Shown piece after piece: positions 1-64,000 of a stretch of 64,000 bases of DNA; within the stretch, counting starts at the first letter, position 1, and each line of letters starts with the position of its first letter. The stretch is from Okamejei kenojei (taxonomy: Eukaryota). Position numbers and translations under genes: made by a program. The notes beneath the pieces were generated by a model, which worked only from the letters and a program-made list of their open reading frames with translations, ran no database searches and was not told the origin of the DNA. Where the stretch lies: positions 23,312,001 to 23,376,000 of the forward strand of contig CM069163.1 in assembly GCA_035221665.1 (NCBI GenBank), given 5' to 3'.

Positions 1-258
1 GGGAGCAATGAGGTATTTAGAAATAAGGAACTGCAGATGCTGGTTTACAAAGAAAAACATAAAGTACTGGAGTAACTCAGCAGGTCAGGCAGCATCTCTG
101 GAGGGCATGGATAGTGATGTTTTGGGTCGGGACTCCTTTTCCGACTCCCTGCATTTGAGATATATTGGTGGAAACCAGAACACACTGTGGAAACCCAAGC
201 AGTCACAGAGAGATTATACAAACTCCACCAGCAGTCAGGATCTAACCCGGGTCTCTGG

Positions 259-800
259 ACCACACCTGGAGTATTGTGTGCAGTTTTGGTCCCCTAATTT
301 GAGGAAGGACATTCTTGCTATTGAGGGAGTGCAGCGTAGGTTTACAAGGTTAATTCCCGGGAATTATGGAGTAGCTGGGCTTGTACACTCTGGAGTTCAG
401 AAGGATGAGAGGGGATCTCATTGAAACATAGATTGTTAAGGGCTTGGACACACTAGAGGCAGGAAACATGTTCCCGATGTTGGGGGAGTCCAGAACCAGG
501 GGCCACAGTTTAAGAATAAGGAGTAAGCCATTTAGAACGGAGACGAGGAAACACTTTTTCACACAGGGAGTTGTGAGTCTGTGGAATTCGCAGCCTCAGA
601 GGGTGGTGGAGGCAGGTTCTCTGGATGCTTTCAAGAGAGAGCTAGATAAGGCTCTTAAAGATAGCGGAGTCAGGGGATATGGGGAGGCGGCAGGAACTGA
701 TTACTGATTGGGGATAATCAGCCATGATCACATTGAATAGCGGTGCTGGCTCGAAGGGCCGATTGGCCTACTCCTGCACCTATTGTCTATTGTCTGTTGT
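259..800 (+). mobile_element. CR1-clade LINE, 5'-truncated 3' fragment
   Basis: [34 protein letters not shown] and RTRGHSLRIR...FFTQGVVSLWN motifs; ends in an (attgtct)n tail. Confidence 0.92.
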
Positions 801-1690
801 GAGACAATAGACCTTGGGTTTCGGCCCGAAACGTTGCTTATTTCCTTCGCTCCATAGATGCTGCTGCACCCGCTGAGTTTCTCCAACACTTTTGTCTACC
901 TTCGATTTTCCAGCATCTGAAGTTCCTTATTAAACAATATGTTTGATTCCAGACTTGTTCCTCGTTTCAGAGGCAGTTAGGGATGAACAATGATTGCTGG
1001 CAATTCCTATGAACTCCATATCCCATGAATAAATAAATTATAAACTTGTCCATTCTTTTTACATAATTAAATACCCTGACCAGTTTGCCGAGCACAGGAC
1101 GATGGGCTGAATGGCACTCTGCTGTGCTGGAATATTCCTCGATTCATCCACTTCAGTGGGCTGTTTGATCCTTTTGTTCTTGGCCATCAATCTGGATGAG
1201 TGCTTCGTATTGCACTGACTTAACATCCTGTTTTGGTGTGTAAGCTTCCTGCCGCCTTTAATACGTTGGTTTAACTCCCTTCAAACCATTTATTAAACTT
1301 GAGGTGTGTAATAGATTTGGAATTTGCACCTGGCTTGGTTTGCAGGTAACTGAAGTTGGCTTAGTAACTGTGTGTCCAAGGCACGGGAGGGGAAAGGTGT
1401 GTGATTTGCACCATTACTCACAGATGATTAAATGGATTCACTTGTGATCGTTGGTTTCATTTGTTTCTGAGAGGCTGCAGTTATATGGAGAGACCAGACA
1501 AGCTGCGATTGTTCTCCTTGTACAGATGATTAAGGCAGATGTAACAAATGCATTTAAAGTTTTGATAAATGTAGGTAAGAAAAAAAAAATCCTACGGTAG
1601 AAAGAACCAGATTTAAAGTAATCGACATAGGAGAACTTAATTTCAGCAGGAAGGTATGATTTGGAATGCAAGGAATTCAAAGTAACTTTT

Positions 1691-1833
1691 GGGGGAGGAA
1701 GATTGCAACCTTCACATGGTCCGCCCTGTTTCGACGAATGCAATCAACCCGGTGTGCACAATCAAATAAGATCAAATAGAACAAGTTGTCCTACAACTTT
1801 AGGCTGTGCACGCCATATGCAAGAAGAAGAAGA
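1691..1833 (+). mobile_element. Short (GAA)n-tailed retroelement, copy 1
   Basis: ~140 bp, homologous to 25687-25820 and 43911-44046. Has a (gaa)4 tail and TSD aaagtaacttttg (1679-1691 / 1833-1845). Confidence 0.85.
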
Positions 1834-2319
1834 AAGTAACTTTTGCAATAAGACTTGATTTTGGAGAAGTGCGGAAATTGCAAACATGTATTGGGCGCAG
1901 GGTATTGGGACCAATTGCACAGAACTTTCAAGACACTCGGCCGAAGACTGGTGACGCAGGCTGGTGTTGTGGTTTCTGAAAACATCATAGATTTTTTTTT
2001 TAAATTAAAAATGCTTTCCCACCATCTGTCCATGCGACAAACTGCCTGTTGATGTACCTGTACACCCCACAGTGCATGATGGTGGGGGAGGGCAGGTGAG
2101 CACACTGTTTTTGGTAACTGGTGCACCTGTGCACATTTTTTATGTTTAATGCTATTTAAAGTTCTTGAGTTTCCCTGGCTCATTTGGGGATGGCAGAATA
2201 ATGATTCAATTCTTGTTCTGTGCCAGGTTTGCTTTCTATCGGAAACTGCAATTAGTTATGAAGATGAAACGTGCAAAACTTAAAAGAGATGCGTGGAACA
2301 GTTTTTTTTACACAGAGTC

Positions 2320-3770
2320 CGAGTTATATAACATGGAAACAGGCCCTTTGGCCCAACCTGCTTATGCCGACCAAGATGCCCCATCCACACTAGTCCCCCC
2401 TGCCTCTATTTAGCACATATGCCTTATATTCATGTACCTGTTCAAATGCCTTTAAAATGTTGTTATAGTACCTGCCTCGACTACCTCCTCTGCCAGCTTG
2501 TTCCATATACCCCACCACCCTCTATGTGAAATAGTTTCCGTCAGGTTCCTATTAACTCTTTCCCTTCACGCCATAAACCTGAGCTCTCTGGTTCATGATT
2601 CCCCTACTCTGGGTAAAAGCACTGTATAATTAACTTTTCTAAAACCTTCATAATCTTATACACCTCTGTAAGATCCTCCATTCTTTTTCTGCACTGCAAG
2701 GAATACAGTCCTAGCCTGCCCTTCCACCTCCTGTACCTCAAGTCCTGACAACATCCTCGTAAATCTTCTTTGCACTCTTTCCAGCTTAACGGCATCCTTT
2801 CTATGACCAAAACTGGACACAATATTTCCAAATGCGGCCTCACGTCTTGTACAACTTTAACATAACATTTCAACTTCTAATCTCAATTCCTTTACTGATG
2901 AAGGCCAATATACTGAAAACCATATCTACCTGTGACACCAGTTTCACCACTCCTAGATCCCTCTGCTCGACAACTCTCCCCAGAGCCCTGCCAGTAACTG
3001 CGAAGGTCCTGCTCTAGTTTTACTTCCCAAAGTGTAGCACCTCACACTTATCTGCATTAAACTCTATTAACCATTGCTCAGCCCATTTGTGCAACTGATC
3101 AAGACCCTGCTGTTATTTTTGATAATCATCGTTATCTACGATACCAAACATTTACATGTCATCTACAAACTTACTAATCATGCTTCCTCAGCCAAATCAT
3201 GATATAAATCACAAACAGCACCGATGCCCGAGGCAAACCGCTAGTCATAGGCCTCCAGAACTGAAGAAAACCTTCCACAATTAGGCTTTGCTTTCTTCCA
3301 TGAAGCCAATTCTCTATCCAGTTGGCAGGCCCTCCCTGGATCCCATGTGATCTAACCTTCCAGAGCAGCCTACCATGAGGAACCTTATCAAATACCTGTG
3401 TTCAAGAAGGAACTGCAGATGCTGGAAAATCAAAGGTAAACAAAATTGCTGGAGAAACTCAGCTGGTGCGGCAGCATCTATGGAGCAAAGGAAATAGGCA
3501 ACGTTTCGGGCTGAAATGTTGTCTATTTCCTTCGCTCCATAGATGCTGCCGCACCTGCTGAGTTTCTCCAGCAATTTTGTCTACCTTATCAAATACCTTG
3601 CAGAAGTCCATATAGACAACGTCTTTGCCCTAAGCATCCCTTTTGATTCCTACTTAAAAAAACTCAGATTCGTAAGACACAATCTCCCATGGTCAAAACC
3701 ATGCTGACTATCACTCATTAGCCCATTTATGCAAATGCATATATATCTTATCCCTTAGAATCCCCTCCAA
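2320..3770 (-). mobile_element. Older CR1-clade LINE fragment, interrupted by a Penelope-derived insert
   Basis: Degenerate VRPHLE...RLGLYSLQ...DLTEVYKIM motif (2604-2873). CR1-type 3' UTR near 2320-2560 and RT remnants up to ~3770. Confidence 0.8.
3398..3588. mobile_element. Palindromic Penelope-derived short element with 16-bp flanking duplication
   Basis: Inverted arms meet at ...gcaacgtttcgggctgaaatgttg... The sequence accttatcaaatacct is repeated at 3382-3397 and 3583-3598. Confidence 0.8.
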
Positions 3771-4829
3771 TAGTGGGTGCCTGGAACGTGCTTCCAGGGA
3801 TGATGATGGAGACTGACACGACAGGAGCATTTAAGAGGCTTTTAAATGGGCACATGGATATACAGGGATATAAATCACGTGTAGGCAGAGGAGGTTGTTT
3901 TAATTGGCATCATGATAGACACAGAAATTGTGGGCCGAAGGGCCTGCTCGTGCTTTACTGTTCTGTGTTCTTTGTACTGCAATAGATGATAACAGATTGT
4001 GGTGTCGTGGATTTTGAGGAGGTGAAATTTAGGCAAACAACAACAAAAAAAAATTGCCAAATTGAATGTCGCTGAGCTCACAAATTTCTACTGCAGTCAG
4101 ACAAAGTATTAAGAGATGGTCTGGTTGAATATTTATTAACTGACACATCAAATTTGACTTTTAATAGAAACGTAGAAAGATAGGTGCAGGAGTAGGCCAT
4201 TGATCCAGCACCGCCATTCAATATATTCAAGGCTGATCATCCAAAATCAGTACCCCTTACCTGCTTTCTCCCTATATCCCTTGATCCAGTTAGCCCTGAG
4301 AGTATATCCAACGCTCTCTTGGATACGTCATTGAATACAATACTAAACCATGAGAGGCAGGGTGAAATGCAGAATATGGAGGCAAATATCAGAAGTTATA
4401 AACAGTTGGGTACTGGCATAGATACTATGAAATGCTGCAGTTGCTTCAGCACAATGTTTATAGAATTGACAGCGTGGTCTGCATCAGTATTCTGTAGAAC
4501 TTGTGACTGTCTGCCCTTCCTATTTTACTCTCAGTGTAACTAATTACTTTCTTGCTTCTGGGTTTATCTAATTTGTGGTGTAATACATCTCTGCTGTTCA
4601 CTTGAAAACTTTTAAGTATCAAGCACTGTCTTGTCCCTCTCTGAGTAGCTTCTTCTCAGTACCTTATTAGCAATACTAGTGTTAACCTTGTATTTGTGAC
4701 TTGTAGTTTTGATATTTCTAATGTGAGAACAATATTTCTTCGTCTCCCCCTGAACCTCTTCATATTTTTAAAGACAAAAAGTAACCCCTCAGCAGTTGCT
4801 TTTTCAATGAAAGGAACCTTAACCTGCTT

Positions 4830-5062
4830 ATAGACACAAATGCTGGAGTAACTCAGCAGGCCAGGCAGCATCTCGAGAGAAAAGGAATAATTGACATTTC
4901 GGGTCAAAAACCCTTCTTCAGACTGAAGAAGACTGAGTCTGTAGAAGGGTTCGACCTGAAACGTAAACGATTCCTTTTCTTCGGGGATGCTGCCTGACTC
5001 GCTGAGTTACTCTAGCATTGTGTGTCTATCTTCGATGTGAATCAGCATCTGCAGTTCCAGCT
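4830..5062. mobile_element. Inverted pair of Penelope-derived terminal repeats (MITE-like)
   Basis: gctggagtaactcagc...cccttcttcagactga followed by its degenerate reverse complement. Confidence 0.8.
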
Positions 5063-5198
5063 TACACCCCCACTAGTTAGTTCTTTCCTGATTGATCCAT
5101 ACAGAGGAGAAAATGCAAAAATCCATTGACCAGTTTGCTGAGCACTCACATAAGTATCATTGATAATGCCACAATCTGTCCTGTGTTTTCTCCTCCAG

Positions 5199-5306
5199 AT
5201 GAAGACCGGCCCATTTGCAGAACACTCCAACCAGCTGTGGAATATCAGTGCAGTCCCTGCATGGTCTAAAGTTAACCAAGGACTGATTCGAATGTACAAA
5301 GCAGAC
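5199..5306 (+). CDS. PTPA: PTPA (PPP2R4, PP2A phosphatase activator), penultimate coding exon
   Basis: 108-bp phase-0 exon between a polypyrimidine acceptor (ttttctcctccag) and a donor (GAC|gtgagt). Translates MKTGPFAEHSNQLWNISAVPAWSKVNQGLIRMYKAD, essentially the conserved PTPA C-terminal region. Earlier exons were not found and presumably lie left of the window. Confidence 0.96.
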
Positions 5307-6624
5307 GTGAGTGCAACTGAGGCGTTAACACTGGCCGGTGCAATAGTTCCTCAGTGAAATTGTTTGCCCCAATTAAGGATTTTATTTGTGGATTAGTCCT
5401 ATCTTTTTCCATAACTATTTTAAACCTGAAAAAAATATTGTCACTAGTCCCAAAGTGCTTCCTTACTGACATTTCAGCCACTTGCCCAGCCTCACTTCCA
5501 GAGAGGTGGACAGTTTGGAAATAAGAGCAGTTACATAAATGCAAATCTTTCCTTTTTACGGTTATTTTGTTTTTCACCTTTTCAGAAGGGAAAAGGGAAC
5601 TTTCTGCACTCTTGTAGGAAGGCTAGTTTCAAAATTGGATGGGAATGAAGAACAGATAGATTATCCAGATTCCTGAACAGAATTTTTTTTGGATGGGGGT
5701 GGGTTTCAGAGACCATTGAGTCTGTGAGCACTCTCTGTAATTTTAAATCTGCCGCTGATTTATCTCATGTTCTGCGCTTCACTTTGACTGTTTCAGTCCC
5801 CTATGACTTAAAGTTTCGGTTTTAAAAGTAAGTGGGGTGATGTGTGATGTTCCCTGGCAGTTATGGGGGTTTTGGGGGAAACTTGAGCAAACAGCTGATG
5901 TATCAAGAACCACAGATTTGAGCTTGACTCACATTGCACTCCTTGAGCAAACCAATGAAGCTGGTATTTCCCATTTCATGACGTGGCAGTTTGTCACAAA
6001 ATCTAATGGTATATTCTGATTCATAAAATATGCTCTGGAGAATATTAAGTTTAGTGCGGCCTTTTTCAAATATTTGATCACATTGGGCCTGGCACTTTTC
6101 GTTACAAACTGGAGATGCCAAAAGGCAAAATGGTGATACCTCACTGTACAAAATCTAAATCTTGGTCTCCAAATGTGTCAGACATTGAAAACGTAGAACT
6201 TAGCAGGAAAATAAATATAAATAGCAGCCGTAGATTACCAAATTAAATCACTGGTTACAGTAAAAAGAAAAAAATTGCATTTATATTGTGTCTTCACCAG
6301 CTCGGTACATCCAAAAGTGCCAATCAACGGTGTTGTGTGTTTCATAAGTTGAAACTTAAGCCAATTTGCATAACGTTGGCTCATGATGGCCAAGTCACAA
6401 AGGGTCTGGTAAAGGGTCTCGACCCGAAACATCAGCTATCCATGTTCTCCTAAGATACTGGCTGACCTGATTTACTCCAGCACTTTGTCTCCTTTGGTGT
6501 AGAAACCTGTTTGTTTTTGAAACACTAACATGGGATAATCTACTATGATGCCTTGTATTTACATACCAACTTCTAATGTTACTAAGGATTCCAAAGGAGT
6601 TCACATAAGCATTATTAAACAAAA

Positions 6625-6910
6625 TGGGTAGCACAGTTCTGGTGCTGTCTGTGGCATTTTCACATTCTTCCTGTGACTGTGTGGGTTTCCTCCTGGTTCC
6701 TCGGTTTCCTCCCAGATCCCAAAAATATTTGGGTTGGTAGGTAATCGACCAGAGTAAATCATGCCTATTGTGGTAGAAATTGGGGAGGTTGTTTTTGGGA
6801 AAGTGGGGAAAATAAAATGGGCTAGGATAGGATTATGTAAAAATGTGCTGGTTGGTGCAGACCTAAGGGGCTGAAGGGCCTTTCTATGTGGCTGTCTATG
6901 ACTCTGCATC
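6625..6910 (+). mobile_element. HE1/V-SINE-like element (degenerate)
   Basis: V-domain-like gtgactgtgtgggtttcctcctggttcctcggtttcctcc and a CR1-like tail. Confidence 0.65.
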
Positions 6911-9566
6911 TAAAATTTGATACAGAGCCACAGATTTTAATATAAAGGTATTGCTTAATCAGGAACCAATAGAGTGAAGAGTGAATGGGATGTTGTGAGA
7001 TAGAATAAGGGCAGCAGCGGTTTGGATCACCAAGTTTTGTGGGAGTAGATGTGGGCACAGTTTAATGAACCCTCTGAAGTATGACCGTTCTTCATTTCCG
7101 CAATACTGCGCTGAACGAGACAATCCAGTCCACAATGGGACAGGTTTATGAACTTGAGTCTTTCTGACAAAGGGAGATTTGCTACCACTGAGCATGGTTG
7201 ACAAGTTGACATATTGACATCCTTTTATTTGTTAACTGACGTCATGTATTTGTGTGGTGGGTGGGTAGAAAGGGGTAGAGCTGAAGGGAAAAAGCTGTTC
7301 CTGCATTTTCTCCCATCCTGATGCAATTTTCTTTTGCTTTCTATGATGCCGCTCTCTAGACTTTGCTCAAACTGTTGGCAACACCATTAGGACTGCCCAC
7401 GTCTAAACACTCAAAATCATGCATAACCTTTACTGAACCTTGTGGGTGCTGACTGTTTGATAGTTGTGGGAAAGCCAGACTTGATGTTCTCACCCAGTGC
7501 CCGCTTTACACATAAACATTTAAAGACTTTAATGAGGAAGAACAGTGCTCATCACAAATGTTTAGTGTCCCATAAAGGTTCTTCATGTTGTACTTTTCAT
7601 TACTAAAAAAAGACACGGCTGACTTTCCCTGTTGATGAGGCTGAGAGAAGGTCATCTTCTGTTGAAGAGGAGGGGGACAAAGAAGGAAGTGCCTAATATT
7701 CATGAACAGCTGTGAAAGGGACAATGGAAATCAGATCAGGCACCTCCGTGAGAAGTAATCTACTAAATTGCGATGTTTGGTGCTGAGAATGGGCTTCAGG
7801 CTCAGACTTGAACAGCATATAATGGGGCAGGCCAGATGATAACATGGCAAACTCAGTCCCTGGATGATGGGGTAGGGCTGGTCATCATGTTAAGGGCTGG
7901 AATTATAAATTTGGACAGGGAGAAAGCTTCAACAAGCAAGGGTTTGATCTTCCTCATCAAAAGGACTGTCTCTTTAAGATATTGGTGCAGGAGGAAGTAT
8001 TGAAGGCAGCTGGCACGGGTCAGGCATCCTTCCTGAAACACAGTCCTTTAGCCAGAGGAAGCTGAGCTAAATGTTACTTGAGGCAAAACCATACACAAAA
8101 GACAGCCTGTTACTGAGTCTACCAATTGACGGACAGGAAGTGAAGCATGTGATCTTTTGCATTCTGCACTACCTCATTCCCTCTCCCTTTGCTACCAGAG
8201 TGTTTTACGTTTGCTTATAAATTGAGCAGCATGCTTTGCTTTTTAATTCATACGGTTTTAATATAAACTTACCAAGAATTTTCAGCACAGAAACTAGTCA
8301 TTCAGCTTTCTTGCTTGTGTGGTATTAACGTGTTACGTGAGCCACTTCCCATCCCACTACCTCACAGTATCAATACGTCTGTTTATTTGTTTCTTTTTCA
8401 AGTGTTTATCTAACTTTGATTAAATGCATCTATCTTATTCCAAGGCAGCATCAGTTACCACATCTAACCACTCTGGGCACTATTGGTAACTATGTTATAT
8501 TCTACCTTACTGCTTCGCAAATTGTCTTCTCTCTCGCTCCCTTATCAAACACTCCTATAATGTTAGACCTCGAACAAGTTATCCCCTCAGATTTTGTTTT
8601 ATGAGAGAAAAGATCTCCATCAGTTTTAATCTTTGCTGACGGTGAATGGAGGCCTTTGCTCAGGAGTGGTGCTCAATTCATGGAGTGAATGGAGGCCTTT
8701 GCTCAGGAGTGATGAATTCAAGTCCTACTCCAGACACATAAACACAAACACTAGGCCAACATTCTTGTGCAATATGTATGTTTTTAAATTGGTAATTTGG
8801 CTATTTGCTGCTGAAAGAAAACGATTAGAAAATCATGCCACAGACTTGATTTAACTGAAGCCTTCCTTTGGCTGATATTTTTTCTTGCCTGGGTACAGCT
8901 CCCACCAACTTAAATACCCTCCTCCAGCAGTTACTCTGTGTGTGTGTGTGTGTGTTGGAGTACACTGTATGTATTGGCAGGCAGTTCATTATGAGAGGCA
9001 TCTCGGCTGAGCATCAGAGTGAATTTTTTAATTTATTTTTTGTTGCATTTTATTTCCACACCCTGGCCTAAGGGCATTGGAGCTAATGCCTGGTGCAACG
9101 CTTGCAATGGTAAATTAACTTTGTGCAGATCAAGAATCAAATATTCATGACAGAAGGCGGTCGTTTTGCTTGTCACGCCTCTGCTGGAACTTTGAAAGAG
9201 CAACTCTGTTAGTCCATTTTACCCTGCTTTTTCCAGAAACCTTATACATTTCCCACTTGAGGTATATATCCAACCCTTATTTGGAAATGACTCAATCTGT
9301 AACCACTGCCTTTCAGGCAACACATTGTAGATCGTAACCAGATGCTGGGTATTAGCATTTGTGTTTCGTCTGGTTGCAGATCCCCCCACTGTTGGGAAAT
9401 AGATTAGCCCTATTTACCCCTCACAGTTTTGAATATTGTCTATAAAATAAGTTTTACTGAGATCTTTGTCGATGATTTGGAGTACGTGGACCTGTTTGCA
9501 TGCCATCACAAGCTATTGATCCAGAGTTGTAGCAGAATCTTGCCTTTCTAAATTACATCTCTCCCC

Positions 9567-9567
<1 letters not shown>

Positions 9568-9600
<33 letters not shown>
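9568..9600. repeat. poly(C) tract, 33 bp
   Basis: Direct observation; lies in the last PTPA intron. Confidence 0.95.
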
Positions 9601-11435
9601 AGATTCTGGATTGGATGCTACAGAGAATCTTCTGTACCCATCGCGTCCTGTACCTGCCTTGAGAGCATTTGAAGGGGAAGTGTAGAAGCTTCACTGTGTA
9701 TGTAATCTTGGTTCAATGGGACAGTGCAGATGGAACTTTGCACCTGGTTTGGGAGACTTCACTCTTACCATTGCATTCATAATGGGCTCAAACATCAAAT
9801 TACCATGCCAAAATATTTTTTCCCCAGTGTATTTTGCTGAACCATTCGTGTTTCTTTGGACAGCTCTGTGCTTTGAGCTCGAGGTGACATCAGTTTAAAA
9901 TACTGTTTGCTGTTAGTTGACTTTCAGCTTCTGGTACATTTCTACAGAATGTAGGCAAGGCACCAAACTACCAAGACCTCTGACTGATCCTCATCATTCC
10001 AGCCCTCTCACTGACTCCTAAACCAATTTCCCCCACATCACCAATCTCTGAAGTCTATTTGTGAAAAGATCTAAAAGTTACATTTAAAAACAAAATGCTG
10101 GAGGAACCCATTAGGCTTCTCCAGTACTTTTTTTTTTTTGCTAGAAATTCCAGCATCTGCAGTTTCTTGTGCCTCTAAAAGTTAAACTAATTTATTCACC
10201 CAATGATCACGGCAGCCGTTGGCCATTTATTTCTCAGTATGTTACAAAGTGCGGCTGGAACCGTAACTGCACTCATTTTGTCTGACTCAGAGTTCAGAGG
10301 TAAGTCTCAATAATGTCTGAACAGTCATTACCTGATCATCATTGTCAAGGACTGATTCCAGGCACCCAGACTCTTTGAATTACTAGTTATGGGGAGGACT
10401 AGATATTTAGTTTACAAATTCCTGTGCAAGAAAGGAATGCAACAGTGTGATGAAAATTCAGAGGGAAGAATGCTTGCTTTGCCAGTAATACCAGACGCCA
10501 AGATTTAATATTATTTAAAAATGTTTGGCATATTGTCCTTTAAAATATTTATTTTCCTATCATCATGGAAGACTGATCAGATCATCTATTGTTTCTGACT
10601 TCCCCAGCCAGAGAAAATAGTTCCACTGTACCTCCACCCTACACCTGAACAGCCTGAGGGACCTTCCTCCCAGATCAGAGTCCCGACCAGCCCGCTTTTG
10701 ACACTGCCTTTCATCGCTTTGCTGAACCTGTTCTCATAGTGAAAAGCTTCTCATTTAACTATACACACCTCCTCCATATCAAATGTGCAGCTTTCAGAAC
10801 CTGTACAGGTCCAAACAACACTTGTTTCTTTCTGGGTTACATTGGAACATTACATGTTGCCCTATTTGGTACACAGAATGACTTCCTATTCTCTTAAAGG
10901 TTTGATGCCCTTTCTTGTCAGTTTCATATGGTCCATCTCTGACTTTCATTTCTCGACCTCTTCATTTCCATTGCAGGGCATAGGCTAGCAACTAGTATCT
11001 AACATCAGCTCATTATACTCCACAGCTACTGTTCCTATATTGCTTCCCATTCTGCCTCCTGTTATCACCTTTCCCTTCTCGCTGTTACCTGAATTCTATG
11101 CATCTGTTCGAAAGATGCCAGTTTTCACACTGGTGCTTCAGAGATGTATTTTTTTCCCTCAGCTACACCCTTCATCTCTGCCCTTCTTGCTCCTAGATCT
11201 GTTACTTCCATTTTGCACACTTATGCCCTCACGTCCTCTTCTGTGACCCAGAACAGGGGGTTTCCCTTGTCTCTGCCTTCCACAGTTGCGCCCATATTCA
11301 ACTAATCATTCTCCAGTTTCCAACACCTTTGATACAATAACAACTTCAGACACAACTTTCCTTCCAGCAACCAGTAGGGACTGTTCAAGCTGAAGGTGAA
11401 GCAGTGATAAAAGGTCACTGACCTGAAATAATAAC

Positions 11436-11690
11436 TGAAGGTAGACAAAAATGCTGGAGAAACTCAGTGGGTGAGGCAGCATCTATGATGCGAAGGAATA
11501 GGTGACGTTTCAGGTCGAGACCCTTCTTCAGGCTGATGTGAGGGTGGGGGTGGGGGGGTGGGATGAAGAAGGGAAGAGGTGGAGACAGTGGGCTGTGGGA
11601 GAGCTGGGAAGGAGGGAGAAAGCAAGGACTACCTGAAATGAGAAGTCAATGTTCATACCGCTGGGGTATAAACTACCCAAATGAAATAAT
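11436..11690 (-). mobile_element. Penelope-like element 3' fragment (GIY-YIG tail plus terminal repeat)
   Basis: QLLFHLGSLYPSGMNIDFS motif, followed on the - strand by CTGAAGAAGGGTCTCGACCTGAAACGTC (11504-11531) and the common terminal repeat. Confidence 0.8.
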
Positions 11691-12090
11691 AACTGCTTCA
11701 CTCTCCCCAGTAGTGGTCTGACTTTGCAAAATATTTCCAGCATGTTGTATTTCCTTAAACCTCAACATTTGCTGTATTGTGCTTAAAGAAAAGCAATGTA
11801 CAGATGTTAAAGAATAGATGGAACATCAGCAAAGACTCGGGGTTATATAGCAGTTTAAGTAAATTGACCAAATGTACTTCACGGGTCCCAATTGGGCAAA
11901 AAAATTAACACAGAGCCATAGATGATAATTGGAGAGATGACCAAAAGCTGTGATGACAAGTTTTAAGTCCATCCTGTTCTACCAAAATGGACAGAATAGA
12001 GAATGGACAACTATCTCTCGCTGCAAATTCAGTTACATGTGAGGGTTTTCCCTTTATGTTCCTCTAATGTTCCTCTAATTTCTTTTTCAG

Positions 12091-12165
12091 TGCCTTGAAA
12101 AATTCCCAGTCATCCAGCATTTCAAATTTGGCAGCTTGCTCACCATCAACGCAGAAGGGTCATGA
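12091..12165 (+). CDS. PTPA: PTPA last coding exon
   Basis: Acceptor tttctttttcag, then CLEKFPVIQHFKFGSLLTINAEGS*. In frame with the 5199-5306 exon and matches the PTPA C-terminus (CLEKFPVIQHFKFGSLL). Not in the ORF track because it is short. Confidence 0.96.
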   Translation, partial: CLEKFPVIQHFKFGSLLTINAEGS

Positions 12166-13115
12166 ACTGAAGCAAAAGCAGTGTGGAATCGGAGGCAGTC
12201 TGGGATTTTCTGACCAACTGCAACAAAAAGATATTCCACCAAAAAATACATGACTTTATTTCCTTTAGTACAATTTTCTTTGAGGGGTTTGTTGTAAGCT
12301 CAGACTTGGAGTGAAGTGGCGTGGATTTTTAACGGGTGCAAATGGACATCATGTGGCTCAGTTTAGGTCACTAGAGTTTGTCACTGTACATCATCTTCTC
12401 TACACCCAGTACAATCATCAATCTGCATCTCAGGTGTGACAGCTCAAGCCAGTCTGGTATTGGTAGTGCTAAAGGATTGTAAAGGAAGGGAACTACAGAA
12501 ATGCTTAAAAAATAAATCAATTAAAATCTAAAAATGTGCCTTTGATTGGAAAAGAGTTTTGTGCCACTTAAAAGCAACAAGTGGCTTATTTATTTTAATA
12601 AATTAAACCACATGCCTCACTGGCTTAATCTAAGGTAGTTCTCAGTTTTCCCCCAACCCTATCCTGCAGTATATCATGCTGCTTGTATAATAATTAATTG
12701 TGTAATTCTATGGTTATTTTTCATTGTAAATGAGACATTTGGGAAAGGAAGCATCTTGCCACACTCCTCTGTTCCTGGCTAGTTTCAATAGATTTTACGT
12801 GTCAGCGTTTAAGTAAGAAAATGATTGCTGGTAACAGAATAACTAAATTTCTCCATGACTGATTTGGTTGAATATATCCACAGCCTTTCGTTCACATCGA
12901 AAAAGTATAAATCTTAGACAAAGTATTAGGCAATGCAGTATTTAAAGGATGTTGATATTCTCAGCCCTTTAGTGTGTTTGTGTGTGTATATATACGAGTA
13001 TTCAGCGGACAAAGCTCAGAGTGTTTCATTAATGAGATTTAACCCCCTGAATGAAATGAACTCTGATGTTATTACATATAACTACAAAATAAAGATTAAA
13101 GGGACAGTTGTTTCT
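12166..13115 (+). terminator. PTPA: Probable PTPA 3' UTR with polyadenylation signals
   Basis: Repeat-free AT-rich stretch with AATAAA at 12511, 12597 and 13088. The last is followed by ATTAAA and a GT/T-rich downstream tract, so it is the best candidate. Confidence 0.6.
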
Positions 13116-14656
13116 CCAAGGGTGTTTGATGAATTTTGTTTTTATACTCCAAGCAATGCAATGATGAGTTATCCAGAAGCATAACTTTGCTGGTTTAGGT
13201 GGCCGGCAGGTCAGGCGGTCTCCTTGGTACCTATGGATAGATAGTTCACCTCCGTCATGTTGGGAGCAGGGACAAGCACAGCTAGCTTTGATCCCCCTGG
13301 ATAGGGAAAATTGACTGGACCATAGTCTAACTAAGCCCCCCTCTCCCTTGGTGAAGAGTGTGGCTAATTGATTACTTTTACAAATACCCAACATGCTAAA
13401 AGATCATCTACTATGGTGTATGACTCTGACTGAATCCCAGTGCGGTTCATTTGTGCATGCTTCTACAAATGAACAGCAGGAAGACTGAGGTGAGACACAG
13501 TGCTCCACCTAACGGGGATGTTGGCTTGATATAACCACCAATTCATCATAGTAGATATTTGGCCAGATAAACAGAATTTAAACGACATCAGAGAGAAGGA
13601 TGTGAAGATTTTTGGGGCAGAATTCCAGAGCTCTCAGCCCAGGCAGCTAAAAACACAGCTGCCAAGTGATTAAAATCAGTAACGTGGAATGTATTATTGG
13701 GCTGGAAAATGTACAGATATCGAGAAGAGAAAACAAAACCAAGATATGATTTGAAAACAACAATGAAAACTTAAAAATCAACACACTTGTTGCCCAGGAC
13801 CCAACAGAAAAATAGGTAAATGATGAACCAGACTTGAAATCAGAATGTGGCCATTCCTCGAATTACAAACATCTGATATACAATTTCTGTTAGAACACCA
13901 TGGACTCTTCGGGTTTTGTGACTTTGATTACCAAATCTATATTTGCTACAACAATATGCCATGCCACTCTGCCCATCAGAATACTCTGTGCCACTATGAC
14001 CACAATGCATTTTGTACAGTCTTTCCAATTTAAGAATTTTTGGTCCATGAAACATTTTCCAGGAACACATTCATTTTGTGAATCGAAGGATCCCTGTAGT
14101 TTTGGATGTGCTCAGCTTTATTGAGAGTGTAAGTTGCAAATCTAGAAGTAACAAAGGCACGAATGAAAGTTTCATTAGCAAATTCTATTAAAATAGATTT
14201 GTCTGACCATTTTCACATGTCTTTTTAAGGAATCTTGTTTGGTGCCAATTATCTGTCCTTTCCTACATCGTGGGATGGATGACCATACTGAAGCAGTCTT
14301 TAGGACATTGAGATTATGACTTCCGAAGACGGGGCAAAAAGATTTCAAAAGATAGATCTCAACCTGGGAAAATAGGTGGTATGATAATAAGTTCCCTAGA
14401 GACCTGGGAAAGAATCACAGAGAGAGAATGGAAATGAGAAGCGACTCCAGACTCTGCTGGCTAAATATTTCCAACCTCCACCCAACAATGCCAGTGGTTA
14501 ATTTGTCATCATGTGTGGGTAAAATCTACTTTATGCCTCAATTCTGAAGACAGTGGGTAGCTGGAGCCTGTAGAACCAATACCCAGTGTAATCTGGTGCC
14601 TACAGAAGAATTAAAGTATATACAGAATATAGAAACAAGAAGGTACTCATCACCAT

Positions 14657-14878
14657 AGGGGCGGCATGGTGGCGCAGCGGTAGAGTTGTTGCCTTACAGC
14701 GAATGCAGCGCCGTAGACCCGGGTTCAATCCTGACAACGGGTGCTGTCTGTACGGAGTTTGTGCATTCTTAGGGAGAAGGCAGGAACGGGGTACTGGTTG
14801 GGGATGATCAGCCATGATCACATTGAATGGCGGTGCTGGCTCGAAGGGCCAAATGGCCTACTGTCTATTGCCTATTGT
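14657..14878 (+). mobile_element. tRNA-derived SINE head (HE1/V-SINE type) joined to a CR1 3' tail
   Basis: A box TGGCGCAGCGG and B box GGTTCAATCC, then gggagaaggcaggaacggggtactg...gtctattg, matching the local CR1 3' end. Confidence 0.8.
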
Positions 14879-15637
14879 CACCTCAATCCAGTTCTGTGAT
14901 TCAATTAGATTATGGCAGATATCTTAACTCTAGCTACATGCTTTCTCTGAGTAATTTGACATCGTCACCCACCAAAAATCTATTGTGTGCAGTTTTGACA
15001 TTTTCAAGTGACCCACAGTATCAACAGCTTTTAGAAAGTCTAGCTTGGATGCCCACTGTTCAATTTGTTGATTAAACCTTAATGAATGCTACAATATTTG
15101 CTTGAACTGAATACTCCAATTAAGATGACTTTTACAATGACAATATTACAACCCAATGTGCTGCAGTAAAATTGATACTTGGCTATCCTCGCTGGCTTTA
15201 GAACAAGTTTCTAAAAATAGCATTTTACAACACTCATTAGATGAACTTGATGCAGGTGTCATTTACATGAGGTACCACTAGAGAGTGCTGGATCACAGAA
15301 TCCAACACAGATTCACCACCACAAGATTTCAAAGGATAAAGAGCATCTGTGGCGAGGGCTTTGGATTGAGACACTAAAGTGTATTGATATCGATATCTCA
15401 GTTGAGTAGCATGGTCATAGAAAAGTCCCTTAAATGCATGTCCCAACCACACATTGCAAGGAAACAGATTTGGAACCATGATCTAATCTGAACAGTGGCA
15501 AAATGAGAGTCTGAAGAAACTTCACCCATTCCTTCTCTCCAGAGATGCTGCCTGTCCCGCTGAGTTGCTCCAGCTTTTTGTGTCTATCTTTGTCAAAATT
15601 AGATGGGAGTTATCTAGAGTTCAAATCAGACATCTCT

Positions 15638-17480
15638 CATAGAATCATAGAAAATAGGTGCAGGAGTAGGCCATTCGGCCCTTCGAGCCTGCACCGGCAT
15701 TCAATATGATCATGGCTGATCATCCAACTCGGTATCCTGTACCTGCCTTCTCTCCATACCCCCTGATCCCAGGGCCACATCTAACTCCCTCTTAAATATA
15801 GCCAATGAACTGGCCTCAACTACCTTCTGTGGCAGAGAATTCCACAGACTCACCACTCTGTGTGAAAAAAGATCTTCTCATCTCGGTCCTAAAAGACTTC
15901 CCCCTTATCCTTAAACTGTGACCCCTTGTTCTGGAGTTCCGCAACATCGGGAACAATCTTCCTGCATCTAGCCTGTCCAACCCCTTAAGAATTTTGTAAG
16001 CCTCTATAAGATCCCCCCTCAATCTCCTAAATTCCAACGAGTACAAGCCGAGTCTATCCAGTCTTTCTTCATATGGAAGTCCTGCCATCCCAGGAAGCAG
16101 TCTGGTGAACCTTCTCTGTACTCCCTCTATGGCAAGAATGTCTTTCCTCAGATTAGCAGACCAAAACTGTACGCAATACTCCAGGTGTGGCCTCACCAAG
16201 ACCATGTACAACTGCAGTAGAACCTCCCTGCTCTTGTACTCAAATCCTTTTGCTATGAATGCCAACATACCATTCGCTTTCTTCACAGCCTGCTGCACCT
16301 GCATGCCTACTTTCAATGACTGGTGTACCATGACACCCAGGTCTCGTTGCATCTCCCCTTTTCCTAATCGGCCACCATTCAGATAATAATTTACCCTCCT
16401 GTTTTTGCTGCCAAGGTGGATAACCTCACATTTATCCACATTATACTGCATCCGCCAACTCACCCAACCTATCCAAGTCACCTTGCAGCCTCCTCACAGC
16501 TAACACTGCCGCCCAGCTTCGTGTCATCCGCAAACTTGGAGATGTTGCATTCAATTCCCTCATCCAGATCATTAATATATATTGTAAATAGCTGGGGTCC
16601 CAGCACTGAGCCTTGCGGTACCCCACTAGTCACTGCCTGCCATTCTGAAAATGACCAGTTTACTCCTACTCTTTGCTTCCTGTCTGCCAGCCAGTTCTCT
16701 ATCCACATCAATACTGAACCCCTAATACCGTTTGCTTTAAGTTTGTATGCTAATCTCTTATGTGGGACCTTGTCGAAAGCCTTCTGAAAGTCCAGATATA
16801 ACACATCCACAGGTTCTCCCTTATCCACTCTACTAGTTACATCCTCAAAAAATTCTATAAGATTTGTCAGACATGATTTACCTTTTATAAATCCATGCTG
16901 ACTTTGTCCAATGATTTCACCACTTTCCAAATGCGCTGCTATCCCATCTTTAATAGCTGACTCTAGCATTTTCCCCACTACCGATGTTAGACTAATTGAT
17001 CTGTAATTCCCCGTTTTCTCTCTCTCCCTTTTTAACAAGTGGGGTTACATTAGCTACTCTCGAATCCTCAGGAACTACTCCAGAATCTAAAGAGTTTTGA
17101 AAAATTATCACTAATGCATCCACTATTTCTGGGGCTACTTCCTTAAGTACTCTGGGATGCAGCCTATCTGGCCCTGGGGATTTATCGGCCTTTAAACCAT
17201 TCAATTTACCTAACACCACTTCCCGGCTAACCTGGATTTCACTCAGTTCCTCCATCTCATTTGACCCCCCGGTCCCCTGATATTTCCGGCAGATTATTTA
17301 TGTCTTCCTTTGTGAAGACAGAACCAAAGTAGTTATTCAATTGGTCTGCCATGTCCTTGTTCCCCATGATCAATTCACCAGTTTCTGACTGCAAGGGACC
17401 TACATTTGTTTTAACTAACCTTTTTCTCTTCACGTATCTATAAAAACTTTTGCAGTCCGTTTTTATGTTCCGTGCCAGTC
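15638..17480 (-). mobile_element. Young 5'-truncated CR1 LINE (RT domain, frameshifted)
   Basis: Three consecutive ORF pieces (16992-17255, 16478-17038, 15816-16481) containing [46 protein letters not shown] and RPHLEYC. 3' UTR and tail lie at the left end. Confidence 0.96.
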
Positions 17481-17721
17481 ACTCTATATCAGTATCCAGC
17501 CACTTTTACTGAAATCTGTGATAAATAAAGCAGTATTGGGTTCATTAGTGATACAGTTAGATAATCTATGGACGTTACTTTTCTGGGTTCTGTCATTTAT
17601 ACATGTGCTGGACTGCGGAATAGCAGTCAGTCATGCAGAGAAAAGACACCACAAAATATTCAACAATGTCTTGTACCTAAACTTTAAAAAGCTTTTAATT
17701 TCAAATCGAGGAACTCGGCAA

Positions 17722-17818
17722 CTCAGTCTGAAGAAGGGTTTCGGCCCGAAACGTTGCCCATTTCCTTCGCTGCATAGCTGCAGCCGCTGAGTTTCTTCAG
17801 CACTTTTGTCTACCTTTG
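17722..17818 (+). ncRNA. Penelope-derived repeat with intact minimal hammerhead ribozyme core
   Basis: CTGAAGA-A-GGGT(TTCG)GCCC-GAAAC-GTT at 17728-17755. Confidence 0.65.
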
Positions 17819-20385
17819 GCAACTCTAGGTGTACATACCCTCTCTGCACTTAATATAGCCACAACACAACAAAAACATTCTGATAAATCCCCCCATGGTA
17901 ACACTGAGTTACTGCAATGATTTTTATTATCATTCTTTAAGTTGCCCTTTCCCCTCAGTTACTATTGTTATACCATAGTCATTAAACTAACACTTACAAA
18001 TACTCTCAAGAGCACCTTGCTATACCGCACACACTACTAGTATAACCTACAATACCAATTATAATAATCTGACTTGGAAAGGTTTGGTGAACAGTCTTGC
18101 TTCAAATGTGAAGATACAAATCAAAAACACAAAAAAAAACTGCAGATGCTGGATGTTTGAAATAAAAAACAAAAACAATTTCTAACATTTTGTTTTTATT
18201 ACTCAAAACTATTTCTCCCTCTCAAAGTGAGAATCTAGCCACCTCCCCTTTTCAGTAAATAGTAAGGGATTTGATCAACATCTTGAGGATTATGACCTGA
18301 AACCTAATTGGATAATCAAATAAATAATTTGTTTAATAATTGAGTAACCCAAGGGATAGGTATTATATAATGAATGAATTTTCAAAACCTTTCCATGTGC
18401 TCAGAGCGTAATGGAATACTCCATTTACTTAGTTCAGTGTAGCTTTTATGATACTCAAAGTTTGACATAATTCAGGAGAAAGCATCAAGCACCTGATAAA
18501 TCCATTCCTTCTGCTGCTGATCATGTTGCCGTTGCCAGCAACTCTCAAACTCCATGAAAGAATAGAAAATGTACATTGATGGAACAGAACATTACCCTCA
18601 ATCTGACCGTTCTCAACATAATTATTCATGTCAGACTAGCAACCCACAAGTTCTGAAAAAGAAAATGACAGATCATTTCTAGTGGTCCCTTTTTCTGCTA
18701 CAACTAACTATGACACTGGTCAATGATGGTTGCCACATGTTGGCATCCTGTTTGATTGTGCAAGATATTTGGTGGCCGATTTGTGGTTTAGCGTGGACAG
18801 CCGGGTGATTTAATTCTCCGCAGTCAGATGAACTCTCGCTGTTATATCATCCTATCTTCATCTGTTATAAAATCGAACCCTCATTGAATGAAGGTGGAGT
18901 GAGGATTATTGTTAGTTGTTAGTTGTAATCAACTGGAGGTTACAGAAATCAAAACAGTTTCTGGAGATTTACAACCCTAGCACTTGATTCTGTCATATAT
19001 GATATATTCTTAAAATGTTCCATCACAGTCAAACCATTTAATCAATTGAGCAAACAAGTTTCATCCCATCCCCAAACTCTTCAACATCCCATCCAATCTA
19101 ATATCACCCTCCTGGAGAACATGCCATATCCTTCTATTCTCATATCTCCATCCCCATTTGAGTGGATACCTCATCTTCCCAAATGGCAGAAAAGATCCAC
19201 CAAAAGGGAGGAAGTAAGCCTTGGAAACCACAGTATAAGCTCAAGACTGTGTGGGATCAGATAACGTATCCGCAAGGATTGCCACTAAAAGTGGCGAGAT
19301 GGAAGGGACGTTTCTCTTAGAGGTCCCCAACATTAGCTCCAAAGCCCGTAACATTGATACGGATTGCCACATCATCCACCCTTCGCCATGTTGAATGCAC
19401 TTGGAAGAAACGCAAAGGGCAGCAAGAGTGGAGACGTTTAATATGATAATGAAGCTCTGATAACACCATCGCTTACTGAGACTTCCAGGACATAGCTGCC
19501 GGACAGAAGCAATATGAGGGAAAAGCCAATTTACCATCTTTCTCATTAGCCCACCAATGGAGGGTGCATCTGCCTGTGACATATTGGTGAGAATAATAAC
19601 TGCATTGACCTTGCTGAAATAATGCCCTGTCTTAACTCTGAGAAGTTCCTCCATCTTACTGTCTTGACAGAATTACTTTGATGAATGAGAGAGATTCAAG
19701 GAAGATCTAACCCTAAAACGGGGTGCTCTAACGCAAAAAGATAGACAACATTCTGGAGTAATTCAGCAGGTCAGTCAGCATCTCTGGAGAAAATGCCTTT
19801 CCTTGCTTTCGGTTCCTCCCTACTACAATCAGTCTGAAGAGTCCTGACCAGAAACATCACTCAAGATGATTCTCATTTTCTCAAGAGATGCTGCCTGACC
19901 CATTGATTTACTCTAGCATTTTGTGTCCAGCATCTACAGTTCATTTTTAACACTTATAAGGCACTGTGGACAATCAGACAGAATTGTATACCAGTATAAT
20001 CTATAACTTCATGACCCAAATGATTCCCCATTTCACCATTACTGTCAAGGCAGGCACCAAACATGGGTCATTGAGTATAAAAGATCATGTCAAGAACAGA
20101 AATAGGTATATCTAAAAATCTGAAGCAGCAACAGCAGAGAACTACATACATGTTTATCACCTGACCCTGCATAGTGTTGATGGAACAATCAATCCCACTG
20201 CCATTGATCAGGCCAACGCTATGCACTAAGCCAAATCCAGGAATGAACAGTGATCCTTAAAGAGAGAAATGGGAAAGAGAGGCTCCAACATTAATGATGA
20301 CATTATAAGAATAACATGTGATAACAATGAACTGCAGATGCTGGTTTATACCATAGAAAGACAAAATGCTGGAGTAACTCAGCAG

Positions 20386-20793
20386 TAATTTAGAAGAATG
20401 AGAGGGGATCTTATTGAAACATACGATTATTAAGGGTTTGGACACCCTAAAGGCAGGAAACATGTTCCCGATGTTGAGGGAGTTGAGAACCAGGGGCCAC
20501 AGTTTAAGAATAAGGGATTAAGTCATTTAGAACGGAGATGAGGAAACACTTTTTCCACACAGAGTTGTGAGTCTGTGGAATTCTCTGCCTCAGAGGATCG
20601 GTGGAGGCCAGTTCTCTGGATACTTTCAAGAGAGCTAGATAGGGCCCTTGAAGATGGTGGGGTCAGGGGATATGGGGAGAAGGCAGGAACGGGGTACTGA
20701 TTGGGATGATCAGCCATGATCACATTGAATGGCGGTGCTGGCTTGAAGGGCCGAATGGCCTACACCTGCACCTATTGTCCATTGTCTATTGTC
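20386..20793 (+). mobile_element. CR1 3' fragment nested inside a Penelope-derived palindromic repeat
   Basis: CR1 3' end with (attgtct) tail. Host repeat arms at ~20330-20385 and ~20800-20845. Confidence 0.85.
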
Positions 20794-21254
20794 AAGCAAT
20801 GAGGATACTGCCTGATACGTTGAATTACTCCAGCATTTTGTGTCTTATTTTACCATTATATGAACAACAAAGGTAAGACCATAAGCATCCACCATGGTGT
20901 CTTCCAAAACCTCCACAATCACAAAGCACAGTCTCTGTGTAATTTGATTCATTCCATTTGATATCCACAAATGACTGGGCCACTTGACACGGGCTGTGAT
21001 CACAGCACAGATTTGGTGCTGAACATGATGATCCACAACCTACAGTATTACCCTTCTGTAATTAATGCGAAGAACACATAGATCCCTCTGTATTCAATCA
21101 TTTGAGGGCTTTTTTCCATTTAGATAATAATTTGCTTTTGATTCTTCTTATCAAAGTGCACAACCTTACACTTTACGTATTAAACTCACTTTGCTAACAT
21201 GTATCAGTCACTCAATATCTAAATCCCATCGCAGAGTCACTGTAAAGGAATCAG

Positions 21255-21545
21255 TGGGTGGCACTGCGGCAGAGCGAGTAGTGCTGCTGCCTCACAGCAT
21301 CAGAGACCCAGGTTCTATCCTGACCACAGATACTGTCTGTGTAAAGTTTGCATGTTCTCCGTGACCTCATGGGTTTCCTCTGGGCGATCTGGTTTCCTTC
21401 CACATCGTGTGGTTAATTGGCCTCTGTAAATCGCCACTAGTGTGTGCGAAGTGGATACGAAAGTGGGATAACATAGAACTAGTGTAAACTGGTGATCGAT
21501 GGTCAGCATTGAGTCAGTGGGCCTGAAGGACTATATCTCTGAACT
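21255..21545 (+). mobile_element. HE1/V-SINE-like element, near full length
   Basis: tRNA-like head (ggttctatcctgacc), V domain (gtttgcatgttctccgtgacctcatgggtttcc) and 3' tail. Confidence 0.8.
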
Positions 21546-24299
21546 TAACTAAACAAAATCTACAGATTCCCCTCTATCTACTCAAAAGTACTCAAGCATA
21601 TTTGTCAAACTATGACTTGCCTCTCATGAAGCCATGTTGTCTTGGGTTGATTAGATCAACTTTCCTAAATGAATAGTTATTTTGTTTTTGATTATTGACA
21701 CTATTCAGCATCCTGTGAGCAATAGATATTAAACTAACAGGCTTATAGCGTCCTGCCTTTTATCTTTGTACCTTCTTGATCCTTGATCTGCATTGTATAG
21801 CAGAAACAAGCCCTTTAATCCCCCACATCTATGCTGATCTTTCTGTTGTCTATACTGCACCTATTTACATGCATTAAGTTTGTATTCTTCCATGCCTCAT
21901 CTATTCAAGCATCTAAATAGTCATATGAGAAACTGCAGATGTTGGATTCATAGCAAAAGACAAAGTACTGGAGGAATTCACTGGGTTGGGCAGCATCTGT
22001 GGGTGAAAATGGACAGGTGACATTTTGGGTTGGGATCCTTATTCAGACTGGCATGTAGAGGTTTAGGCGGTGTCTAAATATCTCAAACTTTGAAGTTGTA
22101 TCTAATTCCACCACCTCCTAGGGTAGCCTATTCCATATGTCAACCACTCTAAGAAAAATGTTCCACTCAAACCCCCTTCCTCATACCTGAACCCTCTTAA
22201 CTTTGATACCCCTCCATGAGAAAAATATATTGTGCCTCAATTTTTAATATACCTCAGTCAGGTCATCCTTCAGACTGCTTTGCTCCAGGGGGAAACAAGT
22301 TCAGCACATCCAATATCCACCCATAATTAAAGTCCTCCGATCTAGGTAACTTTCTTGGTAAATCTTTTCTGCACTCTCTCCAGCACAATCACATCGTGAC
22401 ATTCACTGGTAATCACCAAACTATTCGAAGCTGATCTCTCTGGCTCTTTTGCCCGTCCTTCTGAACTTAGACCATTGGGAAGCCATCTTGCAATCCTCAC
22501 CTGTTGAAAGGTTCTGCTGTGCTAACAATGACACAGACATCACCCATTGTTTTCAGAAATTTTACAATTTAAAAAACTGGAAACAAAGCAGCAGATCACG
22601 GGAAGATCATAATTGTGAAATGGGCAAATACATGATGGATGAAACATAATACAGAGATGTGGGGAGTGGACTCATTCTGGTACCACTGCTTTAAAAAGAT
22701 CTGACAAAACTGCCAGCAGTCCAAAGTAAACAGCAATTTGCATTTATCAAGTGTTGTGAACACTCAGCTGGCCTGGGAGCATCTGAATTTCCAGAATGTT
22801 TTGCTTTGTTTCATATTTCCAGTATCTACAGATTTTATTTTTTTAAGTGTTTATTCTTTGGCTTTAACAGAAAAAAAAACTTATGTTATTAGAAGAACTG
22901 TGCTTCACAAAAGAGTTAACAAATTACCAGGAGCACACAAGGAGACATTAGGATCTTACCAAAAATGCAAAAAGTGTTTTAGAGAAGAGAGGTGGAGCTG
23001 TTTAGAGGGTCAACTTCAGAGCTTAAGGAGCAGGCGAATTAAACCAGGATTTGAATACAGGAGTAAGGAAGTCTTAAAGCAATTGTGCAAGACCTTGATG
23101 AGATCACTCCTGAAGTGTGTATGGGTTTTGGTCACCTTTCCCAAGGATGATGCACTAGTCATTGAATATGCAGGGAACAGAAGGATAGGGATCATGTGCA
23201 GGCAGATGAGTACTTTATCTTGGCATCATTGTTTACCACAGGCATTGTGAGCCAAAAGGCCTGTTCCTGTGGTGTCCTGTTCTAAGATTCAGTAGTTTGG
23301 TCCAGAGATGTCAGGTTTGCCAATCAAGGTAAAATTGCATAAACTGGAAGTGTTTTCTCATGTTTAGATGAGGAGCTTTCATCAAAATAAACAAAATTCT
23401 TAAAGTGCTTGACAGATGAGATGCAGACAAGAGATTTCTACTGGCAGAGGAATCTAGGGCCAGGAGACATAACTTGAGAACGATGGGTAGGCAGCTTAGA
23501 ACTGATGAGAACATGCTTTACTCATTGGGTGGTCTTCCTTTGGAATTCTCTGCCATGGAAGGCTGAGGAGGTTCAGTCATTATAGTCATAGATTTCTGGG
23601 CATTAATAAAATTGAGGAAGATGGAGATAGTGCTGGCAAACAACACCAAGACAGAAGGGCTGCACTATCCCCATCTACAGACGCCACAGGTCTGTAAGTC
23701 CTGCCCTTATTTCTTAGGTTCCTATGAATGTGCAAGATACTAGCATTGAAGGAATGCAAAGATTATGACAGACTGGAAGATGATACAAAGAGAGTAGGAG
23801 GAATATGCAAGAATAAAAAATAAAGTTTGAGGCGCCCATGAACCTGGAACCAATGTAAAACATTCAAGAGGATTGATGAATAAATATAAAGGACTGGTTG
23901 ATGTGGTAGTGGGAGTTAGGAAAAGGTTGGATAGCTGTGGAGAAGAAAAGGTTAGTGACTGAATGAAAGAATGATCAACGACAAAAACACTTGCCACCAG
24001 AGAATGCAACTAGGAAGGGGCAAATCATGAACTGATTAAAAATATATAACTAGCTCAATTGTTAATAAGTCTTTTATCAAAATTTAAGTGGATCACACCG
24101 GAAGTGTGAGATCAGGAACAATGCAATAACATAATACCTTTGAGCAAGATAGAGAATGCCCTTTCAATTTGGATGGATTCAGAGTCAGTGTCTCATGCGC
24201 CACCCCAGCTAACACTGGAATCTAATTGCAAATTACTCAAAGCAAACTAACCAGAATCTTAGAACAATCAGGTGTACTTGACTAGTCACATTAGATTCA

Positions 24300-26790
24300 G
24301 ATGAGTTTGTTGTATACACCAGGGCGCAATGAAATCCTCATTCACATGAAGCTCAAAGTAAACAGCATACACACAGCAGTGGTAAATGCAATAAATGTAA
24401 GTGCAACACAGAATGTTGCAAGATTGTAGATCTGAAGTGGTAACTATTAATATTAATTAAAGTCCAACAATGGAAGAACCAAATGATGTAGAGTTAAGAG
24501 GATGTGGCAACATCTCCAGAAATGGAGTATTTAGAGCAATTGGTTCCGTAGTTGGAGAGCTGTGGAGAAGCTGTTCTTCTGTCTGGACATCCTAACTCTC
24601 AAGCTCCTGTACCATCACTCAGCAGGTAATAAAGAGAAAAGGGACCAACTGGGGCAGCAGCCATTCCTGACAACACTTTCAGATATTGTGTTGAGTTTTT
24701 TGTCATATCGGCAGTGAATCCATCCTTGTGCCTCCTTAAACCACATTTCCTGTTGAAAATTATTAAACCTTCAGGAGACACCTTTGTCAACACAAGCTTA
24801 GAGTCTCTTTTGTTTACTCGTCCTGCGCTTGTACCAGTGAGTCCCAGCCCAATCCCCTCCCCCCAAGCAAGTTATTACAAAGCTCAGCTCAAGCAAAGTG
24901 AAGACTAAACTTTGGTTTCAATTGCATTGTCATATGCATTGAACAATGAAAGTCTTATTCACTGCCACTTTACATGCATAATAAATGCAAGAACAAATAC
25001 AAAAATTTGGTTACTTTCAGCAAGACCATAATGATGCAGACAAAAACCCCACATGTCGAGTGACCATAGAGGTCCAATGCTCCAGGTAGGGTTGTGCAGC
25101 ATGGTTCAAGAATCTGATAATTAATGGGAGGAAGCCGTTCTTGAACCTGGAGGTAACTGTTCTTAGGCTCCTGTACTTTCTTGCCAATAGTATTCAGTAA
25201 GATGAGGGCGTGATCAGGGGGGTGCATGCACATAGGGTGTGGGTCAAATTTAAAGATGGTGCTGGAGCCGTCTCTAGCTATAGTCATAGGTATAGAGAGT
25301 GTCGAGCAGAGGACTGAACACAAAGCCAACGTGCCAGTAGTGAAGGTATTATTGCCGATGATCGTTAGTGAGGTATTATTGCCATTCCATTATAAATAAG
25401 GTCTCCCCCTTTGAGGAAGGGGAGGATGCAGTTACATAGTGAAGAGCAGAGGCCCAGTTCAGAGTTTTTGGGCTAGTGTGGAAGGGTTTTAAATGGTGAT
25501 CTGTAATTGATGTACAACTGCCTGACATAACTGTTCCTGTTTTTCTAAGAGGTCCAGTGCAGAGTGGAGAACCAGTGAGATCACAACCCCTGTCAATCTG
25601 TTGTGATAGTGGGCAAATTGAGGCAGTCAAGGCCCTTATTGCAGCAGTAACAGATATGCACCATAGTTGACTCCTAAGCATTTCATGGGGTGGATGATTG
25701 CAACCTTCTCGTGGTCCGCCCTATTTCGACTAATGCAATCAACTCGACATGCACAAACGAAAGATCAACTAGAACAAGTTGTCCTACAACTTTAGGCTGT
25801 GCACGCCACACGAAAGAAGAAGCATTTTATGAGAATGGTCACGAGCGCTGCTGGTCACTTGAGGTACATCACTGTGCTCTTCTTGGGTACTGGCATTATG
25901 GATGTTCTTTTAATGGTGGTGGGGTACCTTAGAATGCAATAGAGGGGTTGAAGCTATCTGCCATAACTTCAGCCAATTGGTCTGCACAGGTTTTGAGAAT
26001 GCAGCCAGGTGCATTATGAGGACTGAACGCTTTGACGGTTCAACTACTTGAAGGATCTTCGGTCATCGGCCTCAAAGACCGAGACCAGAGAGTAATTGGG
26101 GGCTGTGAGCTCCATCATGAATGTACATTATTGCACTCCCTTTAAGAGTGAGCATTGAAACATTGAGTTGGTCGAAAAGTGATGCATCACTCTCATTTGA
26201 GCTACTGTGGGAAGTGATGGCAAACCGCTATCCAAACCCCTAGTTTGGTCTGCAAGTGTCTGATTGCAATGGGCTTCCGGGGGTCATATCTGGACAACTC
26301 AATCACCCAATTTGAACACTACAGATTTGGTCCTCAGTGGATTGCAGATCTACTGGTTCATCCAAGGCTGCTGGTTAGAGGACTCAATACATTTCTTTAA
26401 AGTCAGTAACAATCATGGGATGTTCATTCCTGCCTGTTGAAAAAAACTCTTTGAAGACCACCTAGTGTACTGGGCCCCAAGCAGTTGCAGTCACAGCTCT
26501 GCCTCCGCTGGCCAGCTCTGTACAATGTTCTTCAGACCTGCACTCTCATTGCCCAAGGGGTACAGGCAGTAGGTCTTATTTTCCAAAGTGCAGGCAAGGG
26601 TGGCATGCGATTTGTCACTGATGTGGGGTAGCTGTGGGCGAGAATGTTTGATCCTCTGATGGTGTAGGAAACATGTTGAGGATATTTTAGAAATCTTAGT
26701 TTGTAGTAATGATGGAAAAGATTTTGGGTATACCAACATGTTTGTTGACCATGATGAAGAGTTCAACTGCTAGCTGATTGCCTACCCAGG
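24300..26790 (-). mobile_element. Degraded Rex-Babar-type LINE fragments
   Basis: - strand remnants of the ...HP..SL..LLPSGRRYRSL...RF..SFFP C-terminal region near 24560-24720 and 25100-25230, with upstream RT-like remnants. Boundaries approximate. Confidence 0.6.
25687..25820 (+). mobile_element. Short (GAA)n-tailed retroelement, copy 2
   Basis: Homologous to copy 1. TSD aagcatttcatg / aagcattttatg. Confidence 0.85.
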
Positions 26791-26924
26791 CTCATAATAA
26801 TTTACAATACTCCTTGCCCTTGGAAGGTAGGGACAGCACTTCACTGTTAGATGTTCCAGGTGGGGTGTGGGGGAAGTAGTTGTCTGATAGAATCACCATG
26901 TCTCTTCCTTTTGCTGACAGCTTA

Positions 26925-27185
26925 GCACCGTGGCAGGCACAGCTGCTGCCTGAGAACCAGAGATTTAGGTTTAAACCTGGGTGCTGACTGCATGTAGTTC
27001 GGATATTTTTCTTGTGACTGCACAAGTTTCGTCACACCCCAAAGACGCACAGGGTCATCGGCCTCTAAATTACCCAGAAATATATAGGAAGTGCATGTAA
27101 AAGTGGGAAAACTGAGCTGAATGGCTGATTAATAGTCCGCATGGACTGTCCACCAAAGGGCCCGTTTCCATGCTGTATCTTTCGA
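26925..27185 (+). mobile_element. HE1/V-SINE-like element (degenerate)
   Basis: Similar to 21255-21545. Confidence 0.6.
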
Positions 27186-29434
27186 ACATCATTCAGTTCT
27201 TGTGATGGATCAACTCTATGGTCTCTCTGGAGGGTCAAGTCTTGAGCTGGGGGTGAAGTCATGTCTCTATCAATTAGAGTACATAGCATTCCCCATGTCC
27301 CCTTGGTGAAGCAATGTTGCCCTCAAGTCCTCTCCTACCTAAAGTCAAGTTAAACCTCTATGTTAAACCTCACCTACACTTAAATGCCAAGTTGTTGCAG
27401 TGATTTTTACGAGTGGTTGCAGTGTCAGATTCACTGGAATGCTACTGTAGCTAAGTAGGTTCAACTAAAGATTTAATCCATGAGTTTGTAAAATTAAAAT
27501 GCTTCTATGTTAAAAAGTTAATGTTGAAGAGAAATAATTTCCTAAATGGGGTCAATGAAGAAAATGTATCATAAACTAAGAGTTAGCTCATTCATGAGCA
27601 ACATGCAGAAGTATTATTCAGTACAAAGGATCAGTATATAAATCTGCCCCCAAGATGCTTTGAACCTGGCAATAAATTGAAGTCAAGAGACTTATTTAGC
27701 AAAGATGGCAGTTATGAAGAGACCAGCTATGATCTAATTGATCTAATCTCTATCAGCGTATTTTAGCCAACAGCACAATCATATTGTCTAAAGTTTGCAA
27801 TGCATCTCCAATGCCGCGCGAAAATTGAACTATAGACCTTTTCCCCAAAAAAATCTATAGAGATAAATTAATTGAAAAGCCGCACATTTGAAATGTCGAA
27901 GATAGAGTTATAACCAAGTTTATTCTTGTGTTTACAAAAGCAGACTGCTAAGGTTAAAACGATTTTAGTTAAAAAATGCAGAACTAGAAATGGACAGTCC
28001 AGAAGCAAGCCCAATACTCCATTTAGACAACTGATCCCAGGCTGAAGTTTTCAACAAAGTTCCAAATCATTATTTGCAAACACTTCCCACTTTTCCTCGG
28101 CATAGCTACATTTTTCTACTTTGCTCCAGTTCTGGATTCCAAATTGAATAGTTTCTGTATTTACCCCAAGTCATTCTAATCATCTACACATAACCATCTT
28201 AGTGAACTTGAGCTTCAAAAGTTGTTTGGTCCAGATTAGGAACCTTTCATAGAAAATATTGTTTTACAATAACATCATCAATTGCTTACATGCATTTTCC
28301 CCTCCCCATGGAAGTTTACTCATTTGCTACATTTCTTTTTGCCAGTTTGACTTTTCAAAATTGTAATGCCATGTGGCAAATTGGAGAGTTTTATGCAGCA
28401 AGCTTAGCATATTATTGGTTTAGAAATCCCATTATGTGGAGGTGTTGATATTCAAAGAGAAATCATGTTTGTAGGTGCTTGTCCCTAGTGTGGTACTGAG
28501 CCCTAGACCAGGGCTGGTAGTGAGCAACAATGAAACCCAATTCTAGGAAGTTTGAAACTATTTACTACTCCATCTGCTGCCCAACCCTAATAATTCCAAA
28601 TTTGTGCAATCACGGAGCTTTCACTGGTTTGCACCCCAAGCCTAAAGAGGAGGTGCCAAACTGAAAATGCAATGCAAACATTAGTGTATGGAAATGGGCC
28701 CTTCAGCTGAGCTTCTCAGTCTAAAGGGTCTCACCCAAAACATCACCCATTCCTTCTCTCCAGGGATGCTGACCCGTCTCGCTGGGCTACTCCAGCTTTT
28801 TGTATCTATCTTTGGTGTATAACTAGCATCTGCAGTACCATCCTACACATTCTTCAGCTCAGCTCCTTCCAGCTGTTGAAGATGCCTCAGCCAAGATAAT
28901 CCCATTTGCCTATGTTTGGCCCATATACCTCTAAACCTTTCCATTCATTTCCACACCTTTTCAAATAGCTTTAAAGTGCTGAAGTACCTGCCTCGACTGG
29001 TAGATCCTTCCATATAACCTCTAAAATAGGTTTCCCGAGTGAATTATTCGGGATGTCATTATCCAATTACAGTAACATTCCATTGGGCCCACTGGAAGGC
29101 GACAAGAAACCAGACTGTTCCCAAGCTTGGGAAATAGTTTCAGCAGCCAGGTTCCACCTGATGAGATGAGAACCATGAGCTTTAAGAATGACAATTCCCC
29201 ATACAAGTGCATCAAGTAGAACAACCATAACCATTTGATTGCAAGCATTAAAGTGTCAAGATTCAGCCAAGTAGACCGTTATTTTTGGTGGGATCAGAAA
29301 CACAACATCAGGAAACAATTTAGAGGATGGAGTAAAAATGCTAGGACCAGAATGGTTTACATCATCCTTGGCAAGCTAGGAGGTTTAAGGAAATTTGAGC
29401 AAGCAAGCTTGAAAGAGTAACAGATCAGTTAAAT

Positions 29435-29710
29435 TTAGGAAACAGGCCCTTCAGTCCACGCTGACTATTAATCAGCTGTTCCATAGTGTTATGTTATCTC
29501 ACTTTCTCATCCACTCCCACAGTAGGATTTTACAGAGGCCTACATACCTCATGCTTTTGGGATGTGACAGCAAACCAGAGCACCTAGAGGAAACTCACCA
29601 GGTCATAGGGGCACAGAATACGTGCATGGTTCACAGATAGCACCCAAGGTCAAGATCGAACCTGGGTCTCTGGTGCTAAGACAGCAGCTTTATCAGTTGC
29701 ACCACTGCTG
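29435..29710 (-). mobile_element. HE1/V-SINE-like element
   Basis: Reverse complement of the SINE head (ggtcaagatcgaacctgggtctctgg) and V domain. Confidence 0.7.
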
Positions 29711-30239
29711 ACCTAAAAATACTACAACGTTTTTGCTCACATTTTCCACTTGATACAATATAAAGTGACATCAGTCTTAAGTGACTAAGATGGTCAGGGG
29801 AGCAGTTGCATGGGAAAACCACCAGCAAGATGCACTCTCACACCTTGAGCATTCATCACCATGGGAACAGGGCTCATTCTGCTCAGCCAACGTGATCTCG
29901 ACTACTCCTCCGTGCCAGACAACTGACCCCAAACGCCGCTTGGAGACTTCAGGTGGTGCAAAGAGATTCCAAATCTCACATTTAGTCGCCTTGATCCCAC
30001 CAAGTAAATTTGTCAACACAAATTTCACTCAAGATCTCAATCAGAACCCCACCTTAATCTTTTAAACTCAAAATACACCGGTTCTCAATGTAACCTTTTA
30101 AGACGTAGCACAGCGAAACTAGGATTTAAAGCAAAAAGCGCACAGTTTGCAAACGCACGGCTGGGGAATTGACACAAGTTTGAAAGGAACTCAAGATTCT
30201 TTAAAGTAGTTGTGCACTAAAAGGATCAACCGTTCAAGT

Positions 30240-31873
30240 AGGTAATGATATACTGTTTATTAAAAGCACAAAAGTACAGATACAAACACAGTAGAGATGA
30301 TGTTGACAGATGAAACCTCCCAAATTAAAACTGGTCAGTTACACGCTATAAACGTTTCATTAAAAACTTTGAGCCTTGACACCTTTTTACAACAAAAGGC
30401 TTCGCCAAACAAACTTTGGCAAGAAAATTTGCATCGGGTAACATTTCGTTCAGTTTTACCGATTTATAAAATGGAAACACTGTTAACAGCCTCACCATTT
30501 AACTGCACGCTCACGTTAAAAGGTTTACTGTGTTGAACTGCTCGACGACAAAACAAAACGTTGAAAAGCTTTTGGAACCAGATTAATTGAGGGGGTGGGG
30601 GGGGGGGGGGGGGGGAAGAACTGTTCTATTTACAAAACGCAAAAATAAAAATTGCAACCCTGATCTGGACTAATGCTCGTCTGAAGTAGCGTTTTAATCC
30701 GCGTTCATCACCTCGCGCCGTTTCAATGACTATTGCCCCCGACTATAACCAAATGAAAGTTGAATTTGGGAGTGGGAATGTGTAGGAAATCATTCAGCGT
30801 TAAAATACTATGCAGACCAGTGTCAGACGGGTGACTTTTCCATGTTAGGTGGGATGTTACCAGCGCAATATCGACTTTAAAATAGAAATCACTACACTGT
30901 TTCAGTGCTCTGCATTTAAAATTCGTACCAAACGCACAGGAGAATCAACGTTACAAGTCTTCCACTAATGTAATTTCAAACACACTTTGGACGAATTGTT
31001 CGCGATTCACATTGCGCGCGTTAAAGTTTTAACAAAGGGGAAAATATCTTTCCAAATTATAATTGGTTGATGTTTCGCCATCGTTAAAACAAACGCGAAA
31101 CGAAAATAATTTTAGAAACAGCGTTTAAAAAGTGCTCCCAATGCAGGAAAACCAACATTTAAAACAATAGCGAGCCAATGGGCCCCACCACTCCCAAAAG
31201 GGAGGAGAAGTTGATGCAATTTGAAGTCGCGTTGTCTCAAATAAGAAAGTTAAAATTTAGGAAACCTTCAGAAGTCTGCTGAATTTTAAAAGGAGACGTT
31301 TTCGGGGGGAAAAGTTGCGCCACAAGATCAATTTAATTCCGCATTGTGGAGAGCCGGTGCATGTCTCCTTTAAAAGCGCAGGGCCGGGTCACGTGACGCC
31401 GCCAGCTTCCCCCCGCCCCCATTCAACCCAACGGCGACGATCCCTGGCGTCAGGGAGTCTGACACCATTTAAAGGGACAGCGCTCCTCTTAAAGCGACAC
31501 CAATTTCGCGCTGGTTTGGAAAAAAAGTGGCTCTCAAAATCCGTGGCTTCTCGTTTTTAGCTCTGGGGGGAAAAAAAAACCCTAATTCCACCTCCCCAAC
31601 CCCATCAAAGATTTACGCAAGTCAATCATCCAATTTCCGGGGGAGGGGTCGTGGGGGTGCTGACCTCCAAGTCCTACATTGTAAATTATTGACTTTTTAA
31701 GTTGCTATGCTTTTAAGTTCCGAACCTCCAAAACAAAAAAAAATAACACGTTTGTCTCCAGTTGGAAGTGTGGTCCAGATTTGTTCAGCCTGTTACATTA
31801 TAAAAATAATAAACACAGCACAAGCACACGCATCGCGCACACACACACACACACACACACACCGGGGAAGCGC
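30240..31873 (-). terminator. IER5L: Probable IER5L 3' UTR (~1.6 kb) ending at AATAAA 30256-30261
   Basis: TE-free, relatively CpG-rich stretch downstream of the stop codon. The first AATAAA I found on the - strand is tttatt at 30256-30261. Confidence 0.6.
31838..31862. repeat. (CA)12 microsatellite just 3' of the IER5L stop codon
   Basis: Direct observation; reads (UG)n in the mRNA. Confidence 0.9.
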
Positions 31874-32725
31874 TCAGAAAGCCACGATCGCTCTAGTCCA
31901 TGCCCCTAAACTGGCGAGCGCCTGTTTGCTGCACAATTGCCCGTTCTGTTTGACTTCTGACTGAAGCAACTGCTCCGAGTCCGCCCGGCTCACCAAGCCG
32001 GAGAAGCCCGAGCCGAAGATGGAGATAAGGTTGGAGATGTTGGAAGGGTCCGTGCAGTCCAAGGTTTGCCCGGAGCTAGAGTAGTCTTCGAACCGGACTC
32101 GCTTAACCGGCGAAGAAAAGTCTTCTGCTTCGTTTGGGTAAAAGCTACTGCCAGAGTCCGACTTGCGCTTCCTGCCGCCGGGACTGCTGGCGCAACAACA
32201 GGCGCAGTCTTGGAGGTAGCCGTTGTCCACAGTGGTGACCGTATGAGTGTCCAGATCCAGCACTGTGGTCTTGGTACAGTGGGTCCCACCAACGCCACCA
32301 CCTCCCGACGGCTCATAGTTCGTGCCTGGGTACGAAGCCGAGCAAGAGAGCCGGTAAAGAGGGTGCTCAGGTTCCGCGTCCTTACTGAGTTGAGTGTGCA
32401 GGTGGCCGGGCTGGTGGTCGAGCGGGCTGCAGACGTTCTCCCCTTGGCCGCTGTTTGACTCCACCATCTCTTCCACCACTTCGAGCGGGTGATTGCCTTG
32501 GATCTCTCCCGAGATGTCTAACATGTCGTGTACCTCCTCGTACTGGTGCATGCCGTAGATCTCGGCGTACTTCTCGCTCATGTAGACTTGCCGGGCGTTT
32601 CGGAGCACATAGGAGACCAGGAGGTTCTTGTGAAGCTTGATACCTCCTCTCTGAGTTCTCGAATTGTGGATTTTGCGGAGAGAGATTGTGATCAAGCTTT
32701 GTGCATTGACGGCACAATCCATCAT
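31874..32725 (-). CDS. IER5L: Immediate early response 5-like protein, single-exon gene
   Basis: N-terminus MDCAVNAQSLITISLRKIHNSRTQRGGIKLHKNLLVSYVLRNARQVY, central TTVLDLDTHTVTTVDNGYL and C-terminus SNISNLISIFGSGFSGLVSR...LCSKQALASLGAWTRAIVAF all match IER5L. The track's start at 32749 is GTG. Real ATGs are at 32725 and 32722; the latter has strong Kozak context and aligns with the mammalian Met1. Confidence 0.96.
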   Translation of the reverse strand: MMDCAVNAQSLITISLRKIHNSRTQRGGIKLHKNLLVSYVLRNARQVYMSEKYAEIYGMHQYEEVHDMLDISGEIQGNHPLEVVEEMVESNSGQGENVCSPLDHQPGHLHTQLSKDAEPEHPLYRLSCSASYPGTNYEPSGGGGVGGTHCTKTTVLDLDTHTVTTVDNGYLQDCACCCASSPGGRKRKSDSGSSFYPNEAEDFSSPVKRVRFEDYSSSGQTLDCTDPSNISNLISIFGSGFSGLVSRADSEQLLQSEVKQNGQLCSKQALASLGAWTRAIVAF

Positions 32726-32959
32726 GACCGACCGCCGTTGGTTCTCCACTCAATGAACAAGCCACTTTTTGTTAGTTGCCCCCACACACAAACAAAAATC
32801 CAGTCCTGTACTGGGGCGGGAGGGGAGCAGAGCTCGGCAGAGAACCTTCGCCTTTTTCTGAGTGCCTGTGTGTGTGTGTTCCCAACCCACAATACGCCTC
32901 CCCTCTTCTTCCTGCACTGACACTGCGAGCAGTAAGAAGGTTTAGGGCAAGCCACAGCA

Positions 32960-33069
32960 TTTATATGGCATGAATGAGTCATTTGCAATTTTCCCTGGCC
33001 ACTCAGACTGCAGAATCGTGAGCTGATAGACAGCATCACCGCTCCGCCCCGTGTGCATCGAACCAATGG
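32960..33069 (-). promoter_or_regulatory. IER5L: IER5L core/proximal promoter
   Basis: TATAAA on - strand (32960-32965), AP-1 site TGAGTCA (32975-32981), adjacent TTGCAAT C/EBP-like half site, GC box CCGCCCC (33044-33050) and NF-Y-type AACCAATGG (33061-33069). All lie about 240-340 bp upstream of the ATG. Confidence 0.75.
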
Positions 33070-33989
33070 GAGCGAGGCGGTTCCTCATTGCTGTTTAAAT
33101 CCACTGTGAAAGCTGAACTGACACAGGCAAGGCCGGGGAAGGAAAATGAAAATCGCTTCTATAGCTACACTGCAACTCGGAGCACCAGCTCTGCAAGGAA
33201 AAGCTTCACTCCTAAATTAGTCCCGCAAATAGAATAACCAGCATTTATCAGAACCCTTCATAACATTTGACACTCATTACTTAAAGCCTCAAGTTTAAAT
33301 GGAAGAAACAAATATTTATTGTATTTTTTCCAAATTTTATTAAAGTACACTTTTCTGTTCTCGTGTTAAATAATCAGGAATCATCTCCACAATTGGAAAA
33401 TATTCAGAGAAGCTAGTTTGGAGAGGGATTTTGTTTCATTTTAAATTTCTTGCTTCCAGATTTTGTAACTTTGTAAGCACCCTTTATGGGCGACTACCTT
33501 GGCTATGCAAGCAAAGAATTCCACTGACTTGTCACGTGTGACAATAAAGTATTCAATTCCATTCAAAGACATCTTAAGTAATATGTATATCGACATAGGT
33601 GATCATTTGTCTCAACTGGTCTATAGGGGGCAATCACATTGACATTATGTGCAGTTTTGCAGGATGAACGTGGATGCTTTGGAGAGAGTGCCGAAGAGAT
33701 TCACCACAATGCTGCCTGGATTAGATGGTATTACCCACAAAGAGGTTGGACCTACTTAGATTTAAGTGTTTTTTTAATAAGCATATGGATATGCAAGGAT
33801 GAAGGATTTAGTTTAAGTCTAGGCAGACATTTAATTTAATTTGTGATCATGTTCAGCACAAATATTGTCAGCCGAAGGACGTTCTATGTTCTATTAGTCC
33901 AATTCTCCTTCTTCTCATCTCCCTATCCCCCTGCAATGGACTATTTCCCATGCAGGCCCATTAATCCATAATTTCTCCCTTGATTTGTT

Positions 33990-34205
33990 CTGCCCTTAAC
34001 CTGCGCCAAATAGTAATTTACAGTTGCTAATTAACCTACCAGAATGTTTTTGGATAGGGGGAGAGGAAACCAGAGCACGTGGAAGAAATCCATATGAGCC
34101 CAGAGAGAACATGCAATTTCTGCACAGACAATACCTGAGGTCAGGATTGAACCTACGTCCCTGGAGCTGCGAAGTAGCAGCACCAATTGTTGCACCATCA
34201 TGCCA
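33990..34205 (-). mobile_element. HE1/V-SINE-like element
   Basis: gaggtcaggattgaacc (B box, reverse) and gagaacatgcaa V-domain signature. Confidence 0.7.
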
Positions 34206-35689
34206 GAGCAATTATGGAACACTGGAGTAATTCATGGTGGAGTGAATAAAATGTGAGTTATTCAAGAAATTGTACCTCTTGAACATCCTCTGATGGATGC
34301 AGGTCAGGAGGAGGTACTCAAAATGAAGAGGAATGAGCTATGAAGATATTTGGAAACCCGAATATTAATTTAAAAATTGAATAATTGCTTAACTAAGCAA
34401 TGTTTTGGAGGGCAAGGGAATCATAATAATCTCAAGTTATGTTGGAGATAATGAACAAGGCTAACCAGGAATATGCAAGAATAGTCAAGTCTAAAGAGAA
34501 GATAAGCAGACGAGAAGCTTTCAAGAACAGATGAGCTGAGGCAAGGATAGAGGCAGCGATGTCAGATGTGGAAATGGTTGGTTTTAATAATAATCAGGCT
34601 ATGTGAACCAAAGTTCACCTCAGGGTCAAACACGACACTAAGGTTTGCAGCTTCAGCTATCTTGTTAAACTTCAGATAGTTGCCAGGAAATTGTCTGGAA
34701 TCAGTAGTTTGGGAATAGAAATAGTGATAGGATGAAAGGAAATCTCTGCACAATGAGTGTTGAATGCGCCAGTCAGATAATGTTGGGTCAAACAAAGTGG
34801 TGGTGTAGTAGAACTGGATGTTAGCAAACTTTGTCTTCAAATTATGTTGCCAGGCAATAGCACTGAATGGGAAATAGGAGGGGGATTAGGGATGGATTCT
34901 TTAAGAGTTACCAGGGGTAATAGTATGGATAATGGAAGAGAAGCCATTGTAGGTGATTATCTGTCTTTGACTTTGCCCGGGCATGTCCCTGAGATCAGCT
35001 GGATAACCAGCAAGGGGCATTCAAGAAGGACCACATGGCCAAACATGTCAAGGGCAGAACAGAGGTCAGGATGGAAGAGAAGGAATATATAACTTTTATC
35101 ACAATCACACTGGATGTCCTCAGTGACCTGATCAGCTGTTTCAAAACTAATGGGGGTTGAAAACCCAGATAGAAAAATACGGAATCACAGAATCAGTATG
35201 GCACGGAAAGATTTCCATGGCATTTGTACTGGCTTTATTAAGAACTATCCAGCTATTGTCACTTCATTGTACCTCTCCATGTAGCCTTGCATTTTATTTT
35301 TTTATTTCAGATTCTTATGCCGCTTCCTTTGAATACTACAATTAAATTTCCTGTTACTGCTATCCAAATGTGCCGCTATTACATCTTTGATAATCAACTC
35401 CAGCATCTTCCCCACCACGGATGTCAGGCTAACTGGTCTATAATTCCCTGCTTTCTCTCTCCCTCCTTTCTTGAAAAGTGGGATAACATTAGCTACCCTC
35501 CAATATTATTAGTAATATGAAAGGAAGACTCTGCAACAATGCTACTGGGCAGCCTTGGTCCAAAATATAAATAGGGAGCTGAATTACAGAGGAGAGGAAG
35601 AAGTCTCTACCCTTGAGGCAGCATTTGACTGAGTATGATATCAAGAAGCCCAAATTAAAATTGAACTAATTTAATTGGGAACGAAAGTC

Positions 35690-36720
35690 TCAAATGACTG
35701 GATCTATACCCGGCACAATGGGAAATGAATGTGGTTGATGGAGATTAATCATTTCAACCCTGGATCATCTCAACTCAAGAACATTGCTCCAGGAGTCCCT
35801 TAACACAGATCTTATTCCAACCACTTTTTGCTGCTTCATAAATGATCTTCTTGCTATGAAAAATGATAGGAGTGGTTGCTAATAGTTGCAGAGTTTGGTT
35901 CCTCTCTCAACTGTTCACATAATGAATCAATCTGAGTCTGCTTATAGCAAGACCTGAATAACATTCAGGCACGGGCTGGGAAGCAGCATATTATCTTCGT
36001 GGAGCATAAATGCCATGCAATGATACTGGAAAATACTGGAAGTACACTGCAGGTCGGGCAGCATCCTGTGGAAAGAGAAATAATTAATGCCTCCGGTTCA
36101 GAACTGATGAAAGGTTCAAGACTTAAAATGTTAACTGGTTCTCTTTCCACAGATGCTGCTGGACGTTCTGTGTGTTTCCTGCATTTTCTGTTTGTATTTA
36201 CATTTTCCATTAGTTAGCCAATCTATTATCCATATTCTTATACATTTTACATAAGCCTATGTCCTCATATCCTGTGTAAATTTTATGTTTTACAATATGA
36301 AATGCCTTTTGGAAATGAAAATATACTGCATTTACTAGCTTCCATTTCTCATTTCATTTCCCATTCCTCATTTCATCCTCAAAGAATTCCAATAAGATTG
36401 ACAAACATGATATTCCTTTTATAAAACCACACTGGTTTTGCTACTACTCCCTTCATAATGGATTAATCTCCTACCTCCCTAAACCACCTATAAAGCACAA
36501 GCTAGGAGTGCGATGGAATGATTTTCTCTTGCCTGATAAAGTGCAGCTGCAATAACACTCAAGAAGCTTGACACCATCCAAAACAATGTAGCTGACTTGA
36601 TGCACTGCCTCTACCCCGAGCACACTATGGACGCAGCACATCATCCATGTGATGCAGTGGAATAACTTACCAAGGATTCTTTAGCATCAATTCCCCTAGA
36701 AAGTCAAGGGCAACAGGTAC
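35690..36720 (+). mobile_element. Old CR1/L2-related LINE RT remnants, with inserts
   Basis: Degenerate GVP..../F.CFINDL near 35790-35850 and YKAQ.RS.ME...AA.TLKKLDTIQ near 36490-36580. Confidence 0.55.
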
Positions 36721-39399
36721 ATAGCAGCAATGGATTCTGAAATTAAGGAAAATAGACAAACTCTGAATCAGAAGGAATTTGAGTAATGTTCATACAGAGT
36801 GAATTGTTGAGTGGCTGCAATATCCAAATCAAGCAGAAATGGAATCTCATCCTATTAATTGTAAACTTGTCTCATTACATCCTTTCTTAAGGTAGGATGT
36901 AATCCCGATATTGCAACCTAGCACATTGTGGATTTTGTACTTCTTTTTAATCTGTACTTTCTTTGTAATTGTAACTTTGTCCCTGTAATGGTAACACCAT
37001 AACACTGCATTCTGGTATTTTCCTTTTTGCATTTCCTGTTGTACTTGTGTATGGCTTGATTGTATTAATGTATGGTATGGTTTAACTGGACAGCACACAA
37101 AGTTTTTCACTGAATCTCAGAATACACAATAATCAACCAAACCAAAATTATCCGTACTTTGTTTGTTTAAGCGTATGAATCAGTGTGTAACTCTCTCTGT
37201 GTGATGGCAAATTTCCAACTTATCCAGTGACCTCTTTCCCAGTTGCCATTGTTACACAGGTAAGTAGGAGTGATCTTACGCAGACCTAATAGAACAGATC
37301 TTCCAGTCATTATTTCCAGTTTAATTGGTTGTTTATTGAAGTAGTTGTACAAACAAAGAGATGAATGTATCAGGTATTCCTTTTACTGCATGCAAGTTGT
37401 AGCTGGCTGTTCTTTCCCTGGTCTGGTGAGAACTGTATGCTCTCCCTCCCTGTGTCTGTCACTTCCTGGCCCCTACGCCCATATATATATACGCCACTCT
37501 GTGCATATAATGACCGCCCCCCAAGGGTCCAAGATATATCTAGACAAAATAATATAATATGCTAACAGAACCTAGCCTCAACATAAATGGCTCCTACAGT
37601 ATGTTTGCACCCGTGAGCAAAGACCGGATCATGTTTTGCTGTGCACAACTGAACAGTTGGTGAAGACTAATTGTCAAGTTCCACCATTCACGGCACCTGA
37701 AGAGGGAACATGGAGATGATATGCAGGGTTATCTTCATCTGCCTCGGTTCACAATCTTTGCTGCATGGTTGAATTTACAAACATTTTCAAATTGCAGGAG
37801 GAGCTATTCAATTGATCACTCAGTGGGCTTCTGGTGGCTCTTACTGAATGGTTGGGAGTAGGTTCCTTGCTAATTTTCTCTTGAGGTTGACCGACAGTCC
37901 AAGAAGACAGAAGGAAAAGGAAGGGAATTTGTGCGTAACCTGGCTGCCATGTTTCCCACAATGGTGGCTACAATTCAACTGTACCTTATTGTTGTAAAAT
38001 GCACTGAAAAGTCCTGACCAATGTCCTTGGAGCTCTGAGCTGTGGAAAAGAAATTCATTTTTAGGTCCTTTTGGTAATGCTTTATTATGGATAAATATTA
38101 ATTCTTAGTTAAGTAAACCATTAATTGATATGCACTTTTGGGGCTTTTCAATTTGGTTATTCTCCTTGTGCATTAAGAAAAACCTAATATATCCTGTGGT
38201 TTACTATACAATTGAAGATAAGTACATCAATGACAGGTTATGTCCTTTATCCCCTTTTTGAAAGAAAACAAGTCAGAACAGCAACAACTTGATTTTAAAT
38301 ACCATTTCTAATATAATGAAATGCTTTAAGCCTTTTTATAGGAGTTGTGTTTGCACAGGAATTTAAAATTTTAAGCATTTGTAAGGACAATTTATGAGGC
38401 AAATGTTTCTGTACATTTTCGAATGGTTATTTGTCAGGATGGGACAGGGTATCTCTGCTTGATAATGTTTTATTATTAATGTTTAATGTTTTACGTGTCA
38501 TTCCTAACTGTCACTGTACGTCATGTTGTCATTTGCGGGCGGAGCACCAAGGCAAATTCCCTGTATGTGAATACTTAGCCGATAAACTTATTCATTCATT
38601 CTTACCCCTCCTTCACACACCCTGGTGTCAAACAGTTTCTGGGATAGGAATGGAGGTTAAGGAATAAGGTTTGGGGTAGAATAAATTGTTTCAGTCTTCC
38701 TTAAATTTAGTATTTTATTTTTGTGGGAAACTTTAACACATCCCAGTTGGACATTCGATAAGTAGTGTAACATATTTAAGATAATGCAGAGATGTGATGA
38801 CAAGATTACTGTGAATACCTGGAAAACATGTCGATGAGAAATAGAAAGAGACCTCAGATAAAATAATCAGTAAATATTTTTATAGGGTTTGCTCTTTTTT
38901 TGGAGTGAAATTGGAGCATTTATGGTGAACTGACTTAAATTTAAGAAAAGGTTAACAGAAGTGACCATGCAATATTCCTATACTAAAGAGTTTATATACA
39001 ATAGGGATTCACTTAACATGGAGAAGTTAGTTGAATAATGTATCAAGTAAAGATTTTCATCTAAAGTTTAAACAACTTGTGGAAAATGTTAACAGGGGAG
39101 TATATCACAACAGGCAGTTTAAAAGCATTATAGAAGCAACTGAGATAGAAAGGATTGAGAGATATTTTGAGAAGATGAAAAGGTTTATCAACCTTTTCTT
39201 TTTCTTAAAATATCTTATGATCCTTAACTCAAAACATAACATTTTGAATTGATTCTTAATCTTTTTAAAGAATGTTGACAAAATTAGCTGAAGTATAGCA
39301 TAAGTTAACTCATGTGGAGTATATCCCTAGTTTTAGTGTTGAAAATATCAATGTAATTTCTTTACATGGCATTTTTGCACTTCACAGAAGCAATCAAAT

Positions 39400-40085
39400 A
39401 AGATTGTTTAGCATCTTCCTCATTTGTGGCAGTTTGCAAAATTTTCATCTGCATCTCGTGTTTGCTTCGTCATGGCGTCCAAGCTGTGATCTTTGTCAAA
39501 GAATCCACCACAGACCCAATCTTTTGCGAACTGGCATCAAGCAGGGCTGCGTCACTATTCCGTAACCTTTCTCAATCTTACTTGCTGCAATGCTGTAAGC
39601 TACCTCAAGCTTCTGTCTGGAGTGGAACTAATCTACAGGACAAATGGGAAATGTTCATCTTTTGCTGCCTCCACTCCAGTACCAAGGTCACTTCAACCTC
39701 GCCCGTAAGTTGTCTCACCTAGATCACACTTGCTCATGTGCACCTTCTGAGAAGAAGCTCCAAGTTGATGACTCTTTGACTGCAGCACGAGAGAACATGG
39801 ACTTCACACTTTTCATCCATAAAATAAACACTGCCATTAGATAGTAGATAATCCATAATGAGATCCTGGGAAAGATGGATTACCTCTTATATCTGTAAAG
39901 ACTCCTCACAATCAAGGTAGACACTGATTATGAAATTTACCAATGGGAGTCTGAGGAATAAAATGTTGAACCTCCAAACTGATATAAAGTGCACCGCCTA
40001 GTGTGGAACACGGACCCCTCACCTGCTGTATACTTCTGTGGATGTGGATTAATTCCACCAGGCACCTCAAAGCACTGGAGAGACA
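39400..40085 (+). mobile_element. RTE-clade LINE RT fragment
   Basis: RTGIKQGCVTIP and LSGVELIYRTNGK..., ...STKVTSTS motifs spread across three frames. Confidence 0.8.
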
Positions 40086-40219
40086 CCACCAAACGAACAC
40101 AAAGTGTTGGAATAACTCAGCGGGTCAAGCAACATTTCTGGAGAAGATTGATAGGTGATGTTTTGGGTTAGGGCCCTTCTTCAAACTGATTGTAGGGGAG
40201 GGAACGTGAAGAAAGCTGC

Positions 40220-40320
40220 ATGGTTGCTATGGGCACTTGCATCGGCTCCAGCTATCCCCACCTTTTCATCAGTTATGTCGAACAGTCCTTGTCTCAGGCG
40301 TACACTAGCAACATCCACAG
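40220..40320 (+). mobile_element. Penelope RT fragment flanked by inverted terminal-repeat pieces
   Basis: VAMGTCIGSSYPHLFISYVEQSL matches the PLE RT G.AMG....P..A.LF motif. Terminal-repeat pieces at ~40095-40190 and ~40345-40365. Confidence 0.75.
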
Positions 40321-43300
40321 CTCTTTGTGTTGTTTTGTGTCAAACAGCATCTGCAGTTCTTTGTTTCCACACAGAGATATCACCAAAGGTATCTCTGCAA
40401 AATCATCCAAATACACTGGTAGAATAAGCAAACCAACATCAGTGACATTTTCAGGCCCAAAACTCAATTGGTTCCCACGAGCCACATTGTTTGCCTGATC
40501 CCGTATTTTTGAAACAGATATCCTATTCTGAACATTGGCATGGCAAGAGAATTAACTGAGTACAAATCTTACATATTAAGGATTTTTTAAAGCATCCTTG
40601 AAAAAGTGTATTATCCCCACTGACGTGGGAATCTTTAGCCCATGGCTACTTAACATAAAGAGCATTTGGAAACACATTAAGAACATAAAGACCACATGTT
40701 AAGACCTCTCAAAAAATCGGTGGAGATGGTGCAAGGAGTCCACCCATTCTCAAACTACCTGCATATTTCCTGTCACCTACTTCACCTGCAGCAGGGATTA
40801 AGGATCCCACATTGGTTAGGAACCTCAGTGTAAGGAAGTCATCCTTAATTCTGAAGGACTGCGAAGAAGAAGAATTTCTGCACTCAGTCAGTGCTATCAA
40901 CATCCTTTTGAAGCTATGCAGCCCTCTGCAAATAATAATGCAAATCTGACCCAGTTAAGAATTGCTCATGATAGGCATTCTAGTTACTACTCAGTCTGGC
41001 TGATAACAACTTAATGTGAATGAGATGCACATAATGAATGAATAATAATCAGATATATTTCCTTTTTCCCTTTTTTACTCATATATACCATCCTGTGTTC
41101 ACCTTTGACATTTACCATACCTGGCTCATAACTTGTTATTAATCTGTGTTGAACTGAAATGCAGCTCCATCAATTCGCTTGGGCTCTTTGAATGCCGCTA
41201 GTCTCTGGGCTCCCAATCTCCCGATTGTGCCGATATATCTTACTGTGCATTACATGTGCAGTGAAATTTACTCTTCTGCGGATTGTTACTTCCTCACTGT
41301 AAATCAAACATTTTTCTTCATGAATATTTCAGATTCCTGAACTTTTTGATGTTTTTTCTTCTAAAAATATTTTTATTCCCTTCACATTCTCACCTCCCCC
41401 ATCTCTAACAACAGCCACCTTTCCTTGAGCTGGTAAATTATGCTTGAGTAAGATTTCCAAGGGGCTTCTGTGACCTTTGGAGGCCTGTCCAAGTGGCCAT
41501 TTGGTATTGCAGAATCATGGAATTGTACAGCACACTAGGAGATAATATGGACCATTGTGCTTGTACTGGTTCTTTGAAGGAACTACCCAATTAATTCCAA
41601 TTCCCTCTCTCTTGCCCCGCAAATGACTCTCTGTGCATTTATCCCATTCTCATTTGAAAGATATGTTTGAATCAGCTCCTTTCAAACAATAAATCATGGA
41701 TCATGACAATTTGTTGACTGAAATTATCTTATTTTTCCCTCTGTTGTTGCAAATTATCTTAAACTATGTCATGCTCAGCCACACCATTACAAGAGGGAAC
41801 AGTATCTCAATAATTCCATCAATATTCCCTATAATTTCCAAATTTTTCTATCCAATACTATGTTGTCTGATGTCCTAATTTCACACTCTCCATAAACTTG
41901 AATGTAGCTTGAATTCTAATTTGCATCAATTCCCATTTCCACCTCACCCCTGAGTTTATTGACCTACATTGGTTGTCAATGCTTTGAGTTTAAAATTCTT
42001 ATTTTGATTTCAAATCACTCCATGTCTTTTGCCAATCACTTTCTCAGTAACTTCCTCCATCTTTTGAGATGTACATTTCTTACCTCCCACGAATGTCCTT
42101 ATTATTTCATTTGGAAGCTTTTTCTTCAACTGCCCAGGTCCTAAGCTCTATATATCCCTGCCACCTCCATCATGCTACGTGTCTTTCTACTATTCTCTCC
42201 TTTGTTAAAACCTTTAGAAACAATATCATTTTGTGGACTTGCCAGAACATGCCATTTAAAGCACAATTGTATGGCTCAATGAGTCCAACACTTGCGATAC
42301 ATATGTGAATACTTGCGATTCCCATTACCCATTTTTAGCCACATCACCATTATATCTTCATATGGTTTTCTTTCTGATATGTTTATTTTGTTTTCTTTAA
42401 ATACATCACCTTATTTACTTCAACTACCCCTTATTATTGTCACCTCCACAATTAGTAAACATTCTAGTAAAAGATTTTCTCTGACTTCCCATGAGATTTG
42501 TTAGTGACTATTTCATGTTCTATATTCATGGCCTGTAGTTCTAGTCTTGCTTATATGAAAACGTTTCTGCGTCTACCATAACCAACACTTTCATAACCTT
42601 AAAGTCTTCATCATGTCGCACTCATTCCTCAATTTCCTCAAGCCCATTCAACCTGGTTTCTATTAGCTAAACTTTTCTATTTCCATTTAATCTCTTTTCA
42701 CATTTTCTTGCATTTTTGTGTCCTTTTATAATCCAAATGACCAGAACCATTTACATGCTTAATGTGTAGTTTTACATACTTTTTCTGATCTTCAATTTTA
42801 TCCTGTATTTTATGGTATAATTAATCTGTGTGGCTAACGTTAATTATTTGCATATCTGTCTCTCCTTACCAATGTAGACACTAATTTTTCATAAGATTTC
42901 TGTAATAGTGCCAACCAAAATGCTTTATTTTTGTCTGTTGTATCTGTTCTATACAGAAGTTAAATTTGCCAATTTAACACTATTTCTGAAAGATCTTTCA
43001 TATTTTCCCTGCAATTTGTTGAAGTCCTCTGAATAAAATGCAATTCCCGACATGGTCGCTTCTTAATATTTTAATTGTACAATCTAAAGTTTTATTTTTG
43101 ATTTCCTATTTAAAATAATTTACTGTGGACCAAGATTCCCTTGTAATACCATTTCTCGCCTTTTGCCAACTGAGTAACTGCCTTTGAACTATTCTGTTGG
43201 ACAAGCATGTTTTCAGTATTATAGCCAGCTTGACGTATTTTCTAGTGATGAAATGTCCTTTTCTGTAAACTAGCATCTGTAGTTCCTTGATATGTTCTCT

Positions 43301-43910
43301 AGTTTTTTCTTTGATTCTAGAATTCATAATCTTACACGAGAGTGTACTATGTGCCATTTTATCCAAATATATACAATTACTGCATAACTCTTATACTTTC
43401 TGATACTTCTTTCAAGAATTCAGTAAGACTGCCTGCACTAGATTTTCACCTTTGGAATCTGTGATTATTACTCCCTATTATATTTTCAGCTTCCTGGTGT
43501 GTTTTTTAATATATCTTTGGCTAAACATTCAAGTATTTTCCTGCTACTGACTTTAGTTCTTAAATAAAATGTTAGATTTACGCCAGTCCCATTGCTTTTT
43601 CCAACAATTTTTTATTGGAATCACCTTTTGTAAGATTAAACTGCTGCATTTTACCTTACAACATTTTAGAACATTATGAGATATAAGATGGTAGATTCCA
43701 GAATTATATTTTCCTGAAACCTGGGGATCACAGGGGTCTTAAAATAATGATGGGTCAGTCAAGATAGAGATGAGAAAAAAATTATTTGCTCAGAGGGTAA
43801 TGAATCTTTGGAATTCTTTACCTAAGAGGGGTGTGTAGGCTGCGTTGCTGAGAATGTTCAAGGGAGTAACTAAGAGATTTTTTGATATTAAAGGAATCAA
43901 AGTATTCAGT

Positions 43911-44046
43911 CTTCTTCTAGCATGTGGCGTGCACAGCTTAAAGTTGTAAGACAACTTGTTCTGTTTGATCTTCTGTTTGTGCACGCCAGGTTGATTGCAC
44001 TCGTCGAAACAGGGTGAACCACATGAAGGTTGCAATCTCCCACTCC
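43911..44046 (-). mobile_element. Short (GAA)n-tailed retroelement, copy 3, inserted in an old CR1 3' fragment
   Basis: Reverse complement of copies 1 and 2. TSD caaagtattcagt / caaggtattcagt. Confidence 0.85.
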
Positions 44047-45359
44047 AAGGTATTCAGTTAGTTCAGGGAAGTGGAAAGATTTGCCACAACAGAGGGTCTA
44101 AATGTCCCACTCCTGCATCTTCTGCTGTTATGTATGTGTTGGCTGCTGCAATGTTTGGAGAACATGATAAATTAAATCAAGTTTAACTGAGCAAAGATAA
44201 ACCTAAAACTTTAACTCTGTTTAAATCCCACAGATGAGTCCTGACCAGCCGTGCATTTTCTGTTTTGACTTTAGATTCCCAGCTATTTTGATTTTCAAAG
44301 AGAAGTACATTTGACTGGTTTTGCAAGCTCATTCAATGCTAGCATTAATGAAATTTCAGCAAGGCACAACTTTTAACTAAAGCGATTTCCACTGAATGCC
44401 AGGAATGGACTAATGGGCAAATATTAGCAGGGACAGGCTGACCAGAGAGGCTAAGAACTGGTAACAACTTTCAGAATCAGGAAAGTTGTTTTTGACAAAG
44501 GGTTTTTTACCTCAAACATTGAACATGCTTTCTCTCTTATAAATGCTGAGTGGCTTCAGCATTTTCTGTATTTATTTCAGATTTATAGCTTCTGCATTAA
44601 AACAAATTAGGTTATCTTGAGATATTAAGGTCAACCGGCAACATCTTTGCTGAACATAATGAAAATTAGTTGTTGTCATACAGCATGGAAAAAGAGCCTT
44701 TGGCCCTATCCATCCATACTGACCAAGATGCCCTATTCAAGCTAGTCCCATTATCCTGTGCCTACCTCTTATCCCTCTAAACCTATCCTATCCATGTACC
44801 TGCCCAAATGTCTTTTAAATGTTGTTATTGAACCAGCCTCGATTACTTCCTCATTTCATATACCCATCACTCACTATATGAAAAAGTTGCCCCTCGAGTT
44901 CCCATTGAATGTTTCCTCTCTCATTTTAAACCTGTACTTTGTTTCAGAAGATGATCTATTGTACTCATGTATAGTGCCATTTGACTGGATAGCATGCTCT
45001 CTGTTCATGTGACAATAAGCTAACTAGCTATCTAACTAGAAGATATAGACACAAAAAGCTGGAATAACTCAGTGGGTTAGACAACATCTCTTGAGAACTA
45101 ACTAATTCTTGATTCCCCTGCCCTGGGAATATATGTGCAATATAACTGGAATGCTTTTGAATCTGAGTTGCATGGTACTCAGGAGGTACCAGTATCAGCA
45201 CTGAGTCAAGCTTTTGCACAGTTTAGTGCCAAAACTAATTATACGATGGACATTTGGGAGACCTCTGGCCCAACAACCATTCGGCATAAGTAGTTGGAGG
45301 GGTTGTGTAATGCAGTCAAATTTGGGTGTAAAACTCACAAAAGTCAGTTTGTGTGCAAG

Positions 45360-45490
45360 AAGCAACTGCAGATGCTGGTTTAATCCAAAAATAGACACAC
45401 AAAGCTGGAGTAACTCAGCAGGACAGGCAGCATCTCTGGAGAGAAGGAATGGGTGACGTTTCGGGTCGAGACCCTTCTTCAGACTGAAGA
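45360..45490 (-). ncRNA. Penelope-derived repeat with perfect minimal hammerhead core
   Basis: - strand 45482->45455 reads CTGAAGA-A-GGGTCTCGACCC-GAAAC-GTC. Confidence 0.7.
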
Positions 45491-45969
45491 GAATTATTAT
45501 GTTATCTTGAGATATTAAGGACAACCAGCAACATCCTTGGTGAACACAATGAAAATTATTTATGCGGAGTTGTTGAGATACAGCATGGAAAAAGTCCCTT
45601 TGGCCCTATCCATCCATACCGACCAAGATGCCCTATTCAAACTAGTCCCAGATTGAAGAAAGGTCTCGACCCGAAACGTCACTCATTCTTTCTAGCCAGA
45701 TGCTGCCTGCCCCGCCGAGTTACTCCAGCTTTTTGTGTCAGTTTGCGGTTGGGATACAAAGTGGTCGCCAAACATGGACTAGCTGAGGGTTTCCACCCAT
45801 ACATAGAAATTAGGTGCAGGAGTAGGCCATTCGGCCCTTCGAGCCTGCACCGCCAAGTGCAGTGAATGTGCAGTGAAATGAAAAGTGGCAATGCTGGCGG
45901 ACTTTGTGCAAAAAGCAAACAAACAAACAAACTACAAACAGAATCACATATTACTTTACATATTACGTA

Positions 45970-46400
45970 GGCACCCGAGTGTTTTAGTGCTCATGATTGC
46001 CGCTGCTAGTTAACGGGTCTGGCTCGGTACTGCTTCCCCGGCTGTTGATGCAGGAGCAGGCACAAGAATCCAACAGATTCTCATCAGGTTGACGCTTTAA
46101 GACATCGGCGTGCGATAAGATGTGCAGCATAAACGTAGCGCGCAGCAATCTTTGGCGCGCAGTGCTGTGAATGAAGGGCGATCCGGTGGTTGCTAGGACC
46201 CGCGAGATCCCGGGTCCAACTGTCACCGAGGTGGCGGGCGCTAGGACCTGGCGGGCGCTCCACAGGTGCCGCGATCAGGGCGGGAAAGTCATCACGAGCT
46301 GCCTCTGCGAAGGCGCTGCAATTCAAATAATTAGCGGAAAAAAGAGAAAATTCTCCTTAAAACATGAGGAGACACCCAAGTAAAAACCGTCAGAGAGCAG
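45970..46400. promoter_or_regulatory. CpG-rich promoter/enhancer-like island, no linked gene identified
   Basis: CpG-dense against a CpG-poor background. Contains E2F-type TTTGGCGCGC (46151) and GGCGGGAAA (46279), RFX-type GTTGCTAGGAC (46189) and CCCGCGAGA (46199). Confidence 0.55.
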
Positions 46401-47056
46401 GTATCTGGAGATAAAAATGCCACTTTGGTGAATATTGTAACTGTGCACATTTGGGGTCTGATTTGCAGGGGGAAAAACACCTCGGCTCTGGGTGAATTAA
46501 CTTTCCCACCTCGTTTATAATTTAATAGAAAAGTAATGCCGAGCGAGGGCCAACATTTGAAAACTTCCACCTCATGAATTCAATCCTTACCTTCACTCAG
46601 AAGATTATGAGTTGGATTAATCCATTTTACATCAAATAAAATCTATAACCCCCCCCCCCCCCCCAACGGCCCATTTAGTTCATACACGTGTACATAAAAG
46701 AACGACTGGTGGAGGTCGAGCAGCGTCTGTGGAGGGAAGGATCGACGTTTCAGATTTTGTTCCTGCGTCAGGACTTTCCAAACACAGTAAAACGCTGCTC
46801 GACCCGTTGAGCTCCTCCAGCAGTCGTTTAGTCCAGATTGCTGCAGATTCATCATGTGCCTCCAGTTCACATATATTTATCCAACCGGTACTGTCACATT
46901 GATTTATTTGGTCTCACCCTATCAGAGAAACTGATTTTGTTCTATCCTTTTCTATCTGCTATTGAAAAGTAATTTGTTTCTCTTTCCCAGTTCCGACGAA
47001 GATTTCTGAAGGTGAGACATTAACTCTGTTTCTCTTTCCAAGGGTTGTGCTTGTGC

Positions 47057-47517
47057 TTGGTAAACACAACCCTTGGTAAACACAGCCCTTGGTAAACAAA
47101 ACCCTTGGTAAACACAGCCCTTGGTAAGCACACCATTGGTAACCAAAACCCTTGGTAAACACAAGCCTTGTGTGTAAACACAACCCTTGGTAAACAAAAC
47201 CCTTGGTAAACAAAACCCTTGGTAAACAAAACCCTTGGTAAACAAAACCGTTGGTAAACACACCCTTGGTAACCAAAACCTTTGGTAAACACAAGCCTTG
47301 TGTGTAAACACAACCCTTGGTAAACACAGCCCTTGGTAAACACAACCCTTGGTAAACACAACCCTTGGTAAACACTGCCCTTGGTAAACACAGCCCTTGG
47401 TAAACACAACCCTTGTGTGTAAACACACCCCTTGGTAACCAAAACCATTGGTAAACACAAGCCTTGTGTGTAAACACAACCCTTGGTAAATACAAGCCTT
47501 GTGTGTAAACACAACCT
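47057..47517. repeat. Minisatellite, ~28 units of TTGGTAAACAMARCCC (16 bp) with 19-bp variants
   Basis: Direct count of tandem units. Explains the three stop-free - strand ORFs. Confidence 0.97.
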
Positions 47518-48259
47518 CATCCTTGAGGTGTCTATTTTTTTCTCATTATCTTTGTAATCTCCATACTTTTGACTATTCTGGGGGCTCTTGGTTGATCGTC
47601 CCACTTTGTACAAACTTGATCTAATTCAAATTTGTACTGCCTGAATCCCATCACTTTTAGCTTGCTGACTTACATTGACTGGCATGGTTGATATAATATC
47701 TATATTTGTAAGAAGGGGACTAGGACATTTCTTGGCAATAATAGACCAGTCAATTTATTACTGGGATAGGAAAAATAACAGAATTGCCATTAAAGGAGAA
47801 AATAAAACAGACAGAAAAGAAAAGTATAATCATGGTCAGTATGGATTTCCAAAGCGAAAAACTATTTGAACAATCTAACATTTTGAGGAAGTAACAGTGG
47901 AAATAGGCAATGATATGAAGACAACCCATTTTAATTCAAGACTAACGAATAAGATCAGAGAATGCTGAGCCTGGGGGACAACTAACATAAAAGATAGCTA
48001 ACTGGCTTCAAGACCAAAAGCAGAGAATATGAGTAAAGAAAACTATGTTGGGCGAAATTTGATATTGCTGTTCGCTAAAACGTGGTGCTAGGATCACTTA
48101 CATTTATGATTTAGACTTTGGAATCAAAAACAACTGAAAATTGTGGATAATGCCAAATTGGAAGGAATAGTCAATTTTGAAGAGAACTGCAACAAATCAC
48201 AGGAGAACCGTAATAAATGCAGAAGTCTTGGCTTAAGTATAGGTTTAGGTTCAGGAACT

Positions 48260-48592
48260 GCAGGAAACATTTTCCCGATGTTGGGGGAGTCCAGAACCAG
48301 GGGCCATAGTTTAAGAATAAGGCGTAAGCCATTTAGAACGGAGATGTGGAAAAACTTTTTCACACAGAGAGTTGTGAGTCTGGAATTCTCTGCCGCAGAG
48401 GGCGATGGAGGCTGGTTCTCTGGATGCATTCAAGAGAGAGCTTGACAGAGCTCTTAAAGATAGCAGAGTCAAAGGATATGGGGAGAAGGCAGGAACGGGG
48501 TACTGATTGAGGATGATCAGCCATGATCACATTGAATGGTGGTGCTGGCTCGAGGAGCCGAATGGCCTACTCCTGCACCTATTGTCTATTGC
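48260..48592 (+). mobile_element. CR1 LINE 3' fragment
   Basis: AGNIFPMLGESRTRGHSLRIR..., the same 3' UTR as 259-800, and an attgtctattg tail. Confidence 0.9.
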
Positions 48593-49710
48593 CTAATATC
48601 TCTTGAACTGCTGGAACAGAAATTCAGAATTTCCACAGTTTTTATATAAAACAGAAACTCGTACAGTGAGTTTGGGAGTGCACTAAATATTATTTAAAAT
48701 ATTTTTTCTGGAAGTGATCCTTGCAACACAACCATGCACAAGAAATCGCTCTGTATAATAAAAACGCATAGAGGGAATTTCCCAGGGAAGGCTTGTGTTA
48801 TTATCTATTTGGGTAAAATAGGTTCTCCTAAATTTATTAGATTGTTGGCGTCTATTTATGCCCTCTAGGTTTTGTTTCCTCATAACAGTAAATATACTTT
48901 TTTTCTACAACTGCTGCATTAAATTTATAATTTTAGACATTTTAGATGTCCAGGCTTTTATTTTCAAGAAAAAACGAGTACCTTCTGGTTGGACTTTTCT
49001 GATGTCTTAAAAATCTGTTGCCAGTTGGGGAAGTCACAAAGGCTTTATGAAGAGAAGTCACTGCTGTGTTTTAAGAAATGCCTGCTTGCACCCATTGGGC
49101 TAAAAGAGAACGTAGAATCAAGGCAGTTTGGGGAGCTGGAAGCAGGTAGGCATTAGTCCCTTTTGCGCTCTCTTATTGGATCATTTACCACTAGAACAGT
49201 CTCATCCCCTTCCTTCAACCGCACTAGACAATCCAGTGTTATATATGATATTCAGGTAGATTGGACAATGGAATTGAGCTTGGATCACAGATGAACTGAA
49301 CTTCATCCAACAAATACACACTTTTTATCAAATTGTATTTAAGGAGGAAAAATGTAAGATAAGCTTTCCTGCCCCAAATATTCCTATCTTTGCTCCCAAG
49401 TTATGTTCCTGTTCAGGACCATCTCCTTCTTTGTCATGATCACATAAAATAAATTAGGATGTAGAGCGCTGAATTTTATTTCGGAGTCACGTGAGTGACT
49501 TAATGAAGACCCCGCCAGCACGCATGCGCGACATATCGTCGCTCGCATTTGCTGTCGACAAGCTGGGGGGGGGAGTGCGCTCTCTCCACAGCTCCTTCAG
49601 AAAGACCGTTAAGGTAAGTACACTAACCTTAAGCTGGTTGCAGGTACAACACATGGAAGGACTAGGTAAAGGGAAGGGGAAGCTTCTCAAGAGCCACGGG
49701 ACGCCAACAG

Positions 49711-51225
49711 GCAATAACCACAGACACGTTTATTCTACAAAGTGTTCACGGTTATGTCATAGAATTTATTAATGGGAAACATCCCCCTACACAGCATGTA
49801 CCTCAGTGCACATTTATGCTCTCTCAAAACGAGATAAAGGGGGGACATGCAGAAATTCTACGGCTAGCAGCCAAAGGGGTGATAGGTCAAACGACACACA
49901 AACCCCTTGAGTTTGTGTCCAACATCTTTACAAAAACCAAAAAAGATGGTGGGTGTCGGATTATCATAGACCTAACCCAGTTGAACACTTTTGTACAATA
50001 TACCCATTTCAAAATGGAAACCTTTGAAACAGCTAAGCAGCTGCTTTATCAGGGGTACTTTATGGCTTGCATCAATTTAAAAGATGCATACTATACAGTC
50101 CCCATCATAGAATCTCACAGGAAGTTCCTAAAATCCAAACTAACCTGTCTCAAGTTATGGACTACCTGGGCTTCACCATTGACACAAACGGAATGATGAC
50201 ACCATCCCGACCAACAAAGCTTCAGACATAAAAGAAGCATGCAACAGCCTTGCTTGCGCCAGGGTACCGACTATCAGACCAAGGTAATTGGGAAATTGGT
50301 AGCTACATTCTCAGCTGTGCAATTCGGACCATTACATTACCAAAACTTACAAAGAGCAAAGATCTCAGCATTATAAGCAAATGCTGGGCACTTTGACAGA
50401 CAGATACGGCTGCCAATTAAGGCTAAAGCTGAGCTACAATGGTGAATTGACAATATTAGTGAGTGTCACAAACCCATCATTGTTAGCAACCCATCAGTCA
50501 TGCTACAGACTGAAGCAAGCGCACAAGGCTGGGGTGCAACTGACACCACGTCCAGTTGTTGTGGCAGATGGGACCCTCACGAGTCTACCCTCCTCCAGAC
50601 ACAAAGGATAAACTATCTGGAGATGTTAGGGGCTTTCCATGGGCTGCGGGCATACTGCACTAACTTACAGCATTTACATGTCCGACTCCAAAAAGATAAC
50701 ACCACGGTGGTGGCTTATATAAATCATATGGGTAGTATCAGGTCATTATCTTGTGGCGAATTGGCAAACACAATCTGGCACTGGTGCATTGAGAGAAATA
50801 TTTGGATAACAGCGACCTATCTACCAGGGAAGCTCTACACAGTGGCGGACACCAAGTCACGAGTGTTCAATGATAACATCGAGTGGATGTTGAACCCCCA
50901 AATTTTTGCTGAAATTATAGCTAACTTTGGCACACCAGATATAGACCTCTTTTGCGTCCAGGTTGAACCATCAGATACCAACGTATGTGTTTTGGGAACC
51001 AGACCCTGGGGCAGTAGCTATGGATGCTTTTTCTCTCCATTGGGAGAAATGGTTTTGCTACACATTTCCCCCATTCTGCCTCATCAGTCGGGTATTGCAG
51101 CAAATTCAACTGGATTCTGCTCAGGCATTTTGAACATACCCGACTGGCCTACACAGCCATGGTACCCGGTGGTCCTCCAAATCTTGAAACGTCCGTGGGT
51201 TCAAATTGATAAAACCCCAAATTGA
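49711..51225 (+). pseudogene. DIRS pol remnant: RT, RNase H, DNA adenine-methyltransferase-like domain
   Basis: SNIFTKTKKDGGCRIIIDL...HFKMET (RT); QTEASAQGWG, INYLEM, DNTTVVAYINHMG, YLPGK...AD (RNase H); EWMLN...PDIDLF...DAF...FPPF...PDWPTQPWYP (MT). Frameshifted, and the YxDD region is absent. Confidence 0.88.
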
Positions 51226-52236
51226 TTACCAACCCCATTACGGGGGAAAGTCACCCGTGTCATGGTCACCTACACCTGTTGGCTTGCAGGTTCTAAAGAG
51301 GCTGCTTATCAAGGCCGGCATATCACCCAGCGCCATGGACCTCATCTCAGCGTCGAGCCGAGCGTCAACCAGGAGGCAGTACCTCACCCAGGTCAGGAAG
51401 TGGGAAGCCTTCTGCTCCCGTACCAACACGACCTACAACTCGGCCACGATCCCTGATGTCCTGGAATTCCTAGAGGGCCTTCATTACGATGAGGGCCTCA
51501 GCTACAGTGCCATCAACAGCGCCAGGAGTGTGCTGTCCTCATACATAGGTGTAGGCTCACACCACCTGGTGTCCAAATTCATGAGGGGTGTGTTCAACAC
51601 CAACCCTCTATGACCCAGATACAACATCACCTGGGATGTAGGGATAGTACTGACCCTACTGAGGAGCTGGTCCCCTATGACAGAGTTACCACTCAATAAG
51701 CTCACCCTCAAAGTGGTGATGCTGATGGCACTGAATACAGCTCAAGGAGTCCAGGCCTTACAGAAGCTGCGGCTGGATAGCATGGTCTCCACCCCTGCTA
51801 AGGTCACTTTCTTTATAGAGGACCTGCTGAAGCAGCACAGACCTGGGTCTCTTGGGCTGCAGTTGGAATTTCGGGCATACCCCACTGATGCCACCCTCTG
51901 CATAGCCAACCATCTCCGCCACTAACACGAACCATCCGGAAGATGGAGCAGGGGCTCCTCATCAGCCACAAACAACCACATCACCGGGTGACTGTGCAGA
52001 CTATCGCAAGGTGGCTCAGGGCGGTGTTGGGTGCAGCAGGAGTAGATACGAACATTTTTAAATCTCACTCTACCAGGGCTGCATCCACATCAGCGGCGAG
52101 GGCCATGGAGGTGCCCATGGACCACATCCTCGCCACCGCGGGCTGGGCCAGTGAAGCAACCTTCCAGGGGTTCTACAATAAGCCGCTGGTCGCCCCCGCA
52201 ACATTCGCGGAAGCCGTGCTGGGAGCCGCTCCTTGA
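51206..52236 (+). pseudogene. DIRS tyrosine recombinase remnant
   Basis: GLSYSAINSARS N-terminal domain, LTLKVVMLMAL, HSTRAASTS, ILATAGW..EATF..FY. Stop at 51611-51613 and a frameshift near 51925. Confidence 0.9.
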
Positions 52237-55200
52237 ATGATTTGTCCCCGAATTAGGGGTCTTTTGCTTTGTTATTATTTGTGTTAATAACTGTGCATTA
52301 TTTTTCAGCCTGTTCAGTCTGGAATGCATTAACAACCTTTCTCCATCAGTATTGCGGCAGTGTGATAGTATGGACGTTCTCCAGGGCGTGAAATCACAGA
52401 GCTTTGAAATCTTCATGAAGTCACTCACGTGACTCTGAAATAAAATAGTAAGATTAAACGAGAACTTACCAAATTTGAAGGTTGATCTTTATTTTATGAG
52501 GAGTTGCGGTGAGGGATTTCGTGCCCTCCGCTCCCAACCCTCTATCATAAGGTCAACTGGTATGTTCTACGTCATTAACCTTACTATCTCCAGTCATGGG
52601 GCGTTCTGTGATTCCACACCGCTGCTTTGAAGAATGTCGCGCATGCGTGCTGGCGGGGTCTTCACGAAATCCCTCACCGCAACTCCTCATAAAATAAAGA
52701 TCAATCTTCGAACTTGGTAAGTTCTCGTTTAATCTTACTATCTCATTACTCTTTGGGTAAAGACATTTATTTTGAATTTCTTGTAAATGCCTTGGTGACT
52801 GTAAAGATAACCTGTAGTCATGCTTTTCTCCCACAAATGGAAATATTTTCTATATCAAAACCATTCATAAGTTTATATTCATCTATTATGTTATCTCTCA
52901 GGCTTCTTTCCTCAAGAGAACAGAAACCCTCTGCAGTGTTCTGTAAAGCTTTCCCAGGCCCTGATCTGTCTGTTCATTTCATTCTACGCTGCATTAATCT
53001 GTTCCCTTTAGACTCTGATCCTAGACCACAACCTTCATTTCCTGCAGACGTTAATGCTTTTTGTTTTGGCCATATTGGATGCAGTTGGTTGGTATGAGAT
53101 ATTGATCCAGTTTGCTACAGAAACATAGGAACAGGGCTGGGCCACAGATCCTCTAATCTGTTCAGACATTACATATGATCAGAGGTAATTATGTGACCTT
53201 ACTCCATATCCCAATACCCTTCAATACTTCTTGTTAACAACATTTTATCAATCTCAGATTTAAAATTAACAGTTGATTTAAAGTCCATTGCTAATTTGCA
53301 GAAAGGTATTCCAAATTTCTGTTACCCGCTGCATGGAACAATATTTCTTAACCTCGCCTAAAAGACCTTGAACTCATTTTTAGATTGTCTCCTAATCCTA
53401 GACTCCCTAACAGTAGTGATTTGAGCCAGAAATGTTATAAAATGTCAGAGGATTTTATCCATTGCATGATGGAATTTAATCTAAAGCAGTGTCTGCACAT
53501 TGTGTTTCTGGAAATTCTGTCGCTGTCCATCTTGTCTATGAGGCTAATGGGTGTGTTTGAGTGACATCAAATGGCATGAAACCCATGATGGGTGGCATTT
53601 TAGGGATTCTCAGAAGTAATCTGGTCTTCTTGCGAATGAAACATAAACCAAAGGAATAGTTAGATCTCAAGTTGGGTGTTGAGCAGCCAGGTTGTTGTCT
53701 CTGCGTCAATGTCTGCCAGGCCCTGAGCTCCATTTGGTGGGTGGTAGAGCGGGCACCCAGAGAGACATGGTTGGCTGTCTGTTCTGCTCCGCATGCACAG
53801 GCTGGGCTCTGGCGGCGTCCCCATCTCTACATGCTGGCATTGAAACACATGCTTGATTTCAGAAACAACTCTGGTGACTAATTTCAAATTAACTGAAGAA
53901 TCTGTTCCATACTTGGCTGTTGCCAAAGTGTCCAGAGGAGAAGGTTCGTCTAGGATGGTGCTGAAGTTAACCTTCCTGAAGGTACGTTCTGGCATTTTAC
54001 CTGAGGGGCTCTGACACAATCCTTGCCCAGGACACCCACTGTAATTGCTATTTTTTTTCCACAGCTGTCAGAAATGTACCCATATCAATCCAGACATTTA
54101 ATACCACACTAGTTCACAATGGGGAAGGCTGCAAGCTTGTGGAGACAAAGTTGTGGTTTGCATGCTACCCTCGGTCCCATGTGTTTAATACTCAGTTACC
54201 TGAACACATCATTAGATTCACGTGTGGCATTATGCACATTTGGACATAAGTCCAGATGGCATCAAACAAAATTTTTACGTCTTTCAAACAGTACAAATTT
54301 AGCTTAAATTGATACATTTCATGGCCTCTATTTAATTTATTAGTTCTTAATGTTTTGAAAACTTTAATCGCAACTCTTCACCGTGGGAATTTCTGAACAT
54401 GTCACTGGAGTTTGTGTAAATTAATTTACATGGTACACATATTATTCAGGTGAATATTATACCTAATATTCTCTGCAGCTTACCGTTTCTAAGATGTGGT
54501 GCCTGGATCAATTCAGAGCATTGCAAGTGTAGTCTAATCTGAGATATTAAGTAATTTGATATGATAAGCTTTTTTTAGTGACAACCGCCACTGACATAGG
54601 AGATCAGTTCTGTTCAACATTTTGAAATTCCCTTCTCTAAGTTGCTAAGTTTAATTTGAAAGATTGTCATTTAGTATTGTAGGTGAGAGCAAAATGCCTC
54701 ATGGCTGTTAATAGAAGCTCCACGTAGTCTATAATCTGATTGCTTTTCCAAAAAGATGGCTGAGGATTACACTAATGTCCAGGAACGAGTAATAAGCTCA
54801 TAGCTTGGGGGAGATCTGACAATATCTAGGGGTAATAAATAGTAAGAGTTTTGCGTATTTAGTTTTAGAAGGCTCATTTGGAGGGAATACATTGAAGACA
54901 GCAAAAGGGATAGTTGTAGGCAGAGAAAGAGCGACAATGAGAAAGAGTCTGAACCATAGGAGAAGAAAAGTAAAAAATACAGAGGTGAGGTTAACTGTGT
55001 GAGAGTCAGCCAAGTGCACAAGGAATCCATCATTAAATAATAGGAAACTTGAATAAATCATTATAAAAGAGCAATATAAAATTTACTTCATTTTATTTAG
55101 TGAAAATTTGCAGGCATTATATATAGTTTCTGGCAAAACAAGCTCAGAATTTAAATTTCTGACGATTTAAACTACTAGAATTGCTGAAACTATTTTTTGA

Positions 55201-55494
55201 CATTCAGCTGCCTTTTGACTAATTGTTATTCATAGTCTTTGTGCGTTGTTTTGCTGCTTTTTCTTTGCAAGTTAATACCTTAGACTTCAAAATGGTTGAT
55301 AAATATTGGTTTTAAATATTGCAAAACTGATCTGCATAAAAGCCAGAATGGGTATAAAGTGTGTAGGAGTCATGTTAATTTAAGAACATTATTCACATGT
55401 GCAACGGCTGAACTGTTCTTTGTAAGAAAAGTTTTAATACAGGAGAATGTGATGGAGCTGTATTAGCATAACTAAAATGGTATGATTGTTGTAA

Positions 55495-55864
55495 ACATTA
55501 CCAACTGCATCAAAGACCCATACCATCCTGGCCACGCACTCATTTCACTGTTGCCATCGGGAAGAAGGTACAGGAGCCTGAAAACTATAATGACCAGGCT
55601 CATGAACAACTTCTTCCCTAAAGCCATCAGGCTATTAAATACAACAGCAAATAAGCTCTGAAATATAACAGAGCATTATTGTTATTGCACAATATTTGTT
55701 TATTTATTGAGTATGTGTGAATGTGTGTATATATACACAATCTGAACTTTCTTTTTCTCCCGTTGTGTACTATGTTTACATGTTCTGTTGTGCTGCAACA
55801 AGTAAGAATTTCATTGTCCTATCTGCGACACATGACAATAAAACGCTCTTGACTCTTGACTCTT
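55495..55864 (+). mobile_element. Rex-Babar LINE 3' fragment
   Basis: IKDPYHPGHALISLLPSGRRYRSLKT..TRL.N.FFPKAIRLLN, then AATAAA and a (ctcttga)n tail. Confidence 0.85.
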
Positions 55865-56769
55865 ACATTGGTGGGTTTATGATTGTATGTCCACGGACAG
55901 AAAGACAACTTGCAATTATTTACCTTCTTCAACATAATAAATAAAAAGTCCCATTTTGCCTCACAGGCAAAAGGCATATCAGGACAGGTCTTTGCCTGTG
56001 TGCACCTATTACCTGCCACGCTTTGTCCTGCCTCTCTTCTCTTCCAACTTTCTCTGCCTTCCCTACTATCAGTCTAAAGAAGGATCCTGACACAGAACCT
56101 TCACCAACCCATGCTCTCTAGAGATGCTGCCTGATCACTGATTTACTTCAGCAATTTGTCTCCTTTTGTGTAAACCAGCATCTGCAGTTCCTTGTTTCTA
56201 CATTAGCTCAGGTTAATCTGGTCAAAATATAGGTCTAATGAGCACCTCATAAAGGACAATTAATATAGAGGTGGAGAGATTTAGGGAGAGAATGCCAGGA
56301 GAATAAAAGGCCGAGTCACTAACAATGAGATGAAGAAAATAGGGATGTGCAAGTAACTAGAATCAGAAGAGCACAGAGACGGAGGAAATTTACTAAATTT
56401 ATTGTATTCCTGTGTTCTCATTATTTCGCCCTGATAAGGTCACTAACATCAAACCACTTACATTCTCTTTCGAACATTAATGTATATGGTGAACAATATA
56501 CAAGGATGCAGCACCACTGGTTACAGTTTTTCAATTTGAAAAACAACTATTTTTAAGATGTGGTGGGTCTAATTTCTTGACTGTTATCCACTAGTTGCTA
56601 CTAGGCGGTTGGAGCTATTTTCTGTGGCCTTGGAAATCATATGGGAAAAAAATAGCAACATCTCCTCTTTCTAATTGCATTTCAATGAAAAATAGTATTT
56701 ATCTATAGTAAATGCCACCAATGTATGCAAACAAGTGTTAAAATAAGTACTCAGTTCAGCCCATCAAGA

Positions 56770-57200
56770 GGAGCACAGTCCTCCCAATCATAAAAGCATC
56801 TACATGAAGCGCTGCTTCAAGAAAGACGGTATCTATCATTACGAGGCTCATGTCATCTTCCCGATGGGCAGAAGATGCAGACATCTAAAGTCACACACCA
56901 CCAGGTTAAGGAACAGCTATTTTTCTACAACCATCAGATTCTTGAACCAACCTGCACAACCCTAATCCAACCTTAGTAATGGAGCACTTTGGAACACCTC
57001 TTCTTGCACTACTAAGGACTTTTGTTTGGAATTCCGTTTTGCACAAATGTCTTGTTTTATTCTTTATGCAACATTTATGCTGAATTTATATGTTGTATGT
57101 CGTGTGAGGCTATGTGCCTGTGAAGGTACTGCAAACAAGATTTTCATTGTACCTGTACCTTATCATACTAGTGCATATGATAATAAACTTGACCTGAATT
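56770..57200 (+). mobile_element. Rex-Babar LINE 3' fragment (older)
   Basis: Degenerate GRR...LKSHTTRLRNSYFSTTIRFLN region and a similar 3' UTR. Confidence 0.7.
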
Positions 57201-57431
57201 CATTTTCAGGATATAGGATTTGTTGGCAAGATCAACATTTATTGTTCATCCTAACTACCCTTGAGAAGATGACAATGAGCAGCCTTCTTAGACCACTTCA
57301 GTCCTTATTGGGAAAATACTCTCATGAAACTATTGGGTAGAGATTTCCTGGATGAACAATGAAGAAATTGTGATAGATTACCAAGACAGGCCAATGTGTA
57401 ACTTTAAGGGGAACTTCCAGGTGATAGTGTA

Positions 57432-58535
57432 GGAAGGAATTGCAGATGCTGGTTTAAACCAAAGATAGATGCAAAATGCTGGGGTAACAGCGGGGCAGGC
57501 AGTATCTCTGGAGAGAAAGAGTGGGTGGCAGTTACGGGTCGAGACCCTTCTTCAGACTGAAAGTCACGGCAAAGGGAAACTAGAGATATAGATGATGATG
57601 TAGAGTGATATAGAACAAATGAATGAAAGATACGCAAAACTGTAATGATAAAGGAAACAGGCCATTGTTAGCTGTTGGGTGGGTGAGAATGAGAAGCTGG
57701 TGCAACTTTGGTGGGGGAGGGATGGAGAGAGAGGGAATGCAGGGGTTACTTGTCGTTAGAGAAATTACAATTCATACCCTGAGTTGTAAACTGCCCAAGC
57801 GAAATATGAGATGCTGTACCTTCAATTTGCGTTTAGCCACACTCTGACAATGGAGGAGGCCTAGGACAGAAAGGTCAGTGTTGGAATGGGAAAGGGAATT
57901 AAAGTGTTTAGCAAGCGTGAGATCAGGTACGTCCAGGCGGACTGAGCGAAGGCGATCAACGAAACGATCGCCCAGTCTACATTTGGTCTTGCTGATGTAT
58001 AAGAGTCCACATCTTGAATAACGGAGATGTAGAAGATTCCATATCTTGAACAACGAAGATATATGAGTCCACATCTTGAACAACAGAGATTTTTATAGTT
58101 TAGTTTAGAGATACAGTGCTGAACCAGCCCCTTTGGCCCACCGACCAGCGATCCCTGCACATTAGCATAAGCCTACACACACTAGGGACAATTTACACTT
58201 ATACCAAGTATACAAACCTAATTCAATTAACCTACAAACCTGTACGTCTTTGGAGTGTGATAGGAAACCGAAGATCTCTGAGAAAACCCACGCGGGAAGA
58301 ACATACAGTATAAACTCTGTACAGACAGCACCCGTAGTCGGGATCAAACCAGGGTCTCCAGAGATGTATAAACACCTTAATTCCTCTTCACATTCCCACA
58401 TTAACCTTTCTGTCCTGGGCCTCCTCCATTGTCAGGGTGAGGCTAAACGCAAATTGGAGGAACAGCACCTCATATTTCGCTTGGGCAGCTTACAACACAG
58501 GAGTATGAAAATTGATTTCTCTAACTTCAAGTAAC
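57432..58535 (-). mobile_element. Penelope-like element 3' part (GIY-YIG endonuclease plus terminal repeat) with an inverted partial duplicate
   Basis: CGLLYISKTKCRLGDRF...AKHFN..SH...LGLLHC...RKL...HLIFRLGSLQ on - (57772-58083). The same motif recurs on + at 58370-58534, and the terminal repeat is at 57432-57560. Confidence 0.88.
58090..58365 (-). mobile_element. HE1/V-SINE-like element inside the Penelope structure
   Basis: cagacagcacccgtagtcgggatcaaaccagggtctc head (reverse), V domain and (ctaaa)n tail. Confidence 0.8.
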
Positions 58536-59385
58536 CCCAGTATTTTGTGTCTATTTCCGGGTGTTCTCTTGGGGCTGCTGTCCTTGTTCTTCCTGCTGAT
58601 TAAAATTGTGTATTTGCATTTTGCTGTTGGATTCAATGAGGCAAGTAACTGCAGTGAATTTTAAGATAGTATGCCATGGTACATCAGTGGTCGGGTGGAA
58701 TGAATGTTCCAAATAGCCCCGGAAACACCACCAAATATATGATGTGTTTCTGGTCAATGATACCTCCAGGTGCAGTGATGGTTTTACTATTGAATATCCA
58801 AGGATTGATGGTTTGTCAATGATAGTCATTACTGGTACTTATGTGGCATGAATGTTTCTTGCCATTAATTCACATATCAAACTGTTTTCAAGGTATTGCA
58901 AAAGGCAAACATGGAGTGTTTTATTTGCTTAGAAGTTGCAAATAATATTGAACATTGCACAATTATTTGCAAATATCTCCACTTCTGATCGTGCCATAAA
59001 GGTAATTAATGAAGCAGTTGAAGACAGAAGACGAGGAAAGTGCCCTGAATAAATCCTGTGAGTGAGTTCTATAAGTATATGAAGCTACTGTTTGATTAAT
59101 CTATGGGTCGATTCTCCCTCAGATCCTTCGAGCTGAAACGTCAATTTTTATTTGCTACCACATTTGCTGCCTGACCTTCTGAAAATTTCCAGCATTTTTT
59201 GTTTTTAACCTTCCAATTTAGACACTGGACCCCAGATAGTTTTGAGGAAGACCTTGCTAGAGCGACAGAGGTTGATATTAGGTCAATTATTCATTTTATT
59301 TCTTGCTGCTTTAATGGATCAAGTTAGCAATATTCTTATTGAATGGCAGGGATAGCTTTGTGTGTGTTGTCCAATCAAATCAGAT

Positions 59386-59607
59386 TCTAGTGGCACCTGC
59401 TGGTGCCTTGGGGTAGTCAAACCCTCGGATTGGCTACTCCAGTCACACGGGCGTGGGGAGCGGGTTTCACATGTTTTTTGTCGTGTTCATTCATTCAAAC
59501 GAGCGCCACACTCGTTTATTTAGCTGTCTTACAGACTCGCGTTATTCATTGTTTTACCGTTCTTTATAAAGTTCATTGAATTAACTCATGGTCTAGACTC
59601 CACTAAA
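59386..59607 (+). repeat. Gypsy 5' LTR
   Basis: Direct repeat of 63404-63635, roughly 85-90% identical by eye. Confidence 0.93.
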
Positions 59608-62600
59608 CTGGTGACCGCGACGCGTCCAATCGTTATTGGACGCCGACAATGCAGGCCGCCGCCGTTCCCGACGCTCAACAGAGTGCCGTCGGCCTCAAGC
59701 TACCGGTGTTCTGGGCCGAACAACCATAGGTTTGGTTCGGCCACTTGGAGGCACAATTCCACTTCCGTGACATAGTGGTAGACGACACAAAGTACTTCCA
59801 CGTTGTCGGCGCGCTCACGCAGGAGACGGCTTTGTGGTTATTGCCTTTCCTGCAACACCCACCGGCACTCGCTAAATACGAAGGCCTAAAAGCCCTCCTT
59901 TTTCACACGTTCCGCCTCAGCCGCTGAGCACGCGCCGCCCGCCTCCTACACATGGATGGGTTGGGCGATCGCAAGCCGTCCGTGCTGAAGGCGAAAATGC
60001 TTGCCCTGATGGACGGCCACTGTCCGTGTCTGCTCTTGAACAGGCCTTCATGGAGCAGATGCCGGACAACGTCCGCCTCATGTTCGCCGGCGCCGATTTT
60101 GCTGACCCCATACAGCTCGCCGAAAGGGCCGACGAACTCTGGCTGCCGAAACAACAAGATGGCGGCGCCATCAATCGTGTTTCCGCGCCAGCGCGCCATT
60201 CGTCTCGGCAAGACCGTGGCGACGTCCCACCCACGGCTTCCATTGCAGAGCCACAGCAGCGCGCCGGGGCTCCTATCACCTCCACTGGGGCACTGAGACT
60301 CGATGCTGCCGTCATCCCTGCTCTTTTCAGATATATGCATCGGCCGATCGTCTGTAGAGGCGATCACGATCGGCCCAAACAACCGCCTCTATGTCCGCGA
60401 CCATCTCTCCGGTAGATGCTGCCTCGTTGACTCCGGGGCTATAGTCAGTGTCCTCCCGCCGACTGGACGCGACACCCATGCTGGTAAACGGGGCCCAGTG
60501 CTCACGGGCGTTAATAGGAGCACCATCTGTACTTACGGCACGCGGACCCTCTCGCTCACTTTTGACTCACACAGCCGCTCCTTGGTGCCAATTTCCTGCG
60601 GGCGTTCTCCCTAGTAGTCGATGTGCAGCCCCAGCCCCCAGCCACAGCTCAGTTCAGTTGCCGAAGTCGATGGCCCCTACGCCTCCCTCCTCACCGATTT
60701 CCCTGAGCTCCTCACACCCCGTTTCAACGCGGCAGCCCCCAAACACGGGGTCGTACATCACATCCCCACCGTGGGCCCTCCGATACATTCCCGATACGAT
60801 ACGCCTTCCACCGGACAAGCTGCGCTTCGCGCATGACGAGTTCCAGCTAATGGAGGACATGGGGATCGTCCGGCGTTCGGACAGCCCGTGGGCATCCCCA
60901 CTACACATGGTCCCCAAAGCATCTAGGGGGTGGAGACCATGTGGGGATTATCGACACTGCAGACCGCTACCCGGTGCCCCACTTCCAAGACTTTCTTGCC
61001 CACCTCGAGGGTGCTACTTTCTTCTCGGAAGTCGACCTTGTCCAGGGCTATAATCAGATTCCGTTCACCCGGACGACGTCCCCAAAACCGCAATGATCAC
61101 CCCATTCCGCTTGTTCGAGTGGCTACGTATGCCTTTTGGATTAACGACGCCGCGCAGGCATTCCAAAGGTTTATGGACAGGGTCGGGAGGAGTCTGCCGT
61201 TTGTATTCATCTACCTCGATGACATCCTGGTCACAAGCCCCACCTAGGATGAGCACATCGCCCACCTGCGGACCCAGCGCCTCCTCGACCACGACCTCGT
61301 AATCAACCCCACCAACTGCCAGTTCAGCCTCTGTTCCATCTTGTTTCTGGGGCACAGCGTCACACCACAAGGCGCTGCCCCGCTACCCTCAGAGGTCGAG
61401 GCCATTCGGCAGTTCCCCAGGCCATGCATGGTAAAGGGGTTGCAGGAGTTTGTCGGCATGGTGAATTTTTATCACCGTTTCATGCCGGCAGCTGCCAACA
61501 TCATGCGCCCCTTGTTCCAGTGCCTCGTGGAGCTCGAATGGTCGTCGGAGGCAGACGCGGTGTTCGAGGGTGCTAAGGCAGCCCTGGCCAATGCAACCAT
61601 ATTGGTCCACCCGCGGGCCTCAGCCTCAACAACTCTCACCCTGGATGCCTTGGACACGGCTGTGGGCAGCATCCTGGAGCAGCTCGTTGACAGTCACTTG
61701 CCTTTTTTAATCGTCAACTGGGAGCCCCCAAGCGCAATTACAGCTCCTTCGACAGAGAGTTCCTGGCATTGTACCTGGCCAACAGGCACTTTCGATATTT
61801 CCTTGAGGGCCGTGTATTCACTGCCTTTACGGACCACAAACCCCTTACCTTGGCCTTGGGTAAGGTCTCCGACCAGTGGTCCGCCTGCCAGCAGCGGCGC
61901 CTCGCTTACATATTGGAGTTCACCACGGATGTTGAGCACGTCACGGGCAAGCTCAACACCGTTGCTGACGCCTTGTCCCGCCCGGCCCTCCCCTCCATTT
62001 TGGCCATAAACCATGGCGTGGACTATGAGCTGGCTGCGGCACAGCGTGCGGACACAGAAATGGCGGACTACCGCACTGCTGTTTCTGGCCTCCAGCTGGG
62101 TGACGACTTTGTGGAGCTTCGGGCACCTTCGTGGTCATTTGCGAAGTTTCAACGGGCCGACCTCGCCCTATCGTCCCCACCAGTTGGCGTTGTCGGGTTT
62201 TTAATTCCATCCATGGGCTGGTGCATCCATCCACTAGTGACGGCCAAGTTCAGGTGGCGGCCTGAGCCCGTGCCTGCATTCCCTGTCAGACCTCCAAGGT
62301 TCAGCAGTACGTGCGGCCTCCGGTGTAGGATTTCGACGTCCCCGCGGGCCGTTTTCTGCATGTCCATGTCGACCTGGAGGGGCCCGTTGCCGACATCCAT
62401 CTACGCACCACGCATCTACTTACCATCGTGGACCATTTTACGAGGTGGCCGGAGGCTATCCGGCGATCAGACGTCTCCGCCGGGGCCTGCGCTCGGGCCC
62501 TGGCAGCCATCTGGATTGCCCAGTTCGGAGTCCCGTCCGATATCTCCACTGACCGGGGGGCCCAGTTTACCTCTGCCTTACGGTCTTCCCTGGCTCAGCT

Positions 62601-63403
62601 CTACGGGGCACGGTTACACCATACCACCCGCAGGCCAAAGGGCTCGTTAAATGTTTTCACCGCCACATTAAGTTGGCGTTGAAGGCTGGACTCACGGGTC
62701 CAGACTGGGTGGACCAGTTACCGTGGGTGCTCCTCAGTATTTGCACTGCCCCCAAAGAGGACTTGGCCACTTCCTCCGCCGAGCTGGTGTACGGCTCATG
62801 CCTGGGGATTTTCTCCCTGCCGTCCGCTGGCGGTTGGACTCTGCCCCGGAGTTGCTGGCAAGCCTCAGGGAGTGGGTGAGCAGGCTAGCTCCCGTTCCTA
62901 CTTCGCGACACGGTTTGCCGGTTGTGCATATGCCGTCGGTTCTGCAGTATTGTGCTTATGTTTTTATCGCAGGGACGCCCTCCGATCCCCCTTGCAGCGG
63001 GTCTAAGTTCTGGGTGCTGCGGTCCGGTGTCGCCACCTTCACCTTGGGCGTGGGTGGCCGGTAGAAGTTTGTCTCCGTTGGTCGTCTCAAGCCCGCCCAC
63101 GTCGACGTGGACAGCCCGGTGGTGGTCGTACTACTCCGACGTAGAGGTCGTCCGCCGGCCGATCCAGCCGCACCAGTTGTGCCTGTTTCCCCCGACCCGG
63201 TCGTCCCTGTTCTTTCCGCCTCATTGCAGTTTCCTGGTCCTGTTCGACCAGTCCCCCTTGCCCCCCCCCCCCTTGCGGTCTCCTGGCCCCTGTTCGGCCT
63301 GTCCCAATTGTTACGCCCGCCTCCGCTGACCATGTGTTCTGGTCATTGTGTCCGGGTCCCTGCTCGGTTCTGTACCTCGTGTTCTGTGGGGGAGGGGGGC
63401 TCC

Positions 63404-63635
63404 TGTAGCGGCACCTGCTGGTGTCTCGGGGTAGTCAGACCCTCGGATTGGCTACTCCAGTCACGCAGGCGCGGGGAGCGGTTTTCGCGTGTTTTTTGTC
63501 GAGTTCATTCATTCGAGGGCCACGCTTGTGGATGCAACATCGTTTATTTAGCTGCCTTACAGGCTTGCGTTATTCATTGTTCTACTATTCGTAATAAAGT
63601 TCATTGAATTAACTCACGTTCTCGACTCCGCTAAA
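63404..63635 (+). repeat. Gypsy 3' LTR
   Basis: Begins TGTAG right after the polypurine tract and contains AATAAA at 63593. Confidence 0.93.
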
Positions 63636-64000
63636 AGATAATACCATGCATGAATGCAATCAACTCAAACTCAAGTACAATAGTTAGATCAAAGGGGAAG
63701 ACACAGTGCAGAATATAGTTCTCAGCATTGTAGCACACCAGTTCCATTGACAAAGTCCAATGTCTGCAATGGGGTAGAGGTGCTTCAGACAGTAGCCTAG
63801 ATTATGAAGGACCCTTCAGAAGCCTGATAATAGAAGTGAAAAAAATTGTTCCTGAGACTGATGGTGCCCACTTGTGTTTTCACGTTGTCGGAATCTATTG
63901 CTGCAAGCAGGTTTATCATTCTACCCATACCTCACCGGACTTGACACCTACTCAGTGGGTCAGGCAGCATCCATGAAAAGAAAAAAGTAGTTAACATTTC

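What the first reader, a model, noticed from the sequence alone, without database searches (positions are those of the whole stretch)
26..64000. About 20 dispersed Penelope-derived repeats built around a minimal hammerhead-ribozyme core
Seen: the commonest short repeat here has copies at about 26, 812, 3400, 4830, 6410, 11440, 15505, 17722, 19735, 20330, 21930, 28715, 36030, 40095, 45360, 45652, 46990, 56070, 57432, 59130 and 63950. It carries CTGAnGA-A-[hairpin]-GAAAC-GTH, best preserved at 17728-17755 (+), 45455-45482 (-) and 11504-11531 (-). Stem II varies while keeping its pairing (GGGTC/GACCC vs GGGT-TTCG-GCCC). A degenerate older copy keeps a stem I of AGTT/AACT (46990-47025). Established: Penelope-like elements carry minimal type I hammerheads with a palindromic AC-GT stem III that cleave mainly as dimers. 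Two copies here are physically attached to GIY-YIG coding remnants. Inference: a very abundant non-autonomous ribozyme-bearing family at about one copy per 3 kb, including copies inside the PTPA pre-mRNA. Stem I is only 2-3 bp in the young copies, so activity is uncertain.
Basis: partly seen in the sequence, partly recalled or inferred. Interest (0 to 1): 0.7.

Follow-up and report, generated by a model that had tools for sequence, protein, structure and literature searches.

The report
Penelope leader stubs with passenger hammerhead
These repeats are short copies of the front end of a known kind of jumping gene (a Penelope-like retrotransposon) in what is likely a skate or ray genome; they carry its known miniature hammerhead motif, mostly broken and likely inactive, and their shared start point likely marks where the element's RNA begins.

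Summary
The repeat is real: 35 segments plus older copies in the window, roughly 1.25 million genome-wide. It is the ~135-nt 5' leader of an autonomous Neptune-type Penelope-like element; an intact copy (pLTR, leader, 1185-aa RT/GIY-YIG ORF, pLTR, leader) lies elsewhere in this genome and shares the young stubs' sequence. So these are short insertions of an autonomous element, not a separate non-autonomous ribozyme family. Only 4 window copies keep a complete minimal hammerhead; stem I is 2 bp or less in 51 of 57 sampled; copies sit head-to-head, not in tandem; none starts preferentially at the cut site; sense-strand copies in PTPA introns are broken. The kind is published (Cervera and De la Pena 2014). 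The useful residue: about 40% of young copies begin within 5 nt before the core, peaking at an initiator-like A, with an excess of extra G before it, and end at two fixed sites. This fits reverse transcription primed inside the leader and running off a capped RNA end (inferred; no RNA data). The scan reported this family and its fixed start before, on other DNA of this and other genomes.

The parts
21..148 (-). leader stub starting 3 nt before the core; core broken (8 of 11)
816..936 (+). leader stub lacking CUGANGA; PTPA sense strand
3382..3598 (.). head-to-head pair 3399-3516 (-, long arm) and 3499-3591 (+, short arm), neither with CUGANGA, flanked by a 16-nt duplication starting at 3382 and 3583
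4824..4927 (-). short arm of a head-to-head pair; complete minimal hammerhead 4893-4921, stem I 1 bp; antisense to PTPA
4933..5067 (+). long arm of the same pair; core A6 changed; PTPA sense
6403..6501 (+). stub, core broken (9 of 11); PTPA sense
10085..10171 (.). small coreless head-to-head pair (10085-10115 -, 10095-10171 +)
10745..11365 (+). decayed RT/thumb remnant of a related Penelope-like ORF (tblastn E 2e-10, 33%)
11432..11538 (-). stub with complete core 11504-11531 but no stem I; antisense to PTPA
15508..15594 (+). stub with stem II deleted
17721..17821 (+). stub with complete minimal hammerhead 17728-17755, stem II 4 bp, stem I 2 bp
18138..18157 (-). tail fragment
19731..19949 (.). 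head-to-head pair 19731-19795 (-, coreless) and 19827-19949 (+, core letters present, stem II collapsed)
20322..20385 (-). coreless 3' part of the leader
20804..20851 (+). coreless fragment
21926..22052 (-). stub, core broken (9 of 11)
28715..28849 (+). stub, core broken by a deletion
36030..36199 (.). older-type head-to-head pair (36030-36102 -, 36103-36199 +)
40086..40192 (-). stub, core broken (9 of 11)
40223..40366 (+). RT remnant 40223-40315 followed by a tail fragment 40318-40366
43258..43291 (+). tail fragment
44196..44277 (+). older-type fragment seen only by the older-type model
44493..44596 (+). old degenerate stub
45043..45097 (-). coreless fragment
45352..45488 (-). best copy: whole leader with tail; complete minimal hammerhead 45455-45482, stem I 2 bp; initiator-like A at 45485
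45648..45749 (+). stub, C3 changed
46713..46830 (.). diverged head-to-head pair (46713-46771 -, 46791-46830 +)
46986..47043 (+). older-type copy; 4-bp stem I arms kept, both core halves mutated
56066..56197 (+). stub with pyrimidine-rich upstream sequence; core broken (9 of 11)
57427..58038 (-). 5'-truncated element: GIY-YIG remnant 57787-58038 (66% to the intact protein), 3' UTR/pLTR, leader with tail 57427-57563; core broken
58370..58561 (+). second GIY-YIG remnant 58370-58528 (66%) joined after an internal deletion to a coreless 32-nt leader piece; likely the inverted partner of the previous part
   Evidence: pairing inferred
59128..59204 (+). old stub lacking CUGANGA
63950..64000 (-). older-type stub cut by the window end

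Best explanation
The repeats are copies of the ~135-nt 5' leader of an autonomous Neptune-type Penelope-like retrotransposon, likely made when the element's own RT/GIY-YIG protein primes inside the leader and runs off the likely capped 5' end of its RNA, so that the minimal hammerhead they carry is likely a passenger. Shown: the leader sits directly before the ORF and again after the 3' UTR in an intact copy; stubs end at about +94 or +128 (C of CUGA = +1) and about 40% of young ones start at -1 to -5; they carry 10-17-nt target duplications; head-to-head pairs mostly join one long and one short arm. Inferred: staggered nicks on both strands; priming at two leader sites (as shown in vitro for the anole element PAc); an RNA start at the initiator-like A at -3; one priming event gives a solo stub, two on opposite strands give a fold-back pair; copies that run further upstream were templated by the downstream pLTR-plus-leader and truncated at random. 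A start at -3 would leave only 3 nt for the 5' arm of stem I, which would explain the 2-bp stem; any cleavage would need the protein or a second copy and is selected in master elements, not in the stubs.
For: Intact element in L206 (G000:C6:42872001-42882000, minus strand): upstream pLTR, leader 6751-6882, ORF 3160-6714 (1185 aa; RVT_1 E 4.5e-6, GIY-YIG E 0.004, both under Pfam's cut-offs; C-x4-C-x2-C linker), second leader 2832-2928. Exact genome-wide counts of the young leader extended leftwards: from +16 26,420; +1 18,901; -3 13,924; -4 12,238; -6 10,400; -16 9,066; loss per base 0.022, 0.102, 0.129, 0.081, 0.014. Base before the A at -3 when not the templated C: G 746, A 602, T 338 (by subtraction) of 1,686; G is 44% against 28% expected. 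A single untemplated base at the junction in 5 of 20 resolved G loci and 0 of 20 resolved A loci (30 each examined, 10 each unresolved; Fisher p=0.047); untemplated G is the accepted sign of a copied cap in L1 and SVA (PMC4859970, passages). YCAKTY at that A in 39 of 59 copies with upstream homology, next-best offset 10 of 59 (consensus TCAKTY from PMC4581360 Table 1, relaxed by me). 3' ends: 225 short, 202 long, 75 other of 502. 56 of 67 classifiable head-to-head pairs are long+short, p=9e-9 (89 pairs in all). No start peak at the cut site. PAc: cuts both strands, primes at two internal sites matching the tail, needs no ribozyme cleavage for insertion, cleaves only with protein (PMC11167929, parts 1-2 of 4).
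Against: No RNA 5' ends: the 24 listed runs are all contigs, and laying 4 of them showed nothing on starts. Starts are spread from -5 to +3, with a second cluster at +3 (6 of 65), not one base. Microhomology between target and element, and the CAG-T-CTG near-palindrome in fold-backs, lengthen apparent starts and inflate A and C counts. Many junctions hold longer filler, so the G excess may be general RT tailing; I did not count G excess at other start positions as a control. The human initiator BBCABW fits fully in only 14 of 59, the MTE at 9+ of 12 in 16 of 59, these copies are not independent, and the 59 include some wrongly classed. In D. virilis Penelope the start site lies 46 nt before a 75-nt intron that ends at stem I, i.e. 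about 120 nt upstream of the ribozyme (PMC2377424 discussion; PMC4209133 part 2). About half of the young copies run further upstream and need a different template.
Confidence: 0.6

Rival explanations
1. Same identity, but the shared start is a truncation hotspot: RT copies the downstream pLTR-plus-leader of a longer RNA and tends to stall or switch template at the 5' edge of the folded or protein-bound leader, helped by the CAG-T-CTG near-palindrome.
For: Starts are smeared over about 8 nt; the predicted fold pairs the leader's first bases with its tail end; the near-palindrome centres many fold-backs; published reading of such junction palindromes as self-priming (PMC3846280, passages).
Against: Solo stubs with a target duplication abutting the start also begin there (8 of 20 resolved A loci); the steepest loss is exactly -3 to -4 and the loss falls 9-fold beyond -6; G excess and single extra G. 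The leader of copy 45352 folds no better than shuffles (z -0.32).
Confidence: 0.3
2. A self-propagating non-autonomous family (SINE- or retrozyme-like): stubs are transcribed, cleaved by the hammerhead as dimers, possibly circularised, and reinserted by the Penelope protein.
For: Very high copy number with target duplications; stubs keep the downstream promoter-like positions; retrozymes derive from pLTRs and tandem ones were counted in one chondrichthyan genome (bioRxiv 10.64898/2026.07.22.740005, parts 1-2 of 5).
Against: Copies begin 30 nt upstream of the cut site and end 65-100 nt after it, not cut-to-cut; 7 of 420 starts near the cut; only 16 same-strand neighbours among 543 hits; stem I <=2 bp in 51 of 57; young stubs match the autonomous leader letter for letter; all 8 clusters include copies with upstream sequence.
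Confidence: 0.06
3. The start marks a 3' splice site (polypyrimidine tract, CAG, then stem I, as in D. virilis Penelope) and stubs come from spliced RNA.
For: Pyrimidine-rich sequence ending in CAG precedes the core in every subfamily; the D. virilis intron ends at stem I (PMC4209133 part 2).
Against: Target duplications abut the start with no exon between; no shared upstream exon among 113 solo copies; no such joint among the 15 listed (157 not shown).
Confidence: 0.04

Closest known systems
Minimal type I hammerheads in pLTRs of metazoan Penelope-like elements (Cervera and De la Pena 2014, PMC4209133; parts 1-2 of 4 read)
   Same: CUGANGA, one extra base before stem II, G10.1-C11.1, palindromic AC-GU in place of stem III, location in the terminal repeat, mass of solo and opposite-strand copies from truncated elements.
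   Different: Stem II 4 bp and stem I 2 bp here (7-8 and 4-5 bp in Schistosoma; 2-bp stem I also in D. virilis). Abundance far higher: 57 descriptor hits per 1.2 Mb (over 100,000 genome-wide by extrapolation) against about 4,000-9,000 in coelacanth and Xenopus with their descriptor. No cartilaginous fish in the parts read; supplements not seen.
Neptune/Nematis-type EN+ Penelope-like elements (Craig et al. 2021, PMC8557442; Arkhipova et al. 2013, PMC3846280; passages read)
   Same: Single ORF RT then GIY-YIG, Zn-finger-like linker, partial tandem forming the pLTR, inverted 5'-truncated partner, 30-40-nt tail on one end only, target duplications.
   Different: Most copies here consist of the leader alone; the fixed start before the ribozyme is not described in the passages read. 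Neptune rather than Nematis rests on recalled host range, not on a tree.
PAc, Poseidon element of the green anole (Frangieh et al. 2024, PMC11167929; parts 1-2 of 4 read)
   Same: Two internal priming sites downstream of the hammerhead that define the tail; both strands cut; ribozyme cleavage not needed for insertion; no RNA ends at the cut site.
   Different: In PAc the ORF starts inside the hammerhead; here the ATG is at +163, so the whole repeat is 5' UTR. Different clade.
Non-LTR retrozymes (bioRxiv 10.64898/2026.07.22.740005, parts 1-2 of 5 read; PMC7229834 search listing only)
   Same: pLTR-derived, type I hammerhead, dispersed monomers.
   Different: Retrozymes are head-to-tail tandem units with a ribozyme in each; here neighbours are head-to-head and the ends do not match the cut site.
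L1 twin priming and cap-derived 5' G (PMC4859970, passages)
   Same: Inverted arms within one target duplication; extra G at a full-length 5' end.
   Different: Priming is internal in the 5' leader, not on a poly(A) tail, and both arms copy the same short region.

Membership tests
EN+ Penelope-like element (Neptune/Nematis type) | Single ORF with RT followed by GIY-YIG endonuclease | tested here: met
   1185-aa ORF in L206; RVT_1 E 4.5e-6, GIY-YIG E 0.004, under gathering cut-offs; GIY-YIG passes the cut-off in L121
EN+ Penelope-like element (Neptune/Nematis type) | CX2-5CxxC linker between RT and EN | tested here: met
   C-x4-C-x2-C before the GIY-YIG domain; criterion from PMC8557442 passages
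EN+ Penelope-like element (Neptune/Nematis type) | Partial tandem giving a pLTR; tail; inverted partner; target duplication | tested here: met
EN+ Penelope-like element (Neptune/Nematis type) | Placement in the Neptune clade by RT phylogeny | not tested
   no reference sequences fetched, no tree built
Minimal type I hammerhead of PLEs | Core CUGANGA, GAAA, NUH with palindromic 15.2/16.2 | tested here: met
   all 8 cluster consensuses; 4 of 35 window segments and 57 hits in 1.2 Mb against 1 in the reversed control
Minimal type I hammerhead of PLEs | Stem II with G10.1-C11.1 and covariation | tested here: inconclusive
   pairing kept; only a one-sided U-A to U-G change among young clusters, one cluster has a C opposite A; older copies too few and decayed
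Minimal type I hammerhead of PLEs | Stem I of 4-5 bp | tested here: not met
   <=2 bp in 51 of 57, also in the intact young element; 4-bp arms only in older copies
Minimal type I hammerhead of PLEs | Self-cleavage as dimer or with protein | not testable with these tools
   needs bench assay; cofolding did not give the dimer form
Rfam hammerhead families | Match to a curated covariance model | tested here: not met
   12 matches at E<=10, none a hammerhead
Non-LTR retrozyme | Head-to-tail tandem units each with a hammerhead | tested here: not met
   16 same-strand neighbours, 97 head-to-head, 16 tail-to-tail within 60 nt among 543 hits
Non-LTR retrozyme | Unit ends set by cleavage; circular RNA | tested here: not met
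   no start peak at the cut site; circles themselves not testable
Non-autonomous (SINE-like) family | Own master lineage distinct from the autonomous element | tested here: inconclusive
   none seen: young stubs identical to the autonomous leader, all 8 clusters have longer copies; no tree of copies built

The most novel reading that the evidence does not exclude
The million stubs are strong-stop-like products of a Penelope-like element: its RNA starts, capped, at an initiator A three bases before the hammerhead core, the hammerhead region doubling as downstream core promoter; the protein dimer primes at two sites in the 5' leader on opposite target strands and runs off the cap. The genome would then hold a base-precise record of the unknown middle of the PLE cycle, and the pLTR tandem and inverted ends would follow from success or failure of a template jump, as in retroviral strong-stop transfer.
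Probability: 0.45. Interest if true: 0.6.

Novelty: new member of a known kind. Interest (0 to 1): 0.3.

Why it matters
As a ribozyme finding it is ordinary: the association is published and these copies are mostly dead. It matters modestly in two ways. About 4% of this vertebrate genome is one 135-nt PLE leader. And how PLEs form their tandem and inverted ends is an open question; a young subfamily with over 26,000 identical 50-mers, an intact ORF and sharply defined ends makes the start-site/run-off/twin-priming model directly testable by 5' mapping and by in vitro reconstitution.

Tried and rejected
Rfam scan: no hammerhead; the MIR8670/MIR1507 hits at 3437-3583 are under their gathering scores and reflect the fold-back. 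Cleavage-made 5' ends: rejected. Tandem dimers: rejected. Per-copy selection on the core: non-CpG core columns 0.91 against 0.82 for all flank columns, but the 34 well-kept flank columns reach 0.89, and the CpG core base G12 is only 0.67, so stubs look neutrally decaying; the core advantage reflects master lineages (the tables had a column offset and were redone). Fold stability of the leader: not above shuffles. RNA evidence: only assembled contigs, RNA status guessed; summed depth follows copy number (leader about 1000-fold over the ORF start), so nothing on starts or expression. BLAST-type search with a 71-nt leader piece returned nothing because common words are skipped. Target duplications in window copies: clear only at 3382/3583 among 16 units tried. 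Literature: 'Penelope + hammerhead ribozyme + shark' gave 1 irrelevant paper; 'Penelope + Neptune + skate + transposable elements + genome' gave 0; among 14 papers listed for 'Penelope-like / strong-stop / pLTR' only a fungal Copia paper holds both of the first two terms. Lunse et al. 2016 on dimer cleavage is not held; I saw it only as cited in PMC6765202. Repbase/Dfam were not searchable, so the family may well be catalogued. No protein database search or tree was run.
Full report
Observation. A profile HMM built from window copies and refined on genomic ones finds 35 segments in the window at E<=0.01; the seed model found none in the reversed window. The others lack the core or carry substitutions in it. 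Rfam gives no hammerhead. The host gene is PTPA on + (exons 5196-5303 and 12091-12162); all 5 sense-strand segments in its introns are coreless or broken and the 2 intact ones are antisense.

Genome context. The window lies in a 2.76-Gb genome, elasmobranch by inference from size and repeats; not identified further. In 120 stretches of 10 kb taken at round positions on contigs C1-C38 (my choice, not length-weighted; 1,198,000 bases) there are 543 hits, 0 in the reversed control, about 1.25 million genome-wide (bootstrap 1.09-1.40 million) and 4.3% of bases.

What the repeat is. Walking upstream from longer copies reaches a 3' UTR, a GIY-YIG domain, a C-x4-C-x2-C linker and an RT. A protein search showed a young subfamily with long open frames; of 20 such regions fetched, L206 holds an intact element: upstream pLTR, the repeat, a 1185-aa ORF whose ATG is at +163 counting the C of CUGA as +1, a 3' UTR and the repeat again. 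L214, L218 and L223 have the same 5' layout with interrupted frames. The repeat is therefore the 5' leader of an autonomous Neptune-type Penelope-like element, which in published terms is the end of the pLTR plus tail (PMC8557442, PMC3846280, passages). In the window, 57427-58038 (-) and 58370-58561 (+) are truncated copies reaching the GIY-YIG domain, 66% identical to the intact protein.

The hammerhead. But well-kept flank blocks match the core per copy (0.89 against 0.91), stem II shows only a one-sided change, and stem I is 2 bp or less in 51 of 57 complete motifs, including the intact young element. Published minimal PLE hammerheads do not cleave as monomers and cleave weakly as dimers (PMC4209133, part 2); the anole one cleaves only with its protein and is not needed for insertion (PMC11167929, part 2). 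Here only 16 neighbouring pairs are same-strand, 97 are head-to-head and 16 tail-to-tail. Starts near the cut site are not enriched: 7 of 420 well-aligned copies at +27..+31, 9 and 12 in adjacent bins (123 weak or edge hits dropped). The stubs are not made by cleavage and are very probably inactive.

Fixed ends. 3' ends are bimodal, 225 near +94 and 202 near +128 of 502, matching the two internal priming sites and the tail described for PAc. In head-to-head pairs, 56 of 67 classifiable (89 in all) join one long and one short arm (p=9e-9), and 24 of 65 rows of young copies, pairs counted twice, show a 10-17-nt duplication (long copies could not be tested). For 5' ends, exact genome-wide counts of the young leader fall from 26,420 (from +16) to 18,901 (+1), 13,924 (-3), 12,238 (-4), 10,400 (-6) and 9,066 (-16), a loss per base of 0.022, 0.102, 0.129, 0.081 and 0.014. 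About 40% of copies that include +1 thus begin at -1 to -5. Among 113 solo copies of all ages the templated base is seen at 0.77, 0.65, 0.60, 0.42 for -1 to -4, then at background.

Why there. The A at -3 sits in an initiator-like context (YCAKTY in 39 of 59 copies with upstream homology; TCAKTY 27; human BBCABW only 14), and with it as +1 a CGANC falls at +18..+22 in 29 of 59 and a DPE-like 5 of 6 at +28..+33 in 43 of 59 (consensuses from PMC4581360 Table 1 and the PMC5287114 listing; post hoc, copies not independent). When the base before that A is not the templated C it is G in 746 of 1,686 cases (44% against 28%), A in 602, T in 338 by subtraction. A single untemplated base stands at the junction in 5 of 20 resolved G loci and 0 of 20 resolved A loci (p=0.047; 10 of 30 unresolved in each set). 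Untemplated 5' G is read as a copied cap in L1 and SVA (PMC4859970, passages). D. virilis Penelope has an Inr/DPE-type internal promoter in its pLTR, but its start is about 120 nt upstream of the ribozyme (PMC2377424, passages and discussion). No RNA ends could be seen: all 24 runs offered are contigs.

Mechanism. Shown: identity, ends, duplications, arm pairing. Inferred: the element's protein nicks both strands, primes at either of two leader sites and, on an RNA starting at -3, runs off after about 97 or 131 bases; one event gives a solo stub, two give a fold-back; longer copies come from the downstream pLTR-plus-leader and truncate at random. A start at -3 would also cap stem I's 5' arm at 3 nt. 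The chief rival is a stall or template-switch hotspot at the leader's edge (0.3); smeared starts, microhomology and filler at junctions keep it open. A self-propagating retrozyme-like family is unlikely (0.06): young stubs equal the autonomous leader and all 8 clusters include longer copies, though no tree was built.

Novelty. PLE minimal hammerheads and their dispersed truncated copies are published; this is a new member, unusual in number. I found no paper on this family or on a run-off origin of solo leaders, but repeat libraries and supplements were not searchable. The scan's earlier notes report the same family and fixed start on other DNA of this and other genomes; they are leads, not support. 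Interest 0.3; 0.6 if the capped run-off model is confirmed.

Noticed in passing
window 31877-32749 (-): Single-exon IER-family ORF (PF05760, E 7e-91) downstream of PTPA; likely IER5L by recalled synteny.
   Followed up: no
window 5196-5305 (+): The penultimate PTPA coding exon appears to end on a GT donor after a codon for D where E is usual (recalled); not checked against relatives.
   Followed up: no
window 16481-17044 (-): LINE-type RT remnant (RVT_1 E 4e-28) whose 3' parts recur at about 430-800, 15650-16190, 20430-20800 and 48260-48600.
   Followed up: no
window 51188-52233 (+): Broken tyrosine-recombinase ORF pieces (phage integrase families, E 1e-4 to 9e-4, under cut-offs), with an 85-nt inverted repeat at 52439-52747; likely a DIRS-type element.
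   Followed up: no
window 59876-63607 (+): Fragmented ORFs with RT-RNase H domains; likely a gypsy-type LTR retroelement; described only.
   Followed up: no
window 47040-47516: 16-nt tandem array with higher-order 82/131-nt periodicity directly after the old-type copy at 46986.
   Followed up: no
window 3437-3583: The fold-back pair scores 84 bits against Rfam MIR8670 (gathering 150) purely as a long hairpin; such pairs, about 1 per 12 kb in the sample, are a large potential source of intronic double-stranded RNA.
   Followed up: partly
L222 5493-5704: A fold-back pair of the young subfamily flanked by an unusually long direct repeat of about 39 nt; L258 has 25 nt.
   Followed up: no
L206 3160-6714 (-): The intact ORF has a ~250-aa proline/serine-rich segment between an N-terminal helical region and the RT, recalling the low-complexity inserts described in rotifer Penelope ORFs.
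   Followed up: no
L224 2928-7441: Two 5'-truncated young copies of about 2.4 kb each joined head-to-head inside the ORF, one ending at the short site and one in the tail: the same long/short pairing at kilobase scale.
   Followed up: partly
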